64,000 nucleotides of DNA from Amoebophrya sp. A120 (Eukaryota > Protista > Dinoflagellata): positions 62,001-126,000 of the forward strand of contig CAJINV010000012.1 in the NCBI GenBank assembly GCA_905178155.1, in the 5' to 3' direction. Below are positions 1 to 64,000 of the stretch, one piece after another (within the stretch, counting starts at the first letter, position 1; the number at the start of each line of letters is the position of its first letter). The notes under the pieces were generated by a model. It worked only from the letters and a program-made list of their open reading frames with translations, had not been told where the DNA came from and made no database searches. Both the position numbers and the translations under genes were made by a program.

Positions 1-443
1 TTTTGCTTTTGGCACAACTGCGAAACCGAATGCAAAAGAAGTAGAAACAAGCAACAAGAAACAAGATCTACTATGCTTGAATGTTCACTACACACACAAA
101 GATACTTAAAAAGTACGACCAGACCTCCTTCGTGACATCACGTTCAACACACCGGAGAATTTTCTAGATCAAAATCTTTAAAAGTGAAAAAAAAGAGGAA
201 CATCACCCTCCCGGGTGCTCAAGTACTGAGCACGTTCAGCAGCGTGTGGTCCTCGACACTTCAACTTCTCCTTGCGTGAGGCGTCAAAGCTGAACACTTG
301 CGAGTGGTTATGGTTTAGTACTGTATAATGAGGTGCTCTGGACGAGGCATGAACTGAGCCCAACAAGAACAAGTGTTTCAGCTTTCGGCCTCGCATAGTA
401 CTTTCTCCTGCATATCAATTTTACATTTACACACAGCCACAGT

Positions 444-3400
444 TCACATCTTCGACTTGTGAAACAAAATTTTCCGTTCTTTCTCCCCAAGCGATGAAGT
501 GTAGTTTACACTATCCTTACTGTCCCTCAGTTTCTGCATGTCCCGTGCCTCCTTCTCCATCACCTTCAGAGCCTGCACTACCGTATTGAGAGGAAAAATC
601 CCCCCTCCCCATATTGAAAGCGCTTTCGTCTGAAAATTTGTGATGCAGATTTGAGGTCACAAATCCTGTCTGTCTTGCAAGAAGGCAAAGCCAGAGAGTC
701 CGCCGCATTATGCCGGCGGTTTGTGATGCTGTTGGGCTTACAGAGCCGACATCTGTCAATGTCATGCTAATCCCCTCATCAAAACCTCTCGACCCAGGCT
801 TGGCATATGCCTGCAGTCCTCTCCAGCAAGACAGACCTGATTTGTGTACGCAAATCCAGCATCAGAAACTTCGTTTCGATATGGGGAGGGGGGATTTTTC
901 CCTTTGATATACCGCCGGTCGCTGTTTAATTTTCTCGTACCACGCGTCTGCGTAAATCAGGCCGCAATCTTTCAAAGACCTATTCTGCTTTTCAAACCGC
1001 TTCCAGGGCTTGACCCAGGGCCACGCCGCCCTATTATCTATAGGAAAAATATTAAACTCCTGTCGATCTTCACTTGTGTAAGTAGCTGCTGTTTTTATTT
1101 GGTGGAGTGATAGCATATGCTGTTGAGTTCTTGTACATCATCTCTGCATTACAGAGCACATGCACAAAGCCTCTAGTGTACAAGTTAGTAGCACGGAACG
1201 ACGATGAAAACGTACACACATGAAGCCGAGAGGTGGACTTCGTGGTGGTCGTCTGGCATGACAAGTTGTGATAAACTTGTTTTAGTACATACTGGTCCTG
1301 CAACATCTTCACAGACTTACACTAATACAGAGTTCTTTTTTTCTTGCATACATATCCGCGATGGTATACTTGTCGCCGGCGAGAAAACCGGACGTCCTTA
1401 TGCACTGCAAAAGTATAATCGTACTCGTAGTGGTGGCGATAAATATGCGAAGACAAATCTCCTTCTCTAGGTAAATCCGCATGACAGGTTCCATTTGCTA
1501 TACTGAGGAAATTTGTCATGCGATGTATACGTAGGTGTAGCGCGATGCTTTTGCAGGGCATATTCCTCTCGACCCGCTTATCCAGAACGTGAAGCAATAT
1601 CGCAAGAAAAAAGTGTTACAGTTACGCATTGCGTTGCAACACCGGCAACACAGATAACCTTTCTCATGCAGGAAGTGCTTGCGAGCCTCGTTTCCTACGT
1701 ATTTTACCTTATGATCTTCGCATCACAAGTTATGCCTGCCACACAGGGAAAATTTGTGTTGCAGAAACTCCAACAAATGTGTAACTGTAGCACTTTTTTC
1801 TCGTGATAAGCAAGCGGGAATACTCAGTTGTACGCGCACGCGCAAGGCCGTATTCTGTAATATTACTGCAAGCCGCAGCAGCAGCAGCAGCACGAAGGCG
1901 GGATGGATCTGTTTCTTTTGCCTCGCATGTTGGCTGTTCATCCCCGCCATCAGTTGTCCTGGGCGGTGGAGCCGCGGTCAGCTATGAAGTGCAAAAGTAT
2001 TGCACTCGTATAAATGCATTACAAATTTCCTCAGCATGAGAAATAAAATTTGTAATGCAGTTTTTCCTTTTTAAGAGCAAGATTTGTAATGCATGTTTGC
2101 GATCACTACGAGTACGATACTTTTGCACAGAATATCAGCTGTGCTTGTACGATCTTTGGCGCGTAGTACAAGTAGTGTGAGACATATTGAAAGAAAAAAC
2201 TGCTTCACTGTAACTTTGTTGTAATGCAGGAAATGCATCGCCGAAGTGTTTGTCTTGCGACACATGCAAGACAAGTGATTTTTACCCGTGTTTTCCCTTA
2301 GCAGCAACCTCGCATGGCAAGTTTTCTTTGTCATGTGTAAGAGCGAACTTGTAATGCGAAACTTGCAAAATCCTTACAGCGAAGCAGTTTTTTCGTACGA
2401 TAAGACACTCCCCGCCACCGGCCCGAGGTTGCTGTTCACCCAGAACAGCCACTCCAAGATGTCTTTCTCGAACTTGTTGGGGAAAAATACTCGGCACTCC
2501 TTTCGGAACCACCGCTTTGCTAGCCAGTACATAATCGCCATCACTGTGAAAAAGCGCTTCTTCCCCCAAACCACACTTGTCAGGCGTATTGGTATTTGTA
2601 TAGTAATAGTGCGCAGACTGCGCTGTGTCATGCGCGTTTCTGCATGCTCTCGGGGACTTCCACTTTTCCATGTTTTAGGCAGGGTCAAAAGCTAGGTCTG
2701 TGATGCGACTGGGACTGGACTAGCTACCTCCCAGCGCCGGAACAAGACACTTCATGCGCAACAGCGAAGACTTTTTGGCCTGTGTAGCTGCAAAACTAAC
2801 TGCCATTTTCTAGTTGATTCTGGGTTCATCTTGCTGGGATGGACGTCGACGTCGTTTTCACACAGGATAATCGCACCTGACTCGAACAGGGTCTCTTGCA
2901 CTTCGAAGTTGGACGAACTAGATGCGCCATGGTCCTCAACATCATCGACTGTGTTGAGCTGTAAACTTCTTGTACTTCTATCGTGGTCAGCCTCAGCACT
3001 ACGAATTACCTCCACCGCAGGCATTTTCCCGTTCGGGCTGATTCTCAGGAAGTCCTCCCCATATTGCTCCCCCCGCGCTAAATCCACCGAAATATGGTGA
3101 AGAAAAATGATGTCCCCATCGTCCCAAAGTTTATTGTTGTCATGCAAATCCTCACCCCTAAAATGTAGTTTTTCATGCCGCAACCCCATGAGGAGCATTT
3201 TGTGATGCTGTAGTTCAGAAATCATTTGTCGTGCTCGAATCAGGATAAAACTGCGATCGGTTTGTGATGCGGCTGCACTAGCTAAATAGGACTACTTCTA
3301 CTTACTCTCCTACGGGCCTAAACTTGTCACACGCGACAGCCAAAGCTTGTGGATTTGTGTAGCAGATCACTCTTCATCTGGACGTATGGGGTGGGGACAT

Positions 3401-3540
3401 AATTTCTCTATAGGATACGGAATCACATCGAAATCGATGTTTGCCTCGAGCAGCAAAATTGCGACTTTCCAGCCGTTGGGTGTGGGGCTGTAGTGCAAAC
3501 GGACTCTGAGGTTTCGCGTGGAGGAGTTCATCTTGGACAT
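444..3540 (-). CDS. Glutathione S-transferase, YfcG/YghU/Ure2-like (Nu class), ~337 aa, 9 exons
   Basis: Exons 3540-3418,3087-2870,2533-2403,2179-2135,1977-1809,1592-1563,1393-1351,1029-910,578-444 (1014 nt, in frame). They give HYSPTPNGWKVAILL..VDLARGEQ..ISPNGKMPA..LFESGAIMYWLA..LEWLFWVNSNLGP..LHVLDKR..FLAGDKYTIADMAAWPWV..WYEKIKQRPAV, which are GST N- and C-domain motifs. Confidence 0.9.
584..909. mobile_element. Introner family A (TIR TAT..GAAAAATCCCCCCTCCCCATAT), GST intron
   Basis: ~30-nt TIRs; DR taccg at 579-583 and 910-914. Confidence 0.92.
1035..1350. mobile_element. Degenerate introner, GST intron
   Basis: TAT..ATA ends, weak TIR; DR cctat/catat; removal gives TIADMAAWPW. Confidence 0.75.
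1399..1562. mobile_element. Introner family C (TIR TATnnnnTGCAAAAGTATCG), GST intron
   Basis: TIRs; DR gtcct/ttcct. Confidence 0.87.
1598..1808. mobile_element. Introner family I, GST intron
   Basis: TIR tatcgcaagaaaaaagtgttacagttac / rc tatcacgagaaaaaagtgctacagttac; DR agcaa. Confidence 0.9.
1983..2134. mobile_element. Introner family C, GST intron
   Basis: TIRs; DR tcagc. Confidence 0.9.
2185..2402. mobile_element. Introner family I-like, GST intron
   Basis: TIR gaaaaaactgcttc(a/g)ctgtaa; DR agaca. Confidence 0.9.
2539..2869. mobile_element. Degenerate introner (B-like), GST intron
   Basis: DR atcgc; removal gives ESGAIMYWLA. Confidence 0.8.
3093..3417. mobile_element. Introner family B-like, GST intron
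   Basis: TIR ..aaa(t/a)t(g/t)atgtcccca; DR cgaaa/cggaa; removal gives VIPVDLARGEQ. Confidence 0.83.
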
Positions 3541-5668
3541 TATCAAATTTACATTAGCATGTTATATAAGGGTGGCCCCACACAGATGCCACGGACACAG
3601 ATGCCCAGATGACACAGATGCCGGATTTTTGACGTCTTGCAAAATCGACGACACAAATAACACAGATGCCGAGATGAGATGCGCGACGGCTCGGGCTGCG
3701 CGGGGGCGGTCGCGCGAGAATCCAAAAATTTTGGCGCGCCATACCGTCGCGCCTAATATTACCCCGCACGGTATGGCGGGCGCGTGATTTTTGCTCATTT
3801 TCGCGTCGGCTTCTTTTCGTTTATTTCTTGCATTTTTGCGGAGGGCGCTTTTGCACCTCAAGCGCGATGCTATTCCGCTTGATCAGGCGGAGGCCTCTGT
3901 CCCGAAAATGGCAAAACGTTACACCTCTAAACACGACTATACGCTGACTAGACTCTCACCGCGCCGCCGTGTTTGGCGGCAAGACAAATTTCGGATTGAG
4001 CGCAAGGCCCATTACAAATTGGCGACTTTTTTTTCTTGCGAAAGACGACGCTACTGCGGACCCACGGAGGGTCCAAATTCGTTCCTTTTTCGCAAGCGTA
4101 CCGGGGGGATTCGTGACACAAAAAAGCCTCTATTTTTCGGATATCAATGCGCCTATGGACGCAAAAGTCGCCATTTTTACACCTTCCCCCGGTAAGACGC
4201 TGCGTTTTTTGCGCACCTTTTGGCCGCCCACGCGGCCGACCCCGGTTCCAGCTTAGCAAGCCCTTCCCCCGATGCTACTGCCCCACTTTGGGGGGCGCCC
4301 CTTTGTTCCATCTCGATCCCCCGTAAGGTAATCCGCCGTCGCTTCCTTGCTTCGCAAATGGGAAGCGGGTTCGCCGGGCCCGGCTCACCCGAACGCAACG
4401 ATTGATTACTTACCACGCGGTTCTCACAGGACAACACTGGTGGTCCCCTCAATGAGCCATATAGAAGTCGCCTTGTTTACTTGAAAATGAAATTGAATCA
4501 AATGCGCATAACAGAAGAGGACATTTTTTTCTTTTGTACAACACTGCCGGCGCCGGGCTTCTACTTACTTCCCTTTTTTTGCACGAGAGGAGGACATGAT
4601 CACCTGCGGAAGCAGACTTCTTCATGTTCAACATCTCCCCTCGCCCTCCTCGCTGTTGGAAAGATATTGGAGAAAACACTCAGTTGCTGGAGGAGAAAAA
4701 TTTTCTCTTCTGACGACCCCGGAGGCCGGCGCTTCAAATCATTCCATTCGCAAAAATTTCTAGCGAAAAATATATACGAAATATTTTCGCGCACGTCTGT
4801 TTTTGGTTGGTGCTGTGTCAATTGGACTACTATGTGCAATGGGAGTGGTTCTCGTCGGTCCTCGTGATGCAGAGAGAAGCAAAATACAAATACATGATGA
4901 GTGAAGCTTATGCACTTTTTATGTCTTTCTAGAGCTGCGGCTGGTCGCTGCCACTTTTATGCCTTCTGAAGTCGTTCTTCAAGAAGCGAAGGAGCCAACG
5001 ATCATCTTCAATTTGGTTGCAACAATACCAATCGGTTGGATATGGAATGTGGTACTACTACTACACATCCATGTGTCAAAATAAACTCGACGTCAAAATA
5101 AGATGGGAAAACCTGCATGGATAGATGCGATGCGAATTGTGAGGAGGAATACAATCGAGATCGACATGACGTGAAAGAATTTTTTACATACTAGTTGTAA
5201 ATGTTGAAAATGTGGCTCCGTGCTGCAGCTCGCTGCAACTACCCGCACGCTTGATGGAAAACTAAAATTGATCTAGATTATATAAGCAAACCCATCGGGC
5301 TTCTTGTTGTACTCAAGAGCCTGTTAGTACTCTATTTTCGCCACACTATGACTTTACTTGCTTTTAATCTGCTGCAGCACCACTAGGTGCGTATGAATTG
5401 GGGAAATCTTAATTTCATTGGAAATGACCTTCATGAAAATAGGGTACAGTTGCACATGAAAATTAGAGTATAGTCGACGTGCTGAGAAAGAGAAACGTGC
5501 GGCCACCTAGAAAATGTACTTACGTAAAATAAATAGTGGTAGAGGAAGGTCTACTTCCCGCTATGCTGGTCAATAAAACGATATTATTTGTAGTGGAATA
5601 CTATTTTTTAAGTACTTCTACGTACAACCACAACAGATGTCGTCATTTACATCATTTTCGTCCTCCTC

Positions 5669-8600
5669 TCAGTTCAAGACAATCGCGCGCTGCTCCCCCT
5701 CACCGGTGATGGCGGCCAGCGCTTCCTCGTTAGCCAGCGTGTCCTATGAGAGTGGACAACTTCCCCCCCCTCATTTGTATGGCATCTACAGCATTACGAA
5801 CACCAGTACAGTTGGACACTGTGTATGACAAGTTAAAAAACGCCGATTGTAGTACTGTTTGAATTTCCGGAATTTGTCATGCACGCGGTGCCACAAGGTA
5901 GCAACTGGATTTGGGTTTTTGCATGACAAATGAGGGAGAGGGGGAGTTGTGCACTGTCATATGTCCGCAATCGCCTGAGCCAGCCGGTCGGCGACGGTCG
6001 CGGGCGATGGCGGTGCTGGTGCAACTCCAGCTCCTGCACTGGGTCGTGCAAGAACATCTTCAACCTGCCCAGCCGCAGCCGGCAATCCAACGACGCGGTT
6101 GTCATCATCGTCACTCATCCCAAAAACAGCAGCCTCGGGGACTGAGCGAACCATGTCCGGGGTGGTGATCAACATGGGACCACTTCTGGCCATGTTGATC
6201 ATCTCCTGCTGCTGGTTGTGGTCGTGCTGAGTAGATGAAGAACTACCACCAGCACCTCCCAAGAACGGGGCAGCTGCTCCTGCAGGCTGACCCGCCGGTT
6301 GTTCGAAGCCCAGCTGATGAAGTTGAAACATGGAGGCCGCGGGGGGTGTATCCTGTGCAAAACTATCGCATTCGTAGTAATTGCATTCATGCATTACAAA
6401 TTTCTTTCTCAAGGTGAATCAGCATTACAAATTCAATTTCTAATGCTGGGCTAGTTTGTAATGCAATTTATAGTAGTACGATGATTTTGCATTGCATAGG
6501 GTGTAATGGGCGGCAAAAATGTGCTGGTCAACATCAATCCCACGCGCATCGGGTCCGTCCCCGTTCTAGCGTCGAACAGCAGGGGCAGTAAGCCCTGTTG
6601 CTTTCGTATGCATTGCAAACATGGCTGGGTGTTCACTGGACGACAAAACGCAACACAAACGCGTTTTTCTGCATCATCAAGCAAAAGATCGCACTACTTT
6701 TCATCTTCGTGTTGGTCATGCTAGTAGTACAACACAGATTTTACAGATATTACGCAAGACCAAAAGCAAGAATACGCGCTTCAATCTAAAAATCTTCCAG
6801 AAGATGACAACCCAGATCGATTATATTTGCAGTGCATATTCAAGTGGTCCACGCTAATCAACCCATTTCGGGCGAACCCGAGCAGTTGGCCCCGGGTCAG
6901 GTTCCGCTTTAAGTCGAATTTCAGGCCGAAGGGAAACATGTATGGGGGTAGGGTGAGCAAGTCGCTTTCCGCCGTGTTATTAGGGTCCAAAATTTCGTGA
7001 CTTCTCACAATCCGGAAATCAACGCGCCAGTTTTTCAGACTATCGTTGTTGAAGTCGGTACCCATCAGCATCTGGTCGAAGTTCCTCACTCTCGACACGT
7101 CAAAATGCGCGAGATTTTCGTCGAAGCCTGTGCACCGCGAAAACATGCCCTCCATAGACCGCACTTGGGTCGTTTTCCAGTCAGAGAGGGAAAAACTTGT
7201 GTCTTTAAACAAATAGTCCCAAACCTATCCACAAAAAAAAAGAGCCATCCCCATACATTTTTTGCATGACAAACACTGTGACTTTCTGCATGTTTTGCAT
7301 GAGACAAATTGGATTTGGGGATGGGTTTCTTTTTGTGGATAAGACCTTCGTGGTTTGCCGGATCCGTCTTGCGTGGGTCCGGATGACGTGGTTCTCGAAC
7401 TCTCGTCGCGTTGCCTCCGGCAGGTCGGCGAACTGCGCTGGTGATCCATCCGCGTTTTGCAAATTCAGGTGTTGAAGAAATCTTTCCGTTTCCAAGTGAA
7501 ACACCTTGTCCATCTCAAATTGCTCGGCGTGCGGCTGGTAGAACTGGCAAAACTCGCCGAACAGGTTCGAAAGGTCTCCATCGTTCACCTGAGAGACATC
7601 CCAGGTTTGCGGTGCCCCATATTGCTCCTCGATGTACGCTCGATTTCCGCTGTTTTCCTCGTAGTTGGTATGGAGCTGTCAGAATCTTGAAATCGACAAA
7701 GTAAAAGAAATAATTTGTTGTAAGTATGTAATGCATGAAATGCGACGCAGAGGGTGCCTCTATTGCAGGGGACGCAAGGGAGACAGATGTATAATCCTGG
7801 TACGGGTCGCCAAGAGTTGGCGTTGGGCTGCTAACTAGCATGACAGAAGGGACGACGAGCTCTTTTTCCCTAAACCGCATGACAGGTTCGCGCCCAGGAG
7901 GGGGAAAAATTTGTCACGTGCCGACTCCAGATGACTGTGGGTCTAAAACTATCAAACTGGCATCGATTTTAGTGTGTGCGACAAACTCTTTCAACTTTGT
8001 CAATTTCGATCCTGAAGACACTCCCATACTTGATCTGGCGGAAGTAATACGTGATCGCGCGGAGCAGCACCGTTTTGTCTTTCGGGAAGGGCTTGTTTGG
8101 GAGCTTCACGTGCTTATCAGATCTTTCCCACTCGAAGTTTCGGTTTTTCTTGCCCGTAGACGACGACGACGAGGACGAGAAGAGGCTCGTTTTAGCGAGA
8201 TTTTTCCGGCTCCGGTAGTCCAGGCCCCGGAGGATAGCAGCCTGGGCGGGTTCTGGAAGGGAATCCAGATGTTCCACTTGCGGTTGTTGTACTCTTTCAA
8301 GATCTTCCGGGTGCACGTGCAGGGGAGAAGAAGTACTTCTAGAACATGGAACTCCTCCTGCTCTACTACTGCGAGAAAATGACGTTGAACCCTTTTTCAA
8401 GATGCTCTTCACGCTCCCCGCTGCTGGCGCTGCGCTACTACTACCCACTTGTAGCTGTCCACCTGCAGTAGCAGAAGTTGTCGTATTTCCGTCCAGCATC
8501 CACGCTTCCTCGTCGCTGCTCGCTTCCTCGGCGATCGTGGGTAAAACGGGGGCCGCCCTTGGCGTGCGAATCTTTCCTCGAAAACCAAGATTATTCTTGG

Positions 8601-9081
8601 AGCTAGTGATGGTGCGAGAAGAGGAAGAGGATGACAGAGGTGGCGGTCCAACTCGGGAGGACGAGAACGAGGAGCGACTACCACGGCTGCTCGTACTCTG
8701 GTAAGAGGACGAAGAAGACGATGATGAAGCAGCTCCTGCGCATCCTCGCTGCTCTCTCCTGCTGGTGGTACTGCAGCTTTCATCTCTATTCGCCGTGGTC
8801 AACAAAGTTGGCGCTCGTCCTGCAAGGCCACCTGTGAAATTGCCCCTGCTCTCAGGAACGACACCGCTGAACGAAGAGGCAGATGATGCGGCATTTCGAT
8901 TTCCGTGGTTACAACTCGCGTAGACCTGCTGTTTGCGATGCTTGTTCTTCTCGGAGGAGTCAACTACCGGTGATGTGGATATCGCACAACAGCTACTCGG
9001 TCCCGGGCCAGCCAGCACGCTGGAGACGGCGACGACGGACAGAAAGAAACCGAGTTGTGCATTGGAAGAAGGAGGAGCCAT
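5669..9081 (-). CDS. DUF285 (BspA-like surface repeat) protein with N-terminal hydrophobic signal and Ser-rich region, ~770 aa, 6 exons
   Basis: Exons 9081-8029,7663-7342,7220-6839,6601-6499,6343-5962,5739-5669 are in frame. YGAPQTWDVSQV..LSNLF and LSDWKTTQVRSMEGMF..FDENLAHFDVSRVRNFDQML..FNNDSLKNW match the 26-aa DUF285 repeat pattern. Confidence 0.75.
5745..5961. mobile_element. Introner family G (TIR TATGAnAGTGnACAACTnCCCCC)
   Basis: TIRs; DR tgtcc. Confidence 0.88.
6349..6498. mobile_element. Introner family C
   Basis: TIRs; DR gggtg. Confidence 0.9.
6607..6838. mobile_element. Degenerate introner family D
   Basis: TIR tatgca(t/c)tgcaaa..ctgggt; DR degenerate (tttcg/ttcaa); frame restored. 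Confidence 0.7.
7226..7341. mobile_element. Short introner (116 bp)
   Basis: TIR tatccacaaaaa..ccatcccca; DR aaacc/agacc. Confidence 0.87.
7669..8028. mobile_element. Introner family E (TIR TATGGGAGTGTCAGGATCGAAATCGACAAAGT)
   Basis: TIRs; DR gttgg/cttga; frame restored. Confidence 0.82.
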
Positions 9082-10482
9082 GGTGGATTTATTTCGACGA
9101 GATGAAACTTCAGCAACTGTGTAGTAGAGAAAAAAATTATAGGTGATTTGAATTTCCTAAACAATTTGTTGCGTGCAGCAAATTCTTGTTATGACTATGT
9201 TGAGGTGCAGCTTCTAGTTCTAGATAATCAAGGTTGCTTTACTTCAAATTCCTGAGCAATTTTATGCAATTTCCTGGTTGCAGAAAAAATTTAGTTTTCG
9301 CTAACACGATGACGTTGAATTGGCGACAGCCGGAGAATCAAAGTAACGAACTAGGTGGCACGACACACTTAGTGATAGTGGTCACAAACGAACCGATCTT
9401 CGAAATGAGAACGAGTTGTATAATGAATGCGTATAATGCGACTACAATACTTAGGGTAATAAACGCTCCAAACTGCTGCACGAGCTAGCAAGTGGACCAC
9501 CACCACTGTAGTGCGGCACGATATAATAATTTATTACGATTTCCTGTGGGTGAGGGAAACCAGTGATGATTTTTTTTTCAAACCATTGAGGATCTGTTGG
9601 ATCTACTGATCGATTTTAGATTTTTGTTTCGATCCATCGTCCACGATCTTTCGCATCTAGGGATCGATTTTTTGTGTCGACCTTCCATGATCTGCTACAA
9701 GTACTTTTACGGATCGATCTTTAACGCTGAAGATCTTGATCATGATGTTGACCTTCCTTCCATCGCCTATTATTTTCATCATTTCCACCATTTGGGACGA
9801 GAATAAATGCTGTCAGGTCAAAGAAAAAAACCGCGAGAACAACTCGGCCCTTACATTGATCACCATCGCTAATCCATTTTCATTTTTTTTTCCAGGGCCC
9901 ATTCATGATATAATATCATCTGATTTGTCTTTTCAAAACATGATGGTAAACGTCCTCAGCATACTTTCTCTTCCTCAAATTTTACGGGCGAAAATTTCTG
10001 AAAGCTATAGTACCGCCAGCGATGCAATATCGTACAAGCTTGTAAAAAAAGCAAATTGAAATTCAAATTCTGTTCATCCTACACATATAAAGCTAGATAT
10101 TCGGCGCGGCCAGGTACGGCTTAACGTATAGTACATTCTACAAAGTTACTTGCTAGTTTGCTGCCCTCTTCTTTTTCCGGGCCATGTCAGAACTGATACG
10201 GTCCTATCCTTGTCCATCAAGCTTGAACTATCTATGCTTATTTCTGTGATAATACTACTTATTTGGAAACAGACATCAAATGCTAGAAACTGGTATAAGA
10301 ATTTTCTTAGTGCAGGAAGAGAGAATGAGAAGAGCAAAGAGAAGAAAGTCACACACAACGTCAACCCCTTAGCTCATGTTCGAGGGCGGGAGCTGCCTTT
10401 ATGCAGCACAGCTTTTAGTTTTATCCATAACACCCCATCGAAGAAATAACTCACATCAGCTAGCCCGAAATACAAATACTCA

Positions 10483-13400
10483 TCATCGCGGCGCTCTGCT
10501 TTCTTTCTTGCGGGCACGCCTGACCTTTTTCACCGCCAGGTGCCTGATCAGTTTTCGTTTTGCCTGCTCTTCCTCCTCATGTTTCTTCTTCACCGCTAAT
10601 GTGTCTGAGTCGTTATCAAGTCCGGCGGCTGGGCGCGATGGAGCATCACTGGCAATGGACACGACATGTCGATCTGAAACGTTGTCCCGAGCGTGGTCAT
10701 TTGCGACCCGTTTTTGAACGGGAGGATCTGCTGCTGCTGGAGTAGAAGTAATATTCGCGTCTACTTGTCCCGTATCTGATTGAGCAGTCTTGCAAAAGCG
10801 TCTCTTTCTCCTGGCCGGCGGCGGCGTGACATCGGCGTCCAGCTGACGAGGAGTGGGGCGTCGTACTCCCACCCTCCCCCTCGCAAGCATATTAATCGGG
10901 GTCACAGTTTTCTTTGCCCTTGGCGGCGCAGAACTTGAACTCTTCTTTCTGCGACGAGAAATAGCGTTGATCTTTTTCTCCTTGTTGAAGCCTTTTTTTC
11001 CCTTGGTGTCAATAATACGAATATCTTCAGTTTTCTCATCAAGTCGGCGCGGCAGTTGTTTTCGTGGGCTTCTCTGTTGAGCAGGTCTGGTGACCAGCTG
11101 CGCGACACGCTTGGATTTGCAGCTTGTTTTTGCGGCTCGTCTTGCTGCTCCTTGTCCACCATCTCCCGCGGCCGTGTGAGTTGCAAGAAAGCGAAGAACC
11201 TGTGCTAAGCCTGACGGACTTACGGACGACGTGCCGTTGCCTGGAGATGGATGCCAGTTAAACACATTTTCCGCTAGCCGTTTCAACCGTGCCGCTGCAT
11301 CTTCATTCTTCCGCGTGGTCTCTACCCCTGCAGCGCCAGCGGTTGCGGCCCCGAACAAAGCTTCCAGCAGCAACCTCATTTTCCGGCGGCCTTTGATCTC
11401 GTCGGACAAGACAACGGGCGAAGATGATGTCGTCTGCCCCCTGGTGGTGTTGCCATCAAACCCTGTAGCAGCTGTTGTTTCATCATCATCACTCCTTCCG
11501 CGTCGAGACCCGCCCATGTTGGAAGTAGCAGCGTCCTCCTCCTCGATGTCAACGAGATGACCCAACTCTTTGTAAAAGTCTTTTGCCAGCTGCAGTGCCG
11601 CCGTTGAGGGGGCCTCATGTTGATAAATCACCGCGCTCTGAATCTGGAACTGCGGGTATTACAATGAAGAATGCCCCCACCCCCCAATGTGCAAAAGTTT
11701 GTCATGCAAAGTTTCCAAATGAAAGCTTTTTGTGTTTGTCTTGCATGAAAGGATTGCGAGCCTTTCTGATGCAGAATCTAGGTGCGCAATGTGCCTTGTG
11801 CGTAACAGATCCGGCTGCTGTTGGGCCCCTTCGCAACACAAATTCGAGCTATTCAGCATGGAAAATTTGTGATGCTAAGATATGCAAGAAGGGAAATTTT
11901 TCTATTGGAAAGGTTTGCAATACAAATGCTGCCAAGTGTGGGGTGGGGGCACTTTTCACTGTAATAGCGGGCGCACTTGCTGCAAGCGGCGGATGAAATG
12001 GTCATTGTGGGATCCTTATGAAATGCAAAAGCATCGTACTAGTATAAATCGCATGACAAACTTCCTCAGCATGAGAAATAAAATTTGTATTACGGATTTA
12101 ACTTGAGAAAGAAATTTGTAATGCATAACTGCGATTACTACGAGTACGATACTTTTGCACAGGATAATCCTCCCATAATGAAGACTTTCGGCAGTTGTAG
12201 CTTTTTGCGCGTCGACGGCCCGGACGAAGACACCGACACAGGGGATGTTGACGATGAGGAGGTTTTTAATACTTGTGGATTTATTCTACTTCCCAGCACA
12301 CGACTGTCCTCGTCCTCGTGCCCCTTCACTGACTGGTCGTTCTCCCACTTTTTCACCAAGCGTCGGATCCAGACCAGATTACGGACGGTCACCAAATGTG
12401 GCAACGTCTCGCTGTGAAACAGGGCAGGGTTAGCATCAAATGCTGCTCGTGCCGGCGGGGAGTTACGCAACTGGTTCTCCAAAGCCAGTTCGGGGTCGTG
12501 GACGTGCTCGTCCACCGCGACCTGGGCGTCCACCTGCTCCACCATCGTCTGGTGCTTATTCTCACCGGCGACTGTGCCTTCCAAACCTTTTTGTTTTTCC
12601 CCAGCAGTGTTGACAGGCTCCTCAGAAGTTGGGCCTAACATCTTCTCGGCATTTTTAGGTTCGTCCTTCTGCTCTATCCTTGTCCGATGTTCAAATGGTG
12701 ACTCCTTCCACTTCCCCGGCGCGGGGCCCCATGGTGTCGCCTGTCCAGCACGGATGTAGTGGCGGACATCGAAGCTCTATGGGGGTGCCAGGCTGGTCGA
12801 AGTTCGCAAAATGCATACGTAAATCACTTACATTTCGTACATAATATATGATGTGCACAAAGTGCGAGCTGCGCGAGGTATACTCTCCTGCCTTGCAGGG
12901 AAGGGAAAAATGACAGACCGCCAGCTTGGTCAGTCAACAAGGTCAACATGGGATAAACGGCTGGCGAAGAGGACAATGGCAGGAGCTGCGTCCGTCTTTG
13001 CGCTAAACCGCACGGAAAATCAATGTCCGGACGTTGCCAACCTTTGATGTCATGCGGTGCTTCGAAATTGGGATCCCAAGAAGAGCTGGTACGTATTTTT
13101 AAACGTACGCGCCGAGGATTGATTTTGATTTTCATTTTTACATTTTCTGAGTGACTACACATTTACTCGACGATATCCACCCCTGATACCTTCATAAGTT
13201 CATTTGGTTTTCCAGAAATTTCATCTCGAGCAGTTCCTGCTCTTCCATGCGCAATCCTGCTCCCGTCCGCTCGTCGCTTCTGCTGCCCCACATCCTCGGA
13301 AAGAAGTCAACAACCTTTTTGTACATATTCGCTGCACAGGTGGCTCGGATGACGTCCACTGCTATTCGTAACAGCTCTTGCCGAACAGGCAGCTCTTCCG

Positions 13401-34937: not shown

Positions 34938-37691
34938 GGTCTTAAGCTTTTGTTCTCTGTACTACTAGTACAGGTTCTAGAGGGCCGCGGCAAGTAGTGG
35001 AGCCCGCTTGTTCCTCTTGATGGACCAGTTAGATTTATTCGCCCCTCGTCACATTTCGAAATTATACGAATAGATACTTACGCGCCGAGGACGGGAGGCT
35101 AGTGCCACCGTGCTTGTTGCACCAGGTCGTCGTGCTGTCGAACTCGTGTGGCGCAGCAAGAGCCGTGTGCTCGTGCACGCGACTAAGACGTCGCTAGCTC
35201 TGTTGTTCTATCTGATGTTGATATTCATATTGTTCCGGTCGGGATAATGATAAAGTTCTTGAACTTGTTGAATAATTCATCAAGGCAATGCACGACACCG
35301 GCTGGATAACGATAAGCGCTTGTGCATCTTCAACATCAGGGCATTGTCGATAAAGTAGATTACATTGCTCCTCCCCGAAGCCACTAAGGTAGAAGCCCCC
35401 TGTAGCTTTGTCGACCTCGAACGAGGGCATTTTTGCTGACGAGACCGGATCAACATCAAGTTCAAGAGAGGTTGATGTACTAGTGCAGTCCAGAAAGAGT
35501 GACAAACACGCCGGGTCGCGGAGCGCCACGATGGAAAATTTCGAGGACCACAGGCGGTAATATGCGAGTCGTTACACTCGGGCTTCTAGATAAATCCTCA
35601 AATAAATCTTCGAAACAGCAGAACTGAAACTGGACAAAACGAAAATCGTATGAAAATGGAAATACGGGGCGTTCTTGTAGAACATCCCCTTGCAAAATGG
35701 AATTCTAGGAGGCAGATGGCGACATGATATCTACGCGTCAAGGAGGAAAGAGGACAGCAATAAATAAATTTCGAGGGGGGTCTAGGGGGGGTAAAAACTT
35801 CCAAGACGGGGATCTTTTATTGCTTTTCTGGAGGCGAAAAAAACTTCTTCTAGATGAGGTCCTGTGGGAAAGATTAAAATTAAAAGAATGAGAAATAGCG
35901 GGGTGGTTCTGGCAAAAAAAATATTATTCTTATTCTCTCTTTCCTGCATCGCATGGAAAAGTCAAAGTGGCATCACAAAATTCCAAGGAGATCTTTCGGG
36001 AACGGCACAACTGGTGCGTAAGTTCGAGCTGAAGCTGATCCAAAATTGTCGGGGAGGTCATTGTAAATTAGAGCAGGTGGAGTAGAAGAACAACTTCATC
36101 TCTACTAGAACCTATCCTCCTCAATGTACTATGATGATTTCACTTTTTGTTGGCCTGAAGAAGGGCGCAACCCTCACTAGTACGCTGAGTATCTACGTCA
36201 CATTTACTTTGCCGTGCAGCGACGAAAGAAGGTACAACGTAGCACACCAAGTCTGATTCGGGACGATGAAGAGCCTTTACATTAGTTTTTCTGAAGATCC
36301 ACCAAAGTGGCCATCTGCCAAACAAGAACAGAAGAAAAAGCTGCTGCGGCTGCTTGATGGAAAGACAACTCTGAACACCACGATAGATTTTCCTGCAGCT
36401 GCTGCTCGGCGAGCCAACAAGTTCTTGCTGCTGGCGTTTGTATACCTGTTTCATCTATCATCCCCCACATCGGACAAGATCAAAAACAGAGCGGTTTTTG
36501 GAGAACTTATAATCTTCCTTCCACAATAAACTTATACTAAGACAGAAAGCTACGACTTGCGCTTGGATGTAAAAGTCATCTGAATTATTCGGTAGAAATT
36601 CAAACGCCACCGACATCTTCAAGCACGAAAGGTATCTGTCCTCGGAGTTCGTTCATAAGTTTTGTGGAAATTGAAAATTATCGTTCTTGTTTTTTTTCTA
36701 CTTCTAGATGATGTAAATGCATGCTTATATGTAGGTGTCATAGAGCAGTCGACTCCTCGTTTCGACTCGTCAGTGGCTGATTTCCTTGTAGGCTGCCATA
36801 ACATAGAGCGATATCGATGGATTTCAGACCGCAACAGGTAGAAAACTCATCGATCTAGCTCAAGCAGAAATCTAGACTCTACCTCTAGGTAGAAAGCCTA
36901 TGCATAGAAGAAGTTGACTCTTGCTCTCTTGACGAGCAGCTGTAGTGTAGCTGCAAGTGGTTGCAGATAAGCAGCGCTTGTCCGTGTTGTGTAGGGATTT
37001 AAATCACGCTTGAGAATTTGAATTATTAATTTAATTATGATAATGATAATTATTTGGGGTTGGTCAGATCATGCGCAGATGCTTGTTGCTAGCTTGTTTC
37101 GATGCTAGGCGCGGCCCGATGCTAACAAACGCGCGAGGGGTTCGAACATACACCAAAATTTGTGTCAGCGTCAAATAAAATGCGCATAGCAAGCATTTCC
37201 AAATTATACGACTTCTACCCCTGTCGACCTATAAACAAAACCTTAGCATTGGGCGTTTTCGGGAGCTTAGCTAGTACGTGCTCCACCTTATTACTTTACC
37301 GCCAACGCTGCCACAGCTTAGCTAATTTGTAGTTCCCTTAATCTCGCTACCACCTGCTGGGCTAGGAGTTGCACGCTAGTGCCAGGAGTCCTCTTAGGCG
37401 TAGCGGAGATGAGGATGACAGGAGCTGTGTTCATCGCAGATGGTTTGCAAGCACTCATTTACAACAAAAACAATGACCTGGCATTTACTTACGCACTGGA
37501 GAAGTGAGGTTACTTTCATGTAGAAATTGAAATTTCAGTCTGCTGTAGGGAAACAATTCTTTCAATCTAATAGATCACATTCACAGCTGCTTGTTGACAT
37601 GAGATAGTAGGTGGGGTTCGCCATCGGCAGTCAGAGACGAGAACTCAACTCGGGATTTAGTACCGTCCAACTGCTAGGGTATGATATTACC

Positions 37692-38477
37692 TCACGGCGA
37701 GCGGGTCTGTCGCCGTGCAGTGTTTGTGTTGTTTGCTCGCACACCGTGTCCAATATCGAAGCGTTGATTTGGGTTTTTCGGACGATCGCCTTCGGGCTGC
37801 TTAAAAACGGCAATCGAGTAACGCTTTCGCGGGTGGTTTCCCAGGATTTTCGTTCCCTCTTCATCGAGAGAGTCAAGCACTTCGTTGGGAAATCCCAAAG
37901 GCGTTTGTCCTTCTGGAGCGGGGCCACGAGGAACGAGTTTCCCGTCTCTTTCGTAAAGAAGAGGTCTCCCGCCTGCGGACGTGGGGACGGGAGGGGCCGC
38001 CGCGTCAAGGCCAAGTCCTGCTTCGTCGACGGCGCTGCTTGCGTCGTCTGTAAGAGAAGCAGGGGTGGGGCGGCGAGGGGGAGGACGGACGTCCTCCACG
38101 GCGGCGAGAAGCGGATCGAATCCTTCTTGGCCGTGGTCCGTGTAGGTTTGAACACCGGTTTGAGCACGGGCCTCAGCGACTTTATTGGGCTGCGAGCAGA
38201 AGCTGTTGCAAAACTCTCCTATGCCTTTCAAACAATCGTCGCCGGTAATCGGGTGGCCTCTCGTAAATTTCTTGTACACACTCAGACCAGCGCACTCCTC
38301 GTCCTCCTCCCGCTCGTCCACTTCATTTGGTTGCGCGGAGGACCGGGACCCCGGAGCACGAGCTTGCAACGAAAGTGCCGATACCCTGCTGCCGGACGAG
38401 AGAGCCAACAGACCACCAAGAAGGAGAGTTGTCACTCCAGCCCGACGGCTTGCTTTCATCATGATAATCTTCTCCAT
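37692..38477 (-). CDS. Hypothetical secreted protein, ~261 aa, intronless
   Basis: Open ORF with signal-peptide-like N-terminus (RRAGVTTLLLGGLLALSSG..VSA); same strand as neighbours; upstream region paralogous to that of the 51756 gene. Confidence 0.55.
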   Translation of the reverse strand: MEKIIMMKASRRAGVTTLLLGGLLALSSGSRVSALSLQARAPGSRSSAQPNEVDEREEDEECAGLSVYKKFTRGHPITGDDCLKGIGEFCNSFCSQPNKVAEARAQTGVQTYTDHGQEGFDPLLAAVEDVRPPPRRPTPASLTDDASSAVDEAGLGLDAAAPPVPTSAGGRPLLYERDGKLVPRGPAPEGQTPLGFPNEVLDSLDEEGTKILGNHPRKRYSIAVFKQPEGDRPKNPNQRFDIGHGVRANNTNTARRQTRSP

Positions 38478-40931
38478 TGTGATCGAACAAGAAAAAGAAT
38501 AGAGTGCAAGTTGCTTCGTATAAAAGATAGAAGGGGCGTGCTACTGGGGTGGAATTTGGTAAAGGTAAAGCGGACGCTGATCTGAAAAATTCAGCAATAA
38601 TTATGGATGACCTTGTCCGCGATGTAGAAAAGTGAGAAGACAAACAAACTACAGTTGTTGACGCGGTGCACTTAATCTGAGTAGAGGGGAGGGTCTAAAA
38701 TTTGACGTGGTTTCGACATTTGTGACGGCAGCTGTGAGCGTTTAAAGATCATAGTAGATCGTCGTGATTGATTGACTCATGTTGATGCGACATTCCGGGT
38801 AGACTAGACAGTGGTCGGATGAGAAGCTAAACCGTATTAAAACCGATGGTTGAACAAGCGCTAGAGGTGCAGCTGCAGACCATGTGATCATGATTTGTTC
38901 TGTTCGAAGAAGTAGTAAGCACAGGATCCGTGTACATTGTGATGCTGACCAGGACAGAAGTATTTCAAAAGTTGTAGCGGAGGTCAGCTCGTCCTCCTGT
39001 TTTTCATTATCTTCTACTTAAACCGACTTGACCTTGAGGTTGACTTATGCTGATTCTTCAACATCAAAAAATCCTGTTGTGTTCGTCTTGATCCGTAAAT
39101 TTTCCCAAAAGAACCACTCACCGATGTCTTTATCTAGAAAGGGTTGCGGCCATTGTCTCTCGCATTGATCATCTTCTTCACAAACGATTGATGCAGCTCA
39201 CGTCTTATTTATTTACTGTACTGAGTCTGAGCCATAACTTAGAGTGTGAGAGTCCACGACCTGGAGGATCTTTTTTAGTCTACCTCTCAGATCGAGGACC
39301 GACCGCGGACAGGAATCTGATAATTTTAATTCATCAAGTCGAAGATACTTCTACAGCAAATTTGCTTTACAGGAACGTCAATCAAGACGGCGATCACGAC
39401 CGACGGAGAGAACCAAGCGGATCGACTCGGCAGCAGGAGTTAGCCACGAATTGATAGTCGTTAACCCCTGAAGATCCAACAAAGTGGCCATCATCTGCCG
39501 GGACAGAACAGAAGAAAAAGCTGGTGCTGGGGACGACGCTTCGCAGAACACCTCTGAACACGGCATTAGATTTTCCGGCAGCTCGGCGAGCCGACAAGTT
39601 CTTGCTCCTTCTGGCGCATGTTTACTCCTTCTATAACTGTTTCATTCTCCTCCACATCGGACAAGATCAAAAACAGAGCAATTCCGGTGCTGCTACCGTG
39701 CACCCTCGTCCGCTTGCTGTCGTGCGTCGCTACCACCGGCTCCCCGTCCAACGGCGGCAACAGCAAGCTCGGCGCTGCAGCCCCAACGCGGGCGCTCTGT
39801 AATGCGGGGAGACTCCTATCATGCTGATTCTCGCCATCCTGTTCACGATCATGCTCTGCCGACACAACAGGGCGAACGGCCATCCTGGGGGCCGTTTGGA
39901 CCGTGATCTTACCTGTTGTTCTGCGTTGACCACTCACTTCGGGCTCCGGCAATGCAGATTCTCCCGGCTGCTCCCGACCAAGAAGATGAAGAGCGCCCTG
40001 CACACTGCCACACTTGTCCGCACCGCAGCGCTCCGCCCCGCCCTTGCCAATCGGCACAAGGCGTACGGCTGTGCTGCGCTCACCCGAGGCACCTTCCGCG
40101 CAGAGCGCCTTGAACTTCGTTGCCACTGCATCCTCGTCCGAAGAATCAGGCTCCGGTCTCCCCGAAAAAACAACACTGAAGTCTTTTTGAAGTCTTAGAC
40201 GGTTAGAATAGCTGGGGCGATTTGGCAGTAATTCTATAACTGTTTCATTCTCCTCCACATCGGACAAGATCAAAAGATGTTTGAATAACCGCTACACGTA
40301 CGGCTGCAGGCCACGTGATCATGATTTGTTCTGTTCGAAGAAGTTGTAGCAGTAGCTCTTCACAATCCGTTTTCATTGCGATAAAATTCACAGGGACAGA
40401 ACTATATTTCAAGATTTGTAGTGGTCAGCTCCGCCACGACCTCACGTTTATCATTATCTTTTAAACCGACTCGAGGTTCGTATTTTTGATCCGTAATCTG
40501 TTAAACAGAAGAAAAAGAACCATGTTTGTGCTTACTCTGGATAGACAGCTGAGCATTTACGTGGGAGCGTTAGCGCATACTGCCGCCCCCCTTGTTGCTC
40601 GATATGTAATAGTAGTAGTAGCGGCGAATGATGATACCCCCGCTGTTGCAACTGTGTAAAAATCTTAGTAGTGATATTTTCTTCAGTCGAGCCAAATCAT
40701 TGCTGTTAAAAAGTCCACAGAGCGTATTTTTATGGGACCGATAAAATTTTTTTTATAGGAAAACAGAGCCTGCTACTGGATAAAAATAAAACGGCTGCTA
40801 CTGATGAGTTTAAAAGGTTGTTTTTTTTTTTCGAGCATAGCACATCCTTTATAATTTCGAAAAAGGGTAGTGCCAATACTGGGGGGGCAGCACGAAGCTC
40901 CTTCGTCGCGTTTAGCGTCGACTGCAACTGC

Positions 40932-41063
40932 NNNNNNNNNNNNNNNNNNNNNNNNNNNNNNNNNNNNNNNNNNNNNNNNNNNNNNNNNNNNNNNNNNNNN
41001 NNNNNNNNNNNNNNNNNNNNNNNNNNNNNNNNNNNNNNNNNNNNNNNNNNNNNNNNNNNNNNN
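40932..41063. other. Assembly gap (132 N)
   Basis: Run of N. Confidence 1.
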
Positions 41064-42109
41064 GGGATTTAAATCACGCTTGGTAATAGTTTAAAATTTG
41101 GGTTTATTTCAGTATAAAGTGTTGCCGACTCGCATCAAAGTAAAGCAAGAACTGACTTTGTCTTAGGGGCAGAATCAGCTACAGATGTTTGTGCTCACTC
41201 TGGATAGAGTGCTGAGCATTTACGTGGGAGCGTTAGCGCATACTGCCGCCCCCCTTGCTGCTCGATACGTAATAGTAGTACTAGTAGTAGCAGACGATGA
41301 CGACGCTGTTACTGTGTAAAAATCTTAGTAGTGACATATATATTTTCTTGAGTCGAGCCAAATCCTTGCTGTTAAAATAAAGTCCATACAGTGTATATCT
41401 CCCCGATGCATCGACATTTTCTGATTCTTTCGTAGGTGTAAAGAATCATGCTAGGAGCAAGTCTTGTCTTAGAGAAATCTTTTCTTCAAGGAAGATTTCG
41501 TAGAAAAGGCTATTGGAAATGTTTGCAGTCAGCTTCCTATGCGTTGCTCGGAACAATTATTCAGTGCTTTTTATAAATGTTTATCTTGAACATAAAAGCA
41601 AATGCAAGGTCGTGCTTTGTTTGTTGTTTGTTGAGGATGGTCTCATACAGAACCGTTTGAAAGGTGTTCTTACTTTCATCTGCATCTCATGCGTCTAGCG
41701 CTACTTCAATATATAACAAGGGAAAACTTGGCGGAGCTGCTTTGGCTCCCACCTTAGAAAAAGAAACTGTTTCACTCTCCTCCACATCGGACAAGATCAA
41801 AAACAGAGCGGTTTTCGAAGAACTTTATAAATCTTCCTGCCACAAACTCAACTAAAGACAGAAAGTGCTACGACTTGCGCTTGGATGTAAAAGTCATCTG
41901 AGTTATTCGGTAGAAATTCAAACGCTGCCGACACCTTCAAGCACGAAAGGTATCTATCCTCGGTGTTCGTTCGTAAGTTTTGTGGAAATTGAAATTATCA
42001 TTCTCGTTTTTCTTGTAAATACATTTGCATGCTTATAACTCTAGTTGTTGAACAAACAGCAAATTAACCGATATTTCAGAAACGAGAAACAGGTTTGGAC
42101 ATTTCACAT

Positions 42110-42480
42110 TTCGAACTTCAGATCTGGAATCTCAAATCTGGATTCTCAGATCTGGGATCTCAGATCTGGAATCTCAAATCTCGAATCTCAGATCTCAAGT
42201 CTGGAATCTCAAATCTGGGATCTCAGATCTGGGATCTCAGATCACAAATCTGGAATCTTAAATCTGGAATCTCACATCTGGAATCCCAAATCTGGGATCT
42301 CAAATCTGGGAGCTCAGATCTGGAATCTCAAATCTGGAAACTGGAATCCCAAATCCGGAATGTCAGATCTGGAATCTCAGGTCTGGAATCTCAGATCTGG
42401 AATCTCAGATCTGGAATCTCAGATCTGGAATCTCAAAGCTCGAATCTCAGATCTGGAATCTCGAGTCTCGAGATATTTCA
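42110..42480. repeat. 7/14-bp minisatellite (TCTCAGA-TCTGGAA)n
   Basis: Directly visible tandem units. Confidence 0.9.
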
Positions 42481-43049
42481 GATTTGAGGTCTCAGATTTA
42501 AGACATTCAAATTTGGGATATTCAGACTCGAGAAATTCAGACTTGAAAGATTCAGGCTTAAGATGTTCAGACTCGAGGTAGTCAGTAGATCCGGGATATT
42601 CAGACTTTGGAATTTGTTGAGACGTCAGCGCAGAGATTTCAGATCTGACGCCTCATGTCTCACTCTCAGACTTCAGTCAGATTTGGGATTGGGGGTGCAG
42701 CCGTCAAGCTTCGCGGCTTCTTTCGGGCTCCAAAGATTTCACACCTCGGCACCGCGAGCCTACCTTCGAACCAACCGCCCGGCGAAGCGGATTGGCTGTG
42801 GGCCCCCCAAACCGCCGCGGCGGGTTCTGGGCCTTCGGGCCTTCTTTCGCTCGCCTCGGTCGGGCTTTCGCGTCCGGCCTTCGGGCCTTCTTTCGGGTTA
42901 GTTTTCGAGCGCCTGCGGAACTTCTTTCCGGCTTCCCGGGCTGATGCGTTTGCTTGGGCCTAAACTTTCAGCCATCGCGCCTTCAATCTTTCGCGCCCTA
43001 ATCTTGCGGCCCCGAGACCCCAGGGTCCCGGGCGCGCAAGTTAACGCCA

Positions 43050-43900
43050 GAAGAGCCTGAAAGCGGAAACGGGAAGCCCGAAAACGAAAGCCAAGCGGAG
43101 CCAGCAAGCCTGCCAAGCGGCCTGGCCGCGAGAGCCAGACTTGAAACCGGGACTCAAGTCCGAAAACGGAAACAAGACCCGAGAGCAACAACCAAGCTAG
43201 CCCGGGGGCGGCAGGAAGCCAGGCAAGGAAGCGAGGGCCAGGCGGGCACGGAAGCGAAATCGAAAGCCAGGCCCGAAAGCGCCAGCCGCGCCCGAAAGCG
43301 AAGGCCAAGCCCGAAAGCGAAGGGAGGCCAAGCCCGAAGGCGGAAGCCAAGCCCGACAGCGAAACCAGGGACCAAACCAAGCACGCCCGCCCGAACACGG
43401 GGGCCAAGTCCGAAAGCGAAGCAAGGCCAAGCCCGAAAGCGGAAGCCAACAAGCCCGAAAGCGAAAGCCGGGCCCGCAAGCGAAGGCAGAGCCCGCACGC
43501 GAAAGCCAAGCCCGGAAGCGGAGGGAGGCGAATGCCGAAAACGAAAGTCAGGGAGGCCCGAAAGCGAAGGCCCACCAAGGCAAGCCCGAAGGCGAAAGCC
43601 AGGCCCGGAAGCGTAGGTAGGGCCCGGGAGCGAAGCGAACAAAGCCAAGGCTTAAAGCGAAAGCCGCGCCCGAAAGCGGAGGCCAACCAAGCCCGACAGC
43701 GAAACAAAGCCAAGCCTGAAAGCGAAGGCCACAGTCAAGCGAGCCCGAAAGCAAGGAACCTAGCGGAAGCCCGGCCCGAAAGCAAAAGCTAGGAAAGCCC
43801 GGAGGCAAAAAGCCGAGCCCCCCTCCCCGAAAACGAAAGCCAAACTAGCCCGAAAGCAAAAAGCGCGGCCCCGCCCCCCCCCCCCGAAACAAAGCGAAAA
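43050..43900. repeat. Degenerate GCCCGAAAGCGAA(G)GCCAA tandem array
   Basis: Directly visible repeated units, strongly T-poor on + strand. Confidence 0.85.
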
Positions 43901-46900
43901 CCAGCCCCGCGAGCAATGGGGGCGCGGCCCGCTTCGCCGGCGCGCGTGGCGTTCGATTGCGCGGGCGGGTGTGTGGCAGCGGCCGGCGTGGCATTCCGGG
44001 ATGCATGCGCCTCGCCGTCGCTTCCGGCCCCGTCGGCCCCTGCCAAAGCGGCCTGGCGGCCGCTCGGCAGTGTTCGCCCCAAAGGCCTTTGCCACCGCGG
44101 GGTCGCGGGGCCGGTCGGTGTACGCCGTGGCCGGCGGGTCAGCATCTCCGCGTAATGCGCGCGCAACTGCGGACGCCCCCCTTTCGCCACCGTCCTGCCC
44201 CTTCTTCCATTACCGCTCCGCCCTTTGCCTGGATATGTGGCGGCAGCCGTCGAGGCTCCGCTCGCCCGGGCGCGCCCCCGGCGATCTATCTATGTGGCGC
44301 TTTTCTTCGGCTAGTGCGGCACCTGCCTCCACGGCCCCCAAGCCTGCCGGGCGGGAAGGGGCTTCGGTGGCCGGACTTTCGGAAGCGCCCGCCGTCTTGG
44401 CTTCCACGCTTCCATCGCTCCGGTCTTTTTCGCATCATGGGGCGTTCGCCGAGGGGGCGCGCGAGCGTGCATCTGTTGGCCATTGCCGTGATGCTACGGG
44501 CGCCCTCCCTACTGTCCTGCACCTTCTGCCGCTGCCCACCCGCTCTCTGTCTGGAGGCGTGGAGGCCGCCGGCGTGGCGTGGCGGGGTGCGTCTTCTACG
44601 GTCTCTATGGTGTTTTTGGCCGGCTCGACCCCCGTGTCTGTGGCCTTCTCAGCCTGCCGGACTGGCACCAAAACGGCTTGACTATCGTTATTGATAGTTC
44701 TATTTCCCTCGCGCGTTTCTCTGTTTCTCGTTTCTCAAAGATCGGTGGCGACAGGACTTGCGCTACTTGTATGTAGGTTTCATAGAGCAGTCGACTCCTC
44801 ACTTCGACTCGTCAGTGGGTGATTTCCTTGTAGGCTGCCACAACATAGAGCGATATCGATGGATTTCAGACCGCAACGGGTAGAAAACTCATCGATCTAG
44901 CTCAAGCAGAAATCTAGACTCTAGGTAGAAAGCCTATGCATAGAAGAAGTTGACTCTTGCTCTCTTGACGAGCAGCTGTAGTGTAGCTGCAAGTGGTTGC
45001 AGATAGGCAGCGCTTGTCCGTGTTGTGTAGGGATTTAAATCACGCTTGGTAATAGTTTAAAATTTGGGTTTATTTCAGTATAAAGTGTTGCCGACTCGCA
45101 TCAAAGTAAAGCAAGAACTGACTTTGTCTTAGGGGCAGAATCAGCTACAGATGTTTGTGCTCACTCTGGATAGAGTGCTGAGCATTTACGTGGGAGCGTT
45201 AGCGCATACTGCCGCCCCCCTTGCTGCTCGATACGTAATAGTAGTACTAGTAGTAGCAGACGATGACGACGCTGTTACTGTGTAAAAATCTTAGTAGTGA
45301 CATATATATTTTCTTGAGTCGAGCCAAATCCTTGCTGTTAAAATAAAGTCCATACAGTGTATATCTCCCCGATGCATCGACATTTTCTGATTCTTTCGTA
45401 GGTGTAAAGAATCATGCTAGGAGCAAGTCTTGTCTTAGAGAAATCTTTTCTTCAAGGAAGATTTCGTAGAAAAGGCTATTGGAAATGTTTGCAGTCAGCT
45501 TCCTATGCGTTGCTCGGAACAATTATTCAGTGCTTTTTATAAATGTTTATCTTGAACATAAAAGCAAATGCAAGGTCGTGCTTTGTTTGTTGTTTGTTGA
45601 GGATGGTCTCATACAGAACCGTTTGAAAGGTGTTCTTACTTTCATCTGCATCTCATGCGTCTAGCGCTACTTCAATATATAACAAGGGAAAACTTGGCGG
45701 AGCTGCTTTGGCTCCCACCTTAGAAAAAGAAACTGTTTCACTCTCCTCCACATCGGACAAGATCAAAAACAGAGCGGTTTTCGAAGAACTTTATAAATCT
45801 TCCTGCCACAAACTCAACTAAAGACAGAAAGTGCTACGACTTGCGCTTGGATGTAAAAGTCATCTGAGTTATTCGGTAGAAATTCAAACGCTGCCGACAC
45901 CTTCAAGCACGAAAGGTATCTATCCTCGGTGTTCGTTCGTAAGTTTTGTGGAAATTGAAATTATCATTCTCGTTTTTTTTTCTTCTTCTAGATGTAAATG
46001 CATGCTTATATGTAGGTTTCATAGAGCAGTCGACTCTTCATTTCGACTCAGTGGCTGATTTCCTTGTAGGGTGCCACAACATAGAGCGATATCGATGGAT
46101 ACCAGATCCAGACCGCAACAGGTAGATAACTCATCGATCTAGTAGCTCAAGCCAAAATCTAGCCTCTAGGTACTAGAAAGCCTATGCATAGAAGTCGACT
46201 CTTGCTCTCTTGGCGAGCACCTGTGGTGTAGCTGCAAGTGGTTGCAGATAAGCAGCGCTTGTCCGTGTTGTGTAGGGATTTAAATCACGCTTGGTAATAG
46301 TTTAAAGTTTGGGTTTATTTCAATAAAAGTGTTGCCGACTCGCATCAAAGTAAAGCAAGAACTGACTTTGTCTTAGGGGCAGAATCAGTTGCAGATCTTT
46401 ACCATGTTTGTGCTTACTCTGGATAGACAGCTGAGCATTTACGTGGGAGCGTTAGCGCATACTGCCGCCCCCCTTGTTGCTCGATATGTAATAGTAGTAG
46501 TAGCGGCGAATGATGATACCCCCGCTGTTGCAACTGTGTAAAAATCTTAGTAGTGATATTTTCTTCAGTCGAGCCAAATCATTGCTGTTAAAAAGTCCAC
46601 AGAGCGTATTTTTATGGGACCGATAAAATTTTTTTTATAGGAAAACAGAGCCTGCTACTGGATAAAAATAAAACGGCTGCTACTGATGAGTTTAAAAGGT
46701 TGTTTTTTTTTTCGAGCATAGCACATCCTTTATAATTTCGAAAAAGGGTAGTGCCAATACTGGGGGGGCAGCACGAAGCTCCTTCGTCGCGTTTAGCGTC
46801 GACTGCAACTGCTACAATACCAATTGCTTTAGTCGTTCATGAATATAGTACATCATACGAGAAAAGCATAAGCAGAACGACTCTTGCCCATAACTCTGGA

Positions 46901-47181
46901 CATGCAGAATCGACCTAGAAGCCCTACAAAGGCTAAACTTCCCTGTTTTTATACCCAATAAACCCGTGCGGCGTCGGTTAGGGTCGGATCGTGGGAAATT
47001 GATTTCAATAGAGAAGCTTGTATAGATTTAAATATGTTTACTCTTAACTAACCATGATCCAAAGTAGTAAATAAGGTAGCTCCTCTTCCTCGACACTTCT
47101 AAGGGGGCTAGCTGAGTACAATAACTCAGAGGAACGCGGGGGCTAGCTGAGTTACGAAGAGGACGCGGCTCCTTGTGCACC

Positions 47182-47417
47182 TATGAAATGCAAAAGTGTC
47201 TGGGTCTGGAAGATTCTGAGACTTGTCACGCATGTTTTGCATGAGCCTGGATGTCTGTAATGCACGACCTAGCATCACAGATTTTTAGAGGGCTCCCTGA
47301 CGCCTACTCCGCATGACAAACGCCCTCCCCGCGTCGCACAAACTAGACTCCTCTTGCTGGTCATGCAAAACAGATATTTTTACAATCCAAAGTTAGCATC
47401 ACAAGTTTCAACCTCCC
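47182..47417. mobile_element. Truncated introner family D in a pseudogene fragment
   Basis: Left TIR and interior match 58133-58397; right TIR lost where the array unit begins. Confidence 0.8.
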
Positions 47418-48640
47418 ATCACAAGTTTCATTCTCCTCCACATCGGACAAGATCAAAAACAGAGCGGTTTTCGAAGAACTTTATAAATCTTCCTGCCACA
47501 AACTCAACTAAAGACAGAAAGTGCTACGACTTGCGGCTCGGTGTGGAAGTCATCTGAATTCACTAGAACTCCAAACGCTGCCGACATCAAGCACGAAAGG
47601 TATCTGTCATAGGAGCTCGTTGTACATTTTGTGGAAATCAAAATTATCGTTCTCGTTTTTGTACTAAATACATTTGCATGCTTATATGTAGGTTTCAGTC
47701 GACTCTTCATTTCGACTCAGTGGCTCCACATCACCACAACATAGAGCGATATCGATGGATACCAGACCGCGACAGGTAGATAACTCATCGATCTGGCTCG
47801 ACGCTAGGTAGAAAGCCTATGCATGGAAGAAGTCGACTCTTGTTCTCTTGATGAGCAGCTGTAGTGTAGCTCCGAATGGTTGCAGATAAGCAGCGGTTGT
47901 CCGTGTTTTTGTAGAGATTTAAATCACGCTTGGTGACAATTTAAATAAATTTGGGTTTGTTTCAATAAAAGTTTTTTCTTGATGACTCCTGCCCGGCTCC
48001 GGCCCGACTGGATCCGGCTCCGGAGATGAAAATACAGGGCGCCGAGATCTTGTCTGGGCTCCTTTTTGGGAGGGAGGCTGTTTTCTTTTTTTCAAGTTGT
48101 ATAGCGCATCCTTTAATTATAATTTCGTCGAAAAAGGGTACTTAATGCCAAAACTCGGGGGGGCTGTACGAAGCTCTTCACTTGTCGCGTTTAGCGCCGA
48201 CGGCAGCTGCTACACTAGCAACTGCTTTGGGCATTCATAAAAATCGTACATCAACAAGAAAAGCAGAGCGACTCTTACCTACTTTGCACATGTAGAATCG
48301 AACTCGTAGGCTTCTAAACCCTGATTTTACACCCAATAGAGCCTTGCACTTGCTGCGTCGGATCGTGAAAAATTGATTCCAATTTATTAGGAGCTTGTAT
48401 AAAATAAATAGAGCTACTTACTCTTCACCAACCTTTTTTTGACTTTGTCGCGTTACACTTCGCTTCGCTTCTACCGTGGTGACTGGCGGAGCCTCTCACT
48501 CTAACCCTCGATAGACAGGCGCGGGCTTACATGCATCTTTTCGCGACCTGGCACACGACTAGGATAAAGCAGTGTGGACGCCTCTCTGACGTGATCACAC
48601 GCCTTTGCCCTAAGCCCTGAGCTATCTACGACTTTCTACC

Positions 48641-48955
48641 TGCCCCGATATGTAGACTCGAAACTGAAGCCACGCACTCGCAACTCCAGCAACCGTCGGA
48701 AAATGGTAGAGCCTGTGTAAAGCCTGTTTGTTTGTTCAAAATTTCAGCGGAGCGTCTATCTGCCCCGCTATGTAGACTCGAAACTGAAGCCGCGCACTCG
48801 CAACTCCAGCAACGGTCGTAAAATGGTAGAGCCTGTTTGTTTGTTCAAAATTTCAGCGGAGCGTCTATCTGCCCCGCTATGTAGACTCGAAACTGAAGCC
48901 GCGCACTCGCAACCCCAGCAACGGTCGTAAAATGGTACTAGAGCCTGTTTGTTTG
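48641..48955. repeat. ~110-120 bp tandem repeat, ~3 copies
   Basis: ccccgctatgtagactcgaaactgaagccgcgcactcgcaac.. at ~48643, 48763, 48872. Confidence 0.9.
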
Positions 48956-49173
48956 CTAAAAGTTTCATTTTTTTTCAGCTAGCAGACCACAGAACCGGAT
49001 CCAAATTAGTAAACACCAAAGGTAGTACACTAGTAACACTTCTAAGGCTAGAAGAGGCTGAGTATCTATAATAGAACAAATATAAATTACGAAGAGGGCC
49101 ACACGGCTCCTTGTGCAGCAGTCCTCCTTCCACATGAGGAAGCACATTTCTTTACTCTCGAGGCTTCGGAAAC

Positions 49174-49406
49174 TATGAATTTGAATGTGCACAACCCCCC
49201 CTCACCCTCATTTGTCATGCAAAATGCGGAATCGAGGCTGTGCCGCTTCGCACTGTTTGCATGACAAGTTCTGGCAGCGGCAGCCCAAATAGCTGCACTA
49301 CAATCCTGTACAAATTTGTCATGCAAAACTGGCATTCTCGCTGGCGCTTGTACTATTGCCGTTCATGCTATACAAGCTAGGGCGAGGGGAGTTGTGCACT
49401 ACCATA
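49174..49406. mobile_element. Introner family G (downstream of the predicted stop)
   Basis: TIRs; DR gaaac/ggaac. Confidence 0.82.
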
Positions 49407-49458
49407 GGAACTCCGGTTGAATAGCCGGCAAGCCGTCCGCGCCGGCGCGCGGACGCAT

Positions 49459-51756
49459 TCACCTACGAGGCGGGGATCCGGGTCGACCCGTCGAGCGGGG
49501 CAATGCCGATGCCAGCCGCGCCGACGGACGATACTGCAATAATGGTTCTTCATCACTGCGAGGGAAACTGCTATCCCCGCGAGGGAAACTGCTATCCGCC
49601 CCACCAACATCCCCGCGAGGGAAACGAGTTGCGCCAGATGGAGAGGGCTCCTGCTGACCCCGACGACCCTCCGAAGGACAGCGAGCAGCCGGCGCAGCGG
49701 AGCGAGCAGAGTGACCCCTACCAACATGCGGAGTCCGTCGAGCCGAGGCCTCCAGCGACTTGGTTGCGTAGGAAGTTATCATAGAAGCAGTCATGGACGA
49801 CTTGAGCTGGAAGTAGTCCTCGATGGACATCTTTCTTACAATGAAAAATGCCCCCACGGCCCCGGAATTATGATGTAGATGTGCAGAGCTTTCTCATGCA
49901 TAAGGTTATTTCCAAATGAAGGACTTTTACTTTTTATCTAGTATGCATGAAAGGACTACTAGAAGCCTTTCTGATGCAGAGAATGTACTAGGTGCGGTGC
50001 GCAAGGTATAACCTTTTGCATAACAGATCCGACAACTGCTGTTGGGCTCCTTTGCAACACAAATCTGAGCTATTCAGCATGGAAAACCTGTGATGCCGGA
50101 ACTATACGGGGTATGTTTCTATGTATTGGAAAGGTTTGCAATGCAAACGCTGCCAAGCTCTGGGGTGGGGGCGTTTTTCATTGTAATAATGTCCCGATAA
50201 TCCCCATAATTGAGTTCACGAAAATCAGCGAGAAATGTGTCACTAAGCCAGTGTGTCCGCCATGGGTTATTTTTCCCGGAACTTATCCAGTGCCAATATG
50301 TCTGGGTCTGGAAACTTGTGATGCTAAAATGTGCATCATCATCATCATGTAGTGGACACCCGCTCCCAGCGCCACAGGTCAAGGATCCCCTCCCCGGGGG
50401 GTGGGCGAGGAAGCACTTTCGGCGACCTCATCATACAAAAGCCGAGCGCTACCACGGCAAGTCGCCCCAATAAAAGTACGAACCAGTCGGGAGCTACCCA
50501 CCACACCTGATCAGTACAGCCCGGCCAGCTAGCCGAGCGCGACAGCCCAACATACAGAACGATCCAGGACCCGACCCATTTTACCTGCATGATGAAAACA
50601 CTTCCGAATGCAGACCAGCATGACAACTTTTCGGAGCACTCTCTCATAGGCAGCCCACATGTCATGAGAAACTGCGTTTTTGCATGACAAAAATGGCTGC
50701 GGCTTTTGTCGGTTATGCAATACAGATTGAGATTTCCCAGGAATGTAGGGCTAGCATTACACGTCGCAACTTTCCAGACCCAGACATATTTGCATTTGAT
50801 AGAACGAGCTGCAACCCATCTGAGGCCATCCTGACGAAAAATCCCCCTCGGGGATTCGGTAGCGAAGCCGCCAACCGTGAACTGCAACTGCTCGTGCTCC
50901 TGGTAGTGGCGCCCGCCGTTGATTACCATCGTATGCAGTGCAGATATGTCTGGGCCTTGAAGAAGGATTCGAAATAGTGGCGCGAGTTGCGGATGATCAT
51001 ACAAACGGCTGCGCTGCATGACTGGCAAAAGGTGCTCACTTCTGGCCATGCTGAGAGTCGTATAATATATATTTCTCGTGCAGAACAATAGGGGGCATCA
51101 CGAAGGGACTGCAGAACCTGTGATGCTAGGCCCCGCATTCGTCTAGACCTCAGGGCCAGGGACCTTGGAAAAACTGCGTGGCAAATAATCTCGGAATCTT
51201 CCAGACCCAGACACATGTGCAGTTGATACACGGCAGCAAGAAACAGTTTGTGCGCACGAGTCAAAAACGCAGGTGACCAGGAGGGTTCGAGCGGCATGGG
51301 TCCGGACTTGTACTCCAATGTAATGCCAAAAGCAGGACGCTGGGAAATGGTCCAGTAACCGTCGGGCGTCTGGCTGTCCTTATAGATGAACAGGCGATTG
51401 AGAGCAAAAAAGTAAAGCCAGGGTGTTTGATGATTTTTTGCCCAAGAGAGCAGGTCCTCCACCTGGTCTACCGCCAGCTGCGGGCTTGTATCAGGAGTTG
51501 CGCCGTACACCTGATAAGCATATTCAGCTACACGCGGGGGTCCTGACGCCCGCGCACGTTCTACAAGTTTGTCCCGAGCAAGTTCTACAAGTTTGTCCAC
51601 GAGTCCACGATAATCGGCTAGCTCTGGCGAGCCGGCGACGACCGAGTGATGTGGACCGGCCTTAGGGTTGCCAAATAACGACCCCAACGATGCGCTGACC
51701 ACTGCTACCGTCGACAAATGACAAACGAGAGACATCACAAAAAAACGCGCCGGCAT
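49459..51756 (-). CDS. Hypothetical secreted protein, ~370 aa, 4 exons
   Basis: Exons 51756-51229,50926-50802,50278-50189,49828-49459 are in frame; signal-like N-terminus; 3' end uncertain. Confidence 0.6.
49834..50188. mobile_element. Introner family H
   Basis: TIRs; DR atctt/atgtc; frame restored. Confidence 0.8.
50284..50801. mobile_element. Introner family D carrying a LINE 3' fragment
   Basis: TIRs; DR gaact/gaacg; matches uninterrupted copy 59164-59416. Confidence 0.9.
50337..50585 (-). mobile_element. 5'-truncated copy of the LINE (3' UTR end + (ATG)n tail)
   Basis: Near-identical to 26856-27106; TSD tgcat at 50332-50336 and 50586-50590. Confidence 0.92.
50932..51228. mobile_element. 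Introner family D (diverged interior)
   Basis: TIRs; DR catcg/cacgg. Confidence 0.82.
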
Positions 51757-52054
51757 TTTTCTTGATGTAGTGATGCCCTTGATGCGCGAGATGATTGAGA
51801 TAAATGAGATATAATCGAAAAGCTATATAACTTCTACTACTTGGGGGAGCTGCGACTGATCTATATACTCAACAATTGTCAATAGCCTTGGAGGCGATTT
51901 CGTGGTAGTGGATGTGCTGACTTGGCAACTTTGTTCGTAATTTGATGCTTTTGTAGTGGTAGTGCTGTAATTTGATGCTTTTGGTAGCAACGACGGAAAA
52001 GCTCCTGTTGTTCTTCTTGAAAAGGAGAAAAAACTAGAGTTGTTGCTGATGCGC

Positions 52055-52710
52055 TGCACTTGATCTGAGTAGAGGGGAAGGTCTAAAATCTGAGGCGGTT
52101 GTGATCTTTATGGTGCAACTGTGTTGAGCGTTTGAAGATAGATGATCGTCGTGATTGATTGACTCGTGGTGCGCCCCGGGTCAGACGAGATGCTAGAGCG
52201 TAAAACCGAACGATGCTTAAACAAACGCTACAGGTACGGCTGCAGGCCACGTGATCATGATTTGTTATGTTCGAAGTAGTAGCAGTAGCTCTTCAGGATC
52301 CGTTTTCATTGTGATAAATTTAACAGGGACAGAAGTATTTCAAGATTTGTACTTGTCAGCTCCACCACGACCTCACGTTTATAACATTATCTTTTATACC
52401 GACTCGAGGTTATTGATGTTGAAGACGTATTCATTCTGATCCCGAAAGATTGCTGTTCGTCTTGATCCGTGAATTTTCTCAAAACCACTCACCGATGTCT
52501 TGTTATCTAGAAAGGGTTGCGGCCATTGTCTCTCGCAGTAATCTTCACAGCGACCACCTCAACCGATTCACGTTTTCATTTGCTGAGCCATGACTGAGAT
52601 TTGGAATGGAAAAGTCCACGACGGGGACCTGGAGCATGATCTTCATTTAGTTTATCTCTGAGACAAGAACGACCGCCGCGAACAGGAATACTATTACCAT
52701 TCAAGTCGAT
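52055..52710. repeat. Upstream region paralogous to ~38665-39345
   Basis: Shared blocks such as tctgagtagagggga, gtgatcatgatttgtt, ctagaaagggttgcggccattgtctctcgca. Confidence 0.8.
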
Positions 52711-53346
52711 AAACAACTTTGCTGAATACAATACGCACGATCAGCAGGGGGAAAAATGATCAAGGAGCATCGATGAATCGGCACAAATTGTTTTCGTACT
52801 TGCGTAAAAATCTTCATGCGGAGTAGACATAGATGATCGACGACTGCAGACGTTGCGGGGGAAGTTGTGCGAGTGGAAAGTGCTTAATGCCTCCCGCCAC
52901 GACAGCGAGCACCTTCTTGTTTGCCGCGGCATTTATTGTCCGCCCTCACGATCATCTTCACGCACCAACCGCCGTTGTGACGCTGTTGGTTGCACCAGCT
53001 ACATGCGCCGCCGTCTCGCCGTCGCCAGATTTGAGATGGTCCTTGGTACCTGCGGCCGCAGTGGTCGTCGTGCTTGCGGCTGTATGGAATGCAGAAGCCT
53101 GCTCGCACATTATATTCATCTTGCATGATATCGACACGACGCTGGATGCAGTTGTACTTATTAGCTGGCACCTACACTTAGGAGCAGGAGCTTTGGTATG
53201 CGTATACGAAAGCAGGAAGATCTACTTCACCATATTGATTTCATAATTCATTTATCATGATGCATTTTATTCTTTTTCATCACATCATGCAGCAGCCCTC
53301 CTTCCTCCTTCTGCAAAAGTTTATTGCTGCACATCAACATCGTCTT

Positions 53347-56057
53347 CTAGACCTGCGCGAAGATGCCTCTGCATGCGGACGGATAAGAGGACGACCCCTT
53401 CTGTATTCGCACCCCGTTCTGGTATTTCACAGCCACCTCCTGTCCTGGCTTGCCCTCTATTCCATCGCCGTCTTGCTGGCCCCGCGCCCACGTCCCGTCA
53501 TACACATGCCCGTCGGGCCTGCAGTTTGTAAAACGGACCAGGAAGTACTTAGCGTTACAATTCTGAGATCAAAGCACACTGCTTGTCGTGGTTCCAAAAC
53601 GAAAAATGCCCGTAATGAACCCTCTAAAAATGAAAATGAAGAGCACACGACCACGCATATTAGAGTGAATATGAGGACGACGCCGGCCCTCGTTCCTCGC
53701 ACTACTTACCTTGTGATCATAGGTTAGTACTACACGACGCATGATGAAACTGCAAAAAGTAAAGGCTGTATTATACCATCGCATCTTGCCGCGCCCATGT
53801 CGGTGGTTCTCCAGGAAGTTGCCCTCGTTCGATATGCGAGCAAAACTCATCTTGTTTAACTCGAATGCCCCAATCATGAACTTGTGTTGCACATATCGCT
53901 TCATGTTGGTGATCATACTCGTGGTGCCACTACCACACGGTAGAAGGTAGCAGTAGCTTCTTTCCTAACATAGGTATCACCAAATACGCTTGTTCCGCAT
54001 GACAAACATACATTTTATTTATTCAATTTTCATAGGAAGAAACTCGTCCGTTTTGCTTCATTTCGCTCACGTACATGCTCGCCCGTCATTCCACGTCTGC
54101 TATGAACTGCAAAAGTATCGTACTAGTAGTAACCAGCCATGCTCCGGCTGCCGCCGGAGCGCAAGGCTGTTGGGCCGGGGCAAGGCTGTTTGCCGCTCGG
54201 ACCACAACCCCACGGGCCTAGTAGGCACAACGAAACGCACTGGATTCCTGCCGTCGATTTGCGCCGCGCCAAGCCGCAGGACCACTTGCGCGCCTCCCGC
54301 GCCTGTGGGCGCTCTGCGCAGGGAGCAGCTGCAAAAAACGCCGGGGGCGAACAGAAGCCGCATGGCGGGAGAGGGTGGCGCGGGAGGGTGGCGCGAGAGG
54401 GGTGCGCGAGAGGGTGGCGCGAGAGGGTGGCGCGAGAGGGTGCGCGAGAGGGTGGCACGGAAAGGCGCCGAACAAAACAAGTCCGCGAATGGCCTGCAGT
54501 GCGAAATATGGGCACTACCATGCGGATTCGCGCCCGCTTCTTTGTGCTTTTGCCCTCTCGCAGACCTCTCGCAGACCCTCTTTTTGGCCTCTTTTGGGGG
54601 TCCCCGCTAATAATCCGGCTATACTCGCGGGTAGAGGTCGACAGAGGTGGCCGAGAGGTGGCCAAGAGGGTCCGCGAGAGGTCGCCCCTTATTCGCAGCA
54701 CCTCTCTCCACCTCTGTCGACCTCTCGCGCCCCCTCTTTTTGACCTCTCTGCGCCCTCTGTGCCACTTAGGCGGCGCCTAAGGGTGGGCGCTTACTGCGG
54801 GCCTTATTCGCGCACCCTCTCGCGGACCCTCTCGAACGGGGTCCCGCGCCACCTCTCCACCTCTGTCGACCTCTTTTCTACCTCTGTCGACCTCTTTTTT
54901 ACCTCTCGGCCACCTCTCTGAGACCCTCTGTCTACCTCTTTTTTCGCATGAATATAATGTATAGTGATTGCAATACAAATTAGCTCAGCATGACAAATGG
55001 AATTTGTCATGCTGTTTTACCTTGAGAACGAGCTTTGTAATGCATAAATGCAATTACTACGAGTACGATACTTTTGCACAGGATATCTGCTTCCCCACGC
55101 CGATTTCTCCAGGGAAAAAATCACTTTTTGTGAGCAAAAACAATAAGATGCATATTCGTTTTTTTGTATGTGCGCCGAGGAAGCTCTTCTATGATGATAG
55201 AGGACATGCTGGCTCGAATATCGTGCATGACAAACAAACGGCTCAATGTAGAAGTGCTTGATGTAAAGTTATTTTTTGCCTCTGGATAGATGCTGCATGG
55301 AGTTGAAGAATGTGCCGTCGTACGTTGATTTCAGGCTCTTGTAGACACCTATAGTATAATTATGTTGTTGTTGGCTTTGTTTGCAGGTACACATCATTTC
55401 ATGATCATGTGCTGAAGCAGCGCAGCTAGCAGTTTCATTTTCATCATCACCAGCATCAACAAGTTCGCGCTTCAAAAAAGTAAGTACTTCACGCCGCTCT
55501 ACTGCACCAGCTGGCCTTCTTCAAGCATGACACAAGCATTTATTTCCAGCTTTCAGCTATACCTCTCCCTTGTATGATGTCGTTTTGGAAGTCGCCCTCG
55601 TATTGGCTTCCGTCCTCCCAAACGTACTGACCCCTCCCGTGCTTCATGCCGTTGACATACTCGCCCACGTAGACAGATTTATCCTCGAACCACACTTCGC
55701 GGCCTTACTACAGTGAAAAATGCCCCCACCCCCAAAGTTGCAAAAAATTATTGTGATGCGAAGTTTCCAAATGAAAACCTTTTGCCATGCATGAAAGGAG
55801 TATGAATCTTTCTGATGCAGAGTCTAGGCGTGTATCGCATCGTTTGCATGACAAGTGCCACTCTTGCTGGGGTCTTTTGCAATACAAATTTTTGCTATTC
55901 ACGATTAGAAACCTGTGATGCTGATAGATGCAAGAGGGCAGATGTTTCATTTGGAAAGGTTTGCAATACAAATGCTCCCAAGTTCGGGGGTGGGGGCATT
56001 TTTCATTGTAATAGGCCTCTCCCATGCTTCTTGTCCTGCATCCACTGTCCTTCATAC
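53347..56057 (-). CDS. MORN-repeat protein (5' end not determined)
   Basis: Spliced YEGQWMQDKKHGRGREVW..YVGEYVNGMKHGRGQYVWEDGSQYEGDFQNDIIQGRGVY..YDGTFFNSMQHGVGKQTWNDGRAYEGNFLENHRHGRGKMRWPDGHVYDGTWARGQQDGDG; 4 introners + 2 canonical introns. Confidence 0.85.
53519..53776 (-). other. Canonical GT-AG intron
   Basis: GTATAA...CTGCAG; gives RWPDGHVY. Confidence 0.78.
53833..54073. mobile_element. Degenerate introner
   Basis: TIR tatgcgagcaaaa / rc tacgtgagcgaaa; DR eroded (ttcga/catgc); MORN frame restored. Confidence 0.72.
54101..55085. mobile_element. Introner family C expanded by a ~830-bp GC-rich insert
   Basis: TIRs; DR tctgc; insert ~54131-54962. Confidence 0.87.
55106..55288. mobile_element. 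Degenerate introner
   Basis: TIR tctccagggaaaaaatcacttt / rc tatccagaggcaaaaaataacttt; MORN frame restored. Confidence 0.7.
55349..55562 (-). other. Canonical GT-AG intron
   Basis: GTATAG...CTATAG; gives QGRGVYK. Confidence 0.78.
55706..56013. mobile_element. Introner family H
   Basis: TIRs; DR ggcct. Confidence 0.9.
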
Positions 56058-56793
56058 CTGGAGGTCGAGTTCGTGTGGGGCGTATTTTTTATACATTTAT
56101 TTTCATATGCATAAGCGTAGGCGTTGCTTTTGGTTTTGCTACAGCTACTTGCGAAGCTGCATAATCTACTCTTGTTTCGGAAAACAGCTTGTATTTTTCT
56201 AATATTGTGATTTCACACCGACGACGAGCAAGCTGATGGAATCGTCCGTGTCCACCCCGCCGCGGCAAAAACTTCTACGAAGAACTTGTTCATCTTGTAG
56301 TTGGTTCGACTTGCCAACCGCACCAGTTCTTGCTGGGTTCTTTCTCGGCGGGCGCCGGCTTGCTGGTCCTGCTCTCCTTCGTTTCTCGTTGCTCTTGCTC
56401 CGCCTGCTGTCGGATCATGTAGTAGTTCCGATGCCGTTACGGCAACGGCTGCTCTCTACCGAGAATAGTGATCAGCTTTCCTACCGCGAAACAACCGTAC
56501 GCGTACTAGGTCCGGGGGGCTACGAAATAAACAGGTTCTTGGACGTGCTTTGGTGTGATGCAGAAGCGACAGTGTCGTGGCTCGTCAAATAAGGAACTTG
56601 ACCCGCTTGATGTTCCTCGTGCTGTGCTTTGCTTTGGTCTTTACTTCCACAATTTTTTTGTTCAAGAAGGCTGCTGCACCGATAACCGATAACCGCAGAT
56701 CAGGATGAGGTACTAGAGCAGGTTCAGCTCAAGAATAGAGATGTTCATCCGGGAAGGACGTCGTCGGCTTGGGATCAACATCTTCTGGCACAA

Positions 56794-59700
56794 CTAGACT
56801 TTCACCAAAGCTAAGTAACCGCCCTTCCTCAGGTACTCTTCTTGCTTTGCGGCGGGGGTTTGCTTTTGCTTCTCCCGTTCCAGCCAGGGGCTGCTAAACT
56901 CCAAATCGACCGCCCAACTCATCAGCAACCGGGCCCATCTATGAAGGCGTCAGGATCGAAATCAACAAAGTCGAAAAAATCAGGAAGGCAGATCATAGTC
57001 CTGAAAAGGGTTGCGAGTTGGGCTGCTGACTAGCATGACATAAGGGAGCCGAGCTCTTTGGCCCTAAACTACCGCATGACAGATTCGCTTCGAGAACGGG
57101 GAAAGTCTACAAGAACTGTCCCGCGCCGACTACAAACTGCAGGTCTAACTGGCATCGATTTTGTGCATCACATTTTTTTCGATTTTGTCGATTTCGAACC
57201 TGACACCCCCATACCACCCGCTGCGTCCGTAGTCTCGGCCGGCGTTGAAGTAAACCGTGTCGGAAGTCGTCTCTTCCAGCCATCCGCAACTGTCGATGCA
57301 CGCCGGCCCGAGAAAAAATTTCCCGAATTTTTTCGTGTGGCAGTGGATCAGCGCCATCGTTTGGACGTCCGCGAAGGGGTTCAGCGCATCGCCGTACCGT
57401 CCCAACCCCGCGTGCTCGATGGAGGAGTAGGAAAACCACATGTCATATCCACTGCAAAAAGCATCGCACTCTTAGTAATTGCATTTATACATTACAAATT
57501 TCTTTCTCAAGACAAATCAGCATTACAAATAATTCAATTTGTAATGCTGGGCTAATTTGTAATGCAGTTTATACTAGTGCGATGCTTTTGCAGTTCATAT
57601 GTCAAAATCGAAAGACACATCGCTCGTCAGTAGCTCGTGGAAAAACAAAAACCGCCATCGCTTGTGGGGGTATCGGGGTTGTATCGACGTGCTTTTCTTC
57701 TCGTCGAAGACTCCGTCTAGCTCGTCCGGATGCCCCTCCACGGGTGGTTATGCATTACAAAAGCATCATTACTAGTAGTAGAAATCGCATTACAAATAAT
57801 TCGGTCAGCATGTTGACACATGGAATTTTTTGTCATGCTGTTTTACGTTGGGGTAGAGATAATTTGTAATGCATGACTGCGATTATAATTGCTACGAGAA
57901 GTGCGATACAATTTTTGCACAGGATAGTGGTTTATCCTGTGCAAAAGTATCGCACTCGTACAAATGCTAATGCAAGTCTTGCATTACAAATCTTGTTTCC
58001 ACGGCAAATCTGCATTACAAATTTTATTTCTCATGCTGAGGAAATTTGTAATGCATTTATACGAATACGATACTTTTGCACAGGATAGTGGTTTCCGGTA
58101 GTCAACCGTGGTTACGATCGCGGTGGGGAAGCTATCACATGCAAAAGTGTCTGGGTCTGGAGTGTTGCCGAGTTTGTCATGCATACTTTGCATGACCCAG
58201 GATGTCTGTAATGCACGCCCTAGCATCACAGATTTTTAGATGGCTTCCTGATGCCTACTCCGCATGACAAATGCTCTCCCGCCCGCGTAGCACCAACTAG
58301 ACTCCTCTTGCTGGTCATGCAATACAGATTTTTTTAGAGTCCAAGGTTAGCATCACAAGTTCCAACCTTCCAGACCCAGACATTATTGCATTTGATAGAA
58401 GCGGTACAGCAGCAAAATCTCCATCCAGGGCTGCTCACTGCCCAGAACCGCGATTTTCAAATTAATTTCCTGCTGGCCCAGCAACACCGTTTTGTCGTTC
58501 TCGTTGTGCCAGGTCTATCAAAATGAGAAATCCCCCCGCCCCATATCAAAACGGAAATTTGTGATGCTGCTTCGTGGCCACAAATCAGCTTTGTATTGCA
58601 GAGAGGAATGGCGGCCAGATCCCCAGGCTAGGTAGGGGCTTATGTGTCTAGTTGTTCAGCATGGCAAACGGCTCCCCTTTAGGCCTAACAGCATGACAAA
58701 CCGCCTCCATAATGGGGCGAAAGCTTCTGCCCTTGTCTTCTTGCAAAACAGATGTGATTTGTGACCTCAAATCCGCAACACAAATTTTTGGACACATACC
58801 TTTTCAATGTGGGGAGGGGGGATTTTTCCTCTCAGTAAGGTCTTGTTCGAATTCGCGAAAAACGTATCGCGGTTCCGCATGATCGCCGCGTCAAGAATGA
58901 AGACCGTGTCGTCTTGGTAACTGGAAACGGTTTCGTTTACGAAATGGAGATATGCATTGCAGACGTATCGCGCTAGTATAAATTGCATTACAAATCGACT
59001 TACCATTACAAATTGAATTTCTATTGCGGATTTGCCTTCAGAAAAATATTTGTAAATGCATAAACGCAATTAAAACGAGTGCGATACTTTTGCACTGCAT
59101 AGGAGAAACACCAAATCGCTGTCCGTCCAGAGATTCAGTGCGTAGTCGCGCTTGAGCGCTCTCTATGAGATGCAAATGTGTCTGGGTCTGGAAACTTGTG
59201 ATGCTAAAATGTGCACGATGAAAACGCTTCCGAATGCAGTCCGGCTTGACAACTTCCCAAAACGCTTTCTGATATGCAATCCGCATGAGAAACTGTGTTT
59301 TTGCATGACAAAAGAGGCTGCGACTTTTGTTGGTTATGCAATGCAGATTTTCTAGGTATGGAAAGCTAGCATTACAAGCTCCAACCTTCCAGACCCAGAC
59401 ATTTTTGCAATGCATACTCTCTTTTCCAAGATGTTGCGGTAAAGTTTCTGCTTGGTCTCCAGCGCAATCCGTCGGTTTTCCGACAACCCAGCGTGTCATG
59501 AATTGCAAAAGTATCGTTATCGTATTCCTATTCGGATAAATGCATTACAAATTTCCTCAGCACGAGAAATGAAATTTGTAATGCTGATTTACCTTAAGAG
59601 ATGAATGAGAAAGATTCGTAATGCATGACTGCAATACGAGTGCGATACTTTTGCACAGGATACGTGTTGCATCCACCCGAAAGGATTGCGGAGCAGCAGT

Positions 59701-62700
59701 TTTCCGAAGGTCTGCGCGTTCCATTTGTGCGACAGCTCTTCCTGGAGTGGCGGAGCGATGGGACGATTGTGGTCTTCGAATTGGGTAGTTTCCTCGTTGG
59801 CGAAAGAGCCGGGTTTGTAGTCCTCTTGCATCTGGTCGCCTTTCTCCTCGTCATTGTTCTCTAAATAAGAAGGTTTTGACGTACTAGATTCTACTCCATC
59901 ATCATGAACATGATCCCCCACGACCTCTCGTGCCCAGCTGTCGTTACTGGACTTCTGCATGTAGAACGCGTTCTTCTTTACCGCTTTTCCGTACAGCAAA
60001 AGATCGCGTCGGTAAATTTCTGGGATCCTCAAGGGCGGGGGCCACAGGTGCGACTCGGCCATGCGAAGCCCGGGGGACTGCTTCAACAGCTCGCACTTGG
60101 GGTAGACCAGTTTTTCGCTGATTTTTTCCATAATTTTCTCGTCTACTACTTGGTGGTGCTCTTGCAGTTGTTCCGCATTCGATCCTATCTCGGTAGAACT
60201 TGCTGTGCCGCCCTGCTGTAGTGGCTCTTTATCCGCCACAAGTTCCCGCTGATAGTAAACGATCTCCCGACTCTGCACCTTATTTCGGGCGATTTCCCCA
60301 CTGCAAACGTCCTCCCCGCACCCGATCCGCTGCAATGGTGCGAGTCTCTCGTAGTAGATCTTCGCTACATTGTCCATGAAATCCCCGATTTTGGACGCCA
60401 GGTGGGCGAATTCCTGTTGGATGCGGAAGAGTTTGGTGCGCAGTTCGAAGATGTTTTGCTTGTAGAACTTCGCTATAACAAACTCGTCGATGTACTCCAA
60501 CTCGTCTTCAATGGATTTCCGCAGCGAGGAGAGTAGTACAGCATTGCTGTCGTCACAGGGCGGGTCATCATGTTGTTCCTCGTGTTCTTGGCCCTTTTGC
60601 TGCTGTTCGCCATTCTGTAGTTCCTGTCCGGCATTGATTCGCAACCTTTGTTGTTGAACAAGAAGAACTTCCTGTACTTGCTTCTCCCGCCCCGCTACCA
60701 CGCTTTTCCTGAACTTCTGCAAATGTTGCCAGTGATGGTTGAAGTAGGTGGTGTGCTCGATTAAAGGGAGAAGGAAGGAATGAAGCGTGATCGGCTGTCG
60801 GTGAAATGACTGCTGCTCGTCCTTGTAATCCGTCCCTTCGTAGTTATTCAAGTTCTCGACACCCCCGAGCACGATCCTCGTCGGCGCCAAATTCTCAATT
60901 TCCCCCGCAACGTCCTCACCGGTCAGCAAGGTTGTGTTGGTAGTCGGCTCGAAAAATGCGTCCGCGCGCCGTAACGCCTGCCGGATCTGCAGCGCCAGGT
61001 CTTCGTGGGTCGAGAGAATTTTCAGGAGTTTGAACATTTCTTTTGGGTGGGTGTAGCGACCGGTCGAAAAATCATGCGTCTTCGCTGGTGGACGTCGACC
61101 AAGAACTTCTTGTGTGCCGCCGCTTGATGTTCTTGCCACCGGCCCAACGACCTTCGCAAATTCTTCGTCCGTCTTTTGCATCTGCTGCTCCAGCGCTGTC
61201 GCGTCGAATGGAAGGTGAGCGTCGTGTAAAGATGCAGCCGTAGCATGATCATCTCCTTCGTTATCAGAATTTCTATCGGTCGCATTCACCACGCCGAGCG
61301 CTTTCCCCAGGTCAATCTTCGAGGCCACCCTTCCGGTCCTGTCCCGCCCGAGCCCGTCCGCGTCTGGTGCAGCGGCTGCATCGTTATCAAGTGTAAAAAT
61401 GTCTGGGTCTGGAAGAATGCGCGATTTGTCATGCTTCTCTGGCATGAGACTTAAACCTGTCATGCAGGTTACCCAAGATCCCCAATTTCCTGTCATGCAA
61501 AGACGCAGTTTGTCATGCAGAATAGGCAACACCTAGAAGCTCAGAAACTTGTCATGCTGAGCCAGCACTTATGGCCTCCTCATGATACGCCACCCAGCAT
61601 CACAAGTTTCCAGACCTAGACATTTTTACATTTGATAATCGTCTTGGAATAGCAAAGCGGCGTACTGAAAAATGTTCATCATTTCTCCGCTTTGCTCAGC
61701 CTTCTCCAGCATCTCCTCTTTCTCCCATATCAAATGCAAAAGTGTCTGGGTCTGCAAGATTGCCAGGTTTGTCATGCACATTTTGCATGACTCCTGATGT
61801 CTGTGATGCATGCCCTAGCATCACAGATTTTGTGAGGGCTTCCTGATGCCTATACCGAATGACAAATGCTCCTTCCGTGTACGCAAAACTTGGACTCTCT
61901 TTGCTGCTCATGCAATACAGATTTTTTTAGAATCCAAAATCAGCATGACAAGTTGGATTCTTCCAGACCCAGACAGTTTTGCAGTTGATATCCCAGGTGT
62001 GAGCCCGGTAGTCGTGAATCAATGTCTGGATGTTCATCCTGTCCAGTTTCGACAGTGATAGAGTCGTGCCGGAAGCTGTTGTACTAGAGGACTCTTTGTT
62101 CGAGCTCGACGTGCCCGCTTGGTCCTCCTCGTTTGTGCTTCTGGAGGACAATACGTCAGGACTTGCATGATCCGTTCCGGTTTGAAGAACTGAGTCTGTG
62201 GTGCCTCCACCTGCGTCAATCCTACTTGTTCCCCCTTTCACCCCCAAAACCCGACGATCTGGGTACAGCAGCTCCACTAATGGCATCAAAATTCTCCGCA
62301 GGATATTCTGGTACGTCTCACACGCGAACCTCGCCACGTCCCACAAATTCGGTTTCGCGGCATGCACCGCTTCATCTACGTTCGACATTTTCTCAATGCC
62401 AAAAATGCTGCCGTCGGTATTCTCCGAGCGGAGGCAGGCCTGGTTCAATTTCAGCCCGATGTTGACTTTCTTGCCTGATGAAGTAGATGATGAGCCAGAT
62501 GATGGGTTTTTTGATGACTCATGATCTCCTTGACTTCCTACTTCTCCTGGTGCTGTTGTCATGTGAGATTCCTGGTCAACATCTTCGTGCTGCTCCACTC
62601 CACCTGCGTCCTCAGATGTAGTTCTGGTTTCTGATGGGAGGAGGTTGTCGATCTGTCCATCAAAAAAGGCGTCGTCATCGCTGTCACCTACAAGAAGTTC

Positions 62701-63501
62701 CGCCATTCCCAGCTTTCCCAAGCAGTAGCTGAGTTCTATCCACTGCAAAAGTGTCTGGGTCTGGAAGAATCCAACTTGTCATGCTGATTTTGGATTCTAA
62801 AAAAATCTGTATTGCATGAGCAGCAAAGAGAGTCCAAGTTTTGCTACACGTCGGAAAGAGCATTTTCCATGCGGTATAGGCATCAGGAAGCCCTCACACA
62901 ATCTGTGATGCTAGGGCATGCATCACAGACATCATGAGTCATCCAAAATGTGCATGACAAACCTGGCAATCTTCCAGAGGACCCAGACACTTTTACATTT
63001 GATAAGTTCCGCGGTTTCGCAATCTATGGTCTTCGTGTACAGGGGTGTGTCCCAGCAGCACCGGTTGAAATTCAGAGGTGAAGATGTCATGCTGGAACCG
63101 CTAGAAGTACTACTGCCCGGATTATCGAAACAAACGTCGTTTGCGTTCGGACCCTCTACACAGCAATTTTCGTAGTTCAAATGGACAGCCCAGGGGTCGG
63201 TGAAGCAGAAAAACTCATCCCGGTAGAAGGTTAACTGGCCGGAAGGCTGGGCGAGGGCGAAGAAGAAGATCATGATGTTGCTGACGGTCAAAATTGTCGC
63301 TGCGAGCAGGGATAGAACCAGCGGAAAGGGACGACAGCGACCCGCGCTTCTCGTGCTGGTCGTCCGGAATAGGATTACTGCCAGATGAGTAGTTGAGGGT
63401 TTGGTGGAGGTTCCGCGTCCGGAACAAAATAAAACCCCATTTCCTCGTGGTCCGCCTCTACTCCGCCTTCGGTGCCGCATGTGTTGCAGTCGCGGCGCCA
63501 T
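56794..63501 (-). CDS. Large membrane-anchored/secreted protein with C-terminal DUF268 (methyltransferase-like) domain, ~1314 aa, 12 exons
   Basis: Exons 63501-63005,62731-61991,61722-61638,61379-59663,59491-59417,59158-59102,58945-58838,58510-58398,58127-58088,57743-57600,57440-57214,56934-56794 are in frame. IAVLGSEQPWME..TTVDY..FDMWFSYSSIEHAGLGRYGDALNPFAD..FFLGP..VYFNAGRDYG is the DUF268 signature; 3' end uncertain. Confidence 0.82.
56940..57213. mobile_element. Introner family E
   Basis: TIRs; DR ccatc/ccacc. Confidence 0.87.
57446..57599. mobile_element. Introner family C
   Basis: TIRs; DR tgtca. Confidence 0.9.
57749..57926. mobile_element. Introner family C (twin, element 1)
   Basis: TIRs; DR gtggt. 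Confidence 0.88.
57933..58087. mobile_element. Introner family C (twin, element 2)
   Basis: TIRs; flanked by gtggtt on both sides. Confidence 0.88.
58133..58397. mobile_element. Introner family D
   Basis: TIRs; DR gaagc. Confidence 0.92.
58516..58837. mobile_element. Introner family A
   Basis: TIRs (5' end TAC on minus); DR aggtc. Confidence 0.9.
58951..59101. mobile_element. Introner family C
   Basis: TIRs; DR ggaga. Confidence 0.9.
59164..59416. mobile_element. Introner family D
   Basis: TIRs; DR ctctc. Confidence 0.92.
59497..59662. mobile_element. Introner family C
   Basis: TIRs (left end cat); DR cgtgt. Confidence 0.88.
61385..61637. mobile_element. Introner family D
   Basis: TIRs; DR atcgt. 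Confidence 0.9.
61728..61990. mobile_element. Introner family D
   Basis: TIRs; DR tccca. Confidence 0.92.
62737..63004. mobile_element. Introner family D, inverted near-copy of 61728-61990
   Basis: TIRs; DR agttc. Confidence 0.92.
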
Positions 63502-64000
63502 GATCTCGGATCCGCCCGGCGTCGCCCTCTCGCGTAGAACTACGTCCTTTGTCAAACAATAAACAAAACCACGGACGCACCAGATAAGTACACGAGGTGG
63601 ATGTCAAGAAGAAAACATCAAGACGGGGGCTTTCACAAAAACCAGGAGTAAACGTCGAAAGCTTTCATCCCGTTCAAGCAAATTTATGAAGCTGCAAAGA
63701 AAACGCAATACAAAACAGGAGAACGCCTACAACGAATAGGAGAAAGATAACATGTGGTCGTGGTAATGCAAGATAAAAACCGTTGTAAACTGATGAGAAG
63801 CTACTAGTACTAGCAGCTTCACCTTCAGCTCATCGAAGACGTAGAACAGAAGGGGTTGCGTATGTCATCTGTGTGACGAGGGGCCCGGGGGACAAATAAA
63901 TCAACGCCGTTGATGCGCAGGTCAGTAGAATGATATTGCAATCTAGCAGTAGTAGATGTTGGGAAATAATTGTGACTAAAGTGCTGATGTGTGAGATAGC

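What the first reader, a model, noticed from the sequence alone, without database searches (positions are those of the whole stretch)
584..63004. Window-wide non-GT-AG intron system: 51 TIR + 5-nt direct-repeat elements removed precisely from genes
Seen: 51 elements (mostly 116-420 bp, >=8 unrelated TIR families) share one grammar, [5-nt DR]-TA(T/C)..TIR..interior..TIR..ATA-[5-nt DR]. For those inside coding sequence, removing the element plus one DR restores conserved motifs. This holds for RPS19 (2/2 introns), the GST (8/8) and the DUF268 gene (11/11), none with GT-AG. Known: IR/DR 'introner' non-canonical introns were reported in Amoebophrya genomes (Farhat et al. 2021), and to my knowledge their excision machinery and autonomous transposase are unresolved. 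Inference: there is a dedicated removal pathway, either structure-guided RNA splicing or IES-like DNA elimination (TA ends plus pointer-like repeats).
Basis: partly seen in the sequence, partly recalled or inferred. Interest (0 to 1): 0.88.

Follow-up and report, generated by a model that had tools for sequence, protein, structure and literature searches.

The report
Known hairpin introns, fixed cut position
These are the already published hairpin-ended, transposon-like introns of the marine parasite Amoebophrya A120; transcript assemblies lack each one exactly while the DNA keeps it, and the cut likely falls at one fixed spot, likely made by a modified spliceosome, which would make the open question of their removal testable.

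Summary
Real, but published: this is the introner-element system of Amoebophrya sp. A120 (Farhat 2021). A window GST exon is 100% identical to an A120 protein.

I count 46 complete units, not 51; 29 of 46 have an exact 5-nt repeat. In four RNA-like runs (one sample), 12 of 12 elements in the tested stretch are skipped as element + 5 nt, including a 7,545-nt one. DNA-like contigs keep the elements, so IES-like elimination is not supported.

Not found in the texts I searched (figures unseen):
(1) nine junctions with mismatched repeats fit one register, intron = N-TAT…ATA-NNNN;
(2) T at +2 is conserved at the transcript-5′ end, while its mirror at the 3′ end decays;
(3) nearly all families share an internal GCATNACA-like motif;
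(4) a probable non-LTR retroelement sits inside introners at that motif.

Best reading: integrase-type MITEs removed from RNA, likely by a U1-less, hairpin-guided spliceosome; a nuclease-plus-ligase route is the main rival. One GST intron is GT-AG. The scan noted similar introns in other genomes.

The parts
444..3540 (-). GST gene, 337 aa, 8 introner introns
584..909 (-). introner, ~323-bp family, exact repeat
   Evidence: ORF and annotated protein
1035..1350 (-). degenerate introner; GT-AG at register 4; weak TIR; gives lower bound >=4
1399..1562 (-). introner, ~151-bp family; gives upper bound <=4
1598..1808 (-). introner, ~211-bp family
1983..2134 (-). introner, ~151-bp family
2185..2402 (-). 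introner, ~211-bp family
2539..2869 (-). introner, singleton; terminus mutated at transcript-3' end
3093..3417 (-). introner, ~284-bp family; bound >=3
5669..9081 (-). gene, 770 aa after removing 5 introners
5745..5961 (-). introner, ~217-bp family
6349..6498 (-). introner, ~151-bp family
6607..6838 (-). degenerate introner, repeat 2 of 5
7226..7341 (-). introner, ~112-bp family
7669..8028 (-). introner, repeat 3 of 5
10483..14936 (-). gene, 1,061 aa after removing 4 introners; spliced RNA-like contig
11657..11966 (-). introner, ~311-bp family
12017..12166 (-). introner, ~151-bp family
12778..13196 (-). introner, singleton; absent from the RNA-like contig, present in the DNA-like contig; bound >=3
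14021..14389 (-). degenerate introner, repeat 3 of 5; spliced; bound >=3
17385..17649 (-). introner, ~262-bp family; spliced in 4 of 4 runs; bound >=4
19496..20628 (-). RPS19 gene, 161 aa, 2 introners; transcript contigs match this locus including 3' UTR
19830..20153 (-). introner, ~323-bp family; spliced in 4 of 4 runs
20221..20533 (-). introner, singleton; joint listed in 3 of 4 runs
21706..34900 (-). zinc-finger gene (zf-C2H2_13); ORF 1,141 aa from the first Met at 34305; 9 introners and 1 GT-AG intron; upstream end approximate
21998..22322 (-). introner, ~323-bp family, opposite orientation to 19830; spliced in 4 of 4 runs
23380..23641 (-). introner; terminus mutated at transcript-3' end yet spliced in 4 of 4 runs
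23716..23865 (-). introner; spliced in 4 of 4 runs; bound >=2
24735..25019 (-). introner, ~284-bp family; spliced in 4 of 4 runs
25558..25820 (-). introner, ~262-bp family; joint listed in 3 of 4 runs
26063..26208 (-). introner; spliced in 4 of 4 runs; upper bound <=4
26383..26545 (-). introner, ~151-bp family; spliced in 4 of 4 runs
26632..34171 (-). 7,540-bp introner holding a nested retroelement; skipped as 7,545 nt in 4 of 4 runs; bound >=1
26854..34097 (-). nested probable non-LTR retroelement, tandem-triplet tail at left, short target duplication; limits approximate
27805..33606 (-). 1,933-codon frame; weak RVT_1 match (E 0.011, below cut-off); endonuclease motifs judged by eye; no RNA depth
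34330..34584 (-). introner, singleton; spliced in 4 of 4 runs
34651..34839 (-). ordinary GT-AG intron, begins GTATGA; joint in 3 of 4 runs
47182..47418 (.). truncated copy of the ~262-bp family, left end only, in a repeat-rich tract
49174..49406 (.). introner, ~217-bp family, outside the modelled ORF
49834..50188 (-). degenerate introner, ~311-bp family; terminus mutated at transcript-3' end
50284..50801 (-). introner with nested 256-nt tail fragment of the retroelement (50329-50584, 96% identical)
50932..51228 (-). introner, ~262-bp family, repeat 3 of 5
54101..55085 (.). ~151-bp-family introner with a nested ~830-bp repeat; host gene not established
55706..56013 (-). introner, ~311-bp family, in a short ORF
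56794..63501 (-). DUF268-domain gene, 1,314 aa after removing 11 units
56940..57213 (-). introner
57446..57599 (-). introner, ~151-bp family
57749..58087 (-). two tandem ~151-bp-family copies (57749-57926, 57933-58087); frame is restored if removed as one intron
58133..58397 (-). introner, ~262-bp family
58516..58837 (-). introner, ~323-bp family
58951..59101 (-). introner, ~151-bp family
59164..59416 (-). introner, ~262-bp family
59497..59662 (-). introner; terminus mutated at transcript-3' end
61385..61637 (-). introner, ~262-bp family
61728..61990 (-). introner, ~262-bp family
62737..63004 (-). introner, ~262-bp family

Best explanation
The elements are the published Amoebophrya A120 introners: repeated TAT…ATA-ended inserts flanked by a 5-bp repeat, likely spread by an integrase-type DNA transposase, that stay in the DNA and are missing exactly from transcript assemblies, likely cut at one fixed register by a likely U1-less, hairpin-guided spliceosome. 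Shown: the 5-bp repeat, precise loss of element + 5 nt from RNA-like contigs in either element orientation, retention in DNA-like contigs, and indifference to intron positions +1, -2 and -1. Strongly inferred: the register. Four repeat letters stay on the upstream exon and one on the downstream exon, so the intron is N-TAT…ATA-NNNN. Inferred: the TIR supplies U+2, A+3 and U+4 of a 5' splice site in both orientations, the hairpin stands in for U1 and U2AF by joining the ends, and the 3' cut is measured four nucleotides from the hairpin foot. Inferred: the shared internal GCATNACA-like motif is a transposase-binding site on DNA, not a splice signal.
For: Organism. Skips: 12 of 12 elements in 16801-35200 and 2 more exact joints; 14 of 14 equal element + 5. 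DNA retention. Register: 6 RNA junctions (>=4, >=3, >=3, >=2, >=1, <=4) and 3 from the annotated GST, which matches my model with 0 differences only at register 4; chance under a random register 0.005. All 9 predominant A120 non-canonical classes in Farhat Table S4 have T at +2, as do all 9 for A25. Polarity: termini mutated at TIR positions 1-2 lie at the transcript-3' end in 4 of 4 window cases and 9 of 11 positions in related loci (p 0.03; pooled p 0.004). On a second strand test one exception flips and the firm exception keeps T at +2 with G at +3. The one ordinary intron checked begins GTATGA. U1 was not detected in A25 or A120, while the GT-AG strain from Karlodinium has U1. A tunicate precedent for spliceosomal removal of non-GT-AG introns exists. 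An integrase-like candidate with 5-bp TSD and TA/TA ends is on record. Motif: 28 of 29 cluster representatives, 15.4 against 1.9 sites per kb.
Against: No excised intron was observed, so no branch point is known; the A at -7 shows no clear extra conservation (7 against 4). No bias for G at +1 or AG at the end (10 of 248 GT-AG), which is hard to square with standard spliceosome chemistry (recalled). Old conserved introns are 98.6% canonical, so the ordinary machinery still seems to need GT-AG. Only two junctions pin each side of the register, three of the nine come second-hand from an annotation whose aligner favours GT-AG, and contigs hide minor products. The RNA runs are one sample and their RNA label is a guess. 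Strand calls in related loci come from a codon model trained on the window. No transposase was found in 64 frames scanned.
Confidence: 0.55

Rival explanations
1. Spliceosome-independent RNA splicing: an endonuclease reads the hairpin foot, cuts 1 nt before and 4 nt after the stem, and a ligase joins the exons, as proposed for euglenid and diplonemid nonconventional introns.
For: No constraint at +1, -2 or -1. End hairpins are strong (median z -8.2 over 46). Old introns stay GT-AG. Euglenid introns of like shape leave as circles, and RNase III or tRNA-type routes are proposed (passages).
Against: T at +2 is kept at the 5' end but not at the mirror position, which a two-fold symmetric nuclease would not predict, though an asymmetric one could. 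N-TAT matches the start of the ordinary intron here. One element has become GT-AG at the same register with a decayed TIR.
Confidence: 0.33
2. IES-like DNA elimination: the elements are cut from DNA in some life stage, and transcripts come from element-free DNA.
For: TA ends and short flanking repeats resemble ciliate IES ends and pointers (recalled). The DNA joint table was cut (796 rows not shown), contigs drop rare forms, and not every life stage was sampled.
Against: DNA-like contigs cross five whole elements (1035, 2539, 6607, 7226, 12778) and many junctions unbroken at 42-50x with 0 other letters. A separate metagenome assembly also holds hundreds of intact copies. End conservation follows transcript direction. 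Repeats with 3 of 5 or 4 of 5 identity are still removed exactly.
Confidence: 0.04
3. The skips come from polymerase hopping between the direct repeats: a reverse-transcriptase template-switch artefact, or RNA polymerase II skipping a hairpin.
For: Hairpins flanked by short direct repeats are the known setting for template switching (recalled). All RNA evidence here is cDNA-derived contigs.
Against: One joint has only 1 shared letter at the cut and one spans 7,545 nt in 4 of 4 runs. Removal is needed to give RPS19, GST and other long frames. The 5'-specific T at +2 is not predicted.
Confidence: 0.05
4. The genes are pseudogenes broken by MITEs and intact paralogues are the expressed copies.
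For: The whole genome could not be searched for paralogues.
Against: Spliced contigs match this locus with 0-1 other letters over long stretches, including 1.2 kb beyond the RPS19 stop. Frames of 337-1,314 codons stay intact.
Confidence: 0.01

Closest known systems
Introner elements among the non-canonical introns of Amoebophrya sp. A120 (Farhat et al. 2021, PMC7789003)
   Same: Same organism. Same TAT-N7-AAA inverted-repeat start, 3-5-nt direct repeats with a 5-bp example, hairpin, many families and RNA-confirmed removal.
   Different: The paper's text calls the border position variable or unknown and reports no clear splice signature. The fixed 4|1 register, the polarity at +2, the shared internal motif and nested retroelements are not in the text I read. 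Figs 3, 4, S19 and S23 were not visible and may already show the register; the S23 legend places A120 repeats '1-5' nucleotides from the splice sites.
A120 introner family 38, Ginger-like TIR element (Gozashti et al. 2025, PMC12130899)
   Same: 5-bp TSD and TA/TA termini; 58 A120 families, many of the same lengths as here.
   Different: Family 38 is about 808 bp with integrase-like homology; no such coding copy was found in the window or in the frames scanned. The paper notes it lacks the usual Ginger termini and TSD.
Nonconventional introns of euglenids and diplonemids (PMC11282704, PMC12621601)
   Same: Paired ends, TSD-like repeats, non-GT-AG junctions, and coexistence with GT-AG introns.
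   Different: Their stem pairs +4..+6 with -8..-6 and they leave as circles. Here the stem runs from +2 to -5 and the excised form is unknown.
Non-canonical introns of the tunicate Fritillaria borealis (PMC13326754)
   Same: MITE-derived introns outside the GT-AG rule, handled by an adapted U2 spliceosome.
   Different: They keep preferred end dinucleotides and the species keeps U1 and has duplicated U2AF. Here +1, -2 and -1 are free and U1 was not detected.
Ciliate internal eliminated sequences (recalled)
   Same: TA ends, transposon origin, insertion in coding sequence.
   Different: IESs are removed from DNA; these stay in the DNA sampled and carry a variable 5-bp repeat.

Membership tests
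Amoebophrya A120 introner elements | Host is Amoebophrya sp. A120 | tested here: met
   Exon 100% identical, and spliced model identical, to a 337-aa A120 protein
Amoebophrya A120 introner elements | Inverted repeat begins TAT, seven variable letters, then a run of A | tested here: met
   94 ends: T 91, A 93, T 91; A at positions 11-14 in 73-84; definition
Amoebophrya A120 introner elements | 3-5-nt direct repeat at the borders | tested here: met
   5 nt: 241 of 306 exact in related loci, 29 of 46 in the window
Amoebophrya A120 introner elements | Repeated in families | tested here: met
   31 clusters among 326 copies; element bins at depth in the thousands
Amoebophrya A120 introner elements | Removed from transcripts with non-GT-AG ends | tested here: met
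   14 of 14 joints equal element + 5 and none can be slid to GT-AG
Non-autonomous TIR DNA transposon (MITE) | TIRs, fixed-length target duplication, no coding capacity | tested here: met
Non-autonomous TIR DNA transposon (MITE) | Cognate autonomous transposase with the same ends | tested here: inconclusive
   None in 64 frames from the window and loci; genome not available; candidate in print
U2-type spliceosomal intron | GT or GC at +1/+2 and AG at -2/-1 | tested here: not met
   10 of 248 at register 4; 1 of 46 in the window. Lowers 'is a canonical U2 intron', not 'is removed by a modified spliceosome'
U2-type spliceosomal intron | U at +2 and purine at +3, needed only at the 5' end | tested here: met
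   46 of 46 window 5' ends have T, A; asymmetry in loci; small numbers
U2-type spliceosomal intron | Lariat with branch-point adenosine; dependence on U2/U5/U6 | not testable with these tools
   No excised-intron or perturbation data
Euglenid-type nonconventional intron | Stem between +4..+6 and -8..-6, pyrimidine|purine junctions | tested here: not met
   Stem from +2 to -5; junction letters unbiased; definition
Euglenid-type nonconventional intron | Released as a full-length circle | not testable with these tools
   Only contigs were available
Ciliate-type IES | Absent from the expressed DNA | tested here: not met
   DNA-like contigs cross elements unbroken at genome depth; life stages not resolved
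Non-LTR retrotransposon (nested insert) | Reverse transcriptase domain | tested here: inconclusive
   RVT_1 E 0.011, below the curated cut-off; no homologue at E<=0.001; fold model unusable
Non-LTR retrotransposon (nested insert) | Simple-repeat tail, 5'-truncated copies, target duplication | tested here: met
   Tail copies of 256 and 187 nt plus the full copy; short duplication in the two window copies, not evident in L033

The most novel reading that the evidence does not exclude
Amoebophrya A120 has a splicing mode that needs only a hairpin plus U at +2 and a purine at +3. It cuts one nucleotide before the stem and four after it and ignores all three other canonical end positions, so any insertion of this transposon group, in either orientation and even carrying a 7-kb retroelement, becomes a perfect intron. 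All families are moved by one integrase-type transposase that binds a shared motif spaced about 16 and 32 bp apart, and a non-LTR retroelement targets that motif to hide inside the introns.
Probability: 0.4. Interest if true: 0.78.

Novelty: already known. Interest (0 to 1): 0.45.

Why it matters
How Amoebophrya removes tens of thousands of non-GT-AG introns has been open since 2021. A fixed register and a one-sided need for U at +2 turn that into direct tests: where to look for a branch point, which ends an excised intron should have, and which U6 contacts to check. They also give a rule for annotating this genome. If a spliceosome really ignores +1, -2 and -1, that widens what its catalytic core is thought to tolerate. 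The system itself is not new.

Tried and rejected
1. Whole-genome work: no genome is held for this window, so paralogues, snRNAs and transposases could not be searched.

2. Raw RNA reads: no holder is on record as RNA. Of three 2026 raw-read runs with the same species label I laid one (X9); 1 read matched, so it says nothing.

3. Joined form in DNA: the joint table was swamped by repeat copies (796 rows not shown), so absence there is not claimed.

4. AT-bias test of which repeat copy is intronic: no consistent signal.

5. Excess of repeat mismatches at third codon positions (27 of 40) and phase bias (103:42:57) in the related loci did not replicate in the window's verified frames (8 of 23; 17:15:12). 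Left inconclusive.

6. A branch point at -7: no significant extra conservation.

7. Weaker TIRs in GT-AG elements: true for the single window case, not for 9 in the loci (p 0.36; detection required a TIR).

8. Helical phasing of the internal motif: a 10.5-bp period gives p about 0.02 and 0.002, but a 16-bp period fits better and families are not independent. Suggestive only.

9. Transposase hunt: 0 matches in viral contigs; no transposase family in 26 frames from long elements and nested inserts and 38 of 127 long frames in the loci.

10. Identity of the 1,933-codon frame: no hit in Pfam on the whole protein, NCBIfam, PDB sequences or the homologue search; fold pLDDT 30; the Atlas and representative searches gave no answer.

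11. Annotated protein for the 770-aa gene: not found, so a third test at repeat position 5 was not possible.

12. Candidate 309-414 was dropped before counting (no repeat).

Full report
Observation. The grammar is real. A strict scan for TA…TA ends with an exact 5-nt repeat gave 19 elements against 0-1 per shuffle. Looser scans and manual curation gave 46 complete units plus one truncated copy; one candidate without a repeat was dropped. I could not reach 51. The repeat is exact in 29 of 46. To test the repeat length without assuming it, I fetched 154 related loci from a metagenome assembly (561 kb, partly overlapping) and searched by end profile and TIR pairing only. Of 306 elements, 241 had an exact 5-nt repeat; lengths 4 and 6-10 gave at most 1 each, and lengths 2 and 3 were at chance. 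Removing element + 5 nt gives long frames: GST 337 aa, RPS19 161 aa, and others of 770, 1,061, 1,141 and 1,314 aa. Other removal lengths do not. Of the 46 units, 43 lie inside modelled coding spans, which cover 16.3 kb against 27.3 kb of other sequence.

Identity. A GST exon is 100% identical to a 337-aa protein named Amoebophrya sp. A120. Farhat et al. 2021 (PMC7789003; I read the abstract, sections 10, 11, 12, 16, 25, passages, supplement part 2 of 5 and table hits; no figures) describe exactly these elements: inverted repeats starting TAT, seven variable letters and a run of A, 3-5-nt direct repeats, 29,850 copies in 1,954 families, RNA-confirmed, border position 'unknown', U1 not detected. 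Gozashti et al. 2025 (PMC12130899; passages and 41 of 58 A120 dataset rows; two supplement files not searched) add a family with integrase-like homology annotated 'Ginger, 5-bp TSD, TA/TA termini'. The system is therefore already known.

RNA or DNA. In four RNA-like runs from one sample, all 12 catalogued elements in 16801-35200 are skipped as element + 5 nt, 10 of them in 4 of 4 runs and 2 in 3 of 4. The other listed joints were one GT-AG intron and two cross-copy joints; one row was not shown. One more contig gives two exact joints and two by length. None of the 14 exact joints can be slid to GT-AG. Copies of one family in opposite orientations are both removed (19830 and 21998). In a DNA-like run, contigs at 42-50x cross five whole elements unbroken; one of them (12778) is missing from the RNA-like contig. 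Rare or stage-specific element-free DNA cannot be excluded from contigs, but nothing supports it.

Register. Where the two repeat copies differ, the transcript shows which copy was kept. Six RNA junctions give cuts after position >=4, >=3, >=3, >=2, >=1 and <=4 of the upstream copy. The annotated GST equals my model with no differences only at register 4 (two differences at 0-2, one at 3, one at 5), adding >=3, >=4 and <=4. The chance that nine junctions all admit register 4 under a random register is 0.005. The intron is then N-TAT…ATA-NNNN. Farhat's Table S4 fits: all nine predominant A120 classes have T second, though aligner bias could contribute. The authors' Fig. S23 may already show this; I saw only its legend.

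Polarity. Positions +1, -2 and -1 are free: 10 of 248 elements are GT-AG, near expectation. TIR positions 1-2 are intact at all 46 transcript-5' ends in the window but mutated at four 3' ends; two of those four have transcript or annotation support for removal. In the related loci, 18 of 262 elements had a changed terminus; among 225 with a strand call, positions 1-2 were changed 9 times at the 3' end and twice at the 5' end (p 0.03; pooled p 0.004). A second strand test flipped one exception; the other keeps T at +2 and has G at +3. So removal has a direction and reads U at +2.

Mechanism. Shown: precise, orientation-independent loss from transcript contigs. Inferred: a spliceosome without U1 that takes N-UAU as its 5' site and uses the hairpin to place the 3' cut. 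The window's ordinary intron starts GTATGA (one case). U6 pairing with U at +4 is discussed in PMC13326754 (abstract and first part of the Discussion). The GT-AG Amoebophrya strain from Karlodinium has U1 (PMC12005148, passages). Against: no branch point, no end-dinucleotide bias, and old introns stay canonical. The main rival is a nuclease plus ligase, as proposed for euglenozoan introns (PMC11282704 and PMC12621601, passages). I put these at 0.55 and 0.33.

Shared motif. Interiors of 28 of 29 cluster representatives hold GCA-NN-ACA, 14-fold over background; all 47 window copies have it, at 15.4 against 1.9 per kb. Same-orientation sites peak 31-33 bp apart and opposite ones at about 16 and 46-49 bp. 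This suggests a DNA-binding site for one transposase serving all families; the periodicity test is only suggestive.

Nested inserts. The unit at 26632-34171 holds a 7.2-kb insert with a 1,933-codon frame, a weak RVT_1 match and a triplet tail; it has no RNA depth and the whole 7,545 nt is skipped. Truncated tail copies sit in another window introner and in L033 (98.9% identical). All 3 copies with both flanks visible are inside introners at a GCAT site. A LINE that targets a DNA transposon has a precedent that I only recall (Tx1 in Xenopus); one search did not verify it.

What is not in print. Searches listed no paper that resolves the removal mechanism. PMC11453091 and PMC9860276 (passages) add nothing on register. 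Subscription papers, figures and bioRxiv supplements were not visible. Earlier scan notes on other genomes describe similar hairpin-bounded introns and a position-set 3' site; I did not test them, and my register reading (note) came first. The look-up for this genome was empty.

Verdict. Observation largely right, system already known, DNA elimination unsupported. The register, polarity, shared motif and nested retroelement are useful refinements that make the mechanism testable. Interest 0.45.

Noticed in passing
window 26854-34097; 50329-50584; L033 5364-5550: Probable non-LTR retroelement with a very divergent 1,933-codon frame. All 3 copies with visible flanks lie inside introners at a GCAT site; loose ends hint at further copies in introner-like sequence.
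   Followed up: partly
window 54132-54964; L022 776-1568; L100 1-80: A second nested repeat of about 830 bp with GC-rich internal repeats, 77% identical to a copy in an introner-like setting in L022; no Pfam hit.
   Followed up: partly
window 57749-58087: Two same-family elements in tandem, the second with an apparent 6-nt duplication. The frame is kept if both leave as one intron using the outer ends; no RNA test.
   Followed up: partly
window 1035-1350: An introner that has become GT-AG through a repeat mismatch and has a decayed TIR: a possible intermediate towards an ordinary intron.
   Followed up: partly
window 34646-34839: The ordinary GT-AG intron also has a 5-nt repeat: its first five letters recur at the start of the next exon.
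   Followed up: no
all element ends: TIR positions 4-7 are variable and pair poorly between ends (43-60%) compared with positions 1-3 (94-98%) and 8-14 (77-89%); this may be a spacer between cut site and binding site.
   Followed up: partly
related loci L001-L154: Insertion phase is skewed 103:42:57 and repeat mismatches favour third codon positions; neither replicated in the window.
   Followed up: yes
window 36400-48900: Element-poor tract of long dispersed repeats (up to 100% identical, 4-9 kb apart), a 7/14-bp tandem array at 42030-42580, GC-rich tandem repeats at 43100-43900, three copies of a 109-bp unit at 48600-48930 and an assembly gap at 40933-41064.
   Followed up: no
window 18311-19496: RPS19 transcript contigs extend about 1.2 kb past the stop codon, with no introner in that stretch.
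   Followed up: no
whole window: All nine modelled genes lie on the minus strand, in line with the co-oriented clusters reported for Amoebophrya.
   Followed up: no
window 6844-7221: Exon of the 770-aa gene resembles proteins carrying PF03382.
   Followed up: no

Follow-up and report, generated by a model that had tools for sequence, protein, structure and literature searches.

Introner-like elements at the locus

The window, which is the whole stretch of 64,000 nucleotides from Amoebophrya sp. A120 that was analysed, contains 45 elements defined by their terminal inverted repeats (TIRs) and target site duplications (TSDs), covering 17% of it, together with a LINE-like retroelement and a gene for RPS19e (Table 1). 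The elements are short and non-coding and both ends are intact in 38 of the 45. All TIRs have TAT-N7-AAA in common, and families have their outer 14 bp in common while TIR positions ~15-30 are family-specific, so that the "unrelated TIRs" of the first-pass annotation held for the inner part only. A family-weighted end logo (11 families) gave T.99, A.99 and T.99 at positions 1-3, partly circular since the element finder required TAT..ATA, and A at.70-.87 at positions 11-14. Identical 14-mers occur between the outer TIRs of families C and D. The total of 374 copies (45 in the window and 329 from related loci) fell into 12 clusters of two or more copies and 17 singletons, and the summed contig depth over elements was far above that of unique DNA (X5).

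Flush exact 5-bp repeats were found at 266/329 related copies and 28/45 window copies, and flush 6-bp repeats at 0/329 related copies and at one window element (57933). As repeats of 5 bp were what the finder scored, these counts are biased towards a 5-bp TSD. The IS3EU/GingerRoot superfamily, reportedly described by Kojima and Bao in 2023, was considered as a possible home for the elements. Its TA..TA termini are shared by the window elements, an integrase-like DDE transposase is expected and the TSD is usually 6 bp (PMC10045372); membership was rejected given a TSD of 5 and not 6 bp (266/329 versus 0/329, with the same finder bias).

According to the accessible part of Farhat et al. 2021 (PMC7789003), the introners of A120 are non-canonical repeated introns of many families, mostly 110-330 nt long, with short direct repeats at their ends and a TIR of TAT, 7 variable nt and at least 3 A. 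The window elements have the same TIR start, end repeats, non-canonical removal and repeated families, and their direct repeat could be defined as a flush TSD of 5 bp; they thus fit the published A120 introners (TAT...ATA ends, 5-bp duplication). That part of the paper gives IR and DR motifs only and reports no common internal motif or phasing.

Table 1. Elements and related features in the window. Motif positions are centres, in nt from the element start, with + or - for orientation.
Feature	Position	Strand	Details
Family A introner	584..909	.	exact 5-bp TSD; sites 60-,92-,143-,246+,279+
Decayed I-like relic	1079..1350	.	HMM only, E 2.6e-08; contains relaxed match at 1256
Family C introner	1399..1562	.	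sites 84+,120-
Family I introner (family label new here)	1598..1808	.	sites 51+,69-,126+,162-
Family C introner	1983..2134	.	sites 37+,55+,73-,107-
Family I introner	2185..2402	.	sites 40-,71-,85+,131+,170-
Decayed B-like relic	2540..2869	.	HMM only, E 5e-14
Family B introner	3093..3417	.	sites 50-,113-,139-,175-,268-
Family G introner	5745..5961	.	sites 36-,50+,82+,135-,180+
Family C introner	6349..6498	.	sites 46+,77+,95-,113-
Degenerate D-like element	6607..6838	.	sites 47+,112-
Short (S) introner	7226..7341	.	sites 42+,75+
Family E introner	7669..8028	.	sites 63-,95-,173+,212+
Family H introner	11657..11966	.	sites 48-,85-,113-,180+,216-,264+
Family C introner	12017..12166	.	sites 38+,56+,74-,105-
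Decayed E-like relic	12823..13119	.	HMM only, E 3.5e-10
Degenerate element, left end D-type	14021..14389	.	sites 135-,170+
Decayed E-like relic	14726..15106	.	HMM only, E 2.6e-08
Family D introner	17385..17649	.	sites 47-,79-,94+,136+,190+,221+; skipped in contigs (270 nt)
Three-copy motif cluster, just 3' of RPS19e stop codon	19417..19497	.	no recognised element; unskipped in contigs
Family A introner, RPS19e gene	19830..20153	.	0 strict, 6 PWM sites; skipped (329 nt)
Family E introner, RPS19e gene	20221..20533	.	sites 47-,148+,180+,215-,262+; skipped (318 nt)
Family A introner, orientation opposite 19830	21998..22322	.	sites 84-,150+,182+,234+,266+; skipped (330 nt)
Family D introner, left end GAT not TAT	23380..23641	.	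7 sites; skipped (267 nt)
Family C introner	23716..23865	.	sites 38+,56+,74-,105-; skipped (155 nt)
Family B introner	24735..25019	.	six sites, all +: 51,82,131,170,218,249; skipped (290 nt)
Family D introner	25558..25820	.	sites 47-,79-,94+,119-,133+,187+,218+; skipped (268 nt)
Family C introner	26063..26208	.	0 strict, 3 PWM sites; skipped (151 nt)
Family C introner, reverse orientation	26383..26545	.	sites 49+,80+,98-,122-; skipped (168 nt)
Family B introner, split by LINE-like insertion at motif site (about 26848)	26632..34171	.	
LINE-like retroelement, (ATG)n 3' tail	26855..34099, ends approximate	-	one 1925-aa ORF (27805-33582)
Degenerate family D element	34330..34584	.	TSD intact; motifs mostly gone, 1 interior site
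Family D element, right end cut off by tandem-repeat block	47182..47420	.	6 sites
Family G introner	49174..49406	.	sites 44-,89+,148-
Family H introner	49834..50188	.	sites 63-,141-,188+,224+,260-,308-
Family D introner	50284..50801	.	5'-truncated LINE copy (about 50339-50590) inside
Divergent family D introner	50932..51228	.	sites 147-,192-,248+
Family C introner	54101..55085	.	~830-bp GC-rich insert (about 54134-54960); 4 sites
Family H introner	55706..56013	.	sites 51-,82-,110-,144+,177+,213-,261+
Family E introner	56940..57213	.	sites 97+,138+
Family C introner	57446..57599	.	sites 47+,65+,78+,99-,117-
Family C introner	57749..57926	.	sites 42+,87-,121-
Family C introner abutting 57749..57926 element	57933..58087	.	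6-bp flush repeat; sites 52+,83+,101-,119-
Family D introner	58133..58397	.	sites 47-,79-,94+,133+,190+,221+
Family A introner	58516..58837	.	sites 49-,81-,147+,179+,231+,263+
Family C introner	58951..59101	.	sites 38+,56+,74-
Family D introner, second subfamily	59164..59416	.	sites 38-,123+,143+,178+,209+
Family C introner	59497..59662	.	sites 49+,67+,85-,125-,138+
Family D introner, second subfamily	61385..61637	.	sites 47-,78-,111-,131-,170-,216+
Family D introner	61728..61990	.	sites 47-,79-,94+,133+,188+,219+
Family D introner, reverse orientation	62737..63004	.	sites 45-,76-,172-,187+,219+

One motif is enriched in the elements

The strict motif GCATNACAAA was matched 67 times in the window (33 on the plus and 34 on the minus strand), and 62 of these matches were inside the elements (10,918 bp; 5.68 per kb) as compared with 5 in the 52,950 bp outside (0.094 per kb), an enrichment of ~60-fold, whereas dinucleotide-shuffled elements contained a mean of 0.4 and a maximum of 3. 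With a position-weight matrix (PWM) 212 sites were found versus 9.5 in shuffles, the consensus being YW-GCA(T/A)(G/C/T)A(C/G)A-AA, and 44/45 elements had at least two interior sites and 39/45 had both orientations. The enrichment recurred in the 329 related copies: in 466 kb of HMM-masked related loci there were 598 strict matches in 122 kb of element DNA and 34 in 344 kb outside elements. The 10-letter motif is thus confirmed as real and, as the first-pass annotation had claimed, is far more frequent in introners than in background; 10 of its 12 example coordinates were exact, with 2026 corrected to 2016 (or 2034) and 5874 to 5873. That the motif saturates the elements is true of its degenerate form, 13/45 elements having no strict match, and the sites are not confined to the proposed subterminal positions but span the entire element. 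Some C and D ends also score as a motif site centred at position 7; the AAA at TIR positions 11-13 is common and most ends of other families have no motif score.

The motif had also been described as scarce in intergenic DNA, which holds relative to the elements, but element-free non-coding DNA contained 19 matches versus ~2 expected (~9-fold) and putative coding DNA 10 versus ~2 (~5-fold). This residue fits either a host factor or unrecognised relics.

The sites follow a helical lattice

The sites of ten non-homologous groups fall on one 10.4-bp lattice. The best period was 10.4 with a mean cosine of 0.59, a period of 11.0 scored -0.01, and none of 300 random layouts reached the 10.4-bp score; 0/300 was also obtained without the 31-33 pairs, when each homology group was counted as a single unit, and against a null retaining 32-bp modules. 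The lattice was stable over six PWM thresholds and on dropping any group, a fixed lattice gave a positive score in 10/10 groups, and families not in the window gave a period of 10.6. The peaks of single families were at 10.1-10.7 in 7/12, and at 8.0, 8.1, 8.4, 9.9 and 11.8 in the other five.

Pairs in the same orientation lie at whole turns, foremost at 31-33 bp (28 pairs, in 16/18 subfamilies; null mean 3.3), where opposite-orientation pairs number 0, and minus-to-plus pairs lie at whole turns plus ~4 bp. The spacing relative to termini, a check that the first-pass annotation had suggested, showed that, counted inwards from either TAT end, the first site lies at 37-38, 45-51 or 57-60 bp (phase R 0.70), the in/out offset at element ends being ~2 bp, not 4. 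No phasing was found in element lengths, a mirror partner was present for only 26/95 sites, and single copies break phase freely, with 82 length changes of 4-7 nt versus 24 of 9-12 nt. In the spacers, SS dinucleotides were weakly in phase and WW dinucleotides weakly in anti-phase, with R of 0.52 and 0.42 at the family level among the six classes tested. This helical spacing is a new result of the present analysis; a 10.4-bp period is also a hallmark of nucleosomes, as stated in the accessible part of PMC3117857.

Conservation of the motif and common descent

The mismatch was lower in the motif core than in the spacers in 18/18 subfamilies (core 0.02-0.10, spacers 0.16-0.21, degenerate position 0.22), a 3-4 times higher conservation with position +1 free, and a permuted-PWM control gave 0/200. 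After masking of the motifs and the outermost 14 nt, cross-group alignment z was mostly <5, with a few residual values of 5-7. Given that masking removes most cross-family similarity, simple descent is not the explanation, and the suggested "common cis-code" gains support.

Descent from one ancestral element or 32-bp tandem array, with motif and spacing as functionless leftovers, would account for the way in which 14-15 and 17-18 bp gaps sum to 32, for the common outer TIR with its C/D identity and for the few residual z of 5-7. It is contradicted by the stronger conservation of the core around a free +1 position, by site order and orientation that differ between groups and by phasing that withstands the module-preserving null, and we regard it as very improbable. 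The array may owe its origin to descent but not its maintenance, and as sole cause descent is largely refuted.

Core changes were skewed to terminal branches (369:107 versus 2708:1315 in spacers, p = 4e-6), a skew to which parsimony is prone wherever a column is conserved, and the family-specific inner TIR was more skewed than the core (506:85), a pattern for which family-specific enzymes could be conceived. Terminal-branch core/spacer ratios were well below 1, mostly 0.2-0.5, which is compatible with some constraint after insertion.

LINE insertions

The ORF of the LINE carries what we take to be endonuclease and RT motifs; the whole ORF had no Pfam match at E 0.01, one of three parts gave a weak RVT_1 match (E 0.012), and comparison with PDB gave no informative match. 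All three LINE insertions are at GCAT within introners, two of them at the same family B site, and another, unrelated insert with a tail is joined at CAT/GACAA in L032. These joins are what would be expected if serving a sequence-specific LINE as target were the motif's primary role, and the first-pass annotation, only partly right on this point, had called it the LINE target. However, only 2/3 insertions are at true motif sites, the copy in the 50284..50801 introner being at GCATGATGAAA (50335; PWM 2.1, not a motif site); elements hold 44% of the GCAT in the sample, so that 3/3 insertions within elements given GCAT is not significant (p = 0.08); and the search that yielded the L032 insert covered the interior of elements. 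GCAT appears to be targeted by the LINE via its trinucleotide tail, and given that this tail is complementary to CAT, priming explains the join; complementarity and GCAT richness explain much of the siting. A target role cannot account for selection on the motif, and we find this explanation hardly credible.

Skipping of the elements in probable RNA contigs

All ten elements in 17000-26700 were skipped as element plus 5 nt in contigs X1-X4, which are RNA by computed guess only and come from one sample. Skipping was precise in either element orientation, one splice register fits all 10 joints, and cut options with both GT and AG were present in 0/10.

The motif might act at the level of the pre-mRNA, where inverted copies could close the intron into a long hairpin or a splicing factor replacing U1 could bind to it. 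In line with this, predicted folds paired motif bases more than spacers in 33/36 cases (mean motif-motif pairing 0.47), most elements have both orientations and each of the 10 skipped elements has at least 3 PWM sites. On the other hand, the score drops from 0.59 to -0.01 between periods 10.4 and 11.0, and single-stranded RNA does not impose a helical phase. Mirror partners are few, families A and C are skipped both ways, pairing would not fix a single sequence across families, and family B, with a single orientation and a predicted motif-motif pairing of 0.05-0.11, is nevertheless conserved and skipped. We therefore consider action on the pre-mRNA improbable; of the two roles proposed at first pass, the phasing favours a DNA-level binding site and disfavours an RNA excision mark.

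A proposed shared DNA-binding protein

The lattice points to a putative protein reader of double-stranded DNA, with a role most probably in transposition rather than splicing. With slightly better than even confidence, we propose that the phased motif is the double-stranded DNA site of one shared protein that would assemble a transposition complex on non-autonomous introners. The reader would be a protein on B-form DNA, several copies of which may bind one helical face and wrap or bridge both ends, with the motif under selection chiefly while a copy is spreading. For splicing, the terminal stem and ends would be what counts, and not the motif. The catalytic partner may be a Ginger-like integrase-type transposase supplied in trans, and the putative binder would somewhat more probably be the transposase's own DNA-binding domain than a host cofactor. 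The first-pass interpretation is thus partly supported, and its "one shared transposase" is unproven.

Several spaced binding sites are needed by Tn7 TnsB and phage Mu, integrase-like transposases with a 5-bp TSD, and helical phase matters in enhancer-dependent recombination; these systems are prokaryotic, autonomous and not introns, and their likeness to introners is analogy only. Precedents for the proposal are Emigrant/Lemi1 and the Ginger-like family 38 of A120. The pogo-like transposase Lemi1 binds the subterminal repeats of the Emigrant MITE, a short non-coding TIR element whose internal repeats, in both orientations, are bound cooperatively in trans and whose arrangement matters (Loot et al. 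2006, PMC1636448). The introners share with Emigrant internal motif repeats under selection in short non-coding elements with TIR and TSD, and in the proposed model they would work in the same manner. Emigrant is however a single family that arose from its autonomous partner and has its repeats in subterminal position only, whereas here at least 10 non-homologous groups, all of elements that are also introns, have one motif in phase from end to end. According to Gozashti et al. 2025 (PMC12130899 Dataset S2), family 38 is a Ginger-like TIR introner of about 808 bp with a 5-bp TSD, TA/TA termini and ORFs that resemble those of Copia/Gypsy; by description the window elements share the TSD and termini but are short and non-coding. 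No transposase or integrase domain, including LTR-integrase-like Pfam matches, was found in the 100 longest of 268 frames of at least 180 aa at the related loci, and none of 3 long TIR elements in the 466 kb of related loci and the window proved to be autonomous. In its accessible part, Farhat et al. 2021 (PMC7789003) report no transposase in A120 and argue against general mobilisation by transposases.

The motif could instead be the site of a sequence-specific host chromatin or transcription factor, with phased arrays aiding transcription through the insert or DNA-level recruitment of splicing by a bound factor or positioned nucleosome, and with selection on resident copies. The excess in element-free non-coding DNA, where matches have no strand bias (6 sense, 5 antisense) and same-orientation pairs occur at 32, 34, 49 and 51 bp, is compatible with this, as are the cluster 3' of the RPS19e stop, the dinucleotide signal in the spacers, continued constraint on terminal branches and the undetected U1 snRNA (accessible part of PMC7789003). 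However, 3% of unmodelled relic DNA would suffice for the outside matches and at least one unmodelled element (L050) was found there, the RPS19e cluster (19417-19497) is not skipped, which indicates that the motif alone does not trigger splicing, phase-breaking indels are tolerated in resident copies and the phase of the first site is set relative to the end that is cleaved. We consider a host factor unlikely, while giving it appreciable weight. If the motif is instead the site of a shared transposition complex, as we propose, that complex likely copies introners of otherwise unrelated families to new places.

Distribution of the motif in introners

The 45 introners of the window, named here by start coordinate, were delimited by terminal inverted repeats (TIRs) and target-site duplications (TSDs) independently of the motif, about a dozen of them being added or corrected by eye. 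They form nine families, start with TAT, end with ATA and are flanked by 5-bp direct repeats (exact in 28/45), with no evident target-site preference. This agrees with the introners described for Amoebophrya sp. A120 in the available text of PMC7789003, and the elements belong to the A120-type introners. A scan of the window for strict GCATNACAAA matches gave 67 sites, 33 on the plus and 34 on the minus strand, of which 62 lay within elements (5.68 per kb) and 5 elsewhere (0.094 per kb), whereas dinucleotide-shuffled elements gave a mean of 0.4 sites. The motif is thus commoner in introners than in background and shared across families, as claimed in the first-pass annotation; 10 of its 12 example positions were exact, those at 2026 and 5874 being off by 10 and 1. 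Strict matches were absent from 13/45 elements. Unconstrained EM fused the two orientations to a palindrome, TGYNWNRCA, and an oriented position weight matrix (PWM), YW-GCA(T/A)(G/C/T)A(C/G)A-AA-Y, was used in its place. The latter found 212 sites compared with 9.5 from shuffles, with two or more interior sites in 44/45 elements and both orientations in 39/45.

A metagenome scan with the family D pattern returned at least 153 stretches, with full flanks for 80, and the merged set comprised 136 sequences (465,859 bp) with 329 further elements among the matches listed. An exact 5-bp TSD was present in 266/329 of these, and shuffled sequence gave one false positive. The further copies were about 70-86% identical to the window families and had no long unique sequence in common with them. 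Because the 3' end of the LINE, a LINE-like retroelement nested in a window introner, was 98.9% identical in the related loci, these come, judged by sequence identity, either from the same species or from one very close to it and do not represent an independent lineage. The scan query held one motif copy, which biases the first site of family D and leaves the other families unaffected. All 374 copies gave 12 clusters of at least two, three of which have no member in the window; clusters of fewer than four copies (37/55) were omitted from the conservation and spacing tests, and the 47182 copy was excluded from alignments because it is truncated. After HMM masking, the related loci had 598 strict matches in 122 kb of element DNA versus 34 in the remaining 344 kb.

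In element-free non-coding DNA the motif was among the most over-represented 9-mers (19 versus about 2), with no strand bias. This excess may reflect either a host site or unmodelled relics of elements. That the motif as a whole serves as the site of a host factor is possible but unlikely.

Conservation of the motif and kinship of the families

In 18/18 subfamilies, each with at least four copies, the motif bases (core) diverged less from the consensus than the spacers between sites. The mismatch was 0.04, 0.02 and 0.05 at the G, C and A offsets and 0.22 at the free position, compared with 0.16-0.21 by base in spacers, and 0/200 permuted PWMs reached the observed core conservation. Consensus alignments across groups gave z values of about 2-18 with the motifs kept; when the motifs and the outer 14 nt were masked these values were mostly below 5, whereas true relatives mostly still reached 8-39. 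The groups are therefore mostly unalignable once masked, and the motif is better conserved than its flanks, which makes it highly unlikely that descent alone explains its presence. As far as can be told from sequence, the motif is under selection. When old and young copies were compared, their ages being judged by TSD mismatch, the spacer excess was only 0.004.

The TIRs had been called unrelated, which holds for positions 15-30, these being family-specific and co-varying modestly between the two ends, but not for TAT-N7-AAA, which is common to all. A 14-mer also found in family D was borne by 76/114 family C ends. Positions 4-10 are free to vary, and a single copy often has different bases there at its left and right ends; families C and D have variants in common, which suggests either end exchange or common ancestry of the ends.

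Helical spacing of the motif sites

Same-orientation pairs of sites clustered at 31-33 bp (28 pairs in 16/18 subfamilies, where the null had a mean of 3.3 and a best-window maximum of 16), minus-plus pairs at 14-15 and 44-48 bp and plus-minus pairs at 17-18 and 35-36 bp, and the outermost site was located 37-38, 45-51 or 57-60 bp from the element end in 34/36 ends. A fit to all pairs up to 120 bp gave a period of 10.4 bp with an orientation offset of 4.2 bp. The mean cosine was 0.59 at 10.4 versus -0.01 at 11.0, and 0/300 random layouts matched it. One helical turn takes about 10.4-10.5 bp in B-DNA and about 11 in A-form RNA. The result persisted when the 31-33 bp pairs were removed, with one subfamily per homology group, under a null keeping the 32-bp modules, at six thresholds and upon dropping any one group. 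With the lattice fixed, scores were positive in 10/10 groups (0.26-0.89, the S group being one pair), and 55/87 same-orientation pairs other than those at 31-33 bp deviated from a whole turn by no more than 2 bp (expected 33.5). The period was 10.5 from window copies alone and 10.6 from held-out families; taken singly, only 7/12 families peaked at 10.1-10.7, with a competing alias near 8. Neither element lengths nor AA/TT dinucleotides in spacers were phased (Rayleigh Z 1.3 for the latter), and SS/WW phasing of spacers was weak.

Phase was often broken in single copies, where indels between sites were not biased to whole turns, and was retained in the consensuses. In the subfamily alignments as a whole, changes in the distance between sites peaked at 1, 3 and 6 nt (72, 64 and 34 events), possibly a genome-wide slippage bias; intron lengths had no frame bias (92/83/91). 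Shared and private indels differed at p = 0.028, a comparison confounded by recurrent 1-nt slips. Compared with those in spacers, changes in the core showed a skew towards terminal branches (p = 4e-6). The phase breaks in single copies and this skew fit selection acting on propagating copies; against it are terminal ratios still below 1, an even stronger terminal skew of the inner TIR and the motif excess outside elements. A quartile trend from the branch analysis was set aside, as binning on spacer rate biases it.

Splicing of the elements

All 10 elements in 17000-26700 were skipped in contigs from four runs of one sample (putative RNA), always as the element plus exactly 5 nt, and families A and C were skipped in both orientations. 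The RPS19e gene is broken by two elements and its reading frame is open once joined. Contigs from a putative DNA run (X5) spanned the element boundaries. Three copies with imperfect duplications restrict the cut, and a single register on the transcribed strand, N-TAT...ATA-NNNN, fits the ten joints, given two limiting joints and the assumption of one register for all. With this register, position +2 is always T, like that of a GT donor, and a fixed AG is absent.

In RNA, the motif copies are capable of pairing (33/36 predicted folds). However, family B, whose sites all face the same way, has a motif-motif pairing of 0.05-0.11 and is still conserved and skipped, mirror partners exist for only 26/95 sites, and the three-site cluster past the RPS19e stop remains unskipped. 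A role in RNA is thus distinctly improbable.

Nested inserts and wider searches

Database support for the LINE ORF consisted of RVT_1 at E 0.012 only, the whole protein having no Pfam match; the label otherwise derives from the tail, 5' truncations and what we take to be LINE-type motifs in the 1925-aa ORF. The ORF is divergent enough that it may represent a new non-LTR lineage. All three LINE insertions (3/3) were joined at GCAT within introners. The proposal that the motif is the LINE target agrees with two of them, which share one motif site of family B (score 14.7 in empty sisters), but not with the third, at a non-motif site (2.1), and the chance of 3/3 insertions in elements given GCAT is p = 0.08. 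We consider it extremely improbable that the motif is primarily a LINE target, and tail-target priming the simpler reading.

Features of the window and of related metagenome loci (names beginning with L)
Locus	Coordinates	Feature	Remarks
Window	~3590-4500	GC-rich non-coding DNA	Short CACAGATGCC repeats at its start; possibly another mobile element
Window	17379-26546	Splice joints	Intron from 1 base before TAT to 4 bases past ATA
Window	19417-19497	Three motif copies immediately 3' of RPS19e stop	Spacing 49 and 15 bp (lattice-like); weak 13-bp inverted repeat at bounds; kept in contigs, not skipped
Window	~26855-34099, minus strand	LINE, 7.2 kb	ORF 27805-33582; (ATG)n tail; splits family B copy at 26632
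Window	~36400-49100	Long dispersed/tandem repeat block	Almost without motif; cuts off element at 47182
Window	40932-41063	Assembly gap in block	
Window	~42115-42470	Short-unit satellite in block	
Window	~43100-43870	GC-rich repeat in block	
Window	54134-54960	GC-rich element of ~830 bp, inverted repeats in its interior	77% identity with L027 copy; the two nested in different introner families; no clear TSD
Window	57749-58087	Two adjoining family C copies, opposite orientation	6 nt between; second has 6-bp flush repeat
L024	2-877	C-5 cytosine DNA methylase domain	
L027	~778-1570	~830-bp GC-rich element	
L032	632-1465	Second insert, unrelated to LINE	(CAT)n tail; joined at CAT/GACAA of family D motif site

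A search of viral contigs for the family D TIR gave three matches, and the two inspected resembled chance. Motif pairs at 31-33 bp occurred in 29 viral and 117 prokaryotic stretches; these were taken as chance or tandem repeats because BLAST of 149 loci against the subfamily consensuses gave four short weak matches and no element. One Leptonemataceae contig had 14 motif-pair matches in 3 kb, probably as a tandem repeat, and did not resemble the introners. Neither the motif nor its phasing was found described in the literature searched, the text (as distinct from the figures) of the Farhat supplement or the part of the Gozashti supplement covered, and the available text of the 5hmU paper (PMC11572971) held nothing on a DNA motif.

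Discussion

The introners, which are spliced, bounded by TIRs and alike in their outer end and 5-bp TSD, carry a selected, shared and helically phased motif. We hold it slightly more probable than otherwise that a protein on phased double-stranded DNA sites aids transposition of the elements. Such a protein would bind sites along one face of the duplex, in register with the element ends, and would help to build a complex cutting at TAT and inserting with a 5-bp stagger. By analogy with A120 family 38, whose TSD and termini match those of the window elements and whose ORFs resemble those of LTR elements (available text of PMC12130899), a Ginger-like enzyme is likely. IS3EU/GingerRoot, as far as covered in PMC10045372, likewise has TA..TA ends, but its TSD is usually 6 bp rather than the 5 bp of the window elements. 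Lemi1 is a transposase that binds to repeats inside the Emigrant MITE (PMC1636448, in part); the window elements, as candidate members of this kind, may work alike. No Ginger-like protein was found in the related loci, and the 100 longest of their 268 reading frames had no Pfam match to a transposase. The first-pass reading of the motif as a common code accordingly stands as regards a selected, shared motif inside elements, while the transposase it invoked was not found in the related loci.

About 2,000 dissimilar introner families, no transposase detected in the genome and a missing U1 are reported in the available text of PMC7789003, which leaves open how these families spread and how splicing proceeds without U1. 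It is improbable that one protein on the phased array both mobilises all families and marks them, at the chromosome, for co-transcriptional removal as a U1 substitute; if true, this would be a DNA-encoded intron-definition code in an organism with mostly non-GT-AG introns. A motif on a DNA-helical lattice, common to families without other interior homology, is a concrete pull-down bait and a signature for locating the autonomous element. The lattice also provides a means to separate a mobility code (the motif lattice) from a splicing code (ends and stem), and suggests that new families may arise retaining only end geometry and phase.

Follow-up and report, generated by a model that had tools for sequence, protein, structure and literature searches.

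A 5′-truncated copy of a divergent LINE in a spliced Amoebophrya introner, probably inserted by pairing of its tail with CAT or TCA at the target

A filled introner and its LINE insert

The window analysed here, a 64,000-nt stretch of contig CAJINV010000012.1 of Amoebophrya sp. A120, carries at 50284-50801 an introner of a family that we call 'D-like', with TAT...ATA inverted ends of about 35 nt (35-38 nt), bounded by the direct repeats GAACT (50279-50283) and GAACG (50802-50806) and filled by a fragment of a LINE. The element belongs to a repeated family and has both a terminal inverted repeat and a 3-5-nt direct repeat at its borders, in line with PMC7789003, which describes Amoebophrya introners as having inverted ends starting with TAT, direct repeats of 3-5 nt at the splice borders and non-canonical ends. 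Elements with inverted ends number 28 in the window and zero to one in each of five shuffled windows. Introners occupy 17.5% of the window, close to the ~17% given for the genome of strain A120 (PMC7789003). Other host elements of the window and of the loci described below likewise have TAT...ATA ends, with 5-bp flanking repeats such as ACGCA, TGGGC, CATCC, TCGGT and CTCTG. A family-D copy at 47182-47418, within a duplicated stretch (45.0-48.4 kb) that looks intergenic, has lost the inverted repeat on its right side.

The filled introner interrupts a gene on the minus strand, between an upstream exon at 50802-50926 and a downstream exon at 50189-50278. A contig of 1,824 nt from run X3, the sample of which differs from that of runs X1 and X2 and the RNA nature of which is presumed, with support from its four joined exons, connects 49828 to 50189, 50278 to 50802 and 50926 to 51229. 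None of the listed runs with matches is on record as RNA, and the raw RNA run X12 yielded 0 matching reads. The second joint of the X3 contig removes 523 nt (50279-50801), namely the element together with its left direct repeat; the intron has non-canonical ends, and the cut can slide by 4. The joined exons are free of stop codons in one of six frames, on the minus strand, and the filled allele is thus likely to be spliced out, in keeping with the sequence-only reading, which had called the host an introner. At this one host element tested, splicing takes out the element plus 5 nt exactly. None of the three exon pieces of the host protein that were tested matched Pfam.

The insert itself (50337-50585, minus strand, 249 nt) comprises a 3′ tandem tail, (ATG)4 at 50337-50348, a stretch of 3′ untranslated end and one extra base, a C at 50585, at its 5′ junction. 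It matches 26856-27106, the 3′ end of a far longer copy, at 244 of 251 positions (97.2%) on the same strand, and has no other match inside the window. TGCAT is present both at the 3′ junction (50332-50336), where its CAT overlaps the register of the tail, and at the 5′ junction (50586-50590). The match, the duplication and the interpretation as a 5′-truncated non-LTR insertion that had been read from the letters are all borne out by this 3′ identity, the tail and the target-site duplication; seven differences and a different host family likewise speak for independence from the long copy. We judge the short copy to be an ordinary target-primed insertion.

Alignment of 50284-50801 with the paralogous introner at 59164-59416 (209 of 253 positions, 82.6%) leaves a single large insertion in the former. 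The paralogue, which had been presented as the empty site, is indeed an insert-free relative, but carries a GCAC variant there, reading GCACGATG, and is not the exact empty site. An exact empty form was found in DNA-type contigs, six in run X1 and five in run X2 (the two runs represent one sample), with a joint from 50331 to 50586 at which five letters fit either side; the contigs may derive from sister introners or from an allele that lacks the insert. Among the matches listed, no contig piece crosses the two junctions of the short copy; evidence for the filled allele accordingly comes from the window itself and from the clean duplication there.

The long copy and its protein

The long copy spans 7,241 nt (26856-34096, minus strand) within a family-E introner (26632-34171), and run X1 apparently contains no other full-length copy. 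Its presence (region 26546-34330) would turn a 300-nt intron of a minus-strand zinc-finger gene into one of 7.5 kb; a zf-C2H2_13 domain is encoded in the exon at 22330-23370, which we place in the same gene. Depth in X1, which is not a true copy number, is about 23 over the 5′ half of the long copy, about 50 at 27.4-28.5 kb and 1,500-1,900 near 27.0 kb, a profile consistent with a single full-length copy accompanied by tens of 3′ fragments. A ~420-nt copy (matching 26860-27282) apparently lies in a deep RNA-type contig of X3, with an 11-nt tandem repeat on one side, possibly in an untranslated region. None of the RNA-type contigs covered the ORF.

A single ORF, open over 1933 codons (27805-33606, minus strand), encodes APE-like endonuclease motifs followed by a reverse transcriptase (RT). 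The whole ORF had no match in Pfam or in PDB sequence searches, and none came from word-index protein searches, tblastn against phages or scans of prokaryote genomes. A full HMMER search, in contrast, yielded eight relatives at E<=0.001, and four of the five that were looked up are named Amoebophrya proteins. Alignment with these relatives retains the endonuclease motifs W-N, GD(F/V)N, IDF and DH and the RT motifs KxR, D..N.FN, QG and DD. One relative matches Exo_endo_phos at E=4e-4, below the curated cut-off, and the endonuclease part of the query itself has no Pfam match; the RT piece matches RVT_1 weakly (E=0.062) at its FIDDG motif. Atlas look-alikes of the ORF, taken as leads, scored 0.94 for RVT_1 and 0.94 for Exo_endo_phos. 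Another relative has a V-SNARE domain annotated in front of the LINE ORF, which suggests a gene model running into a sense-direction LINE insert in another strain.

The RT region contains long insertions and has FIDD at its catalytic motif. A structure model of this region built from nine sequences was of modest confidence (pLDDT 54.9), with 283 of 700 residues under 50; a single-sequence fold (pLDDT 35) was set aside. Foldseek placed R2 and human LINE-1 ORF2p first with this model, ahead of all other polymerases (E 5.5e-5 to 9e-4), at 8-11% identity, and structural alignment (VIA) gave Z 14.9 and an rmsd of 5.1 over 402 aligned residues. Together with the conserved motifs and the weak RVT_1 match, the model argues for a reverse transcriptase of the non-LTR type, and the motif alignment for a predicted N-terminal APE-like endonuclease. 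In its 3′ tail, 5′ truncation, short target-site duplications or target truncations and lack of LTRs, the element fits an APE-type LINE.

Further copies and their junctions

An exact 20-nt pattern scan of a metagenome collection returned eight further loci (L001-L008), all from one assembly, which may be close to the source of the window; five of five viral-contig matches were dropped as chance 16-mers that had neither the tail nor flank similarity. With the two window copies these loci make a set of ten junctions, in which the exact-pattern search favours young, assembled copies. Nine of the ten 3′ junctions lie inside inverted-repeat introns, one lies at an intron border and none is intergenic. 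The earlier observation that both window copies sit in introners thus extends to the wider set. Both arms of the host are present in seven of ten cases and the left arm only in two (L002 and L008), and L006 has no left arm.

All eight extra copies end after 34 to ~650 nt of LINE, and the 5′ ends of copies other than the short one scatter (34, 35, 102, 175, 477 and 565 nt). This scatter bears on the idea that the 249-nt piece is a unit-length, SINE-like non-autonomous partner rather than a random truncation. Such a partner would agree with the far greater abundance of 3′ fragments over the ORF; the dispersed ends, the lack of a foreign head and the lack of a stable fold in the last 104 nt (z=0.18) make it most improbable.

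Both ends are defined in eight copies, the 5′ ends of L002 (contig end) and L008 falling outside this count. Four of the eight have short duplications, of 5 bp at the short copy, 4-7 bp at the long copy and 5 bp plus microhomology at both L004 and L007, and the other four (L001, L005, L003 and L006) have no duplication and show target deletions of ~2, 5, 14 and 150 bp, as judged from sister introners. Microhomology occurs at several 5′ junctions. At L006 the LINE 3′ end joins exactly at the border between exon and family-F introner, ~150 bp of the left part of the introner is missing, and the 5′ end joins at AGTGCCA, a site shared within family F; a large target deletion, a later deletion or a misassembly may account for this arrangement. 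At L008 the LINE-like sequence extends for ~650 nt, divergent beyond the first 500, and gives way to unrelated DNA; the right half of the family-D host is absent.

Insertions also occur elsewhere. Three to four copies in RNA-type contigs are not spliced out, with 3′ flanks such as AGTTGT and GAAGCG, and an older 94-nt copy was found within a 15.6-kb contig of X1. As these exceptions were selected for lying outside introns, no ratio can be drawn from them.

Read on the plus strand of the window up to the 3′ junction, the flanks are TGTGCAT at the short copy, CCGCATGA(T) at the long copy, CTCCGCAT at L001, L002 and L005, AGTGCCA at L003, GCTTCA at L004, TCTGCAT at L006, GATTCA at L007 and ATGCAA(T) at L008. 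GCAT is therefore found at six of ten DNA junctions, the remaining four reading GCCA, CTTCA, ATTCA and GCAA. GCATGA is found at five of ten (at three of them as deduced from the sister consensus), four of these being one homologous site, and occurs in two of seven site classes, L006 having no GA. The longer word GCATGATG is demonstrated at one junction. It had been proposed that both window copies sit at TGCATGATG, a proposal that was not confirmed. The left flank of the long copy reads CGCATGAT, and sister introners of its host that lack the insert show GGCTCCGC+ATGAGAAAC (a 10-contig consensus with an agreement of 0.9), so that its target would have been GCATGAG or a rarer GCATGATG variant.

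Strict endonuclease specificity for TGCATGATG or GCATGA would have explained why GCATGA stands at the junctions of both window copies and probably at three further family-E copies. It is nevertheless scarcely credible given the four junctions devoid of GCAT, the restriction of GCATGA to two site classes, the flanks of the RNA-type copies, the GCATGAG of the long host's sisters and the GA-less L006. The preference for GCATGA(TG) that the sequence-only reading had put forward is not supported on the same counts. Of the check that it had proposed, the target logo came out weak, and the copies proved not to be intergenic. Even the G of GCAT is not significant, since GCAT makes up 301 of the 576 CAT words (52%) in the introners of the window; its presence at six of seven CAT-type junctions has P=0.08 against introner composition. 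Rather than a fixed 8-9-bp target, the junctions share a few bases, CAT or TCA, that overlap the tail. An overlap of CAT, TCA or CA with the tail is found at eight of ten (three by target-site duplication, five by inference), the long copy and L008 being ambiguous. Elements of the Tx1 and R1 type have one conserved target at nearly all insertions; here, ten copies fall into seven site classes. A hairpin as the target was also considered and rejected, in that folding ten sites against 740 CAT/TCA introner sites gave unremarkable percentiles (0.05-0.74), the sister-like reading of the long copy's site being left out of this comparison.

Insertion mechanism, introner enrichment and known systems

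We put at about 0.6 the probability of a reading in which this divergent endonuclease-RT LINE inserted, 5′-truncated, into a spliced introner by target-primed reverse transcription from CAT or TCA on the AUG repeats of its tail, and in which introners gather such insertions. The endonuclease would nick behind TGCAT on the plus strand, the one that serves as template for the host gene; the CAT (or TCA) end set free in this way would pair with AUG of the RNA tail and prime reverse transcription; a second nick 5 bp away would yield the 5-bp duplication, and early joining would add the one base at the 5′ junction. The same pattern of nicking and of priming through an overlap with the tail is described for CR1, L2 and RTE LINEs (PMC6007223; PMC4245944). 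Gathering in introners would follow from their landing words and from the escape of spliced-out insertions from selection. GCAT occurs at 30.6 per kb in introners and 8.1 outside them, and GCATGA at 8.6 and 0.9, respectively, that is, about 4 and 10 times more densely than in other DNA. Most of the enrichment is probably due to this richness in landing words and to tolerance through splicing.

The enrichment is real. Counting L006, ten of ten copies are associated with introners, whose share of the window is 0.175. For seven of seven site classes, P is 2e-4 to 3e-3 against an introner share of 0.29-0.44 of non-coding DNA (our own calculation on figures of PMC7789003, Table 1 and section 11, assuming a similar genome), and 0.06 against a GCATGA-weighted null of 0.67. 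Real, too, is a hotspot in family E, where the long copy, L001, L002 and L005 (four of ten) lie at one homologous base, the long copy being 2-3 nt off. Simulation with 50-200 equal site classes gave P values of 0.0015 to 2e-5 for such a coincidence. A fifth copy at this site is likely in a contig of run X6, and a second common site, in family F, is used by L003, by an X6 contig and by the 5′ side of L006.

The hotspot could in principle have arisen without repeated insertion, if filled introners had spread as composites (by introner transposition or gene conversion) or were assembly artefacts, few LINE insertions having taken place. Four copies at one E position, the four copies without duplication and the broken hosts of L006 and L008 would suit such a course. 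In the six pairs at the hotspot, however, hosts are 79.6-91.5% alike and inserts 97.2-100%, i.e. the hosts are roughly ten times more diverged than the inserts; with the different truncations, this indicates that the four E insertions are independent. Tail lengths differ as well, the short copy has its own exact duplication in another family, and one X1 contig crosses the 5′ junction of the long copy with no differences, in a 5′ half at single-locus depth (23). We consider spread as composites, or an assembly artefact, very improbable; a recent gene conversion of the LINE part alone may have occurred.

Orientation is also biased. The LINE runs in the direction of the host gene in nine of ten copies (both window copies and, by codon score, seven of eight loci), L005 scoring equally in both directions, with junction frames that would allow sense; P is 0.002 if all ten are sense and 0.016 for seven site classes. 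Both E and D hosts are found in either direction, and CAT is about equally frequent both ways (263 vs 313). Strand biases of human L1 have been linked to replication and transcription (PMC10030826), and Amoebophrya genes are described as lying in co-oriented blocks (PMC7789003), so replication or transcription could underlie the bias of the LINE. Composition and selection alone predict neither this bias nor the E hotspot.

Both features invite an explanation by homing, in which source copies lying sense in introners are transcribed together with the introner arm downstream, and this read-through RNA, the endonuclease or a protein bound to introner motifs on transcribed genes steers new copies to sister introners. 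Consistent with it are the use of one E base by four of ten copies despite diverged hosts, the position of the apparently single full-length copy at that same site, the likely X6 copy and second common site in F, the sense bias although hosts lie both ways, and the excess of introner association over either background; pairing between RNA and target is moreover described as aiding priming in I, R1Bm and R2Ol (PMC6007223). Against homing stand the use of six or more host families or sites, the three to four RNA-type copies outside spliced introns, the marginal result under the GCATGA-weighted null and the unremarkable folding of the targets. L005 matches the long copy without a difference for 102 nt and yet has no GAT flank, which argues that read-through from the long copy was not the template of the L005 junction. 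We regard homing as an explanation to be kept in mind, though an unlikely one. Marginally less likely still is its fullest form, in which an Amoebophrya-specific LINE, sitting sense in self-removing non-canonical introns, transcribed as part of the host pre-mRNA and guided by read-through RNA to one identical base in sister introners, would be a hyperparasite of intron-making transposons. Within our preferred reading, of tail-primed insertion and gathering in introners, the likeliest cause of the E hotspot would be that read-through RNA, made from a source copy in this site, pairs with sister introners.

The closest precedent is Tx1L of Xenopus laevis, described as an APE-type non-LTR element lodged in the DNA transposon Tx1D, a 'safe haven' (PMC6719617, PMC1950540). 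Tx1L is described as stringent, with one site in one host element, whereas the present LINE occupies no fewer than six sites spread over several families, and its hosts are, with exceptions, spliced introns inside genes. Closer in tail and junctions are CR1, L2 and RTE LINEs such as ZfL2-1, reported to combine a tandem-repeat tail, one to several bases of which overlap the target, with ~5-bp duplications (3-5-bp peak), target truncations, extra 5′ bases and mostly truncated copies (PMC6007223; PMC4245944). The present element likewise has a microsatellite tail overlapping its target and duplications in this range. This likeness is not one of sequence: its RT has long insertions and FIDD, no sequence match to the CR1, L2 or RTE clades was found, and the relatives recovered are of the Amoebophrya type only. 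R2 and LINE-1, to which the modelled RT region came closest in structure, have a C-terminal restriction-like nuclease and an ORF1 with a poly(A) tail, respectively; the present element combines a single ORF, with APE-like motifs at its N-terminus, with an (ATG)n tail.

Non-LTR elements have been noted in Amoebophrya genomes (PMC7789003), and some A120 introners have been assigned to non-LTR elements (PMC12130899). LINEs nested in introners are not mentioned in the parts of PMC7789003 and the one supplement searched, nor did listings of largely open-access literature return a report of them. New here are the divergent LINE lineage, its apparently loose, tail-guided choice of sites, the introner enrichment and the hotspot and sense bias; nesting as such is already known from Tx1L and Tx1D. 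Should the enrichment reflect targeting, introners would represent a safe harbour of a new type, and the LINE would serve as a model for RNA-guided selection of sites. Whether or not there is targeting, introners that carry a LINE amount to naturally occurring mutants of the introner splicing system: tolerance of 254 additional nt within the element, and perhaps of 7.2 kb in the case of the long copy, would mean that nothing but its paired ends and direct repeats is important. Pfam does not recognise this LINE family, which could also complicate how introners are classified; our guess is that LINE-filled introns with terminal inverted repeats could be scored as retrotransposon-derived introners.

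Despite their unrelated ends, all introner families in the window have a high density of GCAT[GTC]A[CG] words, on either strand (15.7 per kb against 0.9), which may represent a common protein-binding or splicing signal.
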